In this document: piece after piece, positions 1 through 64,000 of the stretch
Numbering within the stretch: the first letter of the stretch is position 1
How the letters are laid out: each line of letters opens with the position of its first letter
DNA from: a virus
Lineage: Duplodnaviria > Caudoviricetes
IMG/VR virus record: IMGVR_UViG_3300021979_000004
Span: 153,983-217,982 of that record
Reading direction: 5' to 3' (one strand)
Length of the DNA stretch: 64,000 nucleotides
Notes under the pieces: model-generated
What the model saw: the letters and a program-made list of their open reading frames with translations, nothing else
Told to the model about the DNA's origin: nothing
Database searches by the model: none
Made by a program: the position numbers and the translations under genes

Positions 1-38
1 CGAAACCCATCTATCAAAGTAAAAGAGGTTATACTTAA

Positions 39-461
39 ATGATTAAATCACCCCAAACGGCAGTTAGACTAGCAACAAACAATCCGTACCAGTCAGATGC
101 ATGTCGCATTTTATGTGTATGTAGTGTAGGTATGTTGCGTTCACCAACCTTGGCAAATGAGTTGCATAAAAGGTACGGATACAATACCCGTTCTTGTGGG
201 GTATCGATGGAACATGCACTTGTGCCTATTTCTACTGCTCTTATTCATTGGGCAGATGAAATTGTATTCATGGATTTTGGTGCGTTCAACGAATTCGTTG
301 ATATTGAAGAAAATATGGAATTGATTAAAAAGGTAAAAAATGCATCTACTGATGTGTTTATTTTAAGCATACCGGATGAGTACGATTGGAATGATCCCAA
401 GTTGAGAGATATTTCGGTCATGCAATACCTTGAAAAACGAAAATTTAACGATATGGAATAA
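39..461 (+). CDS. Low-molecular-weight protein-tyrosine-phosphatase-like protein
   Basis: N-terminal C-x5-R P-loop ILCVCSVGMLRSPT, later WADEI and IPDEY motifs typical of this family; AGAGG RBS upstream. Confidence 0.7.
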   Translation: MIKSPQTAVRLATNNPYQSDACRILCVCSVGMLRSPTLANELHKRYGYNTRSCGVSMEHALVPISTALIHWADEIVFMDFGAFNEFVDIEENMELIKKVKNASTDVFILSIPDEYDWNDPKLRDISVMQYLEKRKFNDME

Positions 462-463
462 TT

Positions 464-1015
464 ATGGGATTAGTTTATCATACATCAGATTGGCACCTTG
501 GGCATAAGAATATAAGTAAGTTCAGGGGCCAAGATGGATTTAAAGGCGAATACGATTCGTCATGGACTCAGATTAACAATTACTCAAACATCATCAGAAA
601 GAATGACCTTGTTTGGTTTCATGGTGATATTATTTTTGATCCTAACTACCTTCAGGTAGTAAAGGACTTACCGGGTATCAAAAAACTTATCATGGGCAAC
701 CATGATACTGAGAAGAAGCGCAATATTTCAATAAGTGATCTTGTTGAAGTATTTGATGAGATTCATTCCTTGGTTAAGTATAAAGGATCATGGTTGTCTC
801 ATGCGCCTATTCACCCTGAAGAACTTCGTGGATGTGTAAATATACATGGACATACACATTATCATGTGATCAATGACCATCGGTATATTAATGTTTGCTC
901 TGAGCAAACAAACTACACACCTATACGAAGAGAGAAACTTTTGGAAAACAATAAAGCGTTTCAAGAATTTCTTCGTATGCGTGAAGAACAGAAACGGCAA
1001 CGAAATGGAAAATGA
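464..1015 (+). CDS. Calcineurin-like metallophosphoesterase
   Basis: Motifs TSDWHLGH, HGD, GNHD, SHAP, NIHGHTH. Confidence 0.85.
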   Translation: MGLVYHTSDWHLGHKNISKFRGQDGFKGEYDSSWTQINNYSNIIRKNDLVWFHGDIIFDPNYLQVVKDLPGIKKLIMGNHDTEKKRNISISDLVEVFDEIHSLVKYKGSWLSHAPIHPEELRGCVNIHGHTHYHVINDHRYINVCSEQTNYTPIRREKLLENNKAFQEFLRMREEQKRQRNGK

Positions 1016-1337
1016 AAAATATATAAAAACACTTTTTAAGAAAAACACTAATATACAAGCCACGGACGATAGCGGTAAAGATGTTATCTTTGTTGTATCT
1101 AAAGGGCAGAGTGAGCTTTTTAATATTGTGCGAGACTGTTTACTTGAGAACGTAAGCGGCTCATGTATATATTGTTCCAGAGATAATGAAGTATACTTTA
1201 CTGTTTCAAAAAGTGATATGAATGTGTTAGAAGTTATATCTAAGAAGATCAAGAAAGATCGTCGGATAGAGATTTCAAAAGTTCTTATCAACTCAAGGAA
1301 AGTTCGTAGCTATCTAGAAAAGAAAGAAAAACGGTAA
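1005..1337 (+). CDS. Hypothetical protein (start moved to MENEKY)
   Basis: In frame with track ORF 873..1337; ATG at 1005 overlaps the end of the upstream gene as in an operon. Confidence 0.5.
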   Translation: MENEKYIKTLFKKNTNIQATDDSGKDVIFVVSKGQSELFNIVRDCLLENVSGSCIYCSRDNEVYFTVSKSDMNVLEVISKKIKKDRRIEISKVLINSRKVRSYLEKKEKR

Positions 1338-1925
1338 TCATTCTACCGTTTTTCTAATTTCACGATACCATACAGGTTCTATATAGAAGTCTGTATTCAC
1401 AGCCCTTTTACCCATTTCTGGGTATTTCTCCCATAGTAATATCTTATCCACGATGAAATGTTTGTACGTCCATGTCACGGATTTGCACTGATCGTAGATT
1501 TCAACAATACGATCAGGCGCACATACTGGTGGTTCAGTAAAGTTTCCTGTCGGTATGTTTCTAGGTAGCTCCATTAGCCATGGTAGGACACACCATTCAA
1601 CCTTTTGTGGCTTACCCTTATGTATCCTGTAGTTTTCACAAAGCTGCATTAGAACGGTCAGCAACCATTCGTAGTTAGCTGATGATTCTCTAACCCATTG
1701 TGCTGACGGATGGTTAACATGAGTAGCTTTATAGATATTAGTGTCATACTCGCCTTCCAGACGGTATTCCAGACGGTTCTTTTTGTTCCTGAATGGAATA
1801 CCATCTAGGACACGATGTGTCGTTGACAAAAGCTGCGCATACTCTGTGATCATTTTGTTAGTATGTGTGATGCAATGTTCATCCGCACATACTATGGGGT
1901 CTTCGTTTGTGTAAAATAAATTCAT
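1338..1925 (-). CDS. Pyrimidine-dimer DNA glycosylase / endonuclease V-related protein
   Basis: N-terminus MNLFY..EDP..CA.EHC..H..KMI.EYAQLLST.HRVLDG and THVNHPSA.W motif match the phage DenV-related family as recalled. Confidence 0.7.
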   Translation of the reverse strand: MNLFYTNEDPIVCADEHCITHTNKMITEYAQLLSTTHRVLDGIPFRNKKNRLEYRLEGEYDTNIYKATHVNHPSAQWVRESSANYEWLLTVLMQLCENYRIHKGKPQKVEWCVLPWLMELPRNIPTGNFTEPPVCAPDRIVEIYDQCKSVTWTYKHFIVDKILLWEKYPEMGKRAVNTDFYIEPVWYREIRKTVE

Positions 1926-2155
1926 TGTTCAACCCAATTGCTGTTTTCTACGGAAACCGGAAGGTTCATATCATAGAGGAAGTCAAACAGTTCTTCAACG
2001 CTTTGATTGTCGTAAGAGCCTTCGTTGATGGACAGGAACAGAGTTGGGTCTTCCTGACGATGGTAAATATAGTATTCAACTACGTTACCAGCCGAGTCAA
2101 CAAACTTCCGATCTTGGAAGGTGTACTTTTTGATTTCAGAGTCGTTACCGTACAT
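1922..2155 (-). CDS. Hypothetical protein (start moved to MYGNDSE)
   Basis: GAGGGG RBS before ATG at 2155; overlaps next gene by 4 nt. Confidence 0.5.
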   Translation of the reverse strand: MYGNDSEIKKYTFQDRKFVDSAGNVVEYYIYHRQEDPTLFLSINEGSYDNQSVEELFDFLYDMNLPVSVENSNWVEQ

Positions 2156-2244
2156 AGGATTCCCCTCAATGTTTAAGATATACATACATGGTAAACAATT
2201 TTGACCGATCATGCAAGCTATAAATATAAAAAAACGAGGTTAAA

Positions 2245-2652
2245 ATGTCATTCTTAGATATGCTAGATATTCGGGAAATTACCAGAGCGCATTTTATGAT
2301 ATACCATGAAATGGACAACACGTATGAATTCATAACTACCTTAGATTTCAAAGACTGTTACTCCAACGATCCATTTCTCAATAGTATGTCTAAGAAAGAT
2401 GCATTGAAATACCTTATTGAAGAAATAACAATAGAAATGTCTCGCTACGGTGTATCCAACATCTATCGCTTTGTTGAGCTAGATAACGATACTAATATTG
2501 AAATCAGAGACAAAAATTACATCCCTAGTGCCATCTTCCTTTCTATGAAGTTCAACACAAGCCAAGATTTGAACAAATTTAAAATATCACAACCTGACCT
2601 TTATAACTATTATAAGAAAAATTCAAGGTTCTTATATGAGGATTGTGAATAA
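2245..2652 (+). CDS. Hypothetical protein with LNxFKI motif
   Basis: GAGG RBS, 135-aa ORF. Confidence 0.55.
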   Translation: MSFLDMLDIREITRAHFMIYHEMDNTYEFITTLDFKDCYSNDPFLNSMSKKDALKYLIEEITIEMSRYGVSNIYRFVELDNDTNIEIRDKNYIPSAIFLSMKFNTSQDLNKFKISQPDLYNYYKKNSRFLYEDCE

Positions 2653-2671
2653 TCCACTTATGGTGTATAAT
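2643..2671 (+). promoter_or_regulatory. Sigma70-like promoter
   Basis: TTGTGA-17 nt-TATAAT just upstream of the PspC-like gene. Confidence 0.5.
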
Positions 2672-2689
2672 CCTCTCAGGAGGTGAGAT

Positions 2690-2956
2690 ATGACCAGATA
2701 CGTTGAATTGATGACATGTCCGAAGAAAGAAAGTCTATTGCTTGGTATTATAGGTGGACTAGGAAATACATTTGGAATAAAACCAGAACTTCTAAGATTA
2801 ATCTTTAGCGTTATTTTAATAGCTAACTTTGTACTCGGAACAAATGCATTTTGGTTTTTTATTATTTTTTACTTCGTAAGCTTCTTTTTAATTCCCCGAT
2901 ATGAAGAAATGTACGACAGAGCTATTAACCCTGACGCACAACCACCCGAGTTTTAA
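2690..2956 (+). CDS. PspC-domain small membrane protein
   Basis: LLLGIIGGLGNTFGIKPELLRLIF followed by a hydrophobic segment ending LIP resembles the PspC consensus; strong AGGAGG RBS. Confidence 0.65.
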   Translation: MTRYVELMTCPKKESLLLGIIGGLGNTFGIKPELLRLIFSVILIANFVLGTNAFWFFIIFYFVSFFLIPRYEEMYDRAINPDAQPPEF

Positions 2957-3789
2957 AAGTTTTCGCGATACTGTTGGATCATTACCTTGACAGCTTTCTT
3001 CCAAAGATCAGGGTTTTGATCCTTTATACCACTTAGAACTGGTGAAGAGAAATCATCCAAGAATTCAGTAAACCTTTCAACTCTAGCTGAATCATCGCCA
3101 ACAAAGTAGCGCATTAGTTGCATACGGTCATTGTTATTGATATGCAATGATTTGGAAAGGAATTTTATTTTATTTCTAAATGTATTGAACTCAGACTTAA
3201 GGGTAGGTAATAGCTCAACTGCCGACGTTGCATATTTGATATATTCTTCCTGCGAACCATCTTTGGCTTTATGGTTTTGAACTTGTCTAGGATCGACTTT
3301 AGAAAATGCTTTGAATTGAACAAAATGCATAAGCTCATGCTCAACTGTGTTTTCAAATTCGTGTAGTGTGTAATTAATAAAGGATTCTTTTGGTTCTTGG
3401 TCTGCCATCATCATTTTGAGATTGTGAACGTTTAAAGTTAACATGTTTGTATCGTCATCATACCCACCGTAATAATGATCGTTTGTATCAACGATACGAA
3501 TATTGATGAACTTATCTTCCTCAGCAATATTGTATTTAAATTGGTAAGAACCTAACCCAACTTTAGCATTCATGATAACGTTAGAGGTATGGGAAAATTT
3601 TAAACGCTTATGAAGTTCTGGGTATTTTGGATGAATATCGATGGTGCTTAGAAATACATGTCCACTATGCTCGTCATCATTCTTGACCGCCATGAAATCT
3701 ATAACATACGCATAAACGAATTCCATGATATCACTGGTTAGTGTTTCTGGTAAACGAATCATGGATTCAAATAACTGTGTTAAACGCAT
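2953..3789 (-). CDS. Putative internal head protein, zincin-like metallopeptidase (HExxH)
   Basis: MRLTQLFE leader; HELMH motif plus downstream Y..S..E; late promoter upstream; paralog of 4326..5255. Confidence 0.6.
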   Translation of the reverse strand: MRLTQLFESMIRLPETLTSDIMEFVYAYVIDFMAVKNDDEHSGHVFLSTIDIHPKYPELHKRLKFSHTSNVIMNAKVGLGSYQFKYNIAEEDKFINIRIVDTNDHYYGGYDDDTNMLTLNVHNLKMMMADQEPKESFINYTLHEFENTVEHELMHFVQFKAFSKVDPRQVQNHKAKDGSQEEYIKYATSAVELLPTLKSEFNTFRNKIKFLSKSLHINNNDRMQLMRYFVGDDSARVERFTEFLDDFSSPVLSGIKDQNPDLWKKAVKVMIQQYRENF

Positions 3790-3823
3790 TGTAAAAATCC
3801 TTAAACATTAATATTATATGTAT

Positions 3824-3831
3824 TATTTATA
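3824..3831 (-). promoter_or_regulatory. T4-type late promoter TATAAATA
   Basis: Exact T4 late consensus 35 nt upstream of ATG 3789. Confidence 0.7.
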
Positions 3832-3849
3832 GTTTGCAAAATTTTTTAT

Positions 3850-3878
3850 TTGCATATAATATGATGTTGTGTTAGTAT
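3850..3878 (+). promoter_or_regulatory. Sigma70-like promoter
   Basis: TTGCAT-17 nt-TAGTAT upstream of the GGCT gene. Confidence 0.5.
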
Positions 3879-3907
3879 ATACAGGTAAATTGAAATAAGG
3901 TGAAATT

Positions 3908-4318
3908 ATGAGCAACGAAAATCTTGTTTTTGTGTATGGAAGCTTGAAGCAAGGCTACCACAACCATGAAGTTATTTCTTTCGATTTTGATACCCACACT
4001 AAGAATAAAGGGTATGATTATCTGGGTAAAGCAAAAACAGTTGATAAGTTCGCGATGTACGATATGGGATCATTCCCTGCTATCTCATTTGATGAAAACG
4101 GTAAGCAGGTTTCTGGTGAGCTATACGCGCTTGATGATGCGACATTTGATCTTCTGGATACTCTGGAAGGATACCCTGAGCATTATAACCGTAAGCTGGT
4201 TAAGCTTGATGTTGATGAAGACATCGAAGCATGGATTTATTTTTATGATCCTGAGAGTGTCGATGACACAATGGAAATTATCGACATTGAATCTGATGTG
4301 TATGAGTGGGAATATTAA
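3908..4318 (+). CDS. Gamma-glutamylcyclotransferase (AIG2-like/YtfP family)
   Basis: VFVYGSLKQG, VSGELY, LDTLEGYP..Y.R, AWIY motifs. Confidence 0.9.
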   Translation: MSNENLVFVYGSLKQGYHNHEVISFDFDTHTKNKGYDYLGKAKTVDKFAMYDMGSFPAISFDENGKQVSGELYALDDATFDLLDTLEGYPEHYNRKLVKLDVDEDIEAWIYFYDPESVDDTMEIIDIESDVYEWEY

Positions 4319-4325
4319 TTCCCAC

Positions 4326-5255
4326 TTACTTTATTAGGTCTTCAACTCGCTTGTAGAAGTCTTTTACGACTTTCATATAAAGCTTTGGTGTATCTTGCTT
4401 TAGTGCTGAGAAATAATTCTTAGGTGGTATAGTTACAGGCATTGAATGATTGTCTCCCAATTTTATATCAAAACCCTTATCACTTAACGCCACAAACATA
4501 CGGAAAAACTCTTTCTTCTGTTCTTTATCAAACTTCTGCCACCAGTCGTCACCTTCAACGAAACTTCTAAAGTCTTGCTCAAGGTTGGCTAGTTGTGGAC
4601 GAATCTCTGCCGCAGAAGTAAAATAGTCATTGTGTACTTTATCTTCAGAGCGTTCACCTGATCCATAATTCTTTTTCGTAGCTGATTGGTCTTTGTGCAG
4701 CCCAATATCCTGAACCAAGTGCTGAAGCTCATGGTCGATAACACTCTTTAGTTTATTGAATTCAATTTTTACTTTCTTATCACTTTTACCACTTTCATCG
4801 AACCATGCACTTAATACTTCCCCTGAAAGGTCAAAAGCATTAATTAAAACATGGGGAACGCCATCTTTCATTCTGTAAGATGACACATCTTTTTCTCGCA
4901 CCATTACTGAAACATCTATCACAATAGCATCATTCTTAGTAAAGGAATCAACATTGTTTCTAACAAGCTGTGAGCTATGATAGTAAGGAACTTCTTCTGG
5001 ACTCAAAACTGCAATCCCATAATAGTCACGATTTGCTGACATACTACGCTTGAATCTTCCACTAAATTCCATTTCTAACGCATCAACATCGAGTCCCGTA
5101 GTATCTTCTATGACTTCTTTAAATTCGTTAACATCCTTCTCATTGCCACCACGTGCATGAAAATGATATACTGCAAAAACAGCCATACGGAGAACATCTT
5201 CTTTTAGTTCCTCGGGAACTTTGATGGTTCTCTCAAATAGTTGATATAGTTTCAT
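4326..5255 (-). CDS. Putative internal head protein, zincin-like metallopeptidase (HExxH)
   Basis: MKLYQLFE leader; HELQH motif plus YFTSAAE; late promoter upstream; paralog of 2953..3789. Confidence 0.6.
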   Translation of the reverse strand: MKLYQLFERTIKVPEELKEDVLRMAVFAVYHFHARGGNEKDVNEFKEVIEDTTGLDVDALEMEFSGRFKRSMSANRDYYGIAVLSPEEVPYYHSSQLVRNNVDSFTKNDAIVIDVSVMVREKDVSSYRMKDGVPHVLINAFDLSGEVLSAWFDESGKSDKKVKIEFNKLKSVIDHELQHLVQDIGLHKDQSATKKNYGSGERSEDKVHNDYFTSAAEIRPQLANLEQDFRSFVEGDDWWQKFDKEQKKEFFRMFVALSDKGFDIKLGDNHSMPVTIPPKNYFSALKQDTPKLYMKVVKDFYKRVEDLIK

Positions 5256-5276
5256 TAATTATACTCCATTTTATAA

Positions 5277-5297
5277 TATTTATGAAAAACATAAATA
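5277..5297. promoter_or_regulatory. Back-to-back late promoters (CATAAATA on each strand)
   Basis: CATAAATA at 5277-5284 (-) and 5290-5297 (+), each 20-25 nt from a start codon. Confidence 0.6.
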
Positions 5298-5319
5298 CAA
5301 AAGATTAAGGAGACTTGTT

Positions 5320-5679
5320 ATGTTTGATCGACTAATCGCCTTTCAAGAAAATGGCGAATGTTTATATTTTTTCGTACCATTGAATCTTTCTTTAGAACAG
5401 TTCCTAGAGAATGTGAAAATAGAGATAGTATCCAAGAAACGATATAATACTGAGATAAAACATATCAAAAGACAACTGGATAAAGAACAACAAACAATGG
5501 AAAACAAAAGCAATCCAGAAGTAACAAGCGAACAAGCCAAAGTCCTAATAAAAACCTTCGTATCAAATCATCCCTTAGACAATCGATCACCATCAGAAAT
5601 ACTTAAAGACGCAGGAGCCGTTGAGCTTATTTCAAAAATACCACCAAGCAACATTCTTAAATCAGACGAATTGGATTAA
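5320..5679 (+). CDS. Hypothetical late protein
   Basis: AGGAG RBS, late promoter upstream. Confidence 0.55.
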   Translation: MFDRLIAFQENGECLYFFVPLNLSLEQFLENVKIEIVSKKRYNTEIKHIKRQLDKEQQTMENKSNPEVTSEQAKVLIKTFVSNHPLDNRSPSEILKDAGAVELISKIPPSNILKSDELD

Positions 5680-6818
5680 TACCACTCTTCCATACCAAGC
5701 TGTTTGAGTATTATTCTCACAATATTGTTAACATAGCGTTCAAGCTGGTATGATGAAAGATCACGGTTAACTAAATCATGGTGGAACTCTAACGCTTCCT
5801 CTGGGATAGCATCATAGCGATATAGTCCAAATAGTAAGTTACGTAATATCATTTTAACATTATCGCGATCACCACCGAATGGTGCTAAGTCAAGCTCACT
5901 GCCGCCACGTAGCAAGTCTACCAGAATTCTTATTCTATCTCGGTTGGCCTTTAAGAATCTTACCTTCTCTTCTTTTTTCTTTATGATTTCCCACTTAGAT
6001 TTTATGTCTTCGATAAAATCTTCCAGTTTCCTATAACCATTTTGCTTCATAACAGTTATTAGTTTTTTCACACTTTCTGTAGAACCTTTACTATTCATAC
6101 CGGTTTCATTTTGTATGTCAATCATTACTGATCTGGTAAAATCATCATACTTCATTGATCGAAGAGCTTCTTTCGATTCCTTAGAAAGCTCATTTTCAGA
6201 TTTTTTATAGAACAACTCTATTAGGGATGTTATTGTAGATTGACGCTTCGATCTAATACGTGGATGTGATTTCATTTCCCCCCTAAAGGATTTTATTTGA
6301 TCAAAGCTGAGTGCATTCTTTTTGTTATTGCCAATCCAGTCTTTGTTATTATTATAGACATATACTGGAATATCATATTGCTTAGCCAGCTTGTAAATAG
6401 GCAACACGTATGGATTTTCATGTGTGCCATATTCGGTTGCAACCAAAACTGATATTTCTTCTACATAGTTCATAAACGGTATCGAGTCTTTGTCTGTGAA
6501 CAAACGGTCTTCCATTTCATCGTCGCCGGGAACTGATGTACTTCCACTGTTCCAGTAGTCAACAGCTTTTCCCGAATAGGTATTGTTTAGCTTCGAACCA
6601 TTAACTTTAAAAAGAACGCCACTATTTGAATCAACATGATAACCGCCCAAGCGTGAGCGTGTAAGGGACATGAAGTAAAACTTTTTCGAACCCATTTGCC
6701 TTTCAACCTTTCCTTTTATAGTAGGCGTAAGGTTGATCTTATTTTCTTTCATAATGCTATGGGCACTTTTGAGGGAAGTGTAATAAAATAATGTGTTGGT
6801 TAAACTTTCTATCAGCAT
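5676..6818 (-). CDS. Putative internal head protein, ADP-ribosyltransferase-like fold
   Basis: MLIE leader; LFYYTS..SI, FMSLTRS and EMEDR strands resemble the ART core; AATAAATA upstream. Confidence 0.45.
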   Translation of the reverse strand: MLIESLTNTLFYYTSLKSAHSIMKENKINLTPTIKGKVERQMGSKKFYFMSLTRSRLGGYHVDSNSGVLFKVNGSKLNNTYSGKAVDYWNSGSTSVPGDDEMEDRLFTDKDSIPFMNYVEEISVLVATEYGTHENPYVLPIYKLAKQYDIPVYVYNNNKDWIGNNKKNALSFDQIKSFRGEMKSHPRIRSKRQSTITSLIELFYKKSENELSKESKEALRSMKYDDFTRSVMIDIQNETGMNSKGSTESVKKLITVMKQNGYRKLEDFIEDIKSKWEIIKKKEEKVRFLKANRDRIRILVDLLRGGSELDLAPFGGDRDNVKMILRNLLFGLYRYDAIPEEALEFHHDLVNRDLSSYQLERYVNNIVRIILKQLGMEEWY

Positions 6819-6839
6819 GATCTATTCCTATTTTATAGG

Positions 6840-6889
6840 TATTTATTAAAATACTTTATGACCTAAATATTAAAAAGTTGTTATAAATA
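6840..6889. promoter_or_regulatory. Divergent late promoters
   Basis: AATAAATA at 6840-6847 (-) and TATAAATA at 6882-6889 (+). Confidence 0.6.
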
Positions 6890-6907
6890 ACTGAAAAGGT
6901 ATATAGT

Positions 6908-7402
6908 ATGAAAAAAATATTAGGTTATATAAGAAATACATGTTTGCTACTAACATTACTAGTTGTGACAGGAATAGTAATGCCAGCAATGATGTATAAA
7001 GAAACTGCCGAATCTACTGAAGAACTTATAATTGTTCTTTCAAGTGAGAACATAACTATTGTTGATCGAACTGCCGAAATCATCACCGCAAAACTAGACC
7101 TTCCTTTAGATAATGAAATAGTACGTGCTAACATAGAAGCAATGCCAAATGCTAAGAAAGAACGTGATGTTGATACAAAAATAAGACAGGTGATACGTAA
7201 TTATAGATTACCAATATCGTTTGATGATGAAGCACAGTTCTCAGAATATATAAAAGAAAAACGTATTTACTTTTTAGAAAACAGTGATAAGATTGTTAAA
7301 TATGTGAATGAATACCAAGAATACTTAGCCCAACCTTTGGCTGGATTCTATTTACGTATAACTGGATTTCCAAAACGAATTGCTTTAGAACAGGAGTTAT
7401 AA
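6908..7402 (+). CDS. Hypothetical late protein with N-terminal transmembrane helix
   Basis: Hydrophobic stretch CLLLTLLVVTGIVMPAMM; late promoter upstream. Confidence 0.55.
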   Translation: MKKILGYIRNTCLLLTLLVVTGIVMPAMMYKETAESTEELIIVLSSENITIVDRTAEIITAKLDLPLDNEIVRANIEAMPNAKKERDVDTKIRQVIRNYRLPISFDDEAQFSEYIKEKRIYFLENSDKIVKYVNEYQEYLAQPLAGFYLRITGFPKRIALEQEL

Positions 7403-7554
7403 TGCCCTCACGTAATGATGTAACAGGTGACAACCTAGTTTCCCGAACAAACAATGATCAATATAGAAGTAATTGGGATCGAATCTTTGGTAAGAAAGAA
7501 GAAGCTAAAGTTGAAGAAACCGAAAAGAAAGAAGATAAAGAAGAAGGCAAATAA
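7402..7554 (+). CDS. Small phage protein (50 aa, NWDRIFGKK motif), not in the ORF track
   Basis: Own translation MPSRNDVTGDNLVSRTNNDQYRSNWDRIFGKKEE...; AGGAG RBS; start overlaps upstream stop; resembles a small protein recurrent in T4-like phages. Confidence 0.6.
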   Translation: MPSRNDVTGDNLVSRTNNDQYRSNWDRIFGKKEEAKVEETEKKEDKEEGK

Positions 7555-7582
7555 AAGAAAGAGCTTTAAAGCTCTTTCTTTT
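7553..7582. terminator. Bidirectional intrinsic terminator
   Basis: AAAAGAAAGAGC-TTTAAA-GCTCTTTCTTTT inverted repeat between convergent genes. Confidence 0.75.
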
Positions 7583-7901
7583 TTATACGAGGGTCAGAAG
7601 TAGACAAAGAACTAAGAATATCCTCAATATTGTCTTCGTTTGCTCTTACCAAAATAGAAAGCGTTGCCATCTTATCACCAAATGGAGACACGTGTACATT
7701 AAACATGGTCTTCCCATGTACTCCATGATAAAAACTGTGACTATGGTAATAAGCATACCTTTCCTTAAAGATATGGAGATTACCTACCTTTTCCATATCA
7801 ATATATACCGTTGTACCATTTCTAAATTTTTCATTAGTGAACTTAGTGAAATAATTATCTACCTTTGTCCTTATATCACTATCTGAATGTAACGTTGACA
7901 T
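7566..7901 (-). CDS. Hypothetical protein (start moved to MSTLHS)
   Basis: AAGGAG RBS before ATG at 7901. Confidence 0.5.
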   Translation of the reverse strand: MSTLHSDSDIRTKVDNYFTKFTNEKFRNGTTVYIDMEKVGNLHIFKERYAYYHSHSFYHGVHGKTMFNVHVSPFGDKMATLSILVRANEDNIEDILSSLSTSDPRIKKKEL

Positions 7902-7958
7902 ACTTAGCTCCTTATAGTGTCGGTTACATATTAGCACGATAAGAATCTTGCGGTCAAC

Positions 7959-8174
7959 TTATTTTTCGATGAAAAGGTAAAAACTTTCGCCAATTTCTTT
8001 GAATTTGGCCTTAAATGAATAGTTCTTTATCGATTGTGACGAATTTGTAATATGTTTGTCATATACCTTTTTGGATATTTCTTGTGAATAACTTCCAAAC
8101 CCATTGACAGACCTTTCCCAGAAGTCTTTCACATTCACCGCTAACTCTTCATTACCTACTAAGACTATTCGCAT
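7959..8174 (-). CDS. Hypothetical protein (start moved to MRIVLV)
   Basis: GGAGG RBS before ATG at 8174. Confidence 0.5.
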   Translation of the reverse strand: MRIVLVGNEELAVNVKDFWERSVNGFGSYSQEISKKVYDKHITNSSQSIKNYSFKAKFKEIGESFYLFIEK

Positions 8175-8772
8175 AAAGAACCTCCATTCGCTTACCATGA
8201 TACGTTAAAGCATCAAGAGTTTCAAGTAAATACTTCTTAATACCAATCTTTTTATCAATAAGAATATCATACGACTCATTGTTCAATAGAACGTAATCGA
8301 GTCTCATGGATCGAGTATCAACCCCATAAAGTTTTAATCGGTTCACATCAATAGGATAATTATCTTCTACGCTATTGACACAATAGATGACATACTCATC
8401 GTCTTCTACATACATACCACTTAAACACTTACTGATCAGTTCTCGTTCCCTTTTTTCAAAGCCCTTGGATTTGTAAATGGATATGATTCTAGGGGTTTGT
8501 TGTTTATCAATAATATTACGTAGTTCTTGTATGGTCTGTAAGCAAAAGTTATTGGTGGTTACTGTCTTAGAGGTTTCAGAATTAACACGATTGATTTCTG
8601 AAATTAGATCACAAACATATATTTCCATTTCACGCACGTACTCAGCCATTAGCATAATATCATTAATATTTTTATTTGTGTTCATGATAGAACTATCACA
8701 ACGTGTATCAACCTCAATAGAAATATCAGGGTTTTTAATAAGCTTTGATATTTCATCATTAATATTCATCAT
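8152..8772 (-). CDS. Hypothetical protein
   Basis: 206-aa ORF in an overlapping minus-strand operon. Confidence 0.5.
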   Translation of the reverse strand: MMNINDEISKLIKNPDISIEVDTRCDSSIMNTNKNINDIMLMAEYVREMEIYVCDLISEINRVNSETSKTVTTNNFCLQTIQELRNIIDKQQTPRIISIYKSKGFEKRERELISKCLSGMYVEDDEYVIYCVNSVEDNYPIDVNRLKLYGVDTRSMRLDYVLLNNESYDILIDKKIGIKKYLLETLDALTYHGKRMEVLYANSLSR

Positions 8773-9517
8773 TGTTATCCCACCTTTCTGAAATTTCCTG
8801 TAGTGTCATTGATTTAAATCTTGGGTACTGATCAACTATGCATCTTAAGTTACAACGAAAATCATCTTCATTAAAACCTTTCGGCTTATGAATATAGTAA
8901 AGAGGATGAGTGTAATCACCCTTAAGTTTTTTCGTATTGGCGACACGCTTCATATCAGCAATACATGTAGGACGTGCACCTTTCATTTCCCACACATAAT
9001 TGAATCCTGCCATTACAAACGTGTTGGCCCGTTTTCTACTAGAAATGATCATCGACGGTTCAGTTTCGTCGTAATCCTTATCGGAACGAAGAAGACCACT
9101 GATGGTGCTTGTATGATAACTATCCCCATAGACACAATTGCGCCACGAAAGAAATATAAATTTACGGCACGATAGTTTATCCTTCTGCCACCCCAGACCA
9201 CGTGACATTATTTCACGGTCGATAACAAATCTAAAATCTTGATTACTGTTATACTCTTCATGGAAAATATTATAGTTCACTGTGTTATAAAGTTTTTCGT
9301 TAAGCATTTCTGACATATCTATGTTGATGATAGACAAGTCATCATCCTCTAATAGCTTAACGAAGCTATCATCATTTACTGGATCACACAGTAACTTTTT
9401 ATATTTTTTAGGCTGGCCCTTGGGAACTACAAAGTTCTTCTTTGATGTATTGAACCTTAGTTTTGGATTATCAATGTGTTCGTACAAACACGCCAGTGTG
9501 ATATTGTTGTCACTCAT
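8759..9517 (-). CDS. Hypothetical protein
   Basis: 252-aa ORF with a sigma70 promoter upstream. Confidence 0.55.
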   Translation of the reverse strand: MSDNNITLACLYEHIDNPKLRFNTSKKNFVVPKGQPKKYKKLLCDPVNDDSFVKLLEDDDLSIINIDMSEMLNEKLYNTVNYNIFHEEYNSNQDFRFVIDREIMSRGLGWQKDKLSCRKFIFLSWRNCVYGDSYHTSTISGLLRSDKDYDETEPSMIISSRKRANTFVMAGFNYVWEMKGARPTCIADMKRVANTKKLKGDYTHPLYYIHKPKGFNEDDFRCNLRCIVDQYPRFKSMTLQEISERWDNNDEY

Positions 9518-9544
9518 TTCTACTAATCCTTAAGAATTTTCCAA

Positions 9545-9605
9545 AGTGTATCATTTGTACATATTCATTTCAAGCTTGACACTCCACAATACACTAGTTT
9601 ATAAT
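9545..9605. promoter_or_regulatory. Divergent sigma70-like early promoters
   Basis: TTGAAA-17-TACACT (-; 9545-9573) and TTGACA-18-TATAAT (+; 9576-9605). Confidence 0.65.
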
Positions 9606-9631
9606 TGAATAAAATTTTAGAGGAATTTATT

Positions 9632-10027
9632 ATGGCCGGAAAAAACAAGCGTCCTTTGTACAGCGCATACGTTCTTACAAGTGAAGCACGTAACAAGCTT
9701 CTATCTATCTTTCCTGTTGCCTACCCTGCACGTGTCGTTGCACATCACGTAACAGTGCAATTTGGTAATGTGTCCGCAGATGACATTCCTACTGGTAAAG
9801 AAATCAAAGTAGTTGGAACCCTCGATACTGGCGATGGTCTTCAAGCGTTGGTTGTAAGTGTAGATGGTGAGGTTGACCGTCCTGATGGTTCGGTATATCA
9901 TATCACTTGGTCACTGGACAACGGGTACAAGCCAGTAGACTCAAACAAGATGATTAAGAAGCTCGGCTATACTCCAATTGATCACAAAGTATTGGTAGAT
10001 TTTGAGCCGAAAGTAGTATTTGTATAG
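9632..10027 (+). CDS. 2H phosphoesterase (cyclic phosphodiesterase, RNA-repair type)
   Basis: Two HxT motifs (HHVTVQF, YHITWS); start moved to ATG 9632 after GAGGA RBS. Confidence 0.75.
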   Translation: MAGKNKRPLYSAYVLTSEARNKLLSIFPVAYPARVVAHHVTVQFGNVSADDIPTGKEIKVVGTLDTGDGLQALVVSVDGEVDRPDGSVYHITWSLDNGYKPVDSNKMIKKLGYTPIDHKVLVDFEPKVVFV

Positions 10028-10036
10028 GAGCAGTAA

Positions 10037-10354
10037 ATGGGTATTTGGCAAAAATTAAAAGAAAAGTTTTCATCACCTAAACCTGATGATTCAGATGATG
10101 CACAGTTTAGTGATGAAGTACCAACTGGAAAAACTGATGCAGATAGTGTTGTGGTAGATGAACGTCTACAATGGATTATGGATAACTTCAGTGGTTGGCC
10201 TAGTCCAAGTTATGAATATGTCGCGCTCATTGAACAGCCTGATCCAGTTGTAGGAAGGAAGCGCACGTTGAAGTTCTTTAAGCGCCCAACTAATGAGGGT
10301 GTGGTAAGTTACCCACGTGATTTCATTGACAAACTTTTAGATAACGGAGAATAA
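10037..10354 (+). CDS. Hypothetical protein
   Basis: AGGAG RBS, operon spacing. Confidence 0.55.
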   Translation: MGIWQKLKEKFSSPKPDDSDDAQFSDEVPTGKTDADSVVVDERLQWIMDNFSGWPSPSYEYVALIEQPDPVVGRKRTLKFFKRPTNEGVVSYPRDFIDKLLDNGE

Positions 10355-10355
10355 T

Positions 10356-10727
10356 ATGTCTTCTAAATGGCAAAGGTTTAAACAATGGTGGTCGGAATCA
10401 TGGACCGCTTTTCGTCGCATGGAAACAATCAAGCAGTGTGGGTTTGATCCGTGGGAATATCAAGAAAAGATGAAATACCTTCATGAGCGTGTTACAAAGC
10501 TTGAAGAAGAAAATCGTCTTCTAAAGAAAGACCTTGATAATCAATTAAATGATATCAAAGATGCTGGATATGTTCACAGCGAAGACCTTGATTTCTATAA
10601 AAACGTTCACGATGAAGTGGTACAACTCCACAATAAGTTCCCTGTCCAACTTCGTAAGATGTGGTCTGGTGGTGAAATTGTACAATGGATTCGTAATGAA
10701 CAAATGCGTATATTGAAAAAGAAGTGA
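10356..10727 (+). CDS. Hypothetical coiled-coil protein
   Basis: GGAG RBS; heptad-like central helix; C-terminal FPVQLRKMWSGGEI motif. Confidence 0.55.
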   Translation: MSSKWQRFKQWWSESWTAFRRMETIKQCGFDPWEYQEKMKYLHERVTKLEEENRLLKKDLDNQLNDIKDAGYVHSEDLDFYKNVHDEVVQLHNKFPVQLRKMWSGGEIVQWIRNEQMRILKKK

Positions 10728-10734
10728 GGTTGAT

Positions 10735-10932
10735 ATGAAATTTACAAGACAACCAAAGCCAAATCGCTTTGATGAACGTACTATCACTAAGTTTGCACTA
10801 TGGCCTGTGACCGCACGAACAAGCAATGGTCGGATTGAAACCCGCTGGCTTGAAAAGGTTACAGTGACACAAAAGTATTATCCCCAAGATAGTAATCGTG
10901 AAGCTTGGGTTAGCATGGAGTTTGAAAGCTAA
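10735..10932 (+). CDS. Small hypothetical phage protein
   Basis: GAGG RBS; FALWPV...RWLEKV pattern. Confidence 0.55.
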   Translation: MKFTRQPKPNRFDERTITKFALWPVTARTSNGRIETRWLEKVTVTQKYYPQDSNREAWVSMEFES

Positions 10933-11483
10933 TGACCACGGTAGTTGTTGACCTAACAAACCAAAAGATTGTTACCGACAGTCGTTGTACTGGTAATCGA
11001 AAGGTTAGTTATACGCTTTCATTTTTTAAAAAGAAACTTAAGCTTCCTTTCTTTAAGTTTCAGGAATGTGTTTCGACTGATGACTACACTGTTAAATCTG
11101 TACGAATTAATAAAAACGGATTTACTGAGTATGCAGTAGGGTCGGGAACCGTCCAAGAAATTAAAAAGTTTATAAAGAACTACAGCAACGACACGATTCC
11201 TAAAAAATTCCTTAAGGATTCAACAGTTTTGGTTGTTTCTTTTAACGGTTATCGGTGGGTTGTTAAGTCGTACAGTAATTCAACGTTGCATCTTTATGGA
11301 AGTGATGTAGACTGGATTACAAGTGGCTCTGGCAGTCAACTATCCGCCGCAGCTATGGATATGATTAGTGAAGAAAATAGAAACCGTGCTGAGAAAGCAG
11401 TAGAAGTTGCTATCAACAGGGATACTTACAGCGGTGGCGAAATAAGAACATTACAATTACAAGATTATTGCGATATTTATTAA
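10932..11483 (+). CDS. Ntn-hydrolase / proteasome-beta (HslV-like) protein
   Basis: N-terminal MTT (Thr nucleophile), DSR, GSGS, and A..A...D..SGG..  motifs. Confidence 0.65.
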   Translation: MTTVVVDLTNQKIVTDSRCTGNRKVSYTLSFFKKKLKLPFFKFQECVSTDDYTVKSVRINKNGFTEYAVGSGTVQEIKKFIKNYSNDTIPKKFLKDSTVLVVSFNGYRWVVKSYSNSTLHLYGSDVDWITSGSGSQLSAAAMDMISEENRNRAEKAVEVAINRDTYSGGEIRTLQLQDYCDIY

Positions 11484-11501
11484 AAGAAAAATAGGTGTAT
11501 T

Positions 11502-12053
11502 ATGAGACTAGCATTTGCTACTGGTATTAACGGCGAGTTTGCCAACAATGGTTCCCTACCTTGGGGTGTTCCAATTAAAGAAGATATGAATCATTTCGTT
11601 AAATTCTGTGCTGGAAAAGTAATGGTCATGGGTTATAAAACATGGCAATCGTTACCTGAGAAAGTCAGAGAAAAATATAAAACTCTGGTTGTTTTTACTC
11701 GAAAAGACGACACGTATTACAATTTCAAAGGTCTGAAGTTTGTTGTTGAGAATATGTCTCAATTCACATCATTTATTGAATTCCTCTCGCAATGTGAGGA
11801 TGGTCTTGATCAAAAGACTGAATACTGTGTTATTGGTGGTGCTGGTATTGTTGAGGACTGTTTGAAGAATTTGGAAAACTTCGATGCTGTACTTCATACA
11901 TTAGTTGATCCAAAGGAAGATGAACTTCCACATACTCAAGCAATATCAAATTCCCTAGTTACACGTTTGGATACATCATTTAAGCGCCAAGAACCGTTCT
12001 TTTATGAGAATGATAACTTTGGCATTACGGTAACCGAATACTATCGAGATTAA
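11502..12053 (+). CDS. frd: Dihydrofolate reductase
   Basis: GSLPW...EDMNHF, VMVMGYKTWQSLP, VIGGAGI motifs. Confidence 0.85.
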   Translation: MRLAFATGINGEFANNGSLPWGVPIKEDMNHFVKFCAGKVMVMGYKTWQSLPEKVREKYKTLVVFTRKDDTYYNFKGLKFVVENMSQFTSFIEFLSQCEDGLDQKTEYCVIGGAGIVEDCLKNLENFDAVLHTLVDPKEDELPHTQAISNSLVTRLDTSFKRQEPFFYENDNFGITVTEYYRD

Positions 12054-12054
12054 T

Positions 12055-12627
12055 ATGAATATCTTTAAAAGACTCAGAGAAAAAAGAAAGGCTAATCGCA
12101 TTCTTAGTAACTATAAAGAGAACGCGAAAAACATTCTTGTTGGAACTTTCACACGAGGATACTATCTTTCTAAGAAAAGTGGATGGGAATTAAAAGCCTT
12201 TAACAATTCCGTTCGAGTTTTTAATCTCACAGGGAACACTGAGTCATATAAGTTTCCAACGCATTTTGCTTTAAAAGGTCACACCGGAGTTGTCTATATA
12301 TTTTCTGGGTTAAAGACCGGAAGTAATAAAAATAATAAAGTAAGTGGCGATTTCGACAAATTTGATGATGCTTTTGTTAATCGAATGAAAAACTATATGT
12401 CAACTACTATTGATGGTGGAAAGGAAGCATTGGAAACAAAGCCTGAAGAAAATAGTATATGCATTCATTTGGATGCATTCGATAGGTTATATTTAACAGC
12501 CGTGTGTACTATTTCACAACCACATAAAATGATATACTTTGATGAACAGATTAATCTTTATGAACTAAAAAACAAAATTAAAGAACATCTTATAAAAGAA
12601 TGCTCAATGGTGAGAGATAATGAATAA
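12055..12627 (+). CDS. Hypothetical protein
   Basis: 190-aa ORF in operon. Confidence 0.5.
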   Translation: MNIFKRLREKRKANRILSNYKENAKNILVGTFTRGYYLSKKSGWELKAFNNSVRVFNLTGNTESYKFPTHFALKGHTGVVYIFSGLKTGSNKNNKVSGDFDKFDDAFVNRMKNYMSTTIDGGKEALETKPEENSICIHLDAFDRLYLTAVCTISQPHKMIYFDEQINLYELKNKIKEHLIKECSMVRDNE

Positions 12628-13153
12628 AATTCTATACTACGAAAACAGTGATGCCGTTCATCACTTTCTAACTAACAACAAATACAACATATTTGCACAT
12701 GGATCAAACTGCCAAGCAACTATGAATAGTGGTATTGCTCGTGATGTAAAAAGTCGTATTCCCGAATTGTATCATGCAGACCTTGAGTATCATTTAGAGG
12801 TTGGTGGTGATCATAATCAAAAGCTTGGTAAGTTCAGTATGGTAAGTTATGAAGATGAAGGTAAGCCACCTCATAAGATGGCATTCAACCTTTACACTCA
12901 ATTGTTTTACGGTACTGAGAGACGACACTTTAACTACGGTGCTTTTGTGGAAGCATTGGAAGCTGCCATTAATGAGGCTGTTCGAAGAAAGTGTTATGAC
13001 ACAAACAATTCGCTTAATAACACATTGAATGTTATAATCCCTAAGATAGGCTGTGGTTTAGGTGGCGGTGATTGGGAAATCGTCAGTGAAATTCTTCAGT
13101 ACAAAACATTTAGCAATGATGTGAAAGTAATCTTTCACGTACATATTAAGTAA
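12620..13153 (+). CDS. Macro-domain protein (ADP-ribose binding/hydrolase)
   Basis: AHGSNC..TMNSGIA, FNLYTQ, IPKIGCGLGGGDW motifs. Confidence 0.85.
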   Translation: MNKILYYENSDAVHHFLTNNKYNIFAHGSNCQATMNSGIARDVKSRIPELYHADLEYHLEVGGDHNQKLGKFSMVSYEDEGKPPHKMAFNLYTQLFYGTERRHFNYGAFVEALEAAINEAVRRKCYDTNNSLNNTLNVIIPKIGCGLGGGDWEIVSEILQYKTFSNDVKVIFHVHIK

Positions 13154-13163
13154 GGGTATCGTT

Positions 13164-13586
13164 ATGACTGGAATTCTATTAGCACTAAAAATATTTGGTA
13201 TGGCGTTGTTTTTTATAGTCCTTCCACTCTTTACTATTTTCTTTGGTATCATTTTGATTACCATGTATATCAATCATAAAATGGGAAGGCTTCATTCTTG
13301 GAAAAAAATGACACATCGTAGAGTATCCCCGAACATTATTTGGGCTGATGACTTCCGAGAAGCGTGTGAGTTGTTCTTGGAAAATTCTAACGATGAAAGA
13401 ATTAAGAGGGTGTTGCATAAGTGTATTATGAACTCAATGCCTTTGATTAATGATGGAGATATAAACCGCAATCGCTGTTCTATTACTGGAATTCCATCGT
13501 GGATGCTTAAAGAACAATTACGCATAAACCTGAAAGATCAGTACTATGTAGATAATTGGGGTGACATGCCTAAAAAAGTCGTGTAG
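13164..13586 (+). CDS. Hypothetical membrane-anchored protein
   Basis: Long N-terminal hydrophobic segment. Confidence 0.55.
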   Translation: MTGILLALKIFGMALFFIVLPLFTIFFGIILITMYINHKMGRLHSWKKMTHRRVSPNIIWADDFREACELFLENSNDERIKRVLHKCIMNSMPLINDGDINRNRCSITGIPSWMLKEQLRINLKDQYYVDNWGDMPKKVV

Positions 13587-13589
13587 AAT
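13561..13589 (+). promoter_or_regulatory. Sigma70-like promoter
   Basis: GTGACA-17-TAGAAT with TG before the -10. Confidence 0.45.
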
Positions 13590-13617
13590 ATAGTTAAATC
13601 AATCACAGGAGTAACTT

Positions 13618-15294
13618 ATGATTTATATTATGTTGGGCCTTGTTTGGGCGCTCATTGTTGGGGTAGGCTCTGCCTTTTCCTTTCGTAATTTCAGTGCACC
13701 TATCATCGGTGTTTTTTCTTTTATGGCGTTCCTTTTGGGAACTGCTATTGCTTATATGGCGACACCCTCAATTGGATTCTTCTACATTGGATTCTGGTTT
13801 TACGTGCTTCTTCCAATCGTTTTTGTGTTTTTTGTCTCCGCACTATCTGATAAAGATGTAGTGTCAGGTCTTCCTGCTGTGGCTATCGCCGTTGGGTTCG
13901 TTGCATTTCTTGGCCTTGCGTTTGTTACAACTTCAGAGTTTATGAACAGTGATCGTTACTATCAATTGCTAACGGTTAATACTGAGAAAGAGTTTGATCC
14001 TCAAAAGGTTTTCCTTGATCAGTCACAAGCACGGTTTGTAGATCAGTCTCTGGCATCACGCTCTGCTAATGAAATCCTTGGTAAAGAACGTGGTATGGCC
14101 TCTCGCTATAATGTAGATACTATGCGTATTCAAAACATTAATGGTGAGCTTCGCTGGTTGTCACCACTGAAACATGCTTCATTTACACGTTGGATTGATG
14201 ACAGTACCGCACCGGGATACGTATCTGTTAGTGTTAATGAGTATTCTGATTCCAAGATGAATGTTGATGATGTTGAAATCAACTATGGTACAAATGGGTT
14301 TTATTTCTCATCTGACGTAGAACGTCATGTGTATCAGAATGGTTTCTCAACAGTTATCGTTGATGACTACACTATGGAAGTTGACGATAGCGGTAAACCG
14401 TATTGGGTTGGCTCTATTCTTGAACCTAAAGTAGGTTTCTCTGGACATGTCGTTACTGGTATCGTTGTCGTAGATGCAAAGACTGGCGAAATCGACCAAT
14501 ATTCCGTAGAAGATGCGCCAGCTTGGGTTGATCGTATTCAACCAGAAGATGTAGTTCGTGACCTTACTACCTATTGGGGTAAGTATGCGAATAGCTGGTG
14601 GGATGGTTTTGTTGGTAACAATGTTGTAGTTCCAACATATGGTTCTTCCCTTGTGTTCTCCAAAGAAGGTAACTCTTCGTGGTATACTGGTATGCAATCC
14701 AGTAGTGGTAACAAAGAAAGCTCTATGGGCTTTATGCTGATCGACTCTCGTACCGGCGTAGCGTCTTTCTATCAGCGTTCTGGTATCACTGAAACGGTTG
14801 CCCTTCAGAGCATTGAAGGTCGTGTACAGGAAGCTGAATATAGCTCTTCTTATCCGGTTCCTTACTACATCGGTGGTACAACTACCTTCCTGTCAATCCT
14901 GAAGGATAAGCGTGGTAACGTACAAGGTGTTGGCCTTGTGTCGTATGACAATCGTTCCACGGTAGTCTATGGTGAGAACTTTAACATCGCACTACGTCGT
15001 TATATGTCAGCGCTGTCAAGTAATGGAAACACTCAGCTTGCAGAAGATGTTGAAATGCTGGTCATTTCTGGAACAGTTGATCGCTCATATGTACAGAGTG
15101 TAGACAGTCGTCTGGTATTGAACTTTACCCTTGAAGGCGAAGAGTATAAAGGTATCTTCTTCCTTACCTCTGCCGATAGCAATAAATCGGCTATGTTGAC
15201 TCGTGATGGTGACAACGTGCAGTTTGAAGTGTATGATATAGAAGGTACTGAAGTTCAAGCTTCTGAATTCACTAACACGACACTAGTACAATGA
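13618..15294 (+). CDS. Membrane protein with about 4 N-terminal TM helices and a large extracytoplasmic domain
   Basis: 558 aa; hydrophobic first ~100 aa then soluble beta-rich region; AGGAG RBS. Confidence 0.65.
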   Translation: MIYIMLGLVWALIVGVGSAFSFRNFSAPIIGVFSFMAFLLGTAIAYMATPSIGFFYIGFWFYVLLPIVFVFFVSALSDKDVVSGLPAVAIAVGFVAFLGLAFVTTSEFMNSDRYYQLLTVNTEKEFDPQKVFLDQSQARFVDQSLASRSANEILGKERGMASRYNVDTMRIQNINGELRWLSPLKHASFTRWIDDSTAPGYVSVSVNEYSDSKMNVDDVEINYGTNGFYFSSDVERHVYQNGFSTVIVDDYTMEVDDSGKPYWVGSILEPKVGFSGHVVTGIVVVDAKTGEIDQYSVEDAPAWVDRIQPEDVVRDLTTYWGKYANSWWDGFVGNNVVVPTYGSSLVFSKEGNSSWYTGMQSSSGNKESSMGFMLIDSRTGVASFYQRSGITETVALQSIEGRVQEAEYSSSYPVPYYIGGTTTFLSILKDKRGNVQGVGLVSYDNRSTVVYGENFNIALRRYMSALSSNGNTQLAEDVEMLVISGTVDRSYVQSVDSRLVLNFTLEGEEYKGIFFLTSADSNKSAMLTRDGDNVQFEVYDIEGTEVQASEFTNTTLVQ

Positions 15295-15758
15295 AAGTAA
15301 TCTATCTGGATATCGATCAAGTTCTTAACTGTCACGACGATCATGAACGATTGCATAACTCCCTTAAGTCTTCTGGTTTGATTCCAGAAGACATTTTATT
15401 CTTCTCTAGGGGAGACTATGTAGTTAAAGATAAGCTTGATCGACTGCATGAAATTGTAAATGAATACGATGCAAAGGTTGTTATCGTATCATCTTGGCAT
15501 ACCTTTGATGGAGAGGGTAAGCGCATTTGTCACTTCCTTGGTGTTAAGCATCATAGTGATGCTTACAATACCGGTGGGGGTGAAGCAAGGGGTCGTGGTG
15601 TGATTCAACATGCTAAAGACCATGGCATTGCCGATGAAGATTATATTATCATTGATGATGCTGAGTGTATGTATGAAGATCGTTCTAGGCTGGTGCATAT
15701 TGATGGTCGTAAAGGAATCACTGATGACGATGTTGAATATATTAAAAGGTTCTGGTAA
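15291..15758 (+). CDS. HAD-superfamily phosphatase (RNA-repair-associated type)
   Basis: IYLDIDQVLN (DxD), VIVSSW, YIIIDD, VHIDGRKGIT motifs. Confidence 0.75.
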   Translation: MKVIYLDIDQVLNCHDDHERLHNSLKSSGLIPEDILFFSRGDYVVKDKLDRLHEIVNEYDAKVVIVSSWHTFDGEGKRICHFLGVKHHSDAYNTGGGEARGRGVIQHAKDHGIADEDYIIIDDAECMYEDRSRLVHIDGRKGITDDDVEYIKRFW

Positions 15759-15760
15759 CT

Positions 15761-16303
15761 ATGTCGGTATATATGACTAAAAATTTAGAATTGTGTGTCG
15801 AGAAGCTTAGGCTTTATTCATCAAAAAGTGGTGCATTTAAACGTGATAAACCAGCAATCGTTTATAAAAAGAAAAAGTTTGATTCATTTCTTTATGCTTT
15901 CTTTCTATACCCATTACATAGAAAAGAAAGAGAACAGTTTATTAGTGATAGAAAAGCCATTAAAAATATTAAAGAAGCTGGTAAAGAATTAAGAAACCGA
16001 GACATTGATTTGAAGGTCTTAATGGCCTCAAATGATGTTAAGGAAGAAATGGTAATGATAGGTGTTGCTAGTCAAGATGACCATGATTGGGAATTTATGA
16101 GTGAACTGTATTTGAGAAATATATGTTACCCTCCTATCTATGAAAATAAAATCAGGCTGCTTAAGAACATCGATTATGTTTTAGAATGCAAATCATTAGA
16201 TAGGGAAAAGTCAAAACGTTATTTGAAACTTTTGAGAGAAATTAAACAGGAGCTAATTAATGACATCCCCAAAGGCGGTCGTGATAAGCGACTTACATTT
16301 TGA
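15761..16303 (+). CDS. Hypothetical protein
   Basis: 180-aa ORF in operon. Confidence 0.5.
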   Translation: MSVYMTKNLELCVEKLRLYSSKSGAFKRDKPAIVYKKKKFDSFLYAFFLYPLHRKEREQFISDRKAIKNIKEAGKELRNRDIDLKVLMASNDVKEEMVMIGVASQDDHDWEFMSELYLRNICYPPIYENKIRLLKNIDYVLECKSLDREKSKRYLKLLREIKQELINDIPKGGRDKRLTF

Positions 16304-17060
16304 ATCTATAGGTGATGATCTTTTTGAAACCTTCAAAGAAATCGTCCCTGAAAAAATAGCGGACTATATAATTCTTTGTGGAGACATTGACAATCGTACA
16401 CGAGGAATTTATTTTATTAGCTATCTTGTTGAACTTGGTTACAAAGTTATCTATGTGCCGGGTAATCATGAATATGAAGATTCAAATTTTGATCACGTCG
16501 ATAGTTATTATGAGGCGGTTGATCTTAAAAACTTTTATTACTTAAACAATAAGACTGAAATATTTGATGGTTTTCGTATCATAGGAAGTACATTGTGGGC
16601 ATCCGCCGATACGTTAAAGACTGATCCAATTGATGGTCCGATATTCTCTGAATCTGTTGACTATTTTGTTAGACAGAAACTTAAATTCATGATAGATTTT
16701 ACTAGTATCCATGGTTTTAGTGTTGATAAAATGGCTGAAAAGTTTAAAGAGAATTATGAATATATTTTAGAAGAATGCTCTAAGCCATTTGATGGCAAGA
16801 CAATTGTGGTAACACATCACGCACCTTCATTTGAAAGTTGTCTAAGTCGTTACCGTGGGAATACAACCAATCACGCATTTGCGAGTGATATGACATGTTT
16901 GATTGAAACGAATAAAATCGATTATTGGTTACATGGACATATGCATAATTCTTCTGATTACATTATTGGTGATACAAGAATTATATGTAACCCTAGAGGT
17001 AATCCATCGACTAAACTTAATTGGAATTTTGATAATAATAAAACAATAGACTTGGAGTAA
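16260..17060 (+). CDS. Calcineurin-like metallophosphoesterase
   Basis: ISDLH, CGDI, VPGNHEY, VTHHAP, HGHMH motifs. Confidence 0.9.
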   Translation: MTSPKAVVISDLHFESIGDDLFETFKEIVPEKIADYIILCGDIDNRTRGIYFISYLVELGYKVIYVPGNHEYEDSNFDHVDSYYEAVDLKNFYYLNNKTEIFDGFRIIGSTLWASADTLKTDPIDGPIFSESVDYFVRQKLKFMIDFTSIHGFSVDKMAEKFKENYEYILEECSKPFDGKTIVVTHHAPSFESCLSRYRGNTTNHAFASDMTCLIETNKIDYWLHGHMHNSSDYIIGDTRIICNPRGNPSTKLNWNFDNNKTIDLE

Positions 17061-17062
17061 TT

Positions 17063-17455
17063 ATGCAACAAAAACAAAACAACTACGCAATTCATTATCG
17101 TGCACAAGTTCTTGCTGATACTAATACCAAATACCGTCTAGCTCGTAGAATTATTGAGCTTGAAGATAAGATTAAAGAATATGAAGATAGCGGCGTTGTA
17201 GAACTGGACGCAGATAATAGAAACCATAACCTTAGAGAAGGTGAAGAGCATATCAAACATTGTATTTGTGGTTACAATGTGGCTGATGAAAATGTTCTAA
17301 TTGATAGCCTTTATCCAGCTAATCGTGAACGTACTCAATGGTTATTTGGTTGTATGGTTCATAATGGTGGTTGTGGTCGTCAAGTCTATTCAAATACAAA
17401 AGAAGATGTCATCAATCGTTGGAATAAAGGTGACATCGATGAATATATCAAGTAA
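17063..17455 (+). CDS. Zn-finger protein with C-terminal Lar (restriction alleviation)-like domain
   Basis: KHCICG ... C...GGCG ... KEDVINRWN resembles the Lar-family pattern. Confidence 0.45.
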   Translation: MQQKQNNYAIHYRAQVLADTNTKYRLARRIIELEDKIKEYEDSGVVELDADNRNHNLREGEEHIKHCICGYNVADENVLIDSLYPANRERTQWLFGCMVHNGGCGRQVYSNTKEDVINRWNKGDIDEYIK

Positions 17456-17464
17456 GGAAATACT

Positions 17465-17851
17465 ATGCCAAAGGTAAGCACACACGAAGATAGAATTAAT
17501 CCTAATCGTAAACGTAGATTACGTAAGAAACTTCATGTTTCTGAATTCAAAGAAACGGGTATGGAGTTGATGATCATGGGTCTATCATCAAGTGATGACG
17601 ATGATGATAAAATTGATGAGTTTCTAGATACACTAGAAAGAGTTGGAAAACAATATGGATGGAAATCTGGATATGTTTTATTCAGCAATGAGTTTTCATC
17701 CATCCTTTATATTAATATTAACGAGATAGCACTACAAGAAAACGGTGGTGTTGATAATTTTATTGATGACCTTATCAAAGAGAGTGAGTATAATATCACA
17801 GTAGAACATGTGGAAGATGCACACTATCCTGACGAAGATGTGTATTATTAA
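17465..17851 (+). CDS. yggL: YggL/DUF469-like ribosome-binding protein
   Basis: NRKRRLRKKLHVSEFKETG matches the YggL N-terminal signature NRSRRLRKKMHIDEFQELG as recalled. Confidence 0.7.
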   Translation: MPKVSTHEDRINPNRKRRLRKKLHVSEFKETGMELMIMGLSSSDDDDDKIDEFLDTLERVGKQYGWKSGYVLFSNEFSSILYININEIALQENGGVDNFIDDLIKESEYNITVEHVEDAHYPDEDVYY

Positions 17852-17860
17852 CTAAAAGAT

Positions 17861-18694
17861 ATGTGGGGAAGAATGGAATTTTCATACGACGATTTATTAG
17901 ACCTGTACCAATCAGATAAGGTGACATTTAACTTGTTGTCATCCGACACAGTTTATTGTTATATGATGGGTTCTGGAACTACTAAATTTGTTTCGCAAGT
18001 GCCAGTAGAAGAAAGGAAAGCAACAGACCTTATTTCTTATGGTTCTTTGTATTTTCCTTACCTCACTAAGAAGTCTTCAGTAAGGTATGCTCGTTGTGAC
18101 GACATAGATATTGTTGATGTTTTGGGTTACATCGAAAAAATACCTAATATTAAAAACATTAATATGTTAGTGGGGAAATACCCATCGGCTCTTCCTGATA
18201 AGGAAACCAAGGTTGGTGTTTATATGCCACCTATTCATTATGTCCTCAATGAGTTCTTTGATCATATTAAATTCAGGTGTGATGAGCTATCGTTTACAAC
18301 GAGATACAACCACGGTATGGATAATAATATCGAAGGTAAGCTTGCAATAGAAATTCCTGAAGGAATGTTCAATCGTGGTGGTGAGTTTTTTAAACGATTC
18401 TACGATGGTAAGTTTTTGCTATCTGAAACATCTTATGGTATATTTAGAACAAGTGGATATGGTATAGTTCATACATACTTCCTAATATTGGGCAGTGACT
18501 TTTTAGAAAAAGAAAAGTTTCAGGAATTCGTAAGAGTCTCGAAACTATTCCATAGTAACAAGTATCAGATAGATGCTGAGAAGACGGTTAACGTATTCAT
18601 TGGTTCGGATTATAAAAAGGCTTATCTGGATGGTATATTATCAGGTAACCGTCTCAAAGAAGCTAATCAAATTGTAGGAGAGGTTATAAAATGA
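17861..18694 (+). CDS. Hypothetical protein
   Basis: 277-aa ORF in operon. Confidence 0.5.
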   Translation: MWGRMEFSYDDLLDLYQSDKVTFNLLSSDTVYCYMMGSGTTKFVSQVPVEERKATDLISYGSLYFPYLTKKSSVRYARCDDIDIVDVLGYIEKIPNIKNINMLVGKYPSALPDKETKVGVYMPPIHYVLNEFFDHIKFRCDELSFTTRYNHGMDNNIEGKLAIEIPEGMFNRGGEFFKRFYDGKFLLSETSYGIFRTSGYGIVHTYFLILGSDFLEKEKFQEFVRVSKLFHSNKYQIDAEKTVNVFIGSDYKKAYLDGILSGNRLKEANQIVGEVIK

Positions 18695-19095
18695 GAAAAT
18701 TATATTTTGGAATGTTTGTAGTTGCATTCATATTTGTTTCATATTGGTTACTACTAACCTTTGATAGCAACTCAAAAAAGCATGACGCATTAAAGTCCGA
18801 TACTGAAGTCCTGTTTATAATTTGTACAATGGTCAAAACAGATGTTTCATCTGCACGTATTGCAGAAAATACTATCATGCTTCGTCAATCCTTCGAAAAC
18901 ATGAGTCCTGTTGTTATTGAAAAGAAAAAACAGTTTATTATTTCTGCATTAGAATCTGCTGAAGACAGTGCTAATGTTTACAATAACATTACATCAAAAT
19001 ATACAGAAAGACAGATTGGTAATCTAAACCTTCCATATAAGCTGGAAACTGAGATTAATACCGATACTGTTATTAAATGTACCAACAGAAAGTAA
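18691..19095 (+). CDS. Hypothetical protein with N-terminal TM/signal helix
   Basis: GGAGAGG RBS; hydrophobic N-terminus. Confidence 0.55.
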   Translation: MRKLYFGMFVVAFIFVSYWLLLTFDSNSKKHDALKSDTEVLFIICTMVKTDVSSARIAENTIMLRQSFENMSPVVIEKKKQFIISALESAEDSANVYNNITSKYTERQIGNLNLPYKLETEINTDTVIKCTNRK

Positions 19096-19099
19096 TATT

Positions 19100-19771
19100 A
19101 TGATTTCTTTTTCTGATTTGAAATACATGTATACTCATCCTAGAGTTAGGGTAGTGCAAGGTAAGGCAAAAGAATCCTTAAAGCCCGAGTGGGATAAAGT
19201 GAAAGTCACCATCACTCAAGACTATAAAAGCCAAAATAAAAAAACTTCTTATGGCTGGATGAGTGTCTATCGTGATGATCTGGAAAAGTTTCTAGATGAA
19301 AATCCTAGTACTATGATTAAGCTTCAGTTACCTAAAGCACTGGCTTTGATCATGCAAAGTATTATAAATCAAAATAGTGATGATGATACGTATGTGTGGG
19401 TTACTAATCATGCGGAGTATGCAATTACGGTTTTGGTTAAAGAAAAGAGATTGTTTAATAAAAACTTCGTTCATACTGATACTGAAGATGTTGATAATAG
19501 GTTGAGGCCACAACGGCTTAATATCTTAAAAAGCATGATGAGAGACTTATATAACATTACGGACTTAGAAGATTATCGATTCTACAGTGTCTTGAATACG
19601 GCAGGTATTGAAAAGTATGACACTCCTATTGATCTTTCAGAGCAACAGGTTAATGTTTTGAATCAACTATGTCTGTATAAAAGGGTACATCATGTACAAT
19701 TACCGATCAATATTAACAGGTCAAAAATTCTAAGCTTTATTAATGTTGGGGTACAACTATGGGACAAGTAA
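19100..19771 (+). CDS. Hypothetical protein
   Basis: 223-aa ORF in operon. Confidence 0.5.
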   Translation: MISFSDLKYMYTHPRVRVVQGKAKESLKPEWDKVKVTITQDYKSQNKKTSYGWMSVYRDDLEKFLDENPSTMIKLQLPKALALIMQSIINQNSDDDTYVWVTNHAEYAITVLVKEKRLFNKNFVHTDTEDVDNRLRPQRLNILKSMMRDLYNITDLEDYRFYSVLNTAGIEKYDTPIDLSEQQVNVLNQLCLYKRVHHVQLPININRSKILSFINVGVQLWDK

Positions 19772-20514
19772 CAATTGATGATTTTATTTTTCTGATGAAC
19801 AGTCGTCGGGTTGTTCTTAGTGAAAAAAGTAACCTCACACCCAAACAGTTTTTTAAATGCTCATCGAAAAATAAATGTAATTATAAAATCCTTAAGCGTG
19901 TACCTGCTTTAGATTACGATCCATCAGATATAGTCGTTGGAAATGGTAAGGCTCGTGTTGTTATCAAAAAGGAAAAGCTACCTAATCGTGAAAATATTGA
20001 AAATACATTGTATTGCTACCCAGAAGAAGATGAATTCTGTATCTCGGTAGACATTCCTCCTATTGGTTCTTGTATTAAATACTTCTTTGGTGAAAAGGTA
20101 GAATATGATGGTAGTTACAATGCTGATGGAAATATTCTGGCGCACGATTATCTGTTCATGCTTTCACTGCCAGTCAATCTAAAAGAAGTTCCAAAATCTA
20201 TTGTAAATCGTTTTACTGTTTGCAAAATGTATACCAAAAATATCTTTTATAATGGAACTCAGTATTTTTATACTGACATGAATGGTAAGCCTAGAAGCTT
20301 TATTAAATACAATCAGATGCTTCATATATCAAATAATCTTACCCGAGAGACGGATATTGACTATGAAAAAATAATCAAGGACATTCGTTTTTCCAAAATG
20401 GTATGTGTAGATCATTCTGATAAGCTTTTGGTATCCAGAGAAAAGGATGGAAATATTGACGTAATAAAGCCATACGTTGGAACGGTCTTTAGTATTTTAA
20501 AAGAAATGTATTGA
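19759..20514 (+). CDS. Hypothetical protein
   Basis: 251-aa ORF overlapping the upstream gene. Confidence 0.5.
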   Translation: MGQVTIDDFIFLMNSRRVVLSEKSNLTPKQFFKCSSKNKCNYKILKRVPALDYDPSDIVVGNGKARVVIKKEKLPNRENIENTLYCYPEEDEFCISVDIPPIGSCIKYFFGEKVEYDGSYNADGNILAHDYLFMLSLPVNLKEVPKSIVNRFTVCKMYTKNIFYNGTQYFYTDMNGKPRSFIKYNQMLHISNNLTRETDIDYEKIIKDIRFSKMVCVDHSDKLLVSREKDGNIDVIKPYVGTVFSILKEMY

Positions 20515-20539
20515 CTTCGACTATAATTTTATTTAAAAT
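20511..20539 (+). promoter_or_regulatory. Sigma70-like promoter
   Basis: TTGACT-17-TAAAAT upstream of the GNAT gene. Confidence 0.55.
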
Positions 20540-20559
20540 ATAATAAAGCCAATGGAGAT

Positions 20560-21060
20560 ATGTTTATGCACATCAAGACCTTCACCACAAACAGCCTTAG
20601 TGATAAGTATGAATTCACTAATGACATTTTGTTTGATTATGAGTACGAAGGTATTGATGAGGTTCCATATCTCTCACAGGGATTTAATTGTGCTATTGGT
20701 GATGAGAACTTCCTTATTCTTGCCATCGATGAGTTCAAGAATAAGATTGCTGGTGCTGTTGTTATTACTAACAGTCCCAAGGAAACACTAAATGGTACTG
20801 GTGCTAAGTCTTGGATTAATAGCATCGGTGTTGCAGAAGAGTACCTTGGTCGTAAGCTGGCACGTCAGATGATTCATGAAATGTTCAAAGTATGTGTTGA
20901 TCAAGGTATCAATAAGATTGAACAATCTTCATATACCGACATTGGAAAAGAGCGAATTCGTCGTCTGTTTGAAGAAATTGAAAAAGAATACCCAAGTGTC
21001 GAATATATTGATGTATTAAATGTTGATGAAAATAGTTATTGTGATACTATGGGTGAATAG
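20560..21060 (+). CDS. GNAT-family acetyltransferase
   Basis: Acetyl-CoA motif A: INSIGVAEEYLGRKLARQMI. Confidence 0.8.
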   Translation: MFMHIKTFTTNSLSDKYEFTNDILFDYEYEGIDEVPYLSQGFNCAIGDENFLILAIDEFKNKIAGAVVITNSPKETLNGTGAKSWINSIGVAEEYLGRKLARQMIHEMFKVCVDQGINKIEQSSYTDIGKERIRRLFEEIEKEYPSVEYIDVLNVDENSYCDTMGE

Positions 21061-21074
21061 TATGGAGTTCGAGA

Positions 21075-21635
21075 ATGAAAGAATTACAAACAGCAAAACG
21101 TTTAGGTCATGAAACTGATCTAAAATGGTTAACACTTGAAGATGGAAAAATCATTAATGCCATTAAGCATGATGGTAAAGAAATAAAAATTAATGAGATT
21201 GGTGAACTAATTCATTCGTATGATCCAATTGCACCAGTTTCTATGTTTAAAATGTATTTCACTCAAAAGCAATTAAAACAAGAACGAGAAGATAAAAAGG
21301 TTATGAAAGAATCTACCAGTAAAAAAGAACAACCAAAATCTAAGCCTGTCGAAAAGCGTCCTAATAAGCCTAAGCCACAAAAAACAGAAGAGCTAGAAGC
21401 GGCTGTGGAAACTGAACAGTATACCGGTAACTTCCTTCAAGAAACATTCAGTGATACCGTTGAAACAACATGGGTTCTAGAAATCTATAAACTGGATGGT
21501 GAACTTTTTTACAGTATTGAATTTGAAGATGAAGAAGACTTTTCATATCATCTTCGCAAAAAGAAAGAGAAGTTTCCTAACTATAAATTTGTTCGCAAAA
21601 CGGTGCGTTCTATGGTGAGCTATGCCGAACTATAA
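21075..21635 (+). CDS. Hypothetical protein with Lys/Pro-rich linker
   Basis: GGAG RBS; 186 aa. Confidence 0.55.
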   Translation: MKELQTAKRLGHETDLKWLTLEDGKIINAIKHDGKEIKINEIGELIHSYDPIAPVSMFKMYFTQKQLKQEREDKKVMKESTSKKEQPKSKPVEKRPNKPKPQKTEELEAAVETEQYTGNFLQETFSDTVETTWVLEIYKLDGELFYSIEFEDEEDFSYHLRKKKEKFPNYKFVRKTVRSMVSYAEL

Positions 21636-22095
21636 ACTCACTATCGAATTAGTACCGTCCACATCATGGTTTAACAATATTCGTGATATGGTATCTCAGT
21701 CTGATTGGGATACCATTAAGTCCCTGACGTTTAAACATGCTGGATATAAATGTGAAATCTGTGGTGGTAAAGGCCCTAAATGGCCGGTTGAATGTCATGA
21801 AATTTGGAAGTATGATGATGTTAACAATGTACAGAAGCTAGTTAGAACAATTGCTCTTTGTCCTGATTGCCATGCATGTAAACACATTGGGTTTCAGATG
21901 ACTAAGATGCCTAAGCGTGTCCCAAGGCTCCTGAATCACTTCTGTAACGTCAATGGTATAAGCGCTAAGGAAGCCGAGGACTATATTGTCGAATGCTTTC
22001 AGGAGCATCACAGGCGTTCCCAAGAGCGATGGGAAGTGGATGTGTCATGGATAAAAAACAGATTTCCAAATATGACTTTTAAAGAAGATAGGTGA
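21622..22095 (+). CDS. HNH-family endonuclease
   Basis: KCEICGG...VECHEIW...LCPDCHACKH (Zn-binding CxxC pairs, HNH core). Confidence 0.75.
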   Translation: MPNYKLTIELVPSTSWFNNIRDMVSQSDWDTIKSLTFKHAGYKCEICGGKGPKWPVECHEIWKYDDVNNVQKLVRTIALCPDCHACKHIGFQMTKMPKRVPRLLNHFCNVNGISAKEAEDYIVECFQEHHRRSQERWEVDVSWIKNRFPNMTFKEDR

Positions 22096-22098
22096 AAT

Positions 22099-23247
22099 AT
22101 GAAAAGAAAGCCTTCGATTGATATTATGTATTGCTATGATGCGATGTACCCACATCTTTCAGATCAGAGTATTGATCCAACTGAATATCCGTACATGATG
22201 ATCATAGCTTTACACGACAAAGATTCTAGTCAAATGGTTGAAAAGCCAGAATTGTCCAAGAAAGAAAGTGGCTTTTATCTTAATACACATAACCTGTCGC
22301 CTACAACATTCAATCTAATGAATATTACATCACACCAAGCTAAAAGTGATGTGATTCCATTGAGTGAGGTTAAACCAAAAATTCTTAAAACATTGGACTC
22401 TTCGTTTAAACGCGGTGATCAAATGTGTGATACTTTTCGCTTGGAACTTCGTGAAGTAGCAACGCGTGACGAAGACTATCATTCGTTGAGAGAACATATT
22501 AATTCCCTAGAGACTACTAAGAAAGAAAAGTATCTATATGCTACCAGAGCTAATGGTATCGATCTTGATGATAGCAACTATCGTATCCGTAGTATCGGTG
22601 GGGGAGCAATTTCTTTAGACGATAAGTATGTGGACAATAATAATGTTGTTATTTTTGATCCACGTAATTATTACAGTTATATGTTTGATAAGCGTTTTGA
22701 AAAACGTGTTCTTAAAGATATCGAACATGATGTACTTCGGGTATGTGAAGTTTATCAGTACATTGAACATACTAATTTAAACTCTGCTTCAAAGTTTGAA
22801 ACTCGTAAGTTCTTTGCACATGTTTTAGTGTTTAAGTCTCGTACACGCATGGAAGACTATGGTCGTTACTTTATGAAAAAGTATGATCGTGACTGTCATT
22901 TTGGTATGCATTCTTCTGTAGATGATCCGGTTAATAACCGTGTACGTAAACTTCGTACTCTAAAGGGTGACCTTAACATTACTACTGGTCGTGTCTCTAA
23001 TAAAGCAAAGTCTTATCAAGTAAACTTTGATTGGGACTATGTACTTTGTGAAGATATGTACGACGATATAATGAAGGAAATTAACGAAGGAACTTTCTAT
23101 ACTGATAAAAAGATTGGTAAAAATACCCAGAAGTTAGAAGAAGCACCAATTTATATCGATGAAGAAAAGTTCATAAATAAAATGAAGCTCCAAACAAAAT
23201 GGAAACGATGTATTTCGTCTATAGTAGTTAATGACCAAGAACAATAA
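22099..23247 (+). CDS. Hypothetical protein (possible paralog of 23247..24461)
   Basis: 382 aa; shares a KK..C..(F/M)HSS..D..N segment with the next gene. Confidence 0.55.
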   Translation: MKRKPSIDIMYCYDAMYPHLSDQSIDPTEYPYMMIIALHDKDSSQMVEKPELSKKESGFYLNTHNLSPTTFNLMNITSHQAKSDVIPLSEVKPKILKTLDSSFKRGDQMCDTFRLELREVATRDEDYHSLREHINSLETTKKEKYLYATRANGIDLDDSNYRIRSIGGGAISLDDKYVDNNNVVIFDPRNYYSYMFDKRFEKRVLKDIEHDVLRVCEVYQYIEHTNLNSASKFETRKFFAHVLVFKSRTRMEDYGRYFMKKYDRDCHFGMHSSVDDPVNNRVRKLRTLKGDLNITTGRVSNKAKSYQVNFDWDYVLCEDMYDDIMKEINEGTFYTDKKIGKNTQKLEEAPIYIDEEKFINKMKLQTKWKRCISSIVVNDQEQ

Positions 23248-24461
23248 TGATACCGAAGGGTGACTATCTAAATATTTTACCAGAGTTTAATACCCCAACC
23301 AATTTGGGGTATGATGAACTTTTATATTTCGATTACATCTATGATTGTGTAGATCACACGATGGATGAATACCCTTGTGGTGTTTTTATTACAAAAGGAA
23401 ATGCTATGTCGGCGTTTTCATGTTTGTATGACTACGAACCACCCTCAAATCGCTTTAACCACACAAACTATTATTGGAATGAAGACGGTAAGTATGAAGA
23501 GTTAACCGTCCCATTGTTCTATGTATCACGTTCTGGCGTACCTTTACCTGCAAACAAAGTTCCTGATTATCTTTTCTCACATGGAGTACATAAGTATCAA
23601 AACCTAACTGAAGAATTCAAAGTAAAAGAGGATGGATTCTATCAGATGATTCAAGGTTCAACAAAACCAATTGATAAGATATTCCCCAAGTTCGCAAGAA
23701 TAAAAACACAATGGCACGATAACAGTTTTAATGATTTTAAGTTTCAAAACTTAATTGACTCTCAATTTTATAGAATTCATTTCTTAGACGACACACATGT
23801 AAATCATCATTTCAAACATGGTGATATATATGATTACTGCGAGAAGTATTGTTTTATTTACAATCAAGATCATGACTTATCTTATATGATTGATCCTGAG
23901 TTAATATCATACTTAAATGATAATTTTGATTATAAAATAGAACCGTTTATAGTTGATGATGAAAACTATAAAGACTTCACCCCCACTATGCAGTTTCATT
24001 CAATATTCTTAAAGAATGATGATGACTTATATAAACTAAAAGATTATATGAAAAGGAAACGGTGGAACTGTGTACCATTTCATAGTAGTAAATCTGATGA
24101 TTTAACTAATCAGTTTTTTATAAAAAACTATGGCCTTGTATATAAAAATAATTGTGATAGAGGATTGTGTAAGTTTGTGGTATTAGACGATCATCGATTT
24201 ACTAAGAATGAGTTTGCCATAGGGTTTGATAGGCTTAGAAAAACGAATCGACTCATACAAAGCTTCATGAGTAAGAATCTCATATGGGAATTCTTTGAAA
24301 CCTTTATGCCTGAAAGTCACAAACATATCTATGATAATACTTATGGAACTAATGAAAAGTTTTTCAGGCGTATGAAGATACACAATTATAAAGACGCAGA
24401 TTATATTACTCATATCTACATTAATAAATACCTTTTAGATTTAAAAGGAAAAAATAAATGA
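23247..24461 (+). CDS. Hypothetical protein
   Basis: 404 aa; start overlaps upstream stop. Confidence 0.55.
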   Translation: MIPKGDYLNILPEFNTPTNLGYDELLYFDYIYDCVDHTMDEYPCGVFITKGNAMSAFSCLYDYEPPSNRFNHTNYYWNEDGKYEELTVPLFYVSRSGVPLPANKVPDYLFSHGVHKYQNLTEEFKVKEDGFYQMIQGSTKPIDKIFPKFARIKTQWHDNSFNDFKFQNLIDSQFYRIHFLDDTHVNHHFKHGDIYDYCEKYCFIYNQDHDLSYMIDPELISYLNDNFDYKIEPFIVDDENYKDFTPTMQFHSIFLKNDDDLYKLKDYMKRKRWNCVPFHSSKSDDLTNQFFIKNYGLVYKNNCDRGLCKFVVLDDHRFTKNEFAIGFDRLRKTNRLIQSFMSKNLIWEFFETFMPESHKHIYDNTYGTNEKFFRRMKIHNYKDADYITHIYINKYLLDLKGKNK

Positions 24462-24724
24462 AGAATATAATCAATATACTTATAAAAGGTTTTAGTGATA
24501 ATCACGAAAAAGATTACATTGATGTTGTCATTTCAATGATCGAATCTAAAACAGGAATGTCTGAGGATGAGATTCTAGAGAAAGCATATCAGTATTGTAG
24601 TGATAAAGGTAAGAACGTCCACGATAAGAATACACTGGAATGGTGTTTCGTTGATTTCGACATTCATGAATTCGGTGACGTAAAACCTCATAAAAGAGCA
24701 AAAGACTTCTTGAACTATCTCTGA
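24458..24724 (+). CDS. Hypothetical protein
   Basis: 88-aa ORF with 4-nt overlap. Confidence 0.5.
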   Translation: MKNIINILIKGFSDNHEKDYIDVVISMIESKTGMSEDEILEKAYQYCSDKGKNVHDKNTLEWCFVDFDIHEFGDVKPHKRAKDFLNYL

Positions 24725-24765
24725 TCTTTTGATATATTGGGGTATCATTGTAAGAGGATATTTGT

Positions 24766-25203
24766 ATGACCCTTAGTGAACTTGTATATCATAGAAATCA
24801 ATACGCTGCTAATCAAAATGTAGCACTATATCTAGTAGCTGCGACTCTCATTCTCACTGCGGTATTCCCATATGCTTTCTATCCAGTAACGTATGTGTTT
24901 GGTATAATTGCCGCCATTGGTATTATGTCAGTTTCAAATCTTTCATACTTCATTGCTATTCGAAAAGCATTTAAACGTTACAAAACATCCGGTCTGGTAA
25001 GCTATAAGATGGCAACCCTGTTGGGGGCATACTGGTGGCTAGCGTTGGGACTGATGATTATTGGTACATCGTTGATTCCTACCGTAGGAATTATGACTTC
25101 GAAAGTTATTATTTTTGTAATGCTAATGTATTGTATCTACATTGAATCTGAAGTTATGATTTCAGACAATGAGGTTTTCCCTGTAAAAGTTGGCGGTGAC
25201 TAA
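24766..25203 (+). CDS. Multi-pass membrane protein
   Basis: About 4 hydrophobic helices; AGAGGA RBS. Confidence 0.6.
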   Translation: MTLSELVYHRNQYAANQNVALYLVAATLILTAVFPYAFYPVTYVFGIIAAIGIMSVSNLSYFIAIRKAFKRYKTSGLVSYKMATLLGAYWWLALGLMIIGTSLIPTVGIMTSKVIIFVMLMYCIYIESEVMISDNEVFPVKVGGD

Positions 25204-25606
25204 TATGGATAATGTATCAGACGTAAAAGAATCTTTATCAAGGCAAAACCGAAAAATTGGTATGGTAATCGCTATCATACTATCTTCATTACTAATTGAT
25301 ATGGCTATGACTCAAACTATATTCCTGACGTTATTGTTGGGTATTCTAGGACTTGGTATTCTTGCACACATCTGTTTTAAGAAATGGTGGATACTAAAAC
25401 AAAACTCACATTTGTTTGAAATCTATGATTCGAATTACAACAAAGCTAAGTATTACAATGTACTTTGTGGTATAACTGTTTTGCTGGTTATTCTTATTGT
25501 TCTATTCAGTTCAATCAGTGGGCTTTTCTATATTGCGATTGCTTTGGGTCTATTCTTCGGTGTTGTGTTTCAAGATGCCGGGGAATGTGAACGCAATCTG
25601 AAATAA
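25190..25606 (+). CDS. Multi-pass membrane protein
   Basis: About 4 hydrophobic helices. Confidence 0.55.
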   Translation: MAVTNMDNVSDVKESLSRQNRKIGMVIAIILSSLLIDMAMTQTIFLTLLLGILGLGILAHICFKKWWILKQNSHLFEIYDSNYNKAKYYNVLCGITVLLVILIVLFSSISGLFYIAIALGLFFGVVFQDAGECERNLK

Positions 25607-25610
25607 TCAT

Positions 25611-25650
25611 TACTCCTAAGTTTAATAAATAAAGTAAAGACTTAGGAGTA
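25611..25650 (+). promoter_or_regulatory. RBS-sequestering hairpin with late promoter in the loop
   Basis: 11-bp stem TACTCCTAAGT (25611-25621) / ACTTAGGAGTA (25640-25650) covers the AGGAG RBS; AATAAATA at 25624-25631 in the loop. Confidence 0.7.
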
Positions 25651-25654
25651 TAAA

Positions 25655-27013
25655 ATGCATAACTTATCGTCATTTGTGGAATCGGTTTCTTCTCTTTACG
25701 AAGGTGTTTCTTTTGGAGAAAAACAGATCAATGACATCCTTTCCCGTTCAAATGATTTCAATGTTGGTATAGAATATGAAATGCGTTTTGAAGAAGGTGT
25801 AGGCGCGGAACAAGTTATCGATATTCTAAACAAATATAATATTGAATATGATTCCGTTGTCACTGAGCATGACGATATGATGGAAATTATCACACCAAAG
25901 TTCTCTCTGTCTGAGGGAATATCTCACATCAAATCTATGTTTTCTCTAATCAAATCCGAAGGTATTGAAGTACCTGAAATGGCAGGTATGCATATTTCTA
26001 TTTCAACAAATAAGTACAGCCTTGAGGATTTCAACCATCTAAAGTTTTTAATTCTATTAGACAGTGATTACGTTCACAGTATATTTCCAGAAAGGGAACA
26101 TGTTGTAAACTATAACAAGTATATAAAAACTATGTTACAGAATCTACCTAGTAGTTTGATGAGAACAAAGAAAGATGTAGAAAATATAGAATGGCGTGTA
26201 ATGACTGAACTTGACACTGCAAAATATGTTACTGCGGCTGTCAAGGATTTCTTTACCAGTGACGGTAGAATAGAGCTACGCTTTATAGGCGGTGAAAACT
26301 ATGATCAAATGTATGATGATATTAAAATACAACTTTTAAGATCATTGCTCCTTATGGAGGTTGCCTATACTGATCTTTATGATAAAGTCTATTATAAAAA
26401 GCTTTCTGAGTTTCTTGAGCAAGACAGTTCAATGGTACGTTTAAAGAAACAAGCGTTTGAAATTATACGTAATGGTACTCCTAAAGAAGCATATCAACTT
26501 ATAGAAAAAAATAAAACTGAGTTCATAAGCAATATTGTACCAGAAAAGATTAGAGACAAACTGGAAAATGTGATAGCAAAAGACCCTAAGCGTTCGGTTG
26601 CATATGCCAGAAACATTCTCAATTCAGAATTCAAGAAAGCTGAATCTGTGATAGCAAAAGACCCTGTGTCGGCATTGCTATACGCTATGCATTTAAGAGA
26701 GCCATTCCCCGAAGGTGAAGATGCAATAGCGACTGATGGTGCTACAGCATTACAGTATGCAAGGATGGCATTGCGCGGAAGGTTTGAAAAGGGTGAGAAA
26801 GAAATAGCCAAACATCCACAACGTAGCTATAACTATGCCAAGCATGTATTAAAGGGTCGTTTCCCTGAAGGTGAAGACGCTATAGCTTCAGAACCAGATA
26901 CCGCATTGCGGTATGCAATCTACGTACTAGATGATCGATTTGAAAAAGGTGAGGAAATGATTAAACGTAGTGATCATTGGGAAGCCTACAAAGAAATGTA
27001 TATAAAGGATTAA
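25655..27013 (+). CDS. Putative amidoligase (COOH-NH2 ligase, GS/GCL-like fold) with C-terminal helical repeats, paralog 1
   Basis: FNVGIEYE, EHDDMMEIIT, GMHISIS, KY, GRIELRF motifs; about five 25-26-aa repeats; LYE-G leader end. Confidence 0.65.
   Translation: MHNLSSFVESVSSLYEGVSFGEKQINDILSRSNDFNVGIEYEMRFEEGVGAEQVIDILNKYNIEYDSVVTEHDDMMEIITPKFSLSEGISHIKSMFSLIKSEGIEVPEMAGMHISISTNKYSLEDFNHLKFLILLDSDYVHSIFPEREHVVNYNKYIKTMLQNLPSSLMRTKKDVENIEWRVMTELDTAKYVTAAVKDFFTSDGRIELRFIGGENYDQMYDDIKIQLLRSLLLMEVAYTDLYDKVYYKKLSEFLEQDSSMVRLKKQAFEIIRNGTPKEAYQLIEKNKTEFISNIVPEKIRDKLENVIAKDPKRSVAYARNILNSEFKKAESVIAKDPVSALLYAMHLREPFPEGEDAIATDGATALQYARMALRGRFEKGEKEIAKHPQRSYNYAKHVLKGRFPEGEDAIASEPDTALRYAIYVLDDRFEKGEEMIKRSDHWEAYKEMYIKD
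26582..26968 (+). repeat. Tandem ~25-26-aa helical repeats (DP..A..YA..L..RF..GE..IA)
   Basis: About five units visible in the translation and partly at DNA level (gaaggtgaaga(t/c)gc). Confidence 0.75.
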
Positions 27014-27014
27014 T

Positions 27015-27809
27015 ATGAAAATAAAAGATATTTTAACTGAGTCTCGCATAGATAATCTTTCCAAAGAAGAGTTTCAAAAGCTTTTAGAAACGGATTACTC
27101 TCAAGCCTATGAGCAATTCAAGAGAGGTAATGTCCTTTATCGTGGGTTTGGTAGTATGGAGATTGCATATAACCGTTTACAGCCTATGAGAGGACGTGAG
27201 AGCATCAATACAAACAATTTCTATACGCTGATCATGAACAACGATCCTCGCTTCAGAGAGTTTCCTAAGCGCTCTGTGATTGTTTCTAGTAATAGAAATA
27301 CAGCCATTTCATTTTCGTCCGACGATAGTACGTCTGCTATTATTTTCCCTAAGAATGGTGCAAGAATTGGTATGTGTAATGCTCCTGATATATGGAGAGC
27401 AAAGCCAGTTGAAGTTCAGGCTAAAGGCTTTGCGTTTTATGAAATAGGTAGAATGATTGCCAAGCTCTATAAATGGTTGGGTACAAGTCCTGCTATCATT
27501 ACTGAATATGAAGAAATGTTAGAAATGCAAAAGAAGTTTGAGCAGATGAAAAAAGAAGACAGTGATGAGTTTGTATTAGCAATGTCACACTATAAAAATC
27601 ATCTTGAAAGTTACAATCTTCAACATGCCCTTATCGAAGATTTAATTGAAAAGGGACCGAAAGGATTGTATGAATTAATTAATACCAGTCCTTTTACATT
27701 ATTTGACGTTTCTAATATGAAACCTAAAGAAAATAATGAACTATGGTTTGATGATGAATATCTAGCTATTAGTTTAAGTCTAGCCAAGAAGATGTTTGGG
27801 GATCAATAA
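27015..27809 (+). CDS. Putative internal head protein, R-S-E type ADP-ribosyltransferase-like
   Basis: MKIKDILTE leader; LYRG, VSSNRNTA and C-terminal NELWF...YLAI; paralog of 40318..41256. Confidence 0.5.
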   Translation: MKIKDILTESRIDNLSKEEFQKLLETDYSQAYEQFKRGNVLYRGFGSMEIAYNRLQPMRGRESINTNNFYTLIMNNDPRFREFPKRSVIVSSNRNTAISFSSDDSTSAIIFPKNGARIGMCNAPDIWRAKPVEVQAKGFAFYEIGRMIAKLYKWLGTSPAIITEYEEMLEMQKKFEQMKKEDSDEFVLAMSHYKNHLESYNLQHALIEDLIEKGPKGLYELINTSPFTLFDVSNMKPKENNELWFDDEYLAISLSLAKKMFGDQ

Positions 27810-28132
27810 ATCCCCACACTTACCCACTCTTTGTTATCCATTCCTTTTGTGATATACATATGGTAAACCAAACCATCCACGTTTAGGTTATAACCGAATG
27901 CATCTTCTTTTGTCACACAATCTGGATAGCGTTTCTTAATAACGGATTCAAGAAAGCGAACAATTTCTTTTGGTGTACGCGTAGAGTGGGTTACTGTTGC
28001 ACAATAACGATTCACTTCATAACGACGACATAAAGGATCACGTTTAATAGTTACCTTATTCTTGAACTCACAGTTTAGGGAACGATATGTAAGGTTCAGT
28101 AGTTTACGTTTTGATCGGTTACTTTTATTCAT
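27803..28132 (-). CDS. Hypothetical basic protein (start moved to MNKSNR)
   Basis: ATG at 28132 lies just downstream of the upstream gene stop. Confidence 0.5.
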   Translation of the reverse strand: MNKSNRSKRKLLNLTYRSLNCEFKNKVTIKRDPLCRRYEVNRYCATVTHSTRTPKEIVRFLESVIKKRYPDCVTKEDAFGYNLNVDGLVYHMYITKGMDNKEWVSVGIY

Positions 28133-28139
28133 AATGTTT

Positions 28140-36873: not shown

Positions 36874-38573
36874 TGCATGATTTAAACAAACTTTTAAATG
36901 AATCTTATAAGCTAGAAGAAGGCGCTAAGTTTGGGCAGAAAGAAGTAAATGATATTCTTTCTCGTTCTGGTGACTTTAACATTGGTATCGAGTATGAGTT
37001 CAATATTGATCGAGAACGTTATGATCCTGATGATGTCAGACCATTGTTACAAAAAGGTTTTGGGATAGAGCATATCTATAGTGTCGTCGGTGAACATGAT
37101 GAAATGACTGAGGTCATTACTGAAAAAATGAACTTAAAAGATGCTATCACTAACATAAAAGGAATGTTTAAATTTCTTAGTAGTGATCTAGCTGAAGTTA
37201 GAAGTTTTGCAGGATTACATATCTCTATTTCTTCAAATAAGTATGACATGAGTGATTTCAATAAGTCTAAGTTTATGGTTATGCTTAACTCTGAATATAT
37301 CCACAAACTCTTCCCCGAGCGTAGGCATGTTAATGACGTAAGCAAATACATATCCAATGCTATGAAAAAATTTAAAAGATATAATAAAGGTAGAGCATTT
37401 ACTGAAGATACTATAGATACTATCGAAAGTATTATTTCAGATACCTTAGATACAAAATACATAACTGCTACGCTAAAAGACTTTAATATGATGGATGGCC
37501 GCATTGAGTTGAGGTTCTTTGGCGGTGAGAACTATCAAAATATGTATGCTGATATTAAACAACAGATGTTACGTGCTTTGTTTATAATGGAATTGGCATA
37601 TACTGACCTGTATCAGAAAGAGTATTACAAAGAGCTTTATAAATTTATTAAAGCTGATGATAGTTCAATAGAGTTAGATAGAAAAGATAAAAAAGATTTA
37701 TTGTCAGCATTGTCTAATGAAAATTCAAGCAGGGTATTGGATATTCTGAAAAGGGTTTCTGATAGATTAGACCCACAAGAAACCTATGAAGGTTTAGATA
37801 GTGGTATGCAAAAGAGAATAAAGAATCTATTTAAGAAAACCCCAGATAGTGCATTTGAATTTGCAGAAGAAGTTATGCAAGGTAGGTTCGAAGAAGGTGA
37901 ACCAGTAATTGCTGAGAATGCAAGAACTTCGTATTTTTATGCTCTACTTAACCGTGAGAGATTTGATGAAGGTGAAGAAAAAATGTTTGAAGAATTAGAC
38001 CTTCACGAAATAGAACATTATGTTAATGCAATAAGTCAATTCAACAACTATGATAAATTAGAAATTATCGAAATGATCAACAACATGCCTCAAAGTCTTA
38101 TGGAAAACTTAGTGGCAACAGTTATGGATAATAGAGGCGAAGAATTAACTCAGGAAATGGGCGAAAAAATATTTGCTCTAAGTGCACGTTCGGCAGAATT
38201 TGCGGTTGAATATTTGTTAAATGAGTCTGACGTTAGAAACGCAAATACATATGCTTATACTTTTAATAATGAATATTTGAAAACCTATGAAACTTCTTTA
38301 ATCGATGAAGAAGATATAATGGAGCGTGTAAGAAACGAAAAAAGCCCAAGTACAATTGAAGACATGGTGTCTAATGTTTATCTTTCAGATGAACAAAGTA
38401 TTGAAATAATCGATCAAATATATAATACGTTCAAGAAAGTTGGGCTAGGTATTGATGAAGATGGTCATGTTGATATGCGTGTTGGTAGAATGATTAGTGA
38501 CACTATTGCGAATAAGAGTCCAACTGTTAAAGAATATTTTGAAAATAAAATAGGACAATTAATGAGGGAATAA
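36873..38573 (+). CDS. Putative amidoligase with helical repeats, paralog 3
   Basis: FNIGIEYE, EHDEMTEVIT, GLHISIS, KY, GRIELRFFGG; LEE-G leader end. Confidence 0.65.
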   Translation: MHDLNKLLNESYKLEEGAKFGQKEVNDILSRSGDFNIGIEYEFNIDRERYDPDDVRPLLQKGFGIEHIYSVVGEHDEMTEVITEKMNLKDAITNIKGMFKFLSSDLAEVRSFAGLHISISSNKYDMSDFNKSKFMVMLNSEYIHKLFPERRHVNDVSKYISNAMKKFKRYNKGRAFTEDTIDTIESIISDTLDTKYITATLKDFNMMDGRIELRFFGGENYQNMYADIKQQMLRALFIMELAYTDLYQKEYYKELYKFIKADDSSIELDRKDKKDLLSALSNENSSRVLDILKRVSDRLDPQETYEGLDSGMQKRIKNLFKKTPDSAFEFAEEVMQGRFEEGEPVIAENARTSYFYALLNRERFDEGEEKMFEELDLHEIEHYVNAISQFNNYDKLEIIEMINNMPQSLMENLVATVMDNRGEELTQEMGEKIFALSARSAEFAVEYLLNESDVRNANTYAYTFNNEYLKTYETSLIDEEDIMERVRNEKSPSTIEDMVSNVYLSDEQSIEIIDQIYNTFKKVGLGIDEDGHVDMRVGRMISDTIANKSPTVKEYFENKIGQLMRE

Positions 38574-38586
38574 TCCCTCATTAATT
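38557..38586. terminator. Bidirectional terminator-like hairpin
   Basis: 13-bp inverted repeat AATTAATGAGGGA-ATAA-TCCCTCATTAATT between convergent genes. Confidence 0.7.
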
Positions 38587-38594
38587 TTATAATT

Positions 38595-38807
38595 TTAAAC
38601 TTCTACTAGTTTAACATGATCTGACATAAGGTAATGTTGGTACAACCAAGACAAGTTTCGTGCCCTTAACCAAGACATAAAACCAACTTGATACACGCCT
38701 TTCGCAAATATATCACTTTGACGTTCCTCAATGTCAATACCTTTTTCTTTCATAAATTCTTTAAACTCTTCATGTTCTTCGTTCAAAAGATCGTCTACTG
38801 ATGACAT
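38595..38807 (-). CDS. Small hypothetical protein
   Basis: GGAGG RBS; 70 aa. Confidence 0.55.
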   Translation of the reverse strand: MSSVDDLLNEEHEEFKEFMKEKGIDIEERQSDIFAKGVYQVGFMSWLRARNLSWLYQHYLMSDHVKLVEV

Positions 38808-39166
38808 TATTCTTCCTCCTGTTGCGCGTTACGTTGTGCGAGTGCAAAAGGACATACTACGTCCTGATCGTTTTCATCCACTGTTGGAAGCAGATCAACA
38901 TAGTGAGTATAGTTCTCAATGACCCACTCAGAAGATTCATGCTTTGGGCGGTCCATTTTGTCAGTATAGGTCATCAGGTATAGTGCCATACCGTGAGGGA
39001 AAGGAATACCGGCTCTCTCCCACTCACCTTTATACTGGTAACCTTTGTCACCGTGTGCACTTACAATACCAGCACATCCAGTGTCTTCAAGGCTTGCACC
39101 GAACACAGCATACCAAAATGTAGGAAGGTGTTTGTCGAGCCATTTGTAGTGGTTTACGATGTCCAT
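38807..39166 (-). CDS. Hypothetical protein (start moved to MDIVNH)
   Basis: The track start overlaps the -10 box of its own promoter; ATG 39166 preferred. Confidence 0.55.
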   Translation of the reverse strand: MDIVNHYKWLDKHLPTFWYAVFGASLEDTGCAGIVSAHGDKGYQYKGEWERAGIPFPHGMALYLMTYTDKMDRPKHESSEWVIENYTHYVDLLPTVDENDQDVVCPFALAQRNAQQEEE

Positions 39167-39194
39167 AAAAAATCCCATCTGAATATTTAAATAC

Positions 39195-39223
39195 ATTATA
39201 AATCAGATGAGGATTAGTTTCAA
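39195..39223 (-). promoter_or_regulatory. Sigma70-like promoter
   Basis: TTGAAA-17-TATAAT. Confidence 0.65.
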
Positions 39224-39241
39224 GCCTTTTAACAAAAATTA

Positions 39242-40321
39242 TTACATATCTTCGTCTTCGTCTTCCATTTCACTTTCGATTTCGTCTACATAATCCCTAT
39301 ACTCTTCAACAAACTCAGAAACTGTGTATTCATTATAGTCACCAACTAATGATCTAGCATCTATATCATCCATACTAAAACCGTGCACGTCCATGACTGC
39401 TTGGGTTTTCAAGTTTTCTTCATTTAGATAAATGGATTCAAACATAGTTGCTGGTATTCTACCTAGATATCCAAAGACACCAAGCTTAGTGTTTAGGGAA
39501 GATTTATCACGCACTTGATCTAATTGATCTTTAGGTACAAAAGATGTCAAATTTGTTTTAAAGGTAAGATTGCCATCAGTCGCATACTGCATAATATCAT
39601 CATAACCAAGACTCATAGTAAGCTCATGCTCATAACCATAAACATCAATAGCTACATCATAGTCAAGTATTAGCTTATCTACATCTGGAATCTTTAGTTT
39701 TATTACAACTGGAAAAGAATCATTATTAGCAGCAGATGTGTTAGCATGGAAGTCGGCACGTTCTGGATTTAAAGTGACGAATACCTTACCGCTATGTTGA
39801 ATCTTATCATAATTGGTTTTACCTTCCTGTGGGCGAATACCAGTCTTTATGATTTTCTTAAGAGCGTTTAGATCAGTTCCATGATAGAAGAATTTCTCTG
39901 ATAGAGGCTTTAAAAATTCTTCTTTAGTCTGTTCGTACTCAAATTCATATTCATTGTCAGAACTGAAGTTAACTCCCTGTACAATAACTTTCTCAATATC
40001 TAATTCGTCCATGATCTTTAGGAGCGTCTTAGAAGCTGTAGAATGTCTATAGTTACCATCCCCAATAAGGTAAAGCGCACCGTTTAAAATCCTGCCCATA
40101 ACGATATCAGGGTACGTGTCGTCTGCCATATCACCATTCAGGTCATAGATATCTGCATATTCGGGGAATCCGTCTTCACGTTCGGCATTTAATGTATCAT
40201 ACATGTCTTGATAGACTTCAGTTTGTTCTTCAACATCTTCATTATCTAGCAACCAAAGATGTTGTTTATAACCAATAGCAAACTCGCCTTCGCCTTTTTT
40301 AAATAACTCATTTAATTTCAC
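39242..40321 (-). CDS. Putative internal head protein, H-Y type ADP-ribosyltransferase-like
   Basis: MKLNELF leader; FYHGT...I...GI.P...VFVT....A..HA...VIKLKI. Confidence 0.6.
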   Translation of the reverse strand: MKLNELFKKGEGEFAIGYKQHLWLLDNEDVEEQTEVYQDMYDTLNAEREDGFPEYADIYDLNGDMADDTYPDIVMGRILNGALYLIGDGNYRHSTASKTLLKIMDELDIEKVIVQGVNFSSDNEYEFEYEQTKEEFLKPLSEKFFYHGTDLNALKKIIKTGIRPQEGKTNYDKIQHSGKVFVTLNPERADFHANTSAANNDSFPVVIKLKIPDVDKLILDYDVAIDVYGYEHELTMSLGYDDIMQYATDGNLTFKTNLTSFVPKDQLDQVRDKSSLNTKLGVFGYLGRIPATMFESIYLNEENLKTQAVMDVHGFSMDDIDARSLVGDYNEYTVSEFVEEYRDYVDEIESEMEDEDEDM

Positions 40322-41256
40322 TTCAATAATCTCCTTATAAATTCTTCACCGTCGTCACTCATTGGTACTATGTAATACTCTTTGCACTGAAAGACTATTT
40401 CAGAACGTTTAATACTGTCTGTGATCTCATCTGCTACGATAGACTTTCTGAAGGTATCAATGGGCGTGAAAAGATCATCAGTTTCCAAGGTGTGTCTAAG
40501 TCTTGAGAACAAATCAAATACGTCCCTATAAACTCCCTGTGCCATAGAATCTGCTTCTTCTGAAGGGTGAACGTCTAAAAGATCATCGGCTTCATCTACA
40601 ATACGGTCGAGTAAAATAATATCTTTCTGAACCATTTCCATCGGATGTGATAAGATATCTCGGATTTTGTCTATCAATGTGAAAAGTTTAGAAATAAATT
40701 CCTCACCTCTTTCATGAAATATCTTATCAACATTATTGAAAAGATATTCTTTTTGATGCTCTAGGCCGATTGCGTAGTCATACACCCTATCAATTTCATA
40801 AGACACTTCAGCTAATCGATTCAAAGATTCATTGTTTACGTTGATATCACCATTGGTGACGTTTGAATAATAATGGTAACGATAGTTACCTTTAGGAATA
40901 AAGTAGTACCAATCATCTACGCCCACACCATCAAAATCACTAGGATCAAAAGCAATGGTGGAAACTGCATACTGGTATCTGGATGGAATGTCATGGTCTT
41001 TTAGATAACGCTCTAATGAAGTTTGAAAAAGATCATTGTAAAATATGTTGCCATGCGCTTCACGATAGGACATGGTAGGAATGACATGCATTTCGTCATA
41101 GGGCAGATCATCATTACCACGATATATAAAAAGACCTTTCTTTAGGAACTCGTTGATAAACTTAGATGAATTTTTCTTAACACTTTCGATAACCTCTTCA
41201 CTGAGGAAATCTTCTGTACTAGCGTCAGCATATTCGAGTAGATGTTTTATTTTCAT
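40318..41256 (-). CDS. Putative internal head protein, R-S-E type ADP-ribosyltransferase-like (start MKIKHLLE)
   Basis: GAAGGT RBS before ATG 41256; IYRG, AVST, C-terminal SEIVF...YYIV; paralog of 27015..27809. Confidence 0.5.
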   Translation of the reverse strand: MKIKHLLEYADASTEDFLSEEVIESVKKNSSKFINEFLKKGLFIYRGNDDLPYDEMHVIPTMSYREAHGNIFYNDLFQTSLERYLKDHDIPSRYQYAVSTIAFDPSDFDGVGVDDWYYFIPKGNYRYHYYSNVTNGDINVNNESLNRLAEVSYEIDRVYDYAIGLEHQKEYLFNNVDKIFHERGEEFISKLFTLIDKIRDILSHPMEMVQKDIILLDRIVDEADDLLDVHPSEEADSMAQGVYRDVFDLFSRLRHTLETDDLFTPIDTFRKSIVADEITDSIKRSEIVFQCKEYYIVPMSDDGEEFIRRLLK

Positions 41257-41281
41257 AAATAATACCTTCATTTTATAGTAT

Positions 41282-41289
41282 TATTTATG
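41282..41289 (-). promoter_or_regulatory. Late promoter CATAAATA
   Basis: 25 nt upstream of ATG 41256. Confidence 0.65.
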
Positions 41290-41294
41290 AAATA

Positions 41295-41534
41295 TTATTC
41301 GTGAATGATTGAGTTTTCGAAAGCCTTATTTTCATAATATGCGTCAAATATATCTTCAATCATATAACGACATTTTATAATTTTGTTTGAGCTAATATCT
41401 ACAACACTTTCTGCAAGTTGCAAAATATGTATATCGGATAATTGTGATTTAAGTGCTTCGCGATAAGTGCTAGTATTACCAAAGTAATAACGTAATCTTT
41501 TGCCATCTTTAGTTTTTCTATCAATATAAAGCAT
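41295..41534 (-). CDS. Small hypothetical protein
   Basis: 79 aa; start overlaps upstream stop. Confidence 0.5.
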   Translation of the reverse strand: MLYIDRKTKDGKRLRYYFGNTSTYREALKSQLSDIHILQLAESVVDISSNKIIKCRYMIEDIFDAYYENKAFENSIIHE

Positions 41535-41875
41535 TATCGATCTTCTCCCAATAAGTAATCCAACATACGTCTATGATATTTTTCATCAACATCATAGCCT
41601 TCATCATATTTCTTAAGCATTTCTTTATGGTAATAAACTTGTCCTTCAAGATCATCCTTGCTTACTACTCTGGCATTTTTCTTTTTGACAAGTTTTCCAT
41701 TTACAATATCGTATTGAGCTAATTGATTTAGTCGATACATTATAGAGGTTTTGACTTCAGGATGGTCCAGATTTAATGATACTCTAATACCACCACCTAG
41801 ACCGCCGTATTCATCTACACTATATTTTTCAAGTTTCTTTCTACGTTTGAACAATTTTCTAAAAAGGTAAAACAT
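41534..41875 (-). CDS. Hypothetical protein
   Basis: 113 aa; GAAGGAG RBS. Confidence 0.5.
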   Translation of the reverse strand: MFYLFRKLFKRRKKLEKYSVDEYGGLGGGIRVSLNLDHPEVKTSIMYRLNQLAQYDIVNGKLVKKKNARVVSKDDLEGQVYYHKEMLKKYDEGYDVDEKYHRRMLDYLLGEDR

Positions 41876-41877
41876 TG

Positions 41878-43569
41878 TTACTCTTCTTTTTCTTTGAAGT
41901 ACTCCAACTCAATATCGTTTTCTCTAAAGGCTTCTTCAATAACTTCGTCAGTAAGCATACTTTCATCAAAATCCATATAACCATAATATGGCTGCTCGAC
42001 TTTGAAGTGATCACTAATCTCTTCTTCAACTGGCTCACTACCTCTAGTAAGACTATCGACATAATTATATACGTCATTGTTTTTAACTTCAAAGTCCTTA
42101 CCTTCAGCAAACTCATAATACTTCATATCTTCGAAATGCAGTTCATTCGTAAAATCAGTTACAGCACTTTGAACATTATCTACCAGTTCGGCCATTGATC
42201 CAGATTCGTATGCGTCACTGTTTAAGCGATCTAACGCTGTTTTAACATCATCTGCTACTTCGCGGATAATCTCATCAAGATTATCTTCTACGTATTCGAT
42301 ATCATACTCATCCTCTTCAATAGCCATTGAATCTATTATATCTTCTTTATACAAGTTGTAAATATGTAGAGTAACAGAATCCTGAATCTTACCTATGAAA
42401 TGGTCTTCCATAAAGCCTTTATAATTATCAATTTCAGGCGCATTAAAAAAGTCAAAATAACCGTCTCGAATAGTTGATAATTCAGGAGCAGCATTTTCTA
42501 ATCCGTTATAAACTTTGAATTTACCATCTTCAGTATCATAATGGATTTCATAATCAGGACCGTTGTAATAGTCACTTAATATGTTATCAACTATATCCAC
42601 AACCTTCTTAGGCGATCCCTCACCTTGCTTAAATTTTTCCATTTCTTTTTTAAGGGGAAGTAGCTGATTACCTTCTAGGTCAATAAATTCATCGCCTTTG
42701 ATTTCACGAAGTTCCTTAAGCATATGGTCTGGTAAATCATCAAGCTCAAAGTTATGTTCTGGTTCATATCCACCGCCAATAACACCTTCAATAATAGGAA
42801 GCTTTAAAAGCTCAAAAATATATTGATGATATCTTTCAGCAGGCTTTTCATTGGCACGGCCTTTCATTTCACCCAAGAAACCATCATTGTATATAAATGT
42901 TAGATGTGGCTTGAAATATGTTTGACCATCCACATCAACTTTGGTTCTTAAAGAAAAGACACGATCCCCCGGCTTTTCAGAAGGTTGATTGCCACAATGA
43001 CCCATAGCATCTGCTTCATCACCACATGATCCTTTGCCTAAGTCATACCAAGCTATCTTACCAAAGTCTATCAGAACTTTTTCTGTACCATTCTTAGGTA
43101 TTAGATTTTCTTCACTTAGTTCAACGAATTCTTGCTCAAGCTCTCGTAAATCTTCAATAGGTGTTCTAGCATTCGTCGGATTATAATTTTGAATTTTTGA
43201 ATAGTTGATGCCTGTAAGGTGAGATAGATAATCAAAAACTTGAGACGCTTTATAGTCTTTATACTTAGCTTTTTTAAGTAATGATTGATCCCCAATTTCA
43301 TCAGAAACCGAATCAAGCATGTTTGATTTTAGTACATCGGCAAGAAATGTTTTCCAAGTGTTGGGGAAGTCTTGAAATTCGGAAGATGATTTATATTTTT
43401 TCCAAACTTTTTGAGTGGTTCTAATTATAGGACCGATCTGTTCCATATAATCAGCATATTTAGCTTTAATACTTTCTACGGATTGTTTCAGAAGGTCATC
43501 ACCTCGACCTTCTGATAAAAGCATTGCGTCATCGATAACTGAACGTAAGTCTTTCATTGATAGTGACAT
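41878..43569 (-). CDS. Putative internal head protein with PcfJ-like domain
   Basis: LLSE-G leader end; WYDL....C..EADAMGHCG ... FSLR ... EMKGRANEKP resembles PcfJ-like domains; late promoter. Confidence 0.5.
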   Translation of the reverse strand: MSLSMKDLRSVIDDAMLLSEGRGDDLLKQSVESIKAKYADYMEQIGPIIRTTQKVWKKYKSSSEFQDFPNTWKTFLADVLKSNMLDSVSDEIGDQSLLKKAKYKDYKASQVFDYLSHLTGINYSKIQNYNPTNARTPIEDLRELEQEFVELSEENLIPKNGTEKVLIDFGKIAWYDLGKGSCGDEADAMGHCGNQPSEKPGDRVFSLRTKVDVDGQTYFKPHLTFIYNDGFLGEMKGRANEKPAERYHQYIFELLKLPIIEGVIGGGYEPEHNFELDDLPDHMLKELREIKGDEFIDLEGNQLLPLKKEMEKFKQGEGSPKKVVDIVDNILSDYYNGPDYEIHYDTEDGKFKVYNGLENAAPELSTIRDGYFDFFNAPEIDNYKGFMEDHFIGKIQDSVTLHIYNLYKEDIIDSMAIEEDEYDIEYVEDNLDEIIREVADDVKTALDRLNSDAYESGSMAELVDNVQSAVTDFTNELHFEDMKYYEFAEGKDFEVKNNDVYNYVDSLTRGSEPVEEEISDHFKVEQPYYGYMDFDESMLTDEVIEEAFRENDIELEYFKEKEE

Positions 43570-43601
43570 TGTAATTATTCTCCATTATAAACTATTATCA
43601 A

Positions 43602-43609
43602 TATTTATA
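43602..43609 (-). promoter_or_regulatory. T4-type late promoter TATAAATA
   Basis: Exact consensus upstream of ATG 43569. Confidence 0.7.
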
Positions 43610-43961
43610 GATCAATAATAGTTTCAATCACCTCAACAATGGCAACAATGTCTGCATATCTTTCTTCAATTACAAGCTCATAAGAAATAGATTTCCCATC
43701 GGCTTTCGTTTGTGCAGTATAAACCCGATTATCATTAGTTCTCACATAATCCTTTTTAAGGTCGATAACAGGACTAGTGAACTTATTATTAATAGATTTA
43801 ATCAAAGCTTTTGGAATTTCTTCTCTCTTAAGAGTTTTAGATACTTTCTGCTTCTTTGTGTGCAATTTCTTTTCTCCCTCTTCTATCACGTGAATTACTA
43901 GCCATTGAACTAATGTTACCGCACTTATCTTCCATTCGCAACATATCTTGAATTTCAGCAC
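43605..43961 (-). CDS. Hypothetical protein (true start probably further downstream)
   Basis: The ORF fills the gap, but its 5' part overlaps 43837..44127. Confidence 0.35.
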   Translation of the reverse strand: MLKFKICCEWKISAVTLVQWLVIHVIEEGEKKLHTKKQKVSKTLKREEIPKALIKSINNKFTSPVIDLKKDYVRTNDNRVYTAQTKADGKSISYELVIEERYADIVAIVEVIETIIDL

Positions 43962-44127
43962 CTATATGTTGCTTTTCATAAACACGAGATTCCTGATTGA
44001 TATCATCATTTAAGAAAACACGAATGTTATATCCATCCCCTAGACGCGTAACCTTGACATCATGTTCACATTCACCAACCATGACACGTCTCATTCGTTG
44101 AATGGTTCGTCTCTTATAAGTTTTCAT
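43837..44127 (-). CDS. Hypothetical phage protein
   Basis: AAGGGA RBS; 96 aa. Confidence 0.55.
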   Translation of the reverse strand: MKTYKRRTIQRMRRVMVGECEHDVKVTRLGDGYNIRVFLNDDINQESRVYEKQHIGAEIQDMLRMEDKCGNISSMASNSRDRRGRKEIAHKEAESI

Positions 44128-44181
44128 ACTACGTCCCTTCCTATTCCAATTAGTTCTTTAAAACTAAAATCTTCGTCAGAC

Positions 44182-44301
44182 TTAACCCAAAAGCTCTTTA
44201 AGAGCAGAACGATCAACAACCGTCAGATTCTTTCTAACTGAGACTTCAGGCTGTTCCATACCGGCTTCGAAGTTATCTTCAAGTTGTTGAAATTTGCTCA
44301 T
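44182..44301 (-). CDS. Small protein (39 aa), not in the ORF track
   Basis: Own translation MSKFQQLEDNFEAGMEQPEVSVRKNLTVVDRSALKELLG; GAGGT RBS. Confidence 0.5.
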   Translation of the reverse strand: MSKFQQLEDNFEAGMEQPEVSVRKNLTVVDRSALKELLG

Positions 44302-44309
44302 GATACACC

Positions 44310-44477
44310 TCAGTCTTGCTTACGAATGTTTTTGATATCAACGTGTTTGAACTTGCCATCGTTTACGCCAGTAACGAAAGCGAAACCGCGTTGACGTGAG
44401 AAACTATGAAATCGTACTTCGACTTCTGAGTTGGAATTAACCAACACAACTTTTTCATTTGATTTAAAATTGGTCAT
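44310..44477 (-). CDS. Small SH3-like protein (55 aa), not in the ORF track
   Basis: Own translation MTNFKSNEKVVLVNSNSEVEVRFHSFSRQRGFAFVTGVNDGKFKHVDIKNIRKQD; AGGAGG RBS. Confidence 0.6.
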   Translation of the reverse strand: MTNFKSNEKVVLVNSNSEVEVRFHSFSRQRGFAFVTGVNDGKFKHVDIKNIRKQD

Positions 44478-44519
44478 AATAACCTCCTAAACAAAATGGT
44501 TTAGGAGAAACCTAAACCA

Positions 44520-44756
44520 TTATTTTACAATATTTGTGACGACTGGAATTTTAATATCCAAATCTTCGCCCTCTTGCTCATTTAAATACCTATCGTGTAG
44601 TATAACACTAGCAGTTTTGTAATACAACATCTTTTTCTTTGATTCCCTCTTCAATAACAGGGAATGAATATGCTTACCGTATAACATGATGCCTTCAAAT
44701 CGATCATGTAATGTTTTAGCTTCTTCATAGAGATACTTTACACTATCTTTACTCAT
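44520..44756 (-). CDS. Hypothetical protein
   Basis: 78-aa ORF in operon. Confidence 0.45.
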   Translation of the reverse strand: MSKDSVKYLYEEAKTLHDRFEGIMLYGKHIHSLLLKRESKKKMLYYKTASVILHDRYLNEQEGEDLDIKIPVVTNIVK

Positions 44757-44758
44757 AA

Positions 44759-45082
44759 TTATAGGCCCATAAACATAGATTTTAAATCTTTTTCGGTTTG
44801 ACTTTGGTAAGCCACATACTGTGCTACTAGTTTGAATCGTTGCCAGTTTCTAATTTTTTCTTTATCCAGTCTTGTTAATCTTAATAACGTCAGGCATAAA
44901 AGAAGACTGTACTCATAAGCACAGTCTGGTTCCATTATATAATTTAACGTACTGTAGTTTTCTTGTTGAATCAACCGACAAATAAATCTATAAAAAGGTT
45001 GTAATTCTTTTTGGGTTATTACGGTATGTCCGTTATTAATAAAATATTGTACATCAAACCCATCAATTACATCAGAACTCAT
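44759..45082 (-). CDS. Hypothetical protein
   Basis: 107-aa ORF overlapping the end of the sigma gene. Confidence 0.5.
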   Translation of the reverse strand: MSSDVIDGFDVQYFINNGHTVITQKELQPFYRFICRLIQQENYSTLNYIMEPDCAYEYSLLLCLTLLRLTRLDKEKIRNWQRFKLVAQYVAYQSQTEKDLKSMFMGL

Positions 45083-45878
45083 AGTTCTCTTTCATATACT
45101 TAGACACTCTTTTTATAGCTTGGTTTTCAAGCTGACGAATTCTCTCAGCAGATACTTTATACACTTCAGACAAGTCAGCCAACGAGCATGTTTCCTCGTC
45201 CAACCATCTTTTCGAGAGAATGTCCTTTTCTCTTTCATTGAGTGTTTCAATGGCTTCATAAAGAGCCGTAGTAGAAACATACTCAAAGTTTGAGCTTTCA
45301 ATAATATCTTCTGGACTACCGATAGGATTCTCAAGATCGTGAATATAACCACTATCAAAATCATCTTGTGTCGTAGTTCCCGTTGAAAGAATTGGATCAT
45401 AGCCAGTAGTGATCCTTCCAATGGCATCTTTTGCTTTTTCCAATGTCATATCATAATCACTGGCAAACTTTTTAATACTTTTCTCAGAAAGGTTCCCCTT
45501 TCCATCACGATAGCGATTAATATTAAAAAATGCTTTCTTGTGATTCTTGGTAGTAATAGTTCTAACAATACCATTATTTTTAAAAACATACTCTAGCATT
45601 GCATTCTTTACATAAGGCGTGATAAACGTGGCAAGCGTGTATCCGGTAGACACATCATATTTCGATAGATTTCTAATGAACCCTATCACACCTTCCTGAA
45701 TCATATCATCAGTATCCATCTTGTAACCGCGCAAGCTTTTTTCTACATTCGCGATTAACGGCATGTATGATTCTACAATTTTCTGTTCTGAAACTTTATT
45801 ACCTGTTTCAATAAAGTCTTTAATTAGTTCAACTTCTTTCTCTTTAGAAAGATAGTTCTGATTACTATCAGTCGTCAT
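45072..45878 (-). CDS. rpoH: RNA polymerase sigma factor, RpoH (sigma32)-like
   Basis: Region 2 DMIQEGVIG...YD...G..LATF..YVKNAMLEYV; RpoH-box-like IVRTITTKNHKKAFFN; region 4 LNEREKDILSKRWL...LADL...YKVSAERIRQLE; AGGAGG RBS. Confidence 0.85.
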   Translation of the reverse strand: MTTDSNQNYLSKEKEVELIKDFIETGNKVSEQKIVESYMPLIANVEKSLRGYKMDTDDMIQEGVIGFIRNLSKYDVSTGYTLATFITPYVKNAMLEYVFKNNGIVRTITTKNHKKAFFNINRYRDGKGNLSEKSIKKFASDYDMTLEKAKDAIGRITTGYDPILSTGTTTQDDFDSGYIHDLENPIGSPEDIIESSNFEYVSTTALYEAIETLNEREKDILSKRWLDEETCSLADLSEVYKVSAERIRQLENQAIKRVSKYMKENYEF

Positions 45879-45898
45879 TAATTTAAAACCTCCTGAGA

Positions 45899-46057
45899 TT
45901 ATAAATCTTTTGAGTCTTCTAAAAACTTTCTCACTTTAGGGTCTTGTAAGTAGTTACTTGATTTTCTATTAGCAACACCATTACCTGTAATAGTGTACCT
46001 TATTTTGAACTTCCTTTGAAGAAGCCTTTTAAAAATCTTTTTGTACATTCTTTCCAT
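45899..46057 (-). CDS. Small basic protein (52 aa), not in the ORF track
   Basis: Own translation MERMYKKIFKRLLQRKFKIRYTITGNG...; AGGT RBS; overlaps the upstream small gene. Confidence 0.35.
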   Translation of the reverse strand: MERMYKKIFKRLLQRKFKIRYTITGNGVANRKSSNYLQDPKVRKFLEDSKDL

Positions 46058-46155
46058 GTTTCACCTGTTTCCGCTTTAGTCACAGCTATAATAAATCCTA
46101 AAGCTATTATCACGCAAGCTACAATACCACCTATAAGCGCAATTATCCACCACAT
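46000..46155 (-). CDS. Small single-TM protein (51 aa), not in the ORF track
   Basis: Own translation MWWIIALIGGIVACVIIALGFIIAVTKAETGE...; GGAGG RBS. Confidence 0.55.
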   Translation of the reverse strand: MWWIIALIGGIVACVIIALGFIIAVTKAETGETWKECTKRFLKGFFKGSSK

Positions 46156-46211
46156 ATTTATAACCTCCATACTACGTAATGATCAACTTCATCACTACGT
46201 ATTTATACTTA

Positions 46212-46541
46212 CTATTTCCCTTCTAGGATAGATAATGCAGATTCTAGAAGAGAGACATCACTTTCTTCAGAAAGTTCCTTTACTTTTTTAAATGCATTGG
46301 GGAACTTTTCTTTAAGCTCAGCATCACGCAATTCTAAAATTACAGAATACTGTTCGATAAGAATTTCTCCATTATCACCATCACCACCAACATTCCAATC
46401 AAAGAAATCGTCATACTCTTCAAAATCTAGGCTAAACAATTCTCTCAAGCTTTGATTAGCTTCAGGATGATGATCTGTTCCTTGTTCCCACCGACCTTCT
46501 AAAACGACACCATATTTTTCACAATCTTCTTTGAATGACAT
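46212..46541 (-). CDS. Hypothetical acidic protein (start moved to MSFKED)
   Basis: GGGAG RBS before ATG 46541, adjacent to the upstream stop. Confidence 0.55.
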   Translation of the reverse strand: MSFKEDCEKYGVVLEGRWEQGTDHHPEANQSLRELFSLDFEEYDDFFDWNVGGDGDNGEILIEQYSVILELRDAELKEKFPNAFKKVKELSEESDVSLLESALSILEGK

Positions 46542-46542
46542 A

Positions 46543-47217
46543 TCACTTCTCCCATAGTTTAATAACTTTAATTTTCTTGTCTGGATAGTTATGTAAAACA
46601 TCCAGCATACGGTTATTGCCATCAACCAACTTTAATTCGTCACGCACAACGCATACAGGGATTTTAGTATCGATTTCACGTGGATACTGTGTGTCACTTT
46701 TACGGACGAATCCATTTTCAGTGAATCGCGTAATAACATCTTTCTTATCCACTGTAATTACTTCTGCCGTATCGCAGTCTTTAATGGTATCTGCCGTGAA
46801 ATTATATTCAAGGTTTAGTACATAAAGAACCTTATCAAGATCACTATCCATTTCAATCATTTCTTTGATACGATTTTCTAGCAGATCATCATTATTAAAT
46901 GTGCAGGGACCAAGCTCTTCACCATAGTATCCACCACAGACATCAATGTCCCAATTATCTTTTTCATAAACACCGGTATATACTTTGATTCGGTCGATAC
47001 AATAAAGTTCAATGTCACTTGGCTTATATTTAACCCAACGACCATTCTTACCACTATCTTCTTTAATAGTAATATAGGGGTCTGATACGCTTTCTATTTC
47101 GACGTTAGTTATGGTGCTGCAACGACAAATAGAATCACAACCGTTCGCTTCACAGTTGCGATACGTATCATAGTCGGCATCAACACACCATCGATAATTT
47201 CCGCTTACTTCAATCAT
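46543..47217 (-). CDS. Hypothetical protein, Cys-rich N-terminus, possible ParB/Srx-like C-terminus
   Basis: CEANGCDSICRC cluster; C-terminal IPVCVV....LVDGNNR. Confidence 0.45.
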   Translation of the reverse strand: MIEVSGNYRWCVDADYDTYRNCEANGCDSICRCSTITNVEIESVSDPYITIKEDSGKNGRWVKYKPSDIELYCIDRIKVYTGVYEKDNWDIDVCGGYYGEELGPCTFNNDDLLENRIKEMIEMDSDLDKVLYVLNLEYNFTADTIKDCDTAEVITVDKKDVITRFTENGFVRKSDTQYPREIDTKIPVCVVRDELKLVDGNNRMLDVLHNYPDKKIKVIKLWEK

Positions 47218-47220
47218 TAT

Positions 47221-47511
47221 TCACCTTTTCAATTTCCAATCTTTATCACTGGTTGGGCCTTTATTAGGTCTTCGTGCTTGTTGGCTCGTGACTTCAATTA
47301 CAGGGTTTTTACTTAACAAGGTATCTAGCCTTTCTTTAAAAGGGTCATCCATAACATTAATATGTTGGTGAGCCAAGTCTTCGTCAGTGCACATTACGTT
47401 AAAACCATGAGCAGAAAGAATTTCAGTAATAAGACCACACATCGTGGTCTTACCTTTACCAGCACTTGCAACGACTACAACTTTGATATCACTTTCATCT
47501 TCATTGCTCAT
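47221..47511 (-). CDS. Small protein with P-loop-like motif
   Basis: VVVVASAGKGKTT; start moved to MSNEDE (GAGG RBS). Confidence 0.45.
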   Translation of the reverse strand: MSNEDESDIKVVVVASAGKGKTTMCGLITEILSAHGFNVMCTDEDLAHQHINVMDDPFKERLDTLLSKNPVIEVTSQQARRPNKGPTSDKDWKLKR

Positions 47512-47519
47512 TGTATGCC

Positions 47520-48503
47520 TCACTTATAACGGTTCATGAACCAGAGACGAGACTTATTGGTAATGTGCTTGGATACATTTTTCCACTCAAGGTTAGATGC
47601 CTCAAGCTCATCACCAGACTCTTTCTTAATATCCTGACCCATCCATTTAAGGAAGTCACCCATCTTGCTCATATCCATTTCGTCTTCACCACCAAGTTCA
47701 CTTACAGCTTGCTCAAGACGCGGCTCAGTAACGAAACGATCTACGAAGTCAAGGACATCTTTACTTGCTTCGGCCTTAGTAACAACAGACTTTGAAGACT
47801 TGTTTACAGTGTGGGTTTCAGTCTTAATCTTGAAAGACCAGTTGTAAAAATCTTCATACTCAGTAGTATGTGGAGTTACAACAAATCCTTCACCCGGACC
47901 TTCGACACCAAACACATCCCTGACCCAAGTATCAACCTTTTCATACTCAGCAATCTTCTCATTGAGAGTATCAGCAACTTGCTGAATTTCATCTTCAGTA
48001 CCGTTGAAGTTGATATCAATGGTATCGATAGTATCAATTACAACAATATCAGGGTGATCAGAAAGACCAGCAGCCTCAACAACATTACGAACGTCGCTAG
48101 TATCAGTCTTGACACTTACCGGAGTTTCACCGTCAGAGGCAAATACTACCGCAGCAAATGGTGCGAAAATTTTACGATCAATTTTGGTAATTGCATCTTT
48201 ACTTTGAATGCCTTGACCAGCCCACTCACCATAAAGAACAACAACTTTACCGGAGTCGTTATAGATACTGGTGTCAAGGGAGTCAACAAATTTTGCAAAG
48301 CCCATGTTGTCACTATCAACATTAATGACCCGCTTGCGAGACTGTGCGTAAACACCTTCGGTTGGATGATACACAATACCTGCGTTAGTGCCGTGAAGCT
48401 TAGGTTTGATATTGAAAGTACGCTTTCCTGCGAAATACTTTTTACCGGCCTTTACCTTGTGATGAAAAGACTCGATAGATGGGAACTTGTAAAATTGTTT
48501 CAT
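47520..48503 (-). CDS. rnlB: RNA ligase, Rnl2 family
   Basis: KFPSIE, adenylation motif KLHGTN, LYGEWAG.GIQ, GEGFV, FKIK; C-terminal RL..A.SE...K.G. Confidence 0.85.
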   Translation of the reverse strand: MKQFYKFPSIESFHHKVKAGKKYFAGKRTFNIKPKLHGTNAGIVYHPTEGVYAQSRKRVINVDSDNMGFAKFVDSLDTSIYNDSGKVVVLYGEWAGQGIQSKDAITKIDRKIFAPFAAVVFASDGETPVSVKTDTSDVRNVVEAAGLSDHPDIVVIDTIDTIDINFNGTEDEIQQVADTLNEKIAEYEKVDTWVRDVFGVEGPGEGFVVTPHTTEYEDFYNWSFKIKTETHTVNKSSKSVVTKAEASKDVLDFVDRFVTEPRLEQAVSELGGEDEMDMSKMGDFLKWMGQDIKKESGDELEASNLEWKNVSKHITNKSRLWFMNRYK

Positions 48504-48517
48504 ACACCACCTCTTGG

Positions 48518-48727
48518 TTATCTACGTGTGAGACTTATATTACCATTAGCTAAACCATAAATCAATACAAAAAACCAAAAAATACTTAACAATATACAAA
48601 GAAGCCTATTGCTAAGTGTTACATCAAGAAATGATCTTAGTACTGCATAAAAAAGTAAAGCGCCCAACAAGTAAAAGAAAAATGCTAGAGCGCCAACTAG
48701 TAAAACCAATAAAATACTTACTTCCAT
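48518..48727 (-). CDS. Small membrane protein
   Basis: Two hydrophobic helices. Confidence 0.55.
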   Translation of the reverse strand: MEVSILLVLLVGALAFFFYLLGALLFYAVLRSFLDVTLSNRLLCILLSIFWFFVLIYGLANGNISLTRR

Positions 48728-48732
48728 AACCG

Positions 48733-49398
48733 CTATAGACTGCTATCTGAATGCTCCATTGGGGTATTGCAACGAGGGCAATGAACATAACCACGGAACC
48801 AGTGGTCAGTACCATCTTCAGTAGCACAGCTACCACTATCTGTCAGTTCAAAACGATCATCATCATCAAACTCGCAAAATGAATCTGCATACCCACAACA
48901 TGTGAAATCTTTACGATACGTATATTCAATAAACTTAGCAAAATGAATAAACGGACGCTGTAGTAATTTATACTTAATAGGATTGCGCCATGTTTTTGAA
49001 ACACTATAGTTCCAGTTGCAAACCAAATGTGAGTTTTTCCAAAAGTAATTTTTAAGCCCTGATACTGGATAGCTCATAAAAATATAGAATGGATTATTCC
49101 AGCGGTACGCTTTGTTCATGAAAATGAAGCTATAATACTGGAACTCTGGATGTTCTACATGGTCTGGCAAAAGAGCTTTAAAAATTGATGTACGGTATGG
49201 CCTTGAATTGGATGATCTACGAATAAAATGTTGAAAAGGTCGCCAGATAAATTTCCCATAAACACGCCAAAGACGTGTAGAAATGGTATCTTCATACTTA
49301 CGCTTAGGCTTTTCGGGATTGCGAAACATCATTGTTTTATGTTTTTCTTGACGAAAAGAAAAGAAAGTAAATTTTTTCTCAGCAGTTTCTTGATACAT
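48733..49398 (-). CDS. Hypothetical protein with C-terminal Cys cluster
   Basis: CCG..C ... HCPRC. Confidence 0.5.
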   Translation of the reverse strand: MYQETAEKKFTFFSFRQEKHKTMMFRNPEKPKRKYEDTISTRLWRVYGKFIWRPFQHFIRRSSNSRPYRTSIFKALLPDHVEHPEFQYYSFIFMNKAYRWNNPFYIFMSYPVSGLKNYFWKNSHLVCNWNYSVSKTWRNPIKYKLLQRPFIHFAKFIEYTYRKDFTCCGYADSFCEFDDDDRFELTDSGSCATEDGTDHWFRGYVHCPRCNTPMEHSDSSL

Positions 49399-49401
49399 AT
49401 A

Positions 49402-50484
49402 TCACCTTTTGGCATGTGTGTTGATTTTTTCTACCATACTATAAAATCTTTCCCCTAATGGATCAATAGGAGTTAGGTAAACTTCATCAGGAAGTATATC
49501 TTTAACCTTAAGAAAGTTCAATACAATTTCAGGATTTTTTGTTCTGATGGTTATATTGTACTGATATCCATCAAGGTTCTCTATCATATCTTCAACCGTT
49601 TCTTTATTTCTACCGTACACGTTCAACGCAATATCGGTAACTTCATATTCAGAAGATTCAACCGCCCCAATCTTTTTATACGGAACATCAGTACGGAATG
49701 AAATTTCAGCCAACCCATGGATAGATGGATCAATTAAATTTTTATACAAAATACTAACTGGATAATTAAACTTATATTTCCTGTCCGTGACTTCAATAAT
49801 GTGCTTTCTATTAATGAAGTTATTTAATATTTTATCACTATATTGAATATAACAAGTCAGTGAGTCTTTATACTCATCCTTTAAAATAGTATCCATGTAG
49901 CTTATATATTCGTTTGTGAATGGCACAATGATACCAATAGCAAGATAACTAGTGTGCACATTGTACAATCCTCGTAGGGTTACTAAGATATTTTTATCAT
50001 TCACAAATTCTTCAGTTAGTTGATTCTCAAGGTGATTCAAGTGATAATGGATATCAATCGACTCAGCCATATCATGTACGTCTTTAGGCAACTCAAGATC
50101 ATTTACAATAAGCTTGTTTCTTAGAAGTCCGTACCATTCGTTAGGGCTTTCAATATTCTTTTTCTTGTCACGGTAGTACTCATAGTCTTCATTTGCGAGA
50201 GAACGAATGTTAACTACGATCACTTCATTAGTGACCTTACTAAAGAACTTGTAAAGTTTTGGATACTTACTCTCTACTGAATAGTGGATAAGGATAAACC
50301 AAAATAGACGCGCAAGAACGTAACGGTATTCTTTTGAGTCACGATCTTTTGCATCTATATTGTAAGCATTAAAAAAATCTTCAACAAGTTTATATTCATC
50401 ACATTGCATGATTTCCAGAGGGGTAGAAACGACTTCAGATTCATAGTTGTTGAAGATTTCTACATTATTATTTTTATGGGACAT
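49402..50484 (-). CDS. Hypothetical protein
   Basis: 360-aa ORF in operon. Confidence 0.55.
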   Translation of the reverse strand: MSHKNNNVEIFNNYESEVVSTPLEIMQCDEYKLVEDFFNAYNIDAKDRDSKEYRYVLARLFWFILIHYSVESKYPKLYKFFSKVTNEVIVVNIRSLANEDYEYYRDKKKNIESPNEWYGLLRNKLIVNDLELPKDVHDMAESIDIHYHLNHLENQLTEEFVNDKNILVTLRGLYNVHTSYLAIGIIVPFTNEYISYMDTILKDEYKDSLTCYIQYSDKILNNFINRKHIIEVTDRKYKFNYPVSILYKNLIDPSIHGLAEISFRTDVPYKKIGAVESSEYEVTDIALNVYGRNKETVEDMIENLDGYQYNITIRTKNPEIVLNFLKVKDILPDEVYLTPIDPLGERFYSMVEKINTHAKR

Positions 50485-50485
50485 A

Positions 50486-50686
50486 TCACCTTCTTGTAAT
50501 TCGAAAAGTCTTCTTAATATACTTCAGTGCCCACGCATCAATAACAAAAGATGCCAATACTAGGAACGCAAACAACGGTGCGTAAGCTGTGCTAAATCCA
50601 CCCAACCAGTAAATGACAAAAAACCAAATAGCCATTTCAACAAATGGTACAAGGGTAAGAAGAGCATCTTTAACATAAATGTTCAT
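50486..50686 (-). CDS. Small membrane protein
   Basis: Two hydrophobic helices; GGAG RBS. Confidence 0.55.
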   Translation of the reverse strand: MNIYVKDALLTLVPFVEMAIWFFVIYWLGGFSTAYAPLFAFLVLASFVIDAWALKYIKKTFRITRR

Positions 50687-50719
50687 AGAAATATCTCCAA
50701 CTGAAATTATACTTACAGT

Positions 50720-51112
50720 TTACATGAGTTTTTCTAACTTTTCAATAGCATCAGAAATATATTGCTGACGTATACGTATTTTTTGTAATATATCCTTTGC
50801 TGCTTCCTCTTTGTTTTTCATTCCAGACAGATCGAATTCATCATCTTCTGAAAAAATATGCTTCAGCAATTCTATTACTTCGTTCTGCTTTTTATACGTT
50901 TCTTCATAATGTCTGACGTTTTGTACAGACATGTTATCTATTTCCATACGACATTCCAGTGAAATACGTGAAGCACGACGTGCCTCATTGTACATCACCT
51001 CATAGAGCTTTCTGTCTCTCTCGTCTTTGTTTTTAAGATGTCTAGAAACGTGAATACCTAATAGTATCACGCAGACCAAAGTTATAAGACCTATTATTAG
51101 CGCTGGCTCCAA
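50720..51112 (-). CDS. Membrane-anchored coiled-coil protein
   Basis: N-terminal TM helix then helical region. Confidence 0.5.
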   Translation of the reverse strand: MEPALIIGLITLVCVILLGIHVSRHLKNKDERDRKLYEVMYNEARRASRISLECRMEIDNMSVQNVRHYEETYKKQNEVIELLKHIFSEDDEFDLSGMKNKEEAAKDILQKIRIRQQYISDAIEKLEKLM

Positions 51113-51822
51113 ACCTCTTCCCCAAAAAAATATTTTATAAACATAGAAATTTCTTTCTTAACATCGAAAACATCAAATTTTTTCTTATTTATTTCCAATT
51201 CTATACGAACGATGTTGTCTGTAAATCCTTTAAGCTTAATATAATTAGTATATTTCAGCATATCATAGATATTTATCGTGTCTCGTTCATCAAGGTATAA
51301 GTGGGTTCCAACTGGACTTGTAAATGAAAATTGAAGATCATTATCAGTCACAAACTTTTCATGCATCTTCTTTAAATTTCCATAATCCATATCCCCCGGT
51401 TGATCTATAAGATACACCACAGCAACTTTATTTTTATCATAGCTCTTACTGACAAGTGATGGTACAACCATCAAAAGTTCTTGTATACTACTCCCAGATA
51501 AGTAATTAAAAATCTGATTTAGGGTTTCATAAAAATATAACTTTTGCGCCACCTCATCAGGATATGGCATACTATTAAAAATATTTCTATGTAAAGAAAT
51601 AGGTAATAGAATTTCATTGCAGATTTCTATAGTTGTGAATAGGTCATCTTTATGACATGTAACGACCTGATCATTCTCTATATATACAACATCATTAACA
51701 TTTGGATATTCAGATACATAAGCGACTGGAATGAATAGTACATTATCGAATTCAGTTAGCTTTAAAATTTCATCGATGTTGAGTTTTAGGTTTAGCTCAT
51801 CATTCTTCATTATAATTTCCAA
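51097..51822 (-). CDS. Hypothetical protein
   Basis: 241-aa ORF in operon. Confidence 0.5.
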   Translation of the reverse strand: MEIIMKNDELNLKLNIDEILKLTEFDNVLFIPVAYVSEYPNVNDVVYIENDQVVTCHKDDLFTTIEICNEILLPISLHRNIFNSMPYPDEVAQKLYFYETLNQIFNYLSGSSIQELLMVVPSLVSKSYDKNKVAVVYLIDQPGDMDYGNLKKMHEKFVTDNDLQFSFTSPVGTHLYLDERDTINIYDMLKYTNYIKLKGFTDNIVRIELEINKKKFDVFDVKKEISMFIKYFFGEEVWSQR

Positions 51823-52468
51823 CGTCTAATGCCCATTTGCAGCTTTTTAATTCTTCGATGATGGTGGACATGTTAATGGTTATTGACCTAAGATAAAAAT
51901 CTTTAGCAATAAGCTTCATTTTGTTAATAGATGAATTATCTATATCATTTAGTATTATGTTATATGTCTTTTCTTTAGAAATGCTATAGAACTCAACCTG
52001 ACTAGGCATAGAACAAAATTTACTATGAATATAAGCATCAGGGTTGTGCTTATAGGATGAAAAATGCTGCGAGACGATTTGATCAATATAATTGCTAAAA
52101 TTGATAACCAATGTCAACTTAGACTCAGGGTACTCTTCTGAAACTATTTTCATAGTTTCTATCGGATCAATCATGTCATCGTCTTTGTAAATTTTATACC
52201 TATTATGCTTCATGAACGCACTATCATTTTTCTCACGAACAAGGGAAAAGTATATACCCATGAGCGACAGAGTGGCTAAATCAGAGCGAACAACAGGATC
52301 ATGATGGCTACCATCAAATGATACATTCCAATTATAGGTTTTTGCGGCTTCCAAAAGATTAACTAACAACATAAAAAAGCAGTGAGTGTTACCACTCACT
52401 GATTCCCATACGAGAAATGTTTTTCTTGATAAGCAGCTTATCATCAATAGTCTTGGCTGCTTTTTCAT
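51800..52468 (-). CDS. Hypothetical protein (true start probably near 52390)
   Basis: 5' end overlaps the Rnl1 gene. Confidence 0.45.
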   Translation of the reverse strand: MKKQPRLLMISCLSRKTFLVWESVSGNTHCFFMLLVNLLEAAKTYNWNVSFDGSHHDPVVRSDLATLSLMGIYFSLVREKNDSAFMKHNRYKIYKDDDMIDPIETMKIVSEEYPESKLTLVINFSNYIDQIVSQHFSSYKHNPDAYIHSKFCSMPSQVEFYSISKEKTYNIILNDIDNSSINKMKLIAKDFYLRSITINMSTIIEELKSCKWALDVGNYNEE

Positions 52469-53561
52469 GCGGAGTGTTCTTCAGCAGACTCGCATAACTA
52501 CTAGACATGAAGTGCTTAAAATCATGATCTTTTAGCTTAGTGAAGTATTCTGCATTAGACAGTTCCTTGTTTTCCTCGTAGAAGTTATGACCGTCTTCCA
52601 TAATTTGTGTATAAAGGCCATCACACTTGTTCAGAAGATCGTTAAAACGGTCCTCAAGAACCGGATTACCTTTGATCACAAGGAATACATCATCAGTATC
52701 ACCATTGATATAAGCTTCCCAGAAATGACGTGCAGTACTAAGGAAGTTTTCTTTGGTGTTGTGATGCATCACATACCACTCAGTTTTCATCTTCACTCGA
52801 AGTCCACATTCAGTCACCAGAACATATCCTTCAATATTGTCCTTAGATACCGCATCAGACCAATCCCAATTATCGATCTTTTCAACAACATATTCGCTGC
52901 CAAAATGATCAACCATTTCCTGATAGGAGAAGTATTCACCAGTGTTGTTGTGACGAACACCGGTAACAATCAGGCGATCTACGTCGTAGGTCAAAACAAT
53001 CTGATACTTCGGATTTGAAGAAATCATTTCGTAGATAACAGTGTAGTTCTGATCAGTCAGTTGCTTTGACTTATCGAACAGGGTTTGATCAGCTTTGATC
53101 ATATCCAATGCCATCCACTTGTAGTCTGAAGTCAAAGAAGAGTTTGACTTCATGTCAAGCTCACCATACCAATCAAACGCTGAAATGATAGAACCGTCAA
53201 GCTTATCCAGTGCATAAGCAACATTCAGATTGCGTACATCTTCAGAGCCACGAACATCAACACCATAAACGTTCTTAACGTTTTCAAACAGCGGTTGGTT
53301 GCCATCATAGTCATATTCGTGGGAATTAAGGAACTTTTCATACGGACGACAAACACATTGGACGAAGTTCATGTTTTCATCGACTTCAAAAACGGAACCA
53401 CGACACTCAAGTGCAGCTTGAGAATCAAAGTTAGCAGGGATGGTCAGGCTGTAATCAAATACAACAACATTACGTCCACGATACTCGTGGTGATTCATAA
53501 AGAACTTTTCTGAATGCTCAGTAAGCTCTTTCATTTGATTAAACAATGTTTCAATAGTCAT
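52389..53561 (-). CDS. rnlA: RNA ligase 1 (T4 RnlA family)
   Basis: LECRG..F, RPYEKF.N, adenylation motif KLDGS, T..YEM......IVL.Y, EGYV, KMKT.WY. Confidence 0.9.
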   Translation of the reverse strand: MTIETLFNQMKELTEHSEKFFMNHHEYRGRNVVVFDYSLTIPANFDSQAALECRGSVFEVDENMNFVQCVCRPYEKFLNSHEYDYDGNQPLFENVKNVYGVDVRGSEDVRNLNVAYALDKLDGSIISAFDWYGELDMKSNSSLTSDYKWMALDMIKADQTLFDKSKQLTDQNYTVIYEMISSNPKYQIVLTYDVDRLIVTGVRHNNTGEYFSYQEMVDHFGSEYVVEKIDNWDWSDAVSKDNIEGYVLVTECGLRVKMKTEWYVMHHNTKENFLSTARHFWEAYINGDTDDVFLVIKGNPVLEDRFNDLLNKCDGLYTQIMEDGHNFYEENKELSNAEYFTKLKDHDFKHFMSSSYASLLKNTPHEKAAKTIDDKLLIKKNISRMGISEW

Positions 53562-53584
53562 TATACGCCTCCATCATTTATTAC

Positions 53585-53613
53585 ATTATAAATGATTAAG
53601 ACAGAGGCGTCAA
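53585..53613 (-). promoter_or_regulatory. Sigma70-like promoter
   Basis: TTGACG-17-TATAAT upstream of rnlA. Confidence 0.7.
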
Positions 53614-53617
53614 TGCC

Positions 53618-53806
53618 TTATTCCATGATTGTAAGGATTTGGTTCAGAAAGCTTGCAACTTCCTCTTTAGAACCAAACTTTAGCTTGTCACCTAGTGAAA
53701 GCTCTAGACTTGCATCATCATTATACTTTTCTACTTTAGCAACACCAATAACATTGTTATCGCCATCAGTTAGAGAATATTCAGATGATATTTGCTTCAT
53801 TTCCAT
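53618..53806 (-). CDS. Small late protein
   Basis: GAGG RBS; TATAAATA at 53840-53847. Confidence 0.55.
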   Translation of the reverse strand: MEMKQISSEYSLTDGDNNVIGVAKVEKYNDDASLELSLGDKLKFGSKEEVASFLNQILTIME

Positions 53807-53864
53807 GATTTTAACCTCATTATCATTAAATGTCCTATGTATTTATAGGAAATTAACTTATAAG

Positions 53865-55523
53865 TTAATAGTTTTCGAAATATTCTAACACTTCTTTACG
53901 ATCAGCAATATCATACTCTATGTTATCAAACCGAATACCTAGAAGCTTCAGCTTTTTAAGTTGTTTGATATCAGAACACTTCATGGATATTGTAAGCTTT
54001 TCAGTAGATAGATATACATCAGCAATCATCGATATTAAGTAGTCATCATCCATCCAACCTTTAACACAATACTCAAAAATCTTTGTGTGCTTAACCGTGT
54101 AATAGCTTCGATAACTATTCTTCGATTCCTGTATAAAGCAATAATAAGGGTTGTCTCGCTTTTTCACATTCTGTTCAAACAGTTCACTAGACTTTTCTTC
54201 ACAATAACGAAAGATACTAGTTTCTTTATCTCTTCCTGTATCTGCTCTATAATTTGTATTTTTATATCCAGAGCGATTTGTGATTTTGGCTTCTTTGTCC
54301 TGTTCCGCTATCCATCGAATTACTTTAACCAAAGACTTAGTACTCTTAGGCTCATAATATACTTTCAGCTTAAACTTCGAATCAGAATGACTAGGTGATA
54401 CGGGTTTCTTAGTAGTTGCTTTAATACCCAATCTACGAGTCAAGTAGTTGATTTTTTCTTGATATAATTTATATTCTTCAACGTCCGTTAGGATCGATGC
54501 ATTCCACTCACCAGTAGGATGCATCTTAGCCACTTGTCTATGGTACATATCATAAACCTTAGATAAGTCAGAATCTAACGTTAATGGTTCACGAGTCTTA
54601 CGTAAAACCATTACAGATTCCAATTGTAAAGGATATACGGTAACTCGATACTCAGTTCTATTATCAACCATAGTTGTGAAAATAGAACGGTCTTTTTGTT
54701 CGATTCGTTCAGTAGTACGAAAGTCATGTGTATGGCACATGCCAGAATCTTTTAAAATTCTAGGGAGTTCATAATTTTCATCAGCAAGAGAATATTTTAT
54801 AAAATCTCTAACATGACGACTTATTAAAATACTACTTCTAGGATGGAAAAGATCATCCCCAAAATCAGTTTCACATTCATGTGTAAAATCGCATTGATTT
54901 AATACCACATGTGCATTACCACGATATTCCATAATTGCACGGTTATATCTATCTGCATTCTGTATCGCAGTTAGCTTAAACTCATCAGCATAATTCTCAA
55001 CTAGATTTTTAACATATATATCAAAAAGTCTAGTGTAGGTAGCATCACCATTATCAAGTGCGGTGAATAATGGAACTAGACCTTTCTTTTTATCATTAAC
55101 AAAGAATATTTCATTCAATACTCCCATTTCTCTTCGTAAAGATTCTTTATATTCTTCGCTTGGGTGGTGTCTATAAAGACCATAAAGCATAAGAAAGTAA
55201 TAGTTCAATGAAGATACGTTAGGGAACCCAAAAAAGTTTTCATTCACACTGGTATAACATACCTTATACGCATTCTCATAAAAGCTGTTATCTTTTACAA
55301 ATCCAGTTCTAGGCAAAATATTATGATCTAGGTTATCATACGAAATACCAGTGAAAAGGGATAACATGGTAGGATCATTGGTAATGTGACCACAATAGTT
55401 ACGATACTTCATTTCATTTCTAGTTTTTGGGGTCATGATAAGACCCACATCTTCTAAGTTAATATAGCTTGACTTTGCAATTGAATGTTGGGGAGTTTTC
55501 AAATGAACAAATTTAGGATTCAT
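53865..55523 (-). CDS. Hypothetical protein
   Basis: 552-aa ORF with 4-nt overlap to the upstream gene. Confidence 0.6.
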   Translation of the reverse strand: MNPKFVHLKTPQHSIAKSSYINLEDVGLIMTPKTRNEMKYRNYCGHITNDPTMLSLFTGISYDNLDHNILPRTGFVKDNSFYENAYKVCYTSVNENFFGFPNVSSLNYYFLMLYGLYRHHPSEEYKESLRREMGVLNEIFFVNDKKKGLVPLFTALDNGDATYTRLFDIYVKNLVENYADEFKLTAIQNADRYNRAIMEYRGNAHVVLNQCDFTHECETDFGDDLFHPRSSILISRHVRDFIKYSLADENYELPRILKDSGMCHTHDFRTTERIEQKDRSIFTTMVDNRTEYRVTVYPLQLESVMVLRKTREPLTLDSDLSKVYDMYHRQVAKMHPTGEWNASILTDVEEYKLYQEKINYLTRRLGIKATTKKPVSPSHSDSKFKLKVYYEPKSTKSLVKVIRWIAEQDKEAKITNRSGYKNTNYRADTGRDKETSIFRYCEEKSSELFEQNVKKRDNPYYCFIQESKNSYRSYYTVKHTKIFEYCVKGWMDDDYLISMIADVYLSTEKLTISMKCSDIKQLKKLKLLGIRFDNIEYDIADRKEVLEYFENY

Positions 55524-55993
55524 GCAATCTCCATTATATTCCTAATCGCTTCAACCACCTGTTCAGTGTTCGAAACGTCTTTTACAGTTAATACGTAAAT
55601 GTAACCAGTGGGCGAAAGTTTAATTTTACAATGGTTTTTGAAATCGTTGATTTGTTCTTTCTTTAGAACATACCCACAGTCATGACTTCCAATAGTAGTT
55701 CCAGAACCGTTAGTTCCAAAATACATACTGAGTTGATCCGGCATACCAGAAACTTCGGATACGCCGGTATTAATGGTTTTGAACAACTCATACATGTTGC
55801 TAAGATTGACAGTCTCATACTTACCGTAGATACCAGTGGAACACTCTGTGACTGGTATCACAACAAGGTCTTGAGTAACTTCGATATTTGAGCCTTCTTT
55901 CGGTGATCTTAGAATCATATGAATCTCATGATCGGTACTCGAAAGAATTTCAGAAACCTTAAGTGCAACATCTATGTTTTTGTTCATATTCAA
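55520..55993 (-). CDS. Hypothetical protein
   Basis: 157-aa ORF with 4-nt overlaps on both sides. Confidence 0.55.
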   Translation of the reverse strand: MNMNKNIDVALKVSEILSSTDHEIHMILRSPKEGSNIEVTQDLVVIPVTECSTGIYGKYETVNLSNMYELFKTINTGVSEVSGMPDQLSMYFGTNGSGTTIGSHDCGYVLKKEQINDFKNHCKIKLSPTGYIYVLTVKDVSNTEQVVEAIRNIMEIA

Positions 55994-57171
55994 CCCATCT
56001 TTTTAGAAATTTTTGATAATTGTACAAGACATGATGATAACACAATTTCCCTGTTGGCTACAACCGTATCGTCAACGTATGCTTTACGAATTGTTAACAG
56101 TGCAGCGTCCTGTCCATCATCAGTACTTGAAAACCACTGTAAGTTTTTATACAGCATTTTGTAGAAGTCATCGTATAGGTTGTCTGTGATATTGGAAACA
56201 ATCTTATTACGAGCTTCCTTAATCATACCCTGTTCGAAGTATACGATAGCCTCTTTCATCCAATCAGGATCATCTTCTGTCGCTTCCTTAGATTCGGCCT
56301 TTAGAATGCCTTGGACAGTGTTATGTTCTAGGGCGTTGATAGTGCGCCTCATGTCAGGGTAATAGCGCTCAACGTATTCTAGGAGCGTGTCAGCATCGCA
56401 TTGTACATGTTCTTTAGTTAGAATTTCATAAACACGTGCAACGAAACTGTCTTTGTCTAGAGTGTTAAATGTGATTGTGTGCAGTCTAGACTTCAAAGGC
56501 GCAATAATCTTATGAGGATAGTTTGCGGTCAGAATGAAACGACAACTGTCATACATTTCACCAATTAGGTTACGCAATGCTGTCATAAACGCAGGCGTTG
56601 TTTCATCAACTTCGTCTAGGATAACAACACGTCCCATTTCACCAAATGATGAACGCTCTACGAATGTAATAATCTCATCACGAATAGTATCAATACCTTT
56701 TGATACAGAAGCTGCGATATACTTCACGTCTACATCTTCGAAGTCACATTCATTGACTAGGATGTACGCCAACGTTGTATTGTGATGGATAACCCCGTTC
56801 GGCGTTATATATTGATGTGGGCTAGGAAGCGCAACGTCATAAACATCGCCTTCCCCATGATCAATAATTCCTACAATTTCTTTATATCCATCTACTGTAT
56901 CTACTTTATCAGTATCACTTATAAACACAGGCTTACTATTTTCAAATACTACATGTTTGGTAGAACACTTCAATGAAGAATCATCAGAGAAAACATACTC
57001 TGCTATTTGGTGGCGCTTTTTAACAAACTTTTCAACGGGTACAAACCCCAAGGGTGAGTTGATTTTAACGTGAACATTGGTTCTCACAGGACTATCATAT
57101 TCAATGTCATCAATATTCAAAATATTAAATAATTGTTTAATTGGAATTCTATAATTTTCGGTAGTGTTCAT
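55990..57171 (-). CDS. Split-intein C fragment (131 aa) fused to the C-extein of the clamp-loader AAA+ subunit (gp44/RFC-like)
   Basis: Intein block B CSTKH, blocks F/G VYDVALPSPHQYITPNGVIHHN ending at 56779, then +1 Thr TTLA..., Walker B VVILDEVD, RFILTANY, SRL (SRC-like) motif. Confidence 0.92.
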   Translation of the reverse strand: MNTTENYRIPIKQLFNILNIDDIEYDSPVRTNVHVKINSPLGFVPVEKFVKKRHQIAEYVFSDDSSLKCSTKHVVFENSKPVFISDTDKVDTVDGYKEIVGIIDHGEGDVYDVALPSPHQYITPNGVIHHNTTLAYILVNECDFEDVDVKYIAASVSKGIDTIRDEIITFVERSSFGEMGRVVILDEVDETTPAFMTALRNLIGEMYDSCRFILTANYPHKIIAPLKSRLHTITFNTLDKDSFVARVYEILTKEHVQCDADTLLEYVERYYPDMRRTINALEHNTVQGILKAESKEATEDDPDWMKEAIVYFEQGMIKEARNKIVSNITDNLYDDFYKMLYKNLQWFSSTDDGQDAALLTIRKAYVDDTVVANREIVLSSCLVQLSKISKKMG

Positions 57172-58642
57172 TTATAAACCTCTTACAATCTTCTATTGCT
57201 TTTTTGTAATTTCTATTAACTTCGTTAGACCATATTACTTTAACATGATAACCCAATTTTTCAATATCTTTTATCTTATTCTCGTCATCATGCCAAATAT
57301 CTGCGGCAAATCTATTTTGTACAGGATGCCAATGTTTGCCTAAAAAATCTTCTGGATCACAATGCCAAAAGCTTCCATAGTATTCAATGACACAATTCCC
57401 CAACTTATAATCCAAAAAATAAAATTTTGACTCTTCAGTTCTAATCCAATGCTCTTTCCCTTTATAATCAGTTATAGATTGGTTTCTAAGTTCATTTGGT
57501 AAACTATCATCTAAGCTCTTAAAAAAGTCATTTGACTCTTTTGATACCCCTCTAAATTGGGACATACGGTTTTTTATTATAACGTTGGCCTTTTCAATAC
57601 CATGCTCTTCAACCAATTGCTTATATGTTCGTCCTTTTGATTGGTTTATAGAGTCACGTTCATGTTTAGGTCTTGTATTAAAGCTTTCTTGAGATTTTTT
57701 TATCCTATTTTCAACAATCGAGTTCGCTTTTTGTTCGTCTATGCCTTTAGATGTATAAAAGTCAACATCTCTTGACTGTATTTCTTTGACTCGTACATCT
57801 ACTTCCCATGGAAGAATACCTTTACTTAGCCAGTATTCCTTTGATCTAGCGCTTATTAGGTTTTCATAGTTTCTCTTATTAGACGATTCCGACTGAAACT
57901 TCCTCACCATATCTTTCGCTTCATAAACCGAATACCCTTTAGAAGTCCAATATTCTATTGTCGATTTAAATACTTGGTGTGATTGTTTAACCATTCGTTC
58001 ACGCCATTCGTTATATTTTTCTATCCAATGATCCGAATATCTAGCTTTAAAGTATTCGATATCGTGAATACTACTGTTTTTAATTGTATCATATCTATTA
58101 ACAAACCCAGATTCATAATATTTTATCATATCACAAATGATATATAAGTTATCGTGGAACTCCGAATAATCTCTAGAATTAAGAAGGCTATTTAGCTCAC
58201 TCTTAATATCTGGTGTTATTTCTATATCATACAAATTTTTCTTAACAACACGTTTATTTAAAAACGCATCCGCCTTGTGTTTAGAACTCAGTTTCATTTT
58301 ACTAGACAAATTTTTTCGACGTTTATTGTACTTTTCCGTACCATCTTTGATACCCCACAATAGTATAAAATTTTCCAAAGAATGTCTAGGTGAGTTTATA
58401 CATCGTTGATACATATCGAACAAATCATCTATATAATCATTATTTGTCAGTATTCTTGCTAATGTAACATAAAGCGAATCCGAAGGCTCTTTTTGATTTT
58501 CAGCCATCCACTTAACCCAAAACTCTAATAACAATTTTTTCTTTTTATCATCAAGAACTACCGTTATTTTTTTCTTTTTTAAAATACTCCTGTTTGGAAA
58601 CTCTTCTACTCTATCAGTTGCAGTCTTTCTTGCTCGACCCAT
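57149..58642 (-). mobile_element. Free-standing Vsr-like (EDxHD-type) homing endonuclease
   Basis: C-terminal SK.S..FF...FLDY....VIEYYGSFWH...D..K....KLGY.VKVIW; N-terminal (Y/F)W.SKG repeats; sits between the split-gene halves; start moved to ATG 58642 (GAGGG RBS). Confidence 0.85.
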
Positions 58643-58643
58643 A

Positions 58644-58700
58644 TATAATTCCCTCATTTTTTCTTATATGTTTATATTTATAGAAAATGAGGGAATTATA
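58644..58700 (-). promoter_or_regulatory. RBS-sequestering 17-bp hairpin with late promoter in the loop
   Basis: TATAATTCCCTCATTTT (58644-58660) / AAAATGAGGGAATTATA (58684-58700); TATAAATA on - at 58675-58682. Confidence 0.85.
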
Positions 58701-58708
58701 GTTCAGTA

Positions 58709-58954
58709 TCAGGATCGTTTATATTTTTCTAAAAGACGTAATTGTTCTTCTGATAACGTTTCCGTGTCTATTTCAACGTCAATATATTCAGAACCGTCAA
58801 GACACTTACCTGTGCCGGGAGGTCCAGCTAGAAGAAGATGTGGGAACTCTTTCTGATGTACCCATTCTTCGATTTTACTTTTAATGTGATCGTCTACAAA
58901 AACAAAACCGTCCAATGTTTTCGGACGGTACTTTTTATACCATAGTTGCTTCAT
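58709..58954 (-). CDS. N-extein of the clamp-loader AAA+ subunit (50 aa) fused to split-intein N fragment (31 aa)
   Basis: LWYKKYRPKTL...PHLLLAGPPGTGK (RFC box II and Walker A), then CLDGSEYIDV (intein block A, Cys1 at 58802-58804), then stop. Confidence 0.92.
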   Translation of the reverse strand: MKQLWYKKYRPKTLDGFVFVDDHIKSKIEEWVHQKEFPHLLLAGPPGTGKCLDGSEYIDVEIDTETLSEEQLRLLEKYKRS

Positions 58955-59024
58955 TACTTTACCTCTTACGTTTCTATATAAGGTATCATTGAATTGTTAG
59001 TTGTCAATACACAATCTTAAAACT

Positions 59025-59049
59025 AAAAAGTGGCCTAAAGGCCACTTTT
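59025..59049. terminator. Intrinsic terminator
   Basis: AAAAGTGGCC-TAAA-GGCCACTTTT at the end of groES; a TTGACA promoter for the clamp-loader gene lies just beyond it. Confidence 0.75.
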
Positions 59050-59374
59050 ATATACTATCGTTTATAACGACATCATCAGGTTTTTCATCTGAAACAGCAA
59101 GGATACTTTTATATTCGATCATCCAAAAATCTTTAATCTCACCGGCTTCGTCTTTATCACGAAACTTATGAGTCCAGCGTCCATGCTCCACAAGTACCCA
59201 CATTCCCTTTGAAACAAGTTCGGCCTTCTCACCGGTTGTATAAACCTTTGCCCATCTTGCGCGAATTCCGTGTGTTTTACCATCATCATCGCGTAGAATA
59301 ATACCTGATTTTGTTTTACGTTCACCGTGTTCAAGGTCGGTGGCTATGACTCGATCACCAAAGGTTTCGATCAT
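59048..59374 (-). CDS. groES: GroES-like co-chaperonin (Cpn10)
   Basis: GDRVI...ERKTKSGIIL mobile loop, V...G....V..G..VL, ..ILAV. Confidence 0.8.
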   Translation of the reverse strand: MIETFGDRVIATDLEHGERKTKSGIILRDDDGKTHGIRARWAKVYTTGEKAELVSKGMWVLVEHGRWTHKFRDKDEAGEIKDFWMIEYKSILAVSDEKPDDVVINDSI

Positions 59375-59763
59375 TCTTCACCCCCATCAGTTTTATCGTC
59401 TGATGGTGCACTGTCACCAGAATCTTCTTTTTTGGTGTCAGATTCTTTAACAGTTTGAGTGTTTTGTGTTGGCTTACTTTCAGTCTTTTTCTGAGTTGCG
59501 GCCTTTTTCTTAGTCACTGAACTAAGATCAGGCAAGTCTTCATCAACCTCATCTAGTAGTGATGACTTAATAACACTGTTACTGACATTGCGGTTATAGT
59601 CACGCGCTCTGTCTTCTTTAGATTGTTTGATTCGACCTTTCTCATCAAGGATATCACCACGAGCATTCATGTTGGCATTACCAACCGCCTGTTCTTTATC
59701 TTTTCCTTTGATAATATCGTCAAAATCTACAACTTTACCTTTATATGTTCTACTTTTTGCCAT
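59371..59763 (-). CDS. Conserved phage protein upstream of groES
   Basis: RTYKGK.VD...AVGNANMNARGD.L pattern; acidic low-complexity tail. Confidence 0.6.
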   Translation of the reverse strand: MAKSRTYKGKVVDFDDIIKGKDKEQAVGNANMNARGDILDEKGRIKQSKEDRARDYNRNVSNSVIKSSLLDEVDEDLPDLSSVTKKKAATQKKTESKPTQNTQTVKESDTKKEDSGDSAPSDDKTDGGEE

Positions 59764-59788
59764 GCTTATTTACCTCATGTTTTTATTT

Positions 59789-60328
59789 TTATTTGAAAAA
59801 CTCTTTATAGTCAATATCGTAATCTAAAGGATTGACTTTATTTATACCAATTAAATACAGGGTAAAACATGCTACCGAGCTACCACGTCCTACTCCCCAT
59901 ACAATACCATTCTTTCTCATAACGTCAACCAAGTAAATCATAAGATTTATAATAATAACCTGATCACGTTTTAGAAACTCTTCCAGTTCCTGAATAAGCC
60001 TAACCTTTTCTTTTTCCGATTTGCATTTTTTAGAAAGATAATCTACCACATCGATGTTTCTATATTCCTTCGGAATCAACCAAGTTTCGGATAAACGTTC
60101 GAAGTAGTTTTCTACGTTCTCTCTCTTTTTCGGAATCTCATAAAAGCTTTTTGGCTCAGAGCCAAATTCTCTACAACTGTTATTGTATTGCTCAACTTCA
60201 TCGTTATCGGTCAAGAAACAGCCACTAACATCCTCACCCGATAACATAGCCTCAACAACATCTTCAGTAGAAAGTACGACTCTACCATATTCATCGATAG
60301 AGTCTATAAGCTTTTGATTTTTAATCAT
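59789..60328 (-). CDS. Stand-alone DnaE (Pol III alpha)-like fragment
   Basis: GVGRGSSVA..TLYLIGI..VNPL.Y.I.Y.EFF matches the DnaE palm-proximal motif; ends before the catalytic PDID aspartates. Confidence 0.75.
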   Translation of the reverse strand: MIKNQKLIDSIDEYGRVVLSTEDVVEAMLSGEDVSGCFLTDNDEVEQYNNSCREFGSEPKSFYEIPKKRENVENYFERLSETWLIPKEYRNIDVVDYLSKKCKSEKEKVRLIQELEEFLKRDQVIIINLMIYLVDVMRKNGIVWGVGRGSSVACFTLYLIGINKVNPLDYDIDYKEFFK

Positions 60329-60329
60329 G

Positions 60330-61313
60330 TTACAGCCTTACAATAGTTGGTCCACTCTTAGGTGGCTCTTCATCATCGTCACTATCATCCGAAGATTCAG
60401 GTTCTTCTGTTCCAATACCCTTAACTTTTTTCATACGGTCCATGATGGAATTTCGAATAGTACCTTCAGTGTCATCATAGTCACCAAACATACTACCGTC
60501 AGAAATTGACTCCAATGCTTCCTGAAGATCAAACCCTAAGCTGTCTGCTAGCGCTTGAATCTCTTCTAATAGCTCTCTAGGAATCTCACCACTTTCTTTA
60601 TACTCTTCTAAAATTTTCTGCGCCAAACTAATATCTTCTTCGAGGGTTTCAGTCTGTTTATTAATCGCTTCCATATCAACACCTAGATCAATATTGTAAG
60701 CCACCAATTGACCTAGTTCTTCTTCCGTAAGATCATCAATGTTATTGAAGAAGTCGCGTAGCTCACCTGTTGGACGCTTCCACCAAGGATTAGTCATAAC
60801 AATTTCTTCACCTTCTTCAAGAGCTTGTCCCAACATTTCATTGATTGCACCTACCCATGACTCTTCGTCAACCAGAGGATTTTCTTCATTAAGTGATTTT
60901 AGGTCAAGATCAACCTGAACATCCATAGGTACTTGAGAAACAAACTTAAATGATGTGAGTTCCATACTATCGCCTAAGATAGCCTGAACTTTGTAGAACA
61001 TGAACACTGCAAACTCATACGCAGTGAAGTGTGTCACTGGCATTTCAATAGTTGGTAAATTGATATCGCCAGTTACAAACTTTGATGTTGACTGAGAAAA
61101 GCTAGACAATGCGAGTGATCCATGAATGTTTGATAGGAAATTGCTAGCGGCTTTAATCTTCTCACTGCTTGTGATACCATAAAGCATTTTTAGTCCAAAT
61201 TCAAAATGACCCACATAAGTTTTAATACCAAGCACGTCATCCTCAAACATAAGAATGGCAATTGGGTCAGTTTTATAATTGAATGTGGACTTAATAATAG
61301 TTTCTTTTTTCAT
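60330..61313 (-). CDS. Hypothetical acidic protein
   Basis: 327-aa ORF in operon with the DnaE-like gene. Confidence 0.6.
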   Translation of the reverse strand: MKKETIIKSTFNYKTDPIAILMFEDDVLGIKTYVGHFEFGLKMLYGITSSEKIKAASNFLSNIHGSLALSSFSQSTSKFVTGDINLPTIEMPVTHFTAYEFAVFMFYKVQAILGDSMELTSFKFVSQVPMDVQVDLDLKSLNEENPLVDEESWVGAINEMLGQALEEGEEIVMTNPWWKRPTGELRDFFNNIDDLTEEELGQLVAYNIDLGVDMEAINKQTETLEEDISLAQKILEEYKESGEIPRELLEEIQALADSLGFDLQEALESISDGSMFGDYDDTEGTIRNSIMDRMKKVKGIGTEEPESSDDSDDDEEPPKSGPTIVRL

Positions 61314-61630
61314 GAAACACCTTTTATAATTGTTTTAATATTGTTTCGTAATTCTTCACTAAGCACTTTGGATTGAAATGTAGAAAAGGCACGTTCTTTC
61401 AAAGCACTGTTGTTGACACCATAATGTGAATCTGTATCTGTTTTAACACGGATACCATGTTTTGACAATTCCAAAGACACGATATATTGTTTACTTGCTC
61501 CATATTGCTGATAAACATTGTATCTAATCTTAGTTACATAATCATTTTCATAGCTTGCATTAATAGAAATAAACCGATTGTTACCAATGTGGGTCTTCTT
61601 GGATACGATTGTGCCTTTAGGTTTATTCAA
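61310..61630 (-). CDS. Hypothetical protein
   Basis: 106 aa; GGAGG RBS; 4-nt overlaps. Confidence 0.55.
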   Translation of the reverse strand: MNKPKGTIVSKKTHIGNNRFISINASYENDYVTKIRYNVYQQYGASKQYIVSLELSKHGIRVKTDTDSHYGVNNSALKERAFSTFQSKVLSEELRNNIKTIIKGVS

Positions 61631-61932
61631 GTATTTCCTCCTATTTTATATGTTTGGGTTAAATCGAAAACAGACAACTCTTTTAAAGTTTCATTACCTT
61701 CACCATCTTTTACAATTTCAAGAGGTGGTTTTTCAAATGCTTTTTTCATCAGATCAAGTGATTGAAAAGCGTCATTGAAATCTTCGAATCCTTCAAGTGT
61801 TATTGCATCCTTAGTCCAAGCATTAGGTATCAGGTCTTTGTCATAATAAACCTCATGAATGGCAAAGGATTTTATTTCCTCACCATTATACATTGTATAT
61901 GTGCTTCGTATTAATCTGTAATTCCAAGACAT
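61627..61932 (-). CDS. Conserved small phage protein (WNYR...IHEVYY)
   Basis: MSWNYRL...FAIHEVYYD pattern. Confidence 0.6.
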   Translation of the reverse strand: MSWNYRLIRSTYTMYNGEEIKSFAIHEVYYDKDLIPNAWTKDAITLEGFEDFNDAFQSLDLMKKAFEKPPLEIVKDGEGNETLKELSVFDLTQTYKIGGNT

Positions 61933-61936
61933 TATA

Positions 61937-62449
61937 TTACCTTATAAAATAGAATCGGTATTCGCCAGTTAAAGCCAGTACTGATCCACTAAGAACTGAA
62001 ATCTTAACACTGAATCGGTTTATGTCAACCCTCATATAAGCCGAAGGGATGGGTACAACATCCCATCCTACACTAAGATGTTCTTTGTATCCGGTTGTCA
62101 TCAAAAGCTCTGCACCAAAAGAAATATACTGGTTAGGCTCATACAAATCCTTATGAATACCAATAGCATAAGACTCTTCGTAATATGAATTATTGAATCT
62201 TGCAAAGCTCACCTTATAATCGTTCTTCAAATAGAACTTGATAGAGAAGTAATCATTCGTTTCATTATAATCACGTTGTAATCCAGTACTATCATCACCA
62301 AATGTTTGTCCAAACAAATGCTTGGTATAAAGTCCTGTAACAACAGAAACAGATTCTGCCTCAAAAAATTCATCAATATAGCTACCGGCATGTGAAGCCA
62401 ATGGGAGCATAAAGATGAGAATTGCAATAATTAACCTCGTAAATCGCAT
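61937..62449 (-). CDS. Outer-membrane beta-barrel protein, PagP-like
   Basis: Signal peptide ending ASHA; TKH, YNE.N, FNNSY, TGY motifs; alternating beta-strands; aromatic-rich C-terminus. Confidence 0.55.
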   Translation of the reverse strand: MRFTRLIIAILIFMLPLASHAGSYIDEFFEAESVSVVTGLYTKHLFGQTFGDDSTGLQRDYNETNDYFSIKFYLKNDYKVSFARFNNSYYEESYAIGIHKDLYEPNQYISFGAELLMTTGYKEHLSVGWDVVPIPSAYMRVDINRFSVKISVLSGSVLALTGEYRFYFIR

Positions 62450-62468
62450 GTTTATATCCTCTATGTAG

Positions 62469-62476
62469 TATAAATA
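62469..62476 (+). promoter_or_regulatory. T4-type late promoter TATAAATA
   Basis: Only 7 nt before ATG 62484. Confidence 0.65.
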
Positions 62477-62483
62477 CTATACC

Positions 62484-62900
62484 ATGAAAGCTAAAGATTT
62501 GGAAGAAAAGAAGCTTGTCTTTGGGCCAATGACCTACATCTATTGGGAATATAAAGACTTAATTATAACAGCTTTTAATAATACATCATTGACATTCCAC
62601 CTATCGAATAACGGTGGCATGGATGGTATTATCTTTCCAAAACTAACTAACATAGATGTATCTGAAGTAATCGATGGTGTAAAAATGGTCATAGACCTTA
62701 TGGATCAATCTGCACAAACCTATCAAGGTGCACAATCTGAATTCATGGGTTTCTTCTTATTACAAATGCACTACGGCGAGAATCCTGTTGAGAAAATAGA
62801 AAACCTTTCATCAAGGAACATAACCGTTGAACATATAGGTGAAACCAAAACTGCCGGTATAAGCTTTTACAAATATCAAATACAAATAAGGAAGGGTTAA
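62484..62900 (+). CDS. Hypothetical late protein (MKAKDLEE leader)
   Basis: Late promoter upstream, terminator downstream. Confidence 0.6.
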   Translation: MKAKDLEEKKLVFGPMTYIYWEYKDLIITAFNNTSLTFHLSNNGGMDGIIFPKLTNIDVSEVIDGVKMVIDLMDQSAQTYQGAQSEFMGFFLLQMHYGENPVEKIENLSSRNITVEHIGETKTAGISFYKYQIQIRKG

Positions 62901-62915
62901 CCCTTCCTTATTTGT
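62882..62915. terminator. Bidirectional terminator
   Basis: 15-bp inverted repeat ACAAATAAGGAAGGG-TTAA-CCCTTCCTTATTTGT between convergent genes. Confidence 0.8.
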
Positions 62916-62935
62916 TTAGCCTTTAGCTAATGCTA

Positions 62936-63565
62936 TTAGGCTTCTTCGCTTTCCTTCAGAGCTTTCAGTTGACGGTCATACTTCATGATACGTGCACGAC
63001 CATCTTTCTGAGTCGGTTGCAGCCAGTAGTTGACCTGCTCTACAGTAACTGCTTCGTCTTCCAGAATGCGTTCTGCATCAGTAGTACCACGCAGGGCATC
63101 GTACTTGGTAAAGCCACGACCGTTCTGGTGACGACTATCACGAGTCTGCTTTTCATCCTCAACCTGCTCGTTGTACAGGTGAATCAGTGCGTCAGCAATA
63201 AACTCACAGCGCTCTTCAAAAGTTTTGGATGCCATAGTACGAACAAACTCACGGTTACGACGTACTGATTCTTTCTCACGCGGCTGCTCGTCGCTCTTTA
63301 CGTAGACAGCCATCGGACGACCACGCTTACCAGATGACACCTGATCTACTTTCTTGATCAGACCGTCACGCTCAAGGGCATTCAGGCGGTTACGTACAGT
63401 AACCTTGGACTGCTTGGCTACACGACGTACATCAGCGGCAGTGAACTGGCCTTGATGTTGTTCCAGAAACTTCTCAACGGCGCGTTTGGTGCTACGTGCA
63501 CGTTTGGTCAGCGGACGACCTACAGACTTTGTTACTTGTGCTTGAGTAGTGGTTGCGTTAGTCAT
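62936..63565 (-). CDS. Winged-helix DNA-binding protein fused to a conserved phage domain (start MTNATT)
   Basis: FTAADV...SKVTVRNRLNALERDGLI...GKRGRP...Y; C-terminal ALI.LYNEQ..DE...HQNGRGF..YD; AAGAGG RBS. Confidence 0.7.
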   Translation of the reverse strand: MTNATTTQAQVTKSVGRPLTKRARSTKRAVEKFLEQHQGQFTAADVRRVAKQSKVTVRNRLNALERDGLIKKVDQVSSGKRGRPMAVYVKSDEQPREKESVRRNREFVRTMASKTFEERCEFIADALIHLYNEQVEDEKQTRDSRHQNGRGFTKYDALRGTTDAERILEDEAVTVEQVNYWLQPTQKDGRARIMKYDRQLKALKESEEA

Positions 63566-63622
63566 AATGTAATTCCTCTTTTGGTTTGGTTGTTGAGGTC
63601 TGTTCCTCAACCTTATGTAACC

Positions 63623-63651
63623 ATTATAGGTGATCTAAATTATGATTGCAA
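63623..63651 (-). promoter_or_regulatory. Strong sigma70-like early promoter
   Basis: TTGCAA-17-TATAAT. Confidence 0.75.
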
Positions 63652-63670
63652 TACCTTTTTGATAATTTTT

Positions 63671-64000
63671 TCAGTCTTCGTCAAAAAATTTAAAAAGTTT
63701 GTCTTTCGGTTTGTAGTCTTGGTTAGTCATTGTTTTCATTAACTGACCGATTCTAGTATTACCTACTAGTTCTTGCGGTGATATGGTTTCGTCATTCATA
63801 TCATATCCGAGACGCGGTATGTGATAATTACCTTCATCATCTTCATAATTATCAACTAGTGAATCCTGCAAAGCTTGATACTCTTTTTTGGCTTTACGCG
63901 AAGGATCGTTGATATTGTAGATAATAAAGTTTTTAAAGGGTAGTCGAAGGGCTTCAAAGAAAAGCATCTTTAGTTCTTCAGCAGTCGCACTCATACCCAA
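63671..64000 (-). CDS. Hypothetical protein, 5'-truncated by the window edge
   Basis: ORF open to the end of the window. Confidence 0.45.
   Translation of the reverse strand: MGMSATAEELKMLFFEALRLPFKNFIIYNINDPSRKAKKEYQALQDSLVDNYEDDEGNYHIPRLGYDMNDETISPQELVGNTRIGQLMKTMTNQDYKPKDKLFKFFDED

Follow-up and report, generated by a model that had tools for sequence, protein, structure and literature searches.

T4-type propeptides and virion proteins of known phages

Mullaney and Black reportedly described a capsid targeting sequence of phage T4 in 1996, and the propeptides of IPI, IPII, IPIII, Alt, and gp24 are said to be cleaved by gp21. Alt is an ADP-ribosyltransferase (ART) that is packaged and injected (T4 record note). 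As read here, the T4 propeptides are MAKINELLRE-S in gp24, MELITELFDE in Alt, and MKTYQEFIAE as the internal-protein tag. Many head-internal proteins of phiKZ, 201phi2-1, and SPN3US are packaged with the DNA and cut after Glu by a gp21-related protease (PMC5694885). The Agrobacterium phage Atu_ph07 encodes a gp21 homologue, gp204. Its authors described the virion cluster CDS 31-76 as unique structural proteins; gp53-63 figure in their report as hypothetical structural proteins, with mention of neither a leader nor an ART-like fold (PMC6102473).

The phage and its head module

The window, i.e., the whole stretch of 64,000 nucleotides that was analysed, lies on a 218-kb contig that is part of a 351,510-bp scaffold, ERZ23499121 scaffold_1 (100% identity where compared). 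The source is an uncultured, marine, SCTP-2-like jumbo phage of approx. 350 kb that does not belong to Straboviridae; by megablast, 20 kb of it matched nothing in the phage collection. A related 360,972-bp contig represents a separate phage and was left out of the analysis. Profile searches of the 218-kb contig with PF03420 and PF07068 returned no match, their controls being silent too, and neither did tblastn with SCTP-2 head proteins against the same contig. No head genes were found there because the head module lies outside the contig: Peptidase_S77, the gp21 family, is absent from the 218-kb contig and present on the 351.5-kb scaffold, in the order Portal_T4, a 66-aa protein, a 176-aa protein, Peptidase_S77, a 450-aa protein, and Gp23. 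That this protease belongs to the same genome as the cargo genes described below is presumed from one link only, the sequence identity of the contig with the metagenome scaffold.

The 66-aa protein of the head module begins MKLGDLTES, and the same leader is present on the Peptidase_S77 protease itself. The 450-aa scaffold-like protein contains 29 [LIV]-x-E sites, which corresponds to 0.064 per residue vs 0.019 genome-wide. Three [LIV]-x-E sites occur in the capsid protein, all within its first 35 residues, whereas approx. 6.7 would be expected in the other 359. Site use in both proteins fits a predicted [LIV]-x-E specificity of the protease.

Leaders of presumed late proteins

The sequence-only reading had listed 11 genes with short leaders ending in L-x-E, and all 11 N-termini were found as quoted, at the proposed starts:

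2953..3789, minus strand: HExxH (HELMH) protein, 278 aa; canonical leader MRLTQLFE-S, 16.1 bits
4326..5255, minus strand: HExxH (HELQH) protein, 309 aa; canonical leader MKLYQLFE-R
5676..6818, minus strand: protein, 380 aa; very short leader MLIE-S
25655..27013, plus strand: amidoligase-like protein, 452 aa; 16-residue leader ending SLYE-G
27015..27809, plus strand: ART-like protein (weak), 264 aa; canonical leader MKIKDILTE-S; conserved R43 and E242
35050..36873, plus strand: amidoligase paralogue, 607 aa; 19-residue leader ending ILIE-G
36873..38573, plus strand: amidoligase paralogue, 566 aa; leader MHDLNKLLNES..KLEE-G
39242..40321, minus strand: predicted ART-fold protein, 359 aa, GTG start; leader KLNE-L; ART fold in the C-terminal domain
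40318..41256, minus strand: protein with an I-Y-R-G motif, 312 aa; canonical leader MKIKHLLE-Y
41878..43569, minus strand: protein, 563 aa; 20-residue leader ending MLLSE-G
62484..62900, plus strand: weak candidate ORF, 138 aa; MKAKDLEE-K, a loose pattern match of only 1.6 bits

The set proved to be mixed. Four genes (starts 3789, 5255, 27015, and 41256) have canonical leaders, six (6818, 25655, 35050, 36873, 40321, and 43569) have family-conserved [LI]-x-E junctions, and one (62484) is a weak case, with no RBS, a TATAAATA site merely 15 nt before the ATG, and no homologue in SCTP-2. For ORF 40318-41271, the 41256 start adopted in that reading (MKIKHLLE-Y) is the better choice. The very short leaders (MLIE, KLNE) and the doubtful 62484 case count against the propeptide reading.

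Bare L-x-E occurs within the first 22 residues of 20.5% of N-termini vs 12.2% of internal 22-residue stretches; since the motif is so frequent by chance, one L-x-E leader alone is no proof. Its anticipated enrichment in late-promoter genes was borne out (40% vs 18% in all other genes; Fisher p=8e-4). A sharper leader, M-[KRL]-[ILVA]-x-x-[LIV]-x(1,2)-E, is found at 15 of 341 N-termini, where 0.55 are expected, and covers approx. 12 families that are mutually unrelated by BLASTP; it is carried by 10/47 late-promoter genes vs 5/294 others (Fisher p=1.8e-6). Salicola phage SCTP-2 has 20 such N-termini among 504 (0.83 expected). Moreover, when a leader matrix trained on SCTP-2 leaders only was run on the phage studied here, 12 genes reached at least 7.6 bits, and 8 genes passed the nearest tabulated cut-off of 8 bits vs approx. 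0.5 expected. The leader is kept in orthologues of 25-43% identity while the remainder diverges. Its codons for Leu, Glu, Lys, and Arg vary synonymously, which points to selection on the leader peptide and not on the DNA. The mature parts of leader proteins are only mildly depleted in [LI]-x-E (0.0099 vs 0.0131 per residue), which counts against the propeptide reading rather than as strong evidence for it.

In sequence, the leaders closely resemble the propeptides of T4 gp24, Alt, and internal proteins, and they end in a putative gp21 site, [L/I]-x-E. The likeness to T4 comprises a short N-terminal leader of approx. 8-20 residues with hydrophobic positions at i, i+3, and i+4 and an [L/I]-x-E end, predicted late expression driven by a promoter of the TATAAATA type, a head module ordered 20-(67)-(68)-21-22-23 that includes a Peptidase_S77 protease, and one cargo class with an ADP-ribosyltransferase-type fold, as in Alt. 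However, T4 has a handful of tagged genes, whereas approx. 15-21 were counted here in the 62% of the genome covered; the cargo here is also zincin-like and amidoligase-like, and this phage is known from sequence alone. The phiKZ-like phages differ in having A/S/G-x-E sites and propeptides mostly longer than 100 residues, in contrast to the short T4-type leaders with L or I at P3 found here, and their kinship with this phage is limited to core head genes.

Late-promoter-like sites

Each of the 11 genes had been assigned a late promoter, and each indeed either follows a NATAAATA site at a distance of 15-42 nt or belongs to an operon behind one. These sites lie at 3831(-), 5284(-), 6847(-), 25624(+), 34383(+), 41289(-), 43609(-), and 62469(+); apart from the last, which precedes the weak candidate, they are as follows:

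3824..3831, minus strand: TATAAATA late-promoter-like site, 42 nt before the 3789 start
5277..5284, minus strand: CATAAATA site, 29 nt before the 5255 start
6840..6847, minus strand: AATAAATA site, 29 nt before the 6818 start
25624..25631, plus strand: AATAAATA site for 25655..27013 and the abutting 27015..27809
34383..34390, plus strand: GATAAATA site ahead of the operon 34416..35042, 35050..36873, 36873..38573
41282..41289, minus strand: CATAAATA site, 33 nt before the 41256 start; it would serve 39242..40321 too
43602..43609, minus strand: TATAAATA site, 40 nt before the 43569 start

NATAAATA sites precede head and tail genes as well as leader genes, a pattern that suggests late expression of the tagged proteins jointly with the head genes.

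Tagged proteins

The predicted cargo of the window falls into four groups: two metalloprotease-like proteins with HExxH, three amidoligases of glutamine-synthetase-like type, at least two proteins with an ART-like fold, and three proteins without a functional label. The zincin label given to the first group holds at the motif level: HELMH is present at residue 151 of the 2953..3789 product and HELQH at residue 175 of the 4326..5255 product, both of which can be regarded as metalloprotease-like. The SCTP-2 orthologue of the former begins MRLAKLYES, and XacN1 ORF117 combines the N-terminus MKTSFRQFLAES with HELQH.

The amidoligase label is borderline. Pfam PF12224 (Amidoligase_2) scores 21.8 bits on 25655..27013, just under the gathering cut-off of 22, and does not match the paralogues 35050..36873 and 36873..38573; however, Atlas feature and structure neighbours agree with the label, falling in Amidoligase_2/Gln-synt_C clusters. 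As had been noticed from the sequence, conservation among the three paralogues sets in right after the leader: the invariant block starts exactly from E-G, after leaders of 7-19 residues, and P3 is L or I in every case. The leader of 36873..38573 contains a canonical LLNE-S, followed by the E-G junction.

The ART-like label applies to two proteins to different degrees, with a clear fold match for 39242..40321 and a weak one for 27015..27809. The C-terminal domain of the 39242..40321 product is predicted to adopt a clear ADP-ribosyltransferase fold in which an NAD-site motif is conserved: a Foldseek search (E 1.3e-4, probability 1.0) retrieved pertussis S1, PltA, cholera A1, Tpt1, DarT, and Arr, the Atlas lead (DarT/PARP/Arr) agrees, and H147-G-T is invariant across 23 homologues. 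In these 23 homologues, the [LIV]-x-E has an invariant Glu and ends leaders of 5-16 residues; the KVP40 homologue begins MKNLKSFMEELQSLNE-V. The earlier suggestion that this protein is PcfJ-like found no support, as it has no Pfam match of any kind at E <=0.01 and the fold found by Foldseek is that of ARTs.

For the 27015..27809 product, a VIA structure search gave Arr, diphtheria toxin, cholix, PARPs, and Tpt1 as best matches, at Z of only 3.3-5.6, and Foldseek of the model against the PDB returned no match at E <=0.001. In the model (pLDDT 88), leader residues 1-7 are disordered and lie outside the fold, and the leader is near-invariant across 10 homologues with identity down to 33%. Orthology to T4 Alt was rejected for this protein (BLASTP E 0.22, a comparison made for 27015..27809 only). 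Among its homologues are the virion proteins gp56-59 of Atu_ph07. More broadly, Atu_ph07 gp53-63, detected by MS in virions, resemble the 27015..27809 product (tblastn 1e-8) and carry the leader M-[KR]-W-x-Q-L-x-E and a Y-R-G motif, although identity to the window protein is only approx. 33%, over half the length of that protein.

Of the remaining proteins, 5676..6818 is weakly linked by the Atlas to the fold group of DarT, DUF952, and DUF2971, and its SCTP-2 orthologue (40% identity) begins MNLNE-S. The SCTP-2 homologue of 40318..41256 begins MKIKQLLES, and that of 41878..43569 (38% identity) has the canonical leader MRLNNLFES.

Origin and role of the leaders

The leaders are probably T4-type propeptides, with late enzymes loaded into the prohead, cut by the gp21-family protease, and kept with the DNA. 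Synthesis of the tagged proteins would be late. Their leader, with the consensus M-K-I-x-x-L-L-(x)-E, would draw them into the core of the prohead during its assembly; cleavage by the gp21-family serine protease behind the [L/I]-x-E glutamate would then leave a mature enzyme that stays in the head alongside the DNA. We infer core binding, cleavage, and packaging in this phage as well as ejection into the next host and action on it. The core of the sequence-only reading, that late proteins are addressed to the capsid by a leader of the kind cut by gp21, is supported by the T4-like leader, the S77 protease and its site use, the retention of the leader in orthologues, and the leader-bearing homologues in the Atu_ph07 virion proteome. 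In particular, all 12 leader-bearing CDS among Atu_ph07 gp1-132 are present in that proteome vs 45/132 overall (PMC6102473 Table S5), a dataset that records protein presence without N-termini; because these positives belong mostly to one paralogue family (gp53-62), they amount to approx. three independent cases. Virion presence of the homologues is no proof of a head-internal site or of ejection.

The leaders might be true prohead-protease propeptides that sit on assembly or structural parts (core, inner body, decoration, whiskers) rather than on ejected enzymes. The leader also occurs on the 66-aa head-module protein and the protease, the closest leader is that of T4 gp24, a shell protein, the authors of the Atu_ph07 study favoured a structural reading of CDS 31-76 (PMC6102473), and several cargo proteins belong to no recognisable enzyme family. 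This explanation is nevertheless unlikely in view of the HExxH conserved in two proteins and XacN1 ORF117, the invariant H-G-T in a predicted ART fold, the amidoligase core, and the precedent of T4 Alt as a packaged and injected ART.

A shared N-terminus could also be a tag unrelated to the capsid, serving recognition by the phage-encoded Clp system, enhancement of translation initiation, or localisation to the membrane or a cell pole. The phage and its relatives encode ClpP, ClpX, ClpA, and ClpS homologues, and MK-rich, A/T-rich starts are frequent among well-expressed genes. Such a role appears very improbable, since conservation is at the amino acid level with codons varying synonymously, the motif ends in a gp21 site like T4 propeptides, and the leader is found on head-module genes and its carriers in Atu_ph07 virions. 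Chance combined with paralogy would have to be invoked if L-x-E were simply common in a Leu-, Ile-, and Glu-rich proteome, as its presence in 12% of internal 22-residue stretches suggests, and if alike N-termini had spread by gene duplication: the tagged genes include the paralogous families A (7 members), B (5), and C (2), of which A and C are possibly distant kin (hhalign probability 78%). Counting one gene per family still leaves approx. 12 vs 0.55 expected, the leader is common to different folds (HExxH, amidoligase, two ART types), and the pattern is replicated in SCTP-2 and Atu_ph07, with the SCTP-2 matrix contradicting this account too; we give it hardly any credence.

Implications for the jumbo-phage lineage

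With propeptides on late enzymes as the preferred reading, the near-T4 head-loading tag on some twenty enzymes means that the phage probably carries a capsid enzyme kit. It is possible, albeit tentative, that in the lineage of SCTP-2, Atu_ph07, XacN1, and marine relatives the T4 tag has spread to more than 20 different enzymes per capsid, which would be injected before phage gene expression to modify proteins or nucleic acids of the host and disarm its defences. The cargo would then include approx. ten ART-fold paralogues, zincin-like proteases, and glutamine-synthetase-like amidoligases. If packaged, these proteins would provide a list of injected phage effectors for a poorly studied jumbo-phage clade, in which ART-fold proteins, metalloproteases, and amidoligases would be candidate agents of host takeover at a very early stage or of anti-defence, and they would account for the large group of "hypothetical virion proteins" of Atu_ph07 and its relatives. 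The 8-9-residue leader may serve as a simple marker for predicting packaged cargo from metagenomes and, possibly, as a portable packaging tag for culturable relatives.

Leader peptides of late proteins

The short N-terminal leaders that the sequence-only reading assigned to packaged enzymes are probably propeptides that target proteins to the capsid as in T4 and are removed by this phage's own gp21-family protease. All 11 of the 11 L-x-E N-termini listed there read as quoted (a hyphen after Glu marks the proposed cut), and every one of these genes has the putative late promoter NATAAATA 15-42 nt upstream or directly follows a gene with one. At window 62469-62484, TATAAATA precedes the start codon (ATG) of 62484-62900 by just 15 nt, and no Shine-Dalgarno sequence is present. 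Either the mRNA would have almost no leader or the start is mis-assigned, and the gene is a doubtful member of the set.

Bare L-x-E is weak evidence alone, occurring in 20.5% of N-termini versus 12.2% of internal 22-residue stretches of this proteome, which is rich in Leu, Ile, and Glu. A sharper motif, M-[KRL]-[ILVA]-x-x-[LIV]-x(1,2)-E, written post hoc after listing all N-termini, begins 15 of 341 predicted proteins versus 0.55 expected from its internal frequency; clustering of the mature parts by BLASTP gives about 12 unrelated families with this motif. Because the pattern was written after the data had been seen, the independent genome of phage SCTP-2 was tested and gave 20/504 (0.83 expected). 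A weight matrix trained on SCTP-2 leaders only, with the Met-Lys start left out, scored 12 genes of the present genome at 7.6 bits or more and, at the nearest tabulated cut-off of 8 bits, 8 genes versus about 0.5 expected. Within leaders, Leu, Glu, Lys, and Arg codons vary synonymously, which places selection at the level of the peptide.

The enrichment with late promoters that the earlier reading had proposed as a check was borne out: L-x-E lies within 22 residues in 40% of late-promoter genes versus 18% of others (p=8e-4), and a strict leader begins 10/47 versus 5/294 (p=1.8e-6). At least three of the five strict-leader genes without their own late promoter (starts 16858, 57542, and 180997) stand directly behind a late-promoter gene. 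A different N-terminus, M-A-[VA]-K-I-[FY]-N, is common to four late-promoter genes (window 32788-33273, minus strand, and 34416-35042, plus strand; genome 73735 and 119527), and two others, at genome 79384 and 85066, start M-G-[IV]-[KR]-F-Y-G; each group is probably one more family of paralogous late proteins, perhaps of the tail or baseplate. The 170-aa paralogues at window 61937-62449 and genome 27978-28490 (both minus strand) have signal-peptide-like N-termini (e.g., MRFTRLIIAILIFMLPLASHAGS) and may be secreted proteins or lipoproteins of the phage.

Conservation of the leader

SCTP-2 orthologues with 25-43% identity keep the leader.

Table. Leader pairs (this phage; SCTP-2)
MRLTQLFES; MRLAKLYES
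MRLSKLLLET; MRLTNLIESN
MLIE-S; MNLNE-S

The amidoligase paralogues have leaders of variable length (7-19 residues) and behind them an invariant Glu-Gly junction; P3 is Leu or Ile in 6/6 amidoligase-like sequences (two of them from SCTP-2). For 27015-27809, M1, K2, T8, E9, and S10 are kept in 10 metagenomic homologues down to 33% identity, while 39242-40321 retains [LIV]-x-E with an invariant Glu in 23/23 homologues (leaders of 5-16 residues); its homologue in KVP40, a true T4-like phage, starts MKNLKSFMEELQSLNE-V. In XacN1, the protein homologous to the HExxH protein begins with MKTSFRQFLAES.

Genome 37615-38208 (L003:17615-18208, minus strand) encodes a 197-aa protein starting MMKITDLILFES-YKDA. 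At least five SCTP-2 homologues (243-648 aa) have a common N-terminal ..LFES-YKDA or ..LLES-YKDA module, four of them beginning MKV[KT]HITQYLFES; by sequence, this looks like one tagged N-domain joined to differing C-terminal parts.

Head module and protease

The window is the terminal 64 kb of a 217,982-bp IMG/VR viral contig, in which no head module was found. The contig is 100% identical across 4,795 bp to the ENA metagenome scaffold ERZ23499121 TREM19-1 scaffold_1 (351,510 bp), and the two have identical tail sheaths whose genes are shifted by a constant offset; the contig is thus about 62% of a 351,510-bp genome. Scaffold position equals contig position minus 102,500 (stretches L024, L032, and L033), and the head module lies at scaffold 216,765-237,412, inside 133 kb absent from the contig. 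Judged by the tail sheath, Salicola phage SCTP-2 is the closest of the cultured relatives (54% identity), followed by PA5oct-like Pseudomonas jumbo phages (about 38%), Sinorhizobium phage Phosso, and the E. coli jumbo phages A4 and EJP2.

The protease gene was located from the SCTP-2 gp21 homologue (Pfam Peptidase_S77, 4.9e-24) via a cluster member on the 351.5-kb scaffold, and its surroundings were then read. The genes run Portal_T4, 66-aa protein, 176-aa acidic protein, Peptidase_S77, 450-aa protein, and Gp23, i.e., in the T4 order 20-67-68-21-22-23, of which the 21-22-23 portion was seen here and the rest is established T4 background. MKLGDLTES opens the 66-aa protein, and MRPSQILTE the protease. 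The scaffold-like 450-aa protein (L033:10667-12019) contains 29 [LIV]-x-E sites (0.064 per residue versus 0.019 genome-wide), the pattern to be expected of a core protein that the protease breaks down. The Gp23-family capsid protein (L033:12046-13230) has just three, at residues 7, 20, and 35, and none in its other 359 residues versus about 6.7 expected; the T4 gp23 cut site FLTE-A aligns with VVLE-N of the SCTP-2 capsid protein. Together, the two proteins clearly bear the mark of protease sites being used and avoided, and site use in the head-module proteins fits the proposed specificity. A separate, ClpP-like protease gene lies at genome 93539-94135 (minus strand; N-terminal sequence and SCTP-2 annotation of Clp genes).

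Probable cargo proteins

At motif level the zincin label stands, HExxH being present in 2953-3789, 4326-5255, and XacN1 ORF117; the two window proteins match a PHROG annotated as virion structural protein. Genes 25655, 35050, and 36873 encode amidoligase-like paralogues; Pfam places the first of them just short of its amidoligase cut-off (21.8 bits versus 22), and Amidoligase_2 and glutamine-synthetase clusters are the Atlas neighbours. For 39242-40321, "PcfJ-like" gives way to a predicted ADP-ribosyltransferase (ART) fold: Foldseek relates it to pertussis S1, PltA, cholera A1, Tpt1, DarT, and Arr (E 1e-4, probability 1.0), and H-G-T is invariant among homologues. The ART-like label holds for this protein and is weak for 27015-27809, whose model (pLDDT 88, leader residues 1-7 disordered) has ART-fold proteins as top structural neighbours, yet just at Z 3.3-5.6. 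Comparison with T4 Alt ruled out orthology of 27015-27809. Family A, whose seven members are encoded at other loci of the genome, may be a remote relative of 27015-27809 (hhalign probability 78%; the aligned region takes in the leader). Cargo without assigned function comprises:

5676-6818
40318-41256
41878-43569

Genome 83519-84883 (minus strand) encodes a nicotinamide phosphoribosyltransferase (PHROG 2e-171); NAD salvage next to many ART-fold proteins may be no coincidence.

Comparison with known packaging systems

For Agrobacterium phage Atu_ph07, whose gp21 homologue is gp204 (Table S3), the virion proteome has been published (PMC6102473). The N-termini of gp56-59 read M-[KR]-W-x-Q-L-x-E in this phage, and the 27015-27809 product matches gp58 (tblastn 1e-8) as well as a second place in the same record. 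Among gp1-132, all 12 leader-bearing CDS (gp43 and gp53-63) are in the virion table versus 45/132 overall, although most belong to one paralogue family, leaving roughly three independent cases, and the table scores protein presence, not N-termini.

The T4 internal-protein tag (MKTYQEFIAE; PMC8442874) and the starts of gp24 (MAKINELLRE-S) and Alt (MELITELFDE) in the T4 record closely resemble MKINELLNES of SCTP-2 and MKIKHLLNES and MRLTQLFES of this phage. T4-type propeptides also direct proteins into the prohead core (PMC5694885). By analogy with T4 Alt and the internal proteins, it is reasonable, if tentative, to suppose ejection of the cargo and action on the host. The leader mechanism is already known from T4 and mass protein packaging from phiKZ-like phages; the novelty here lies in the lineage, in the scale, and in the types of cargo.
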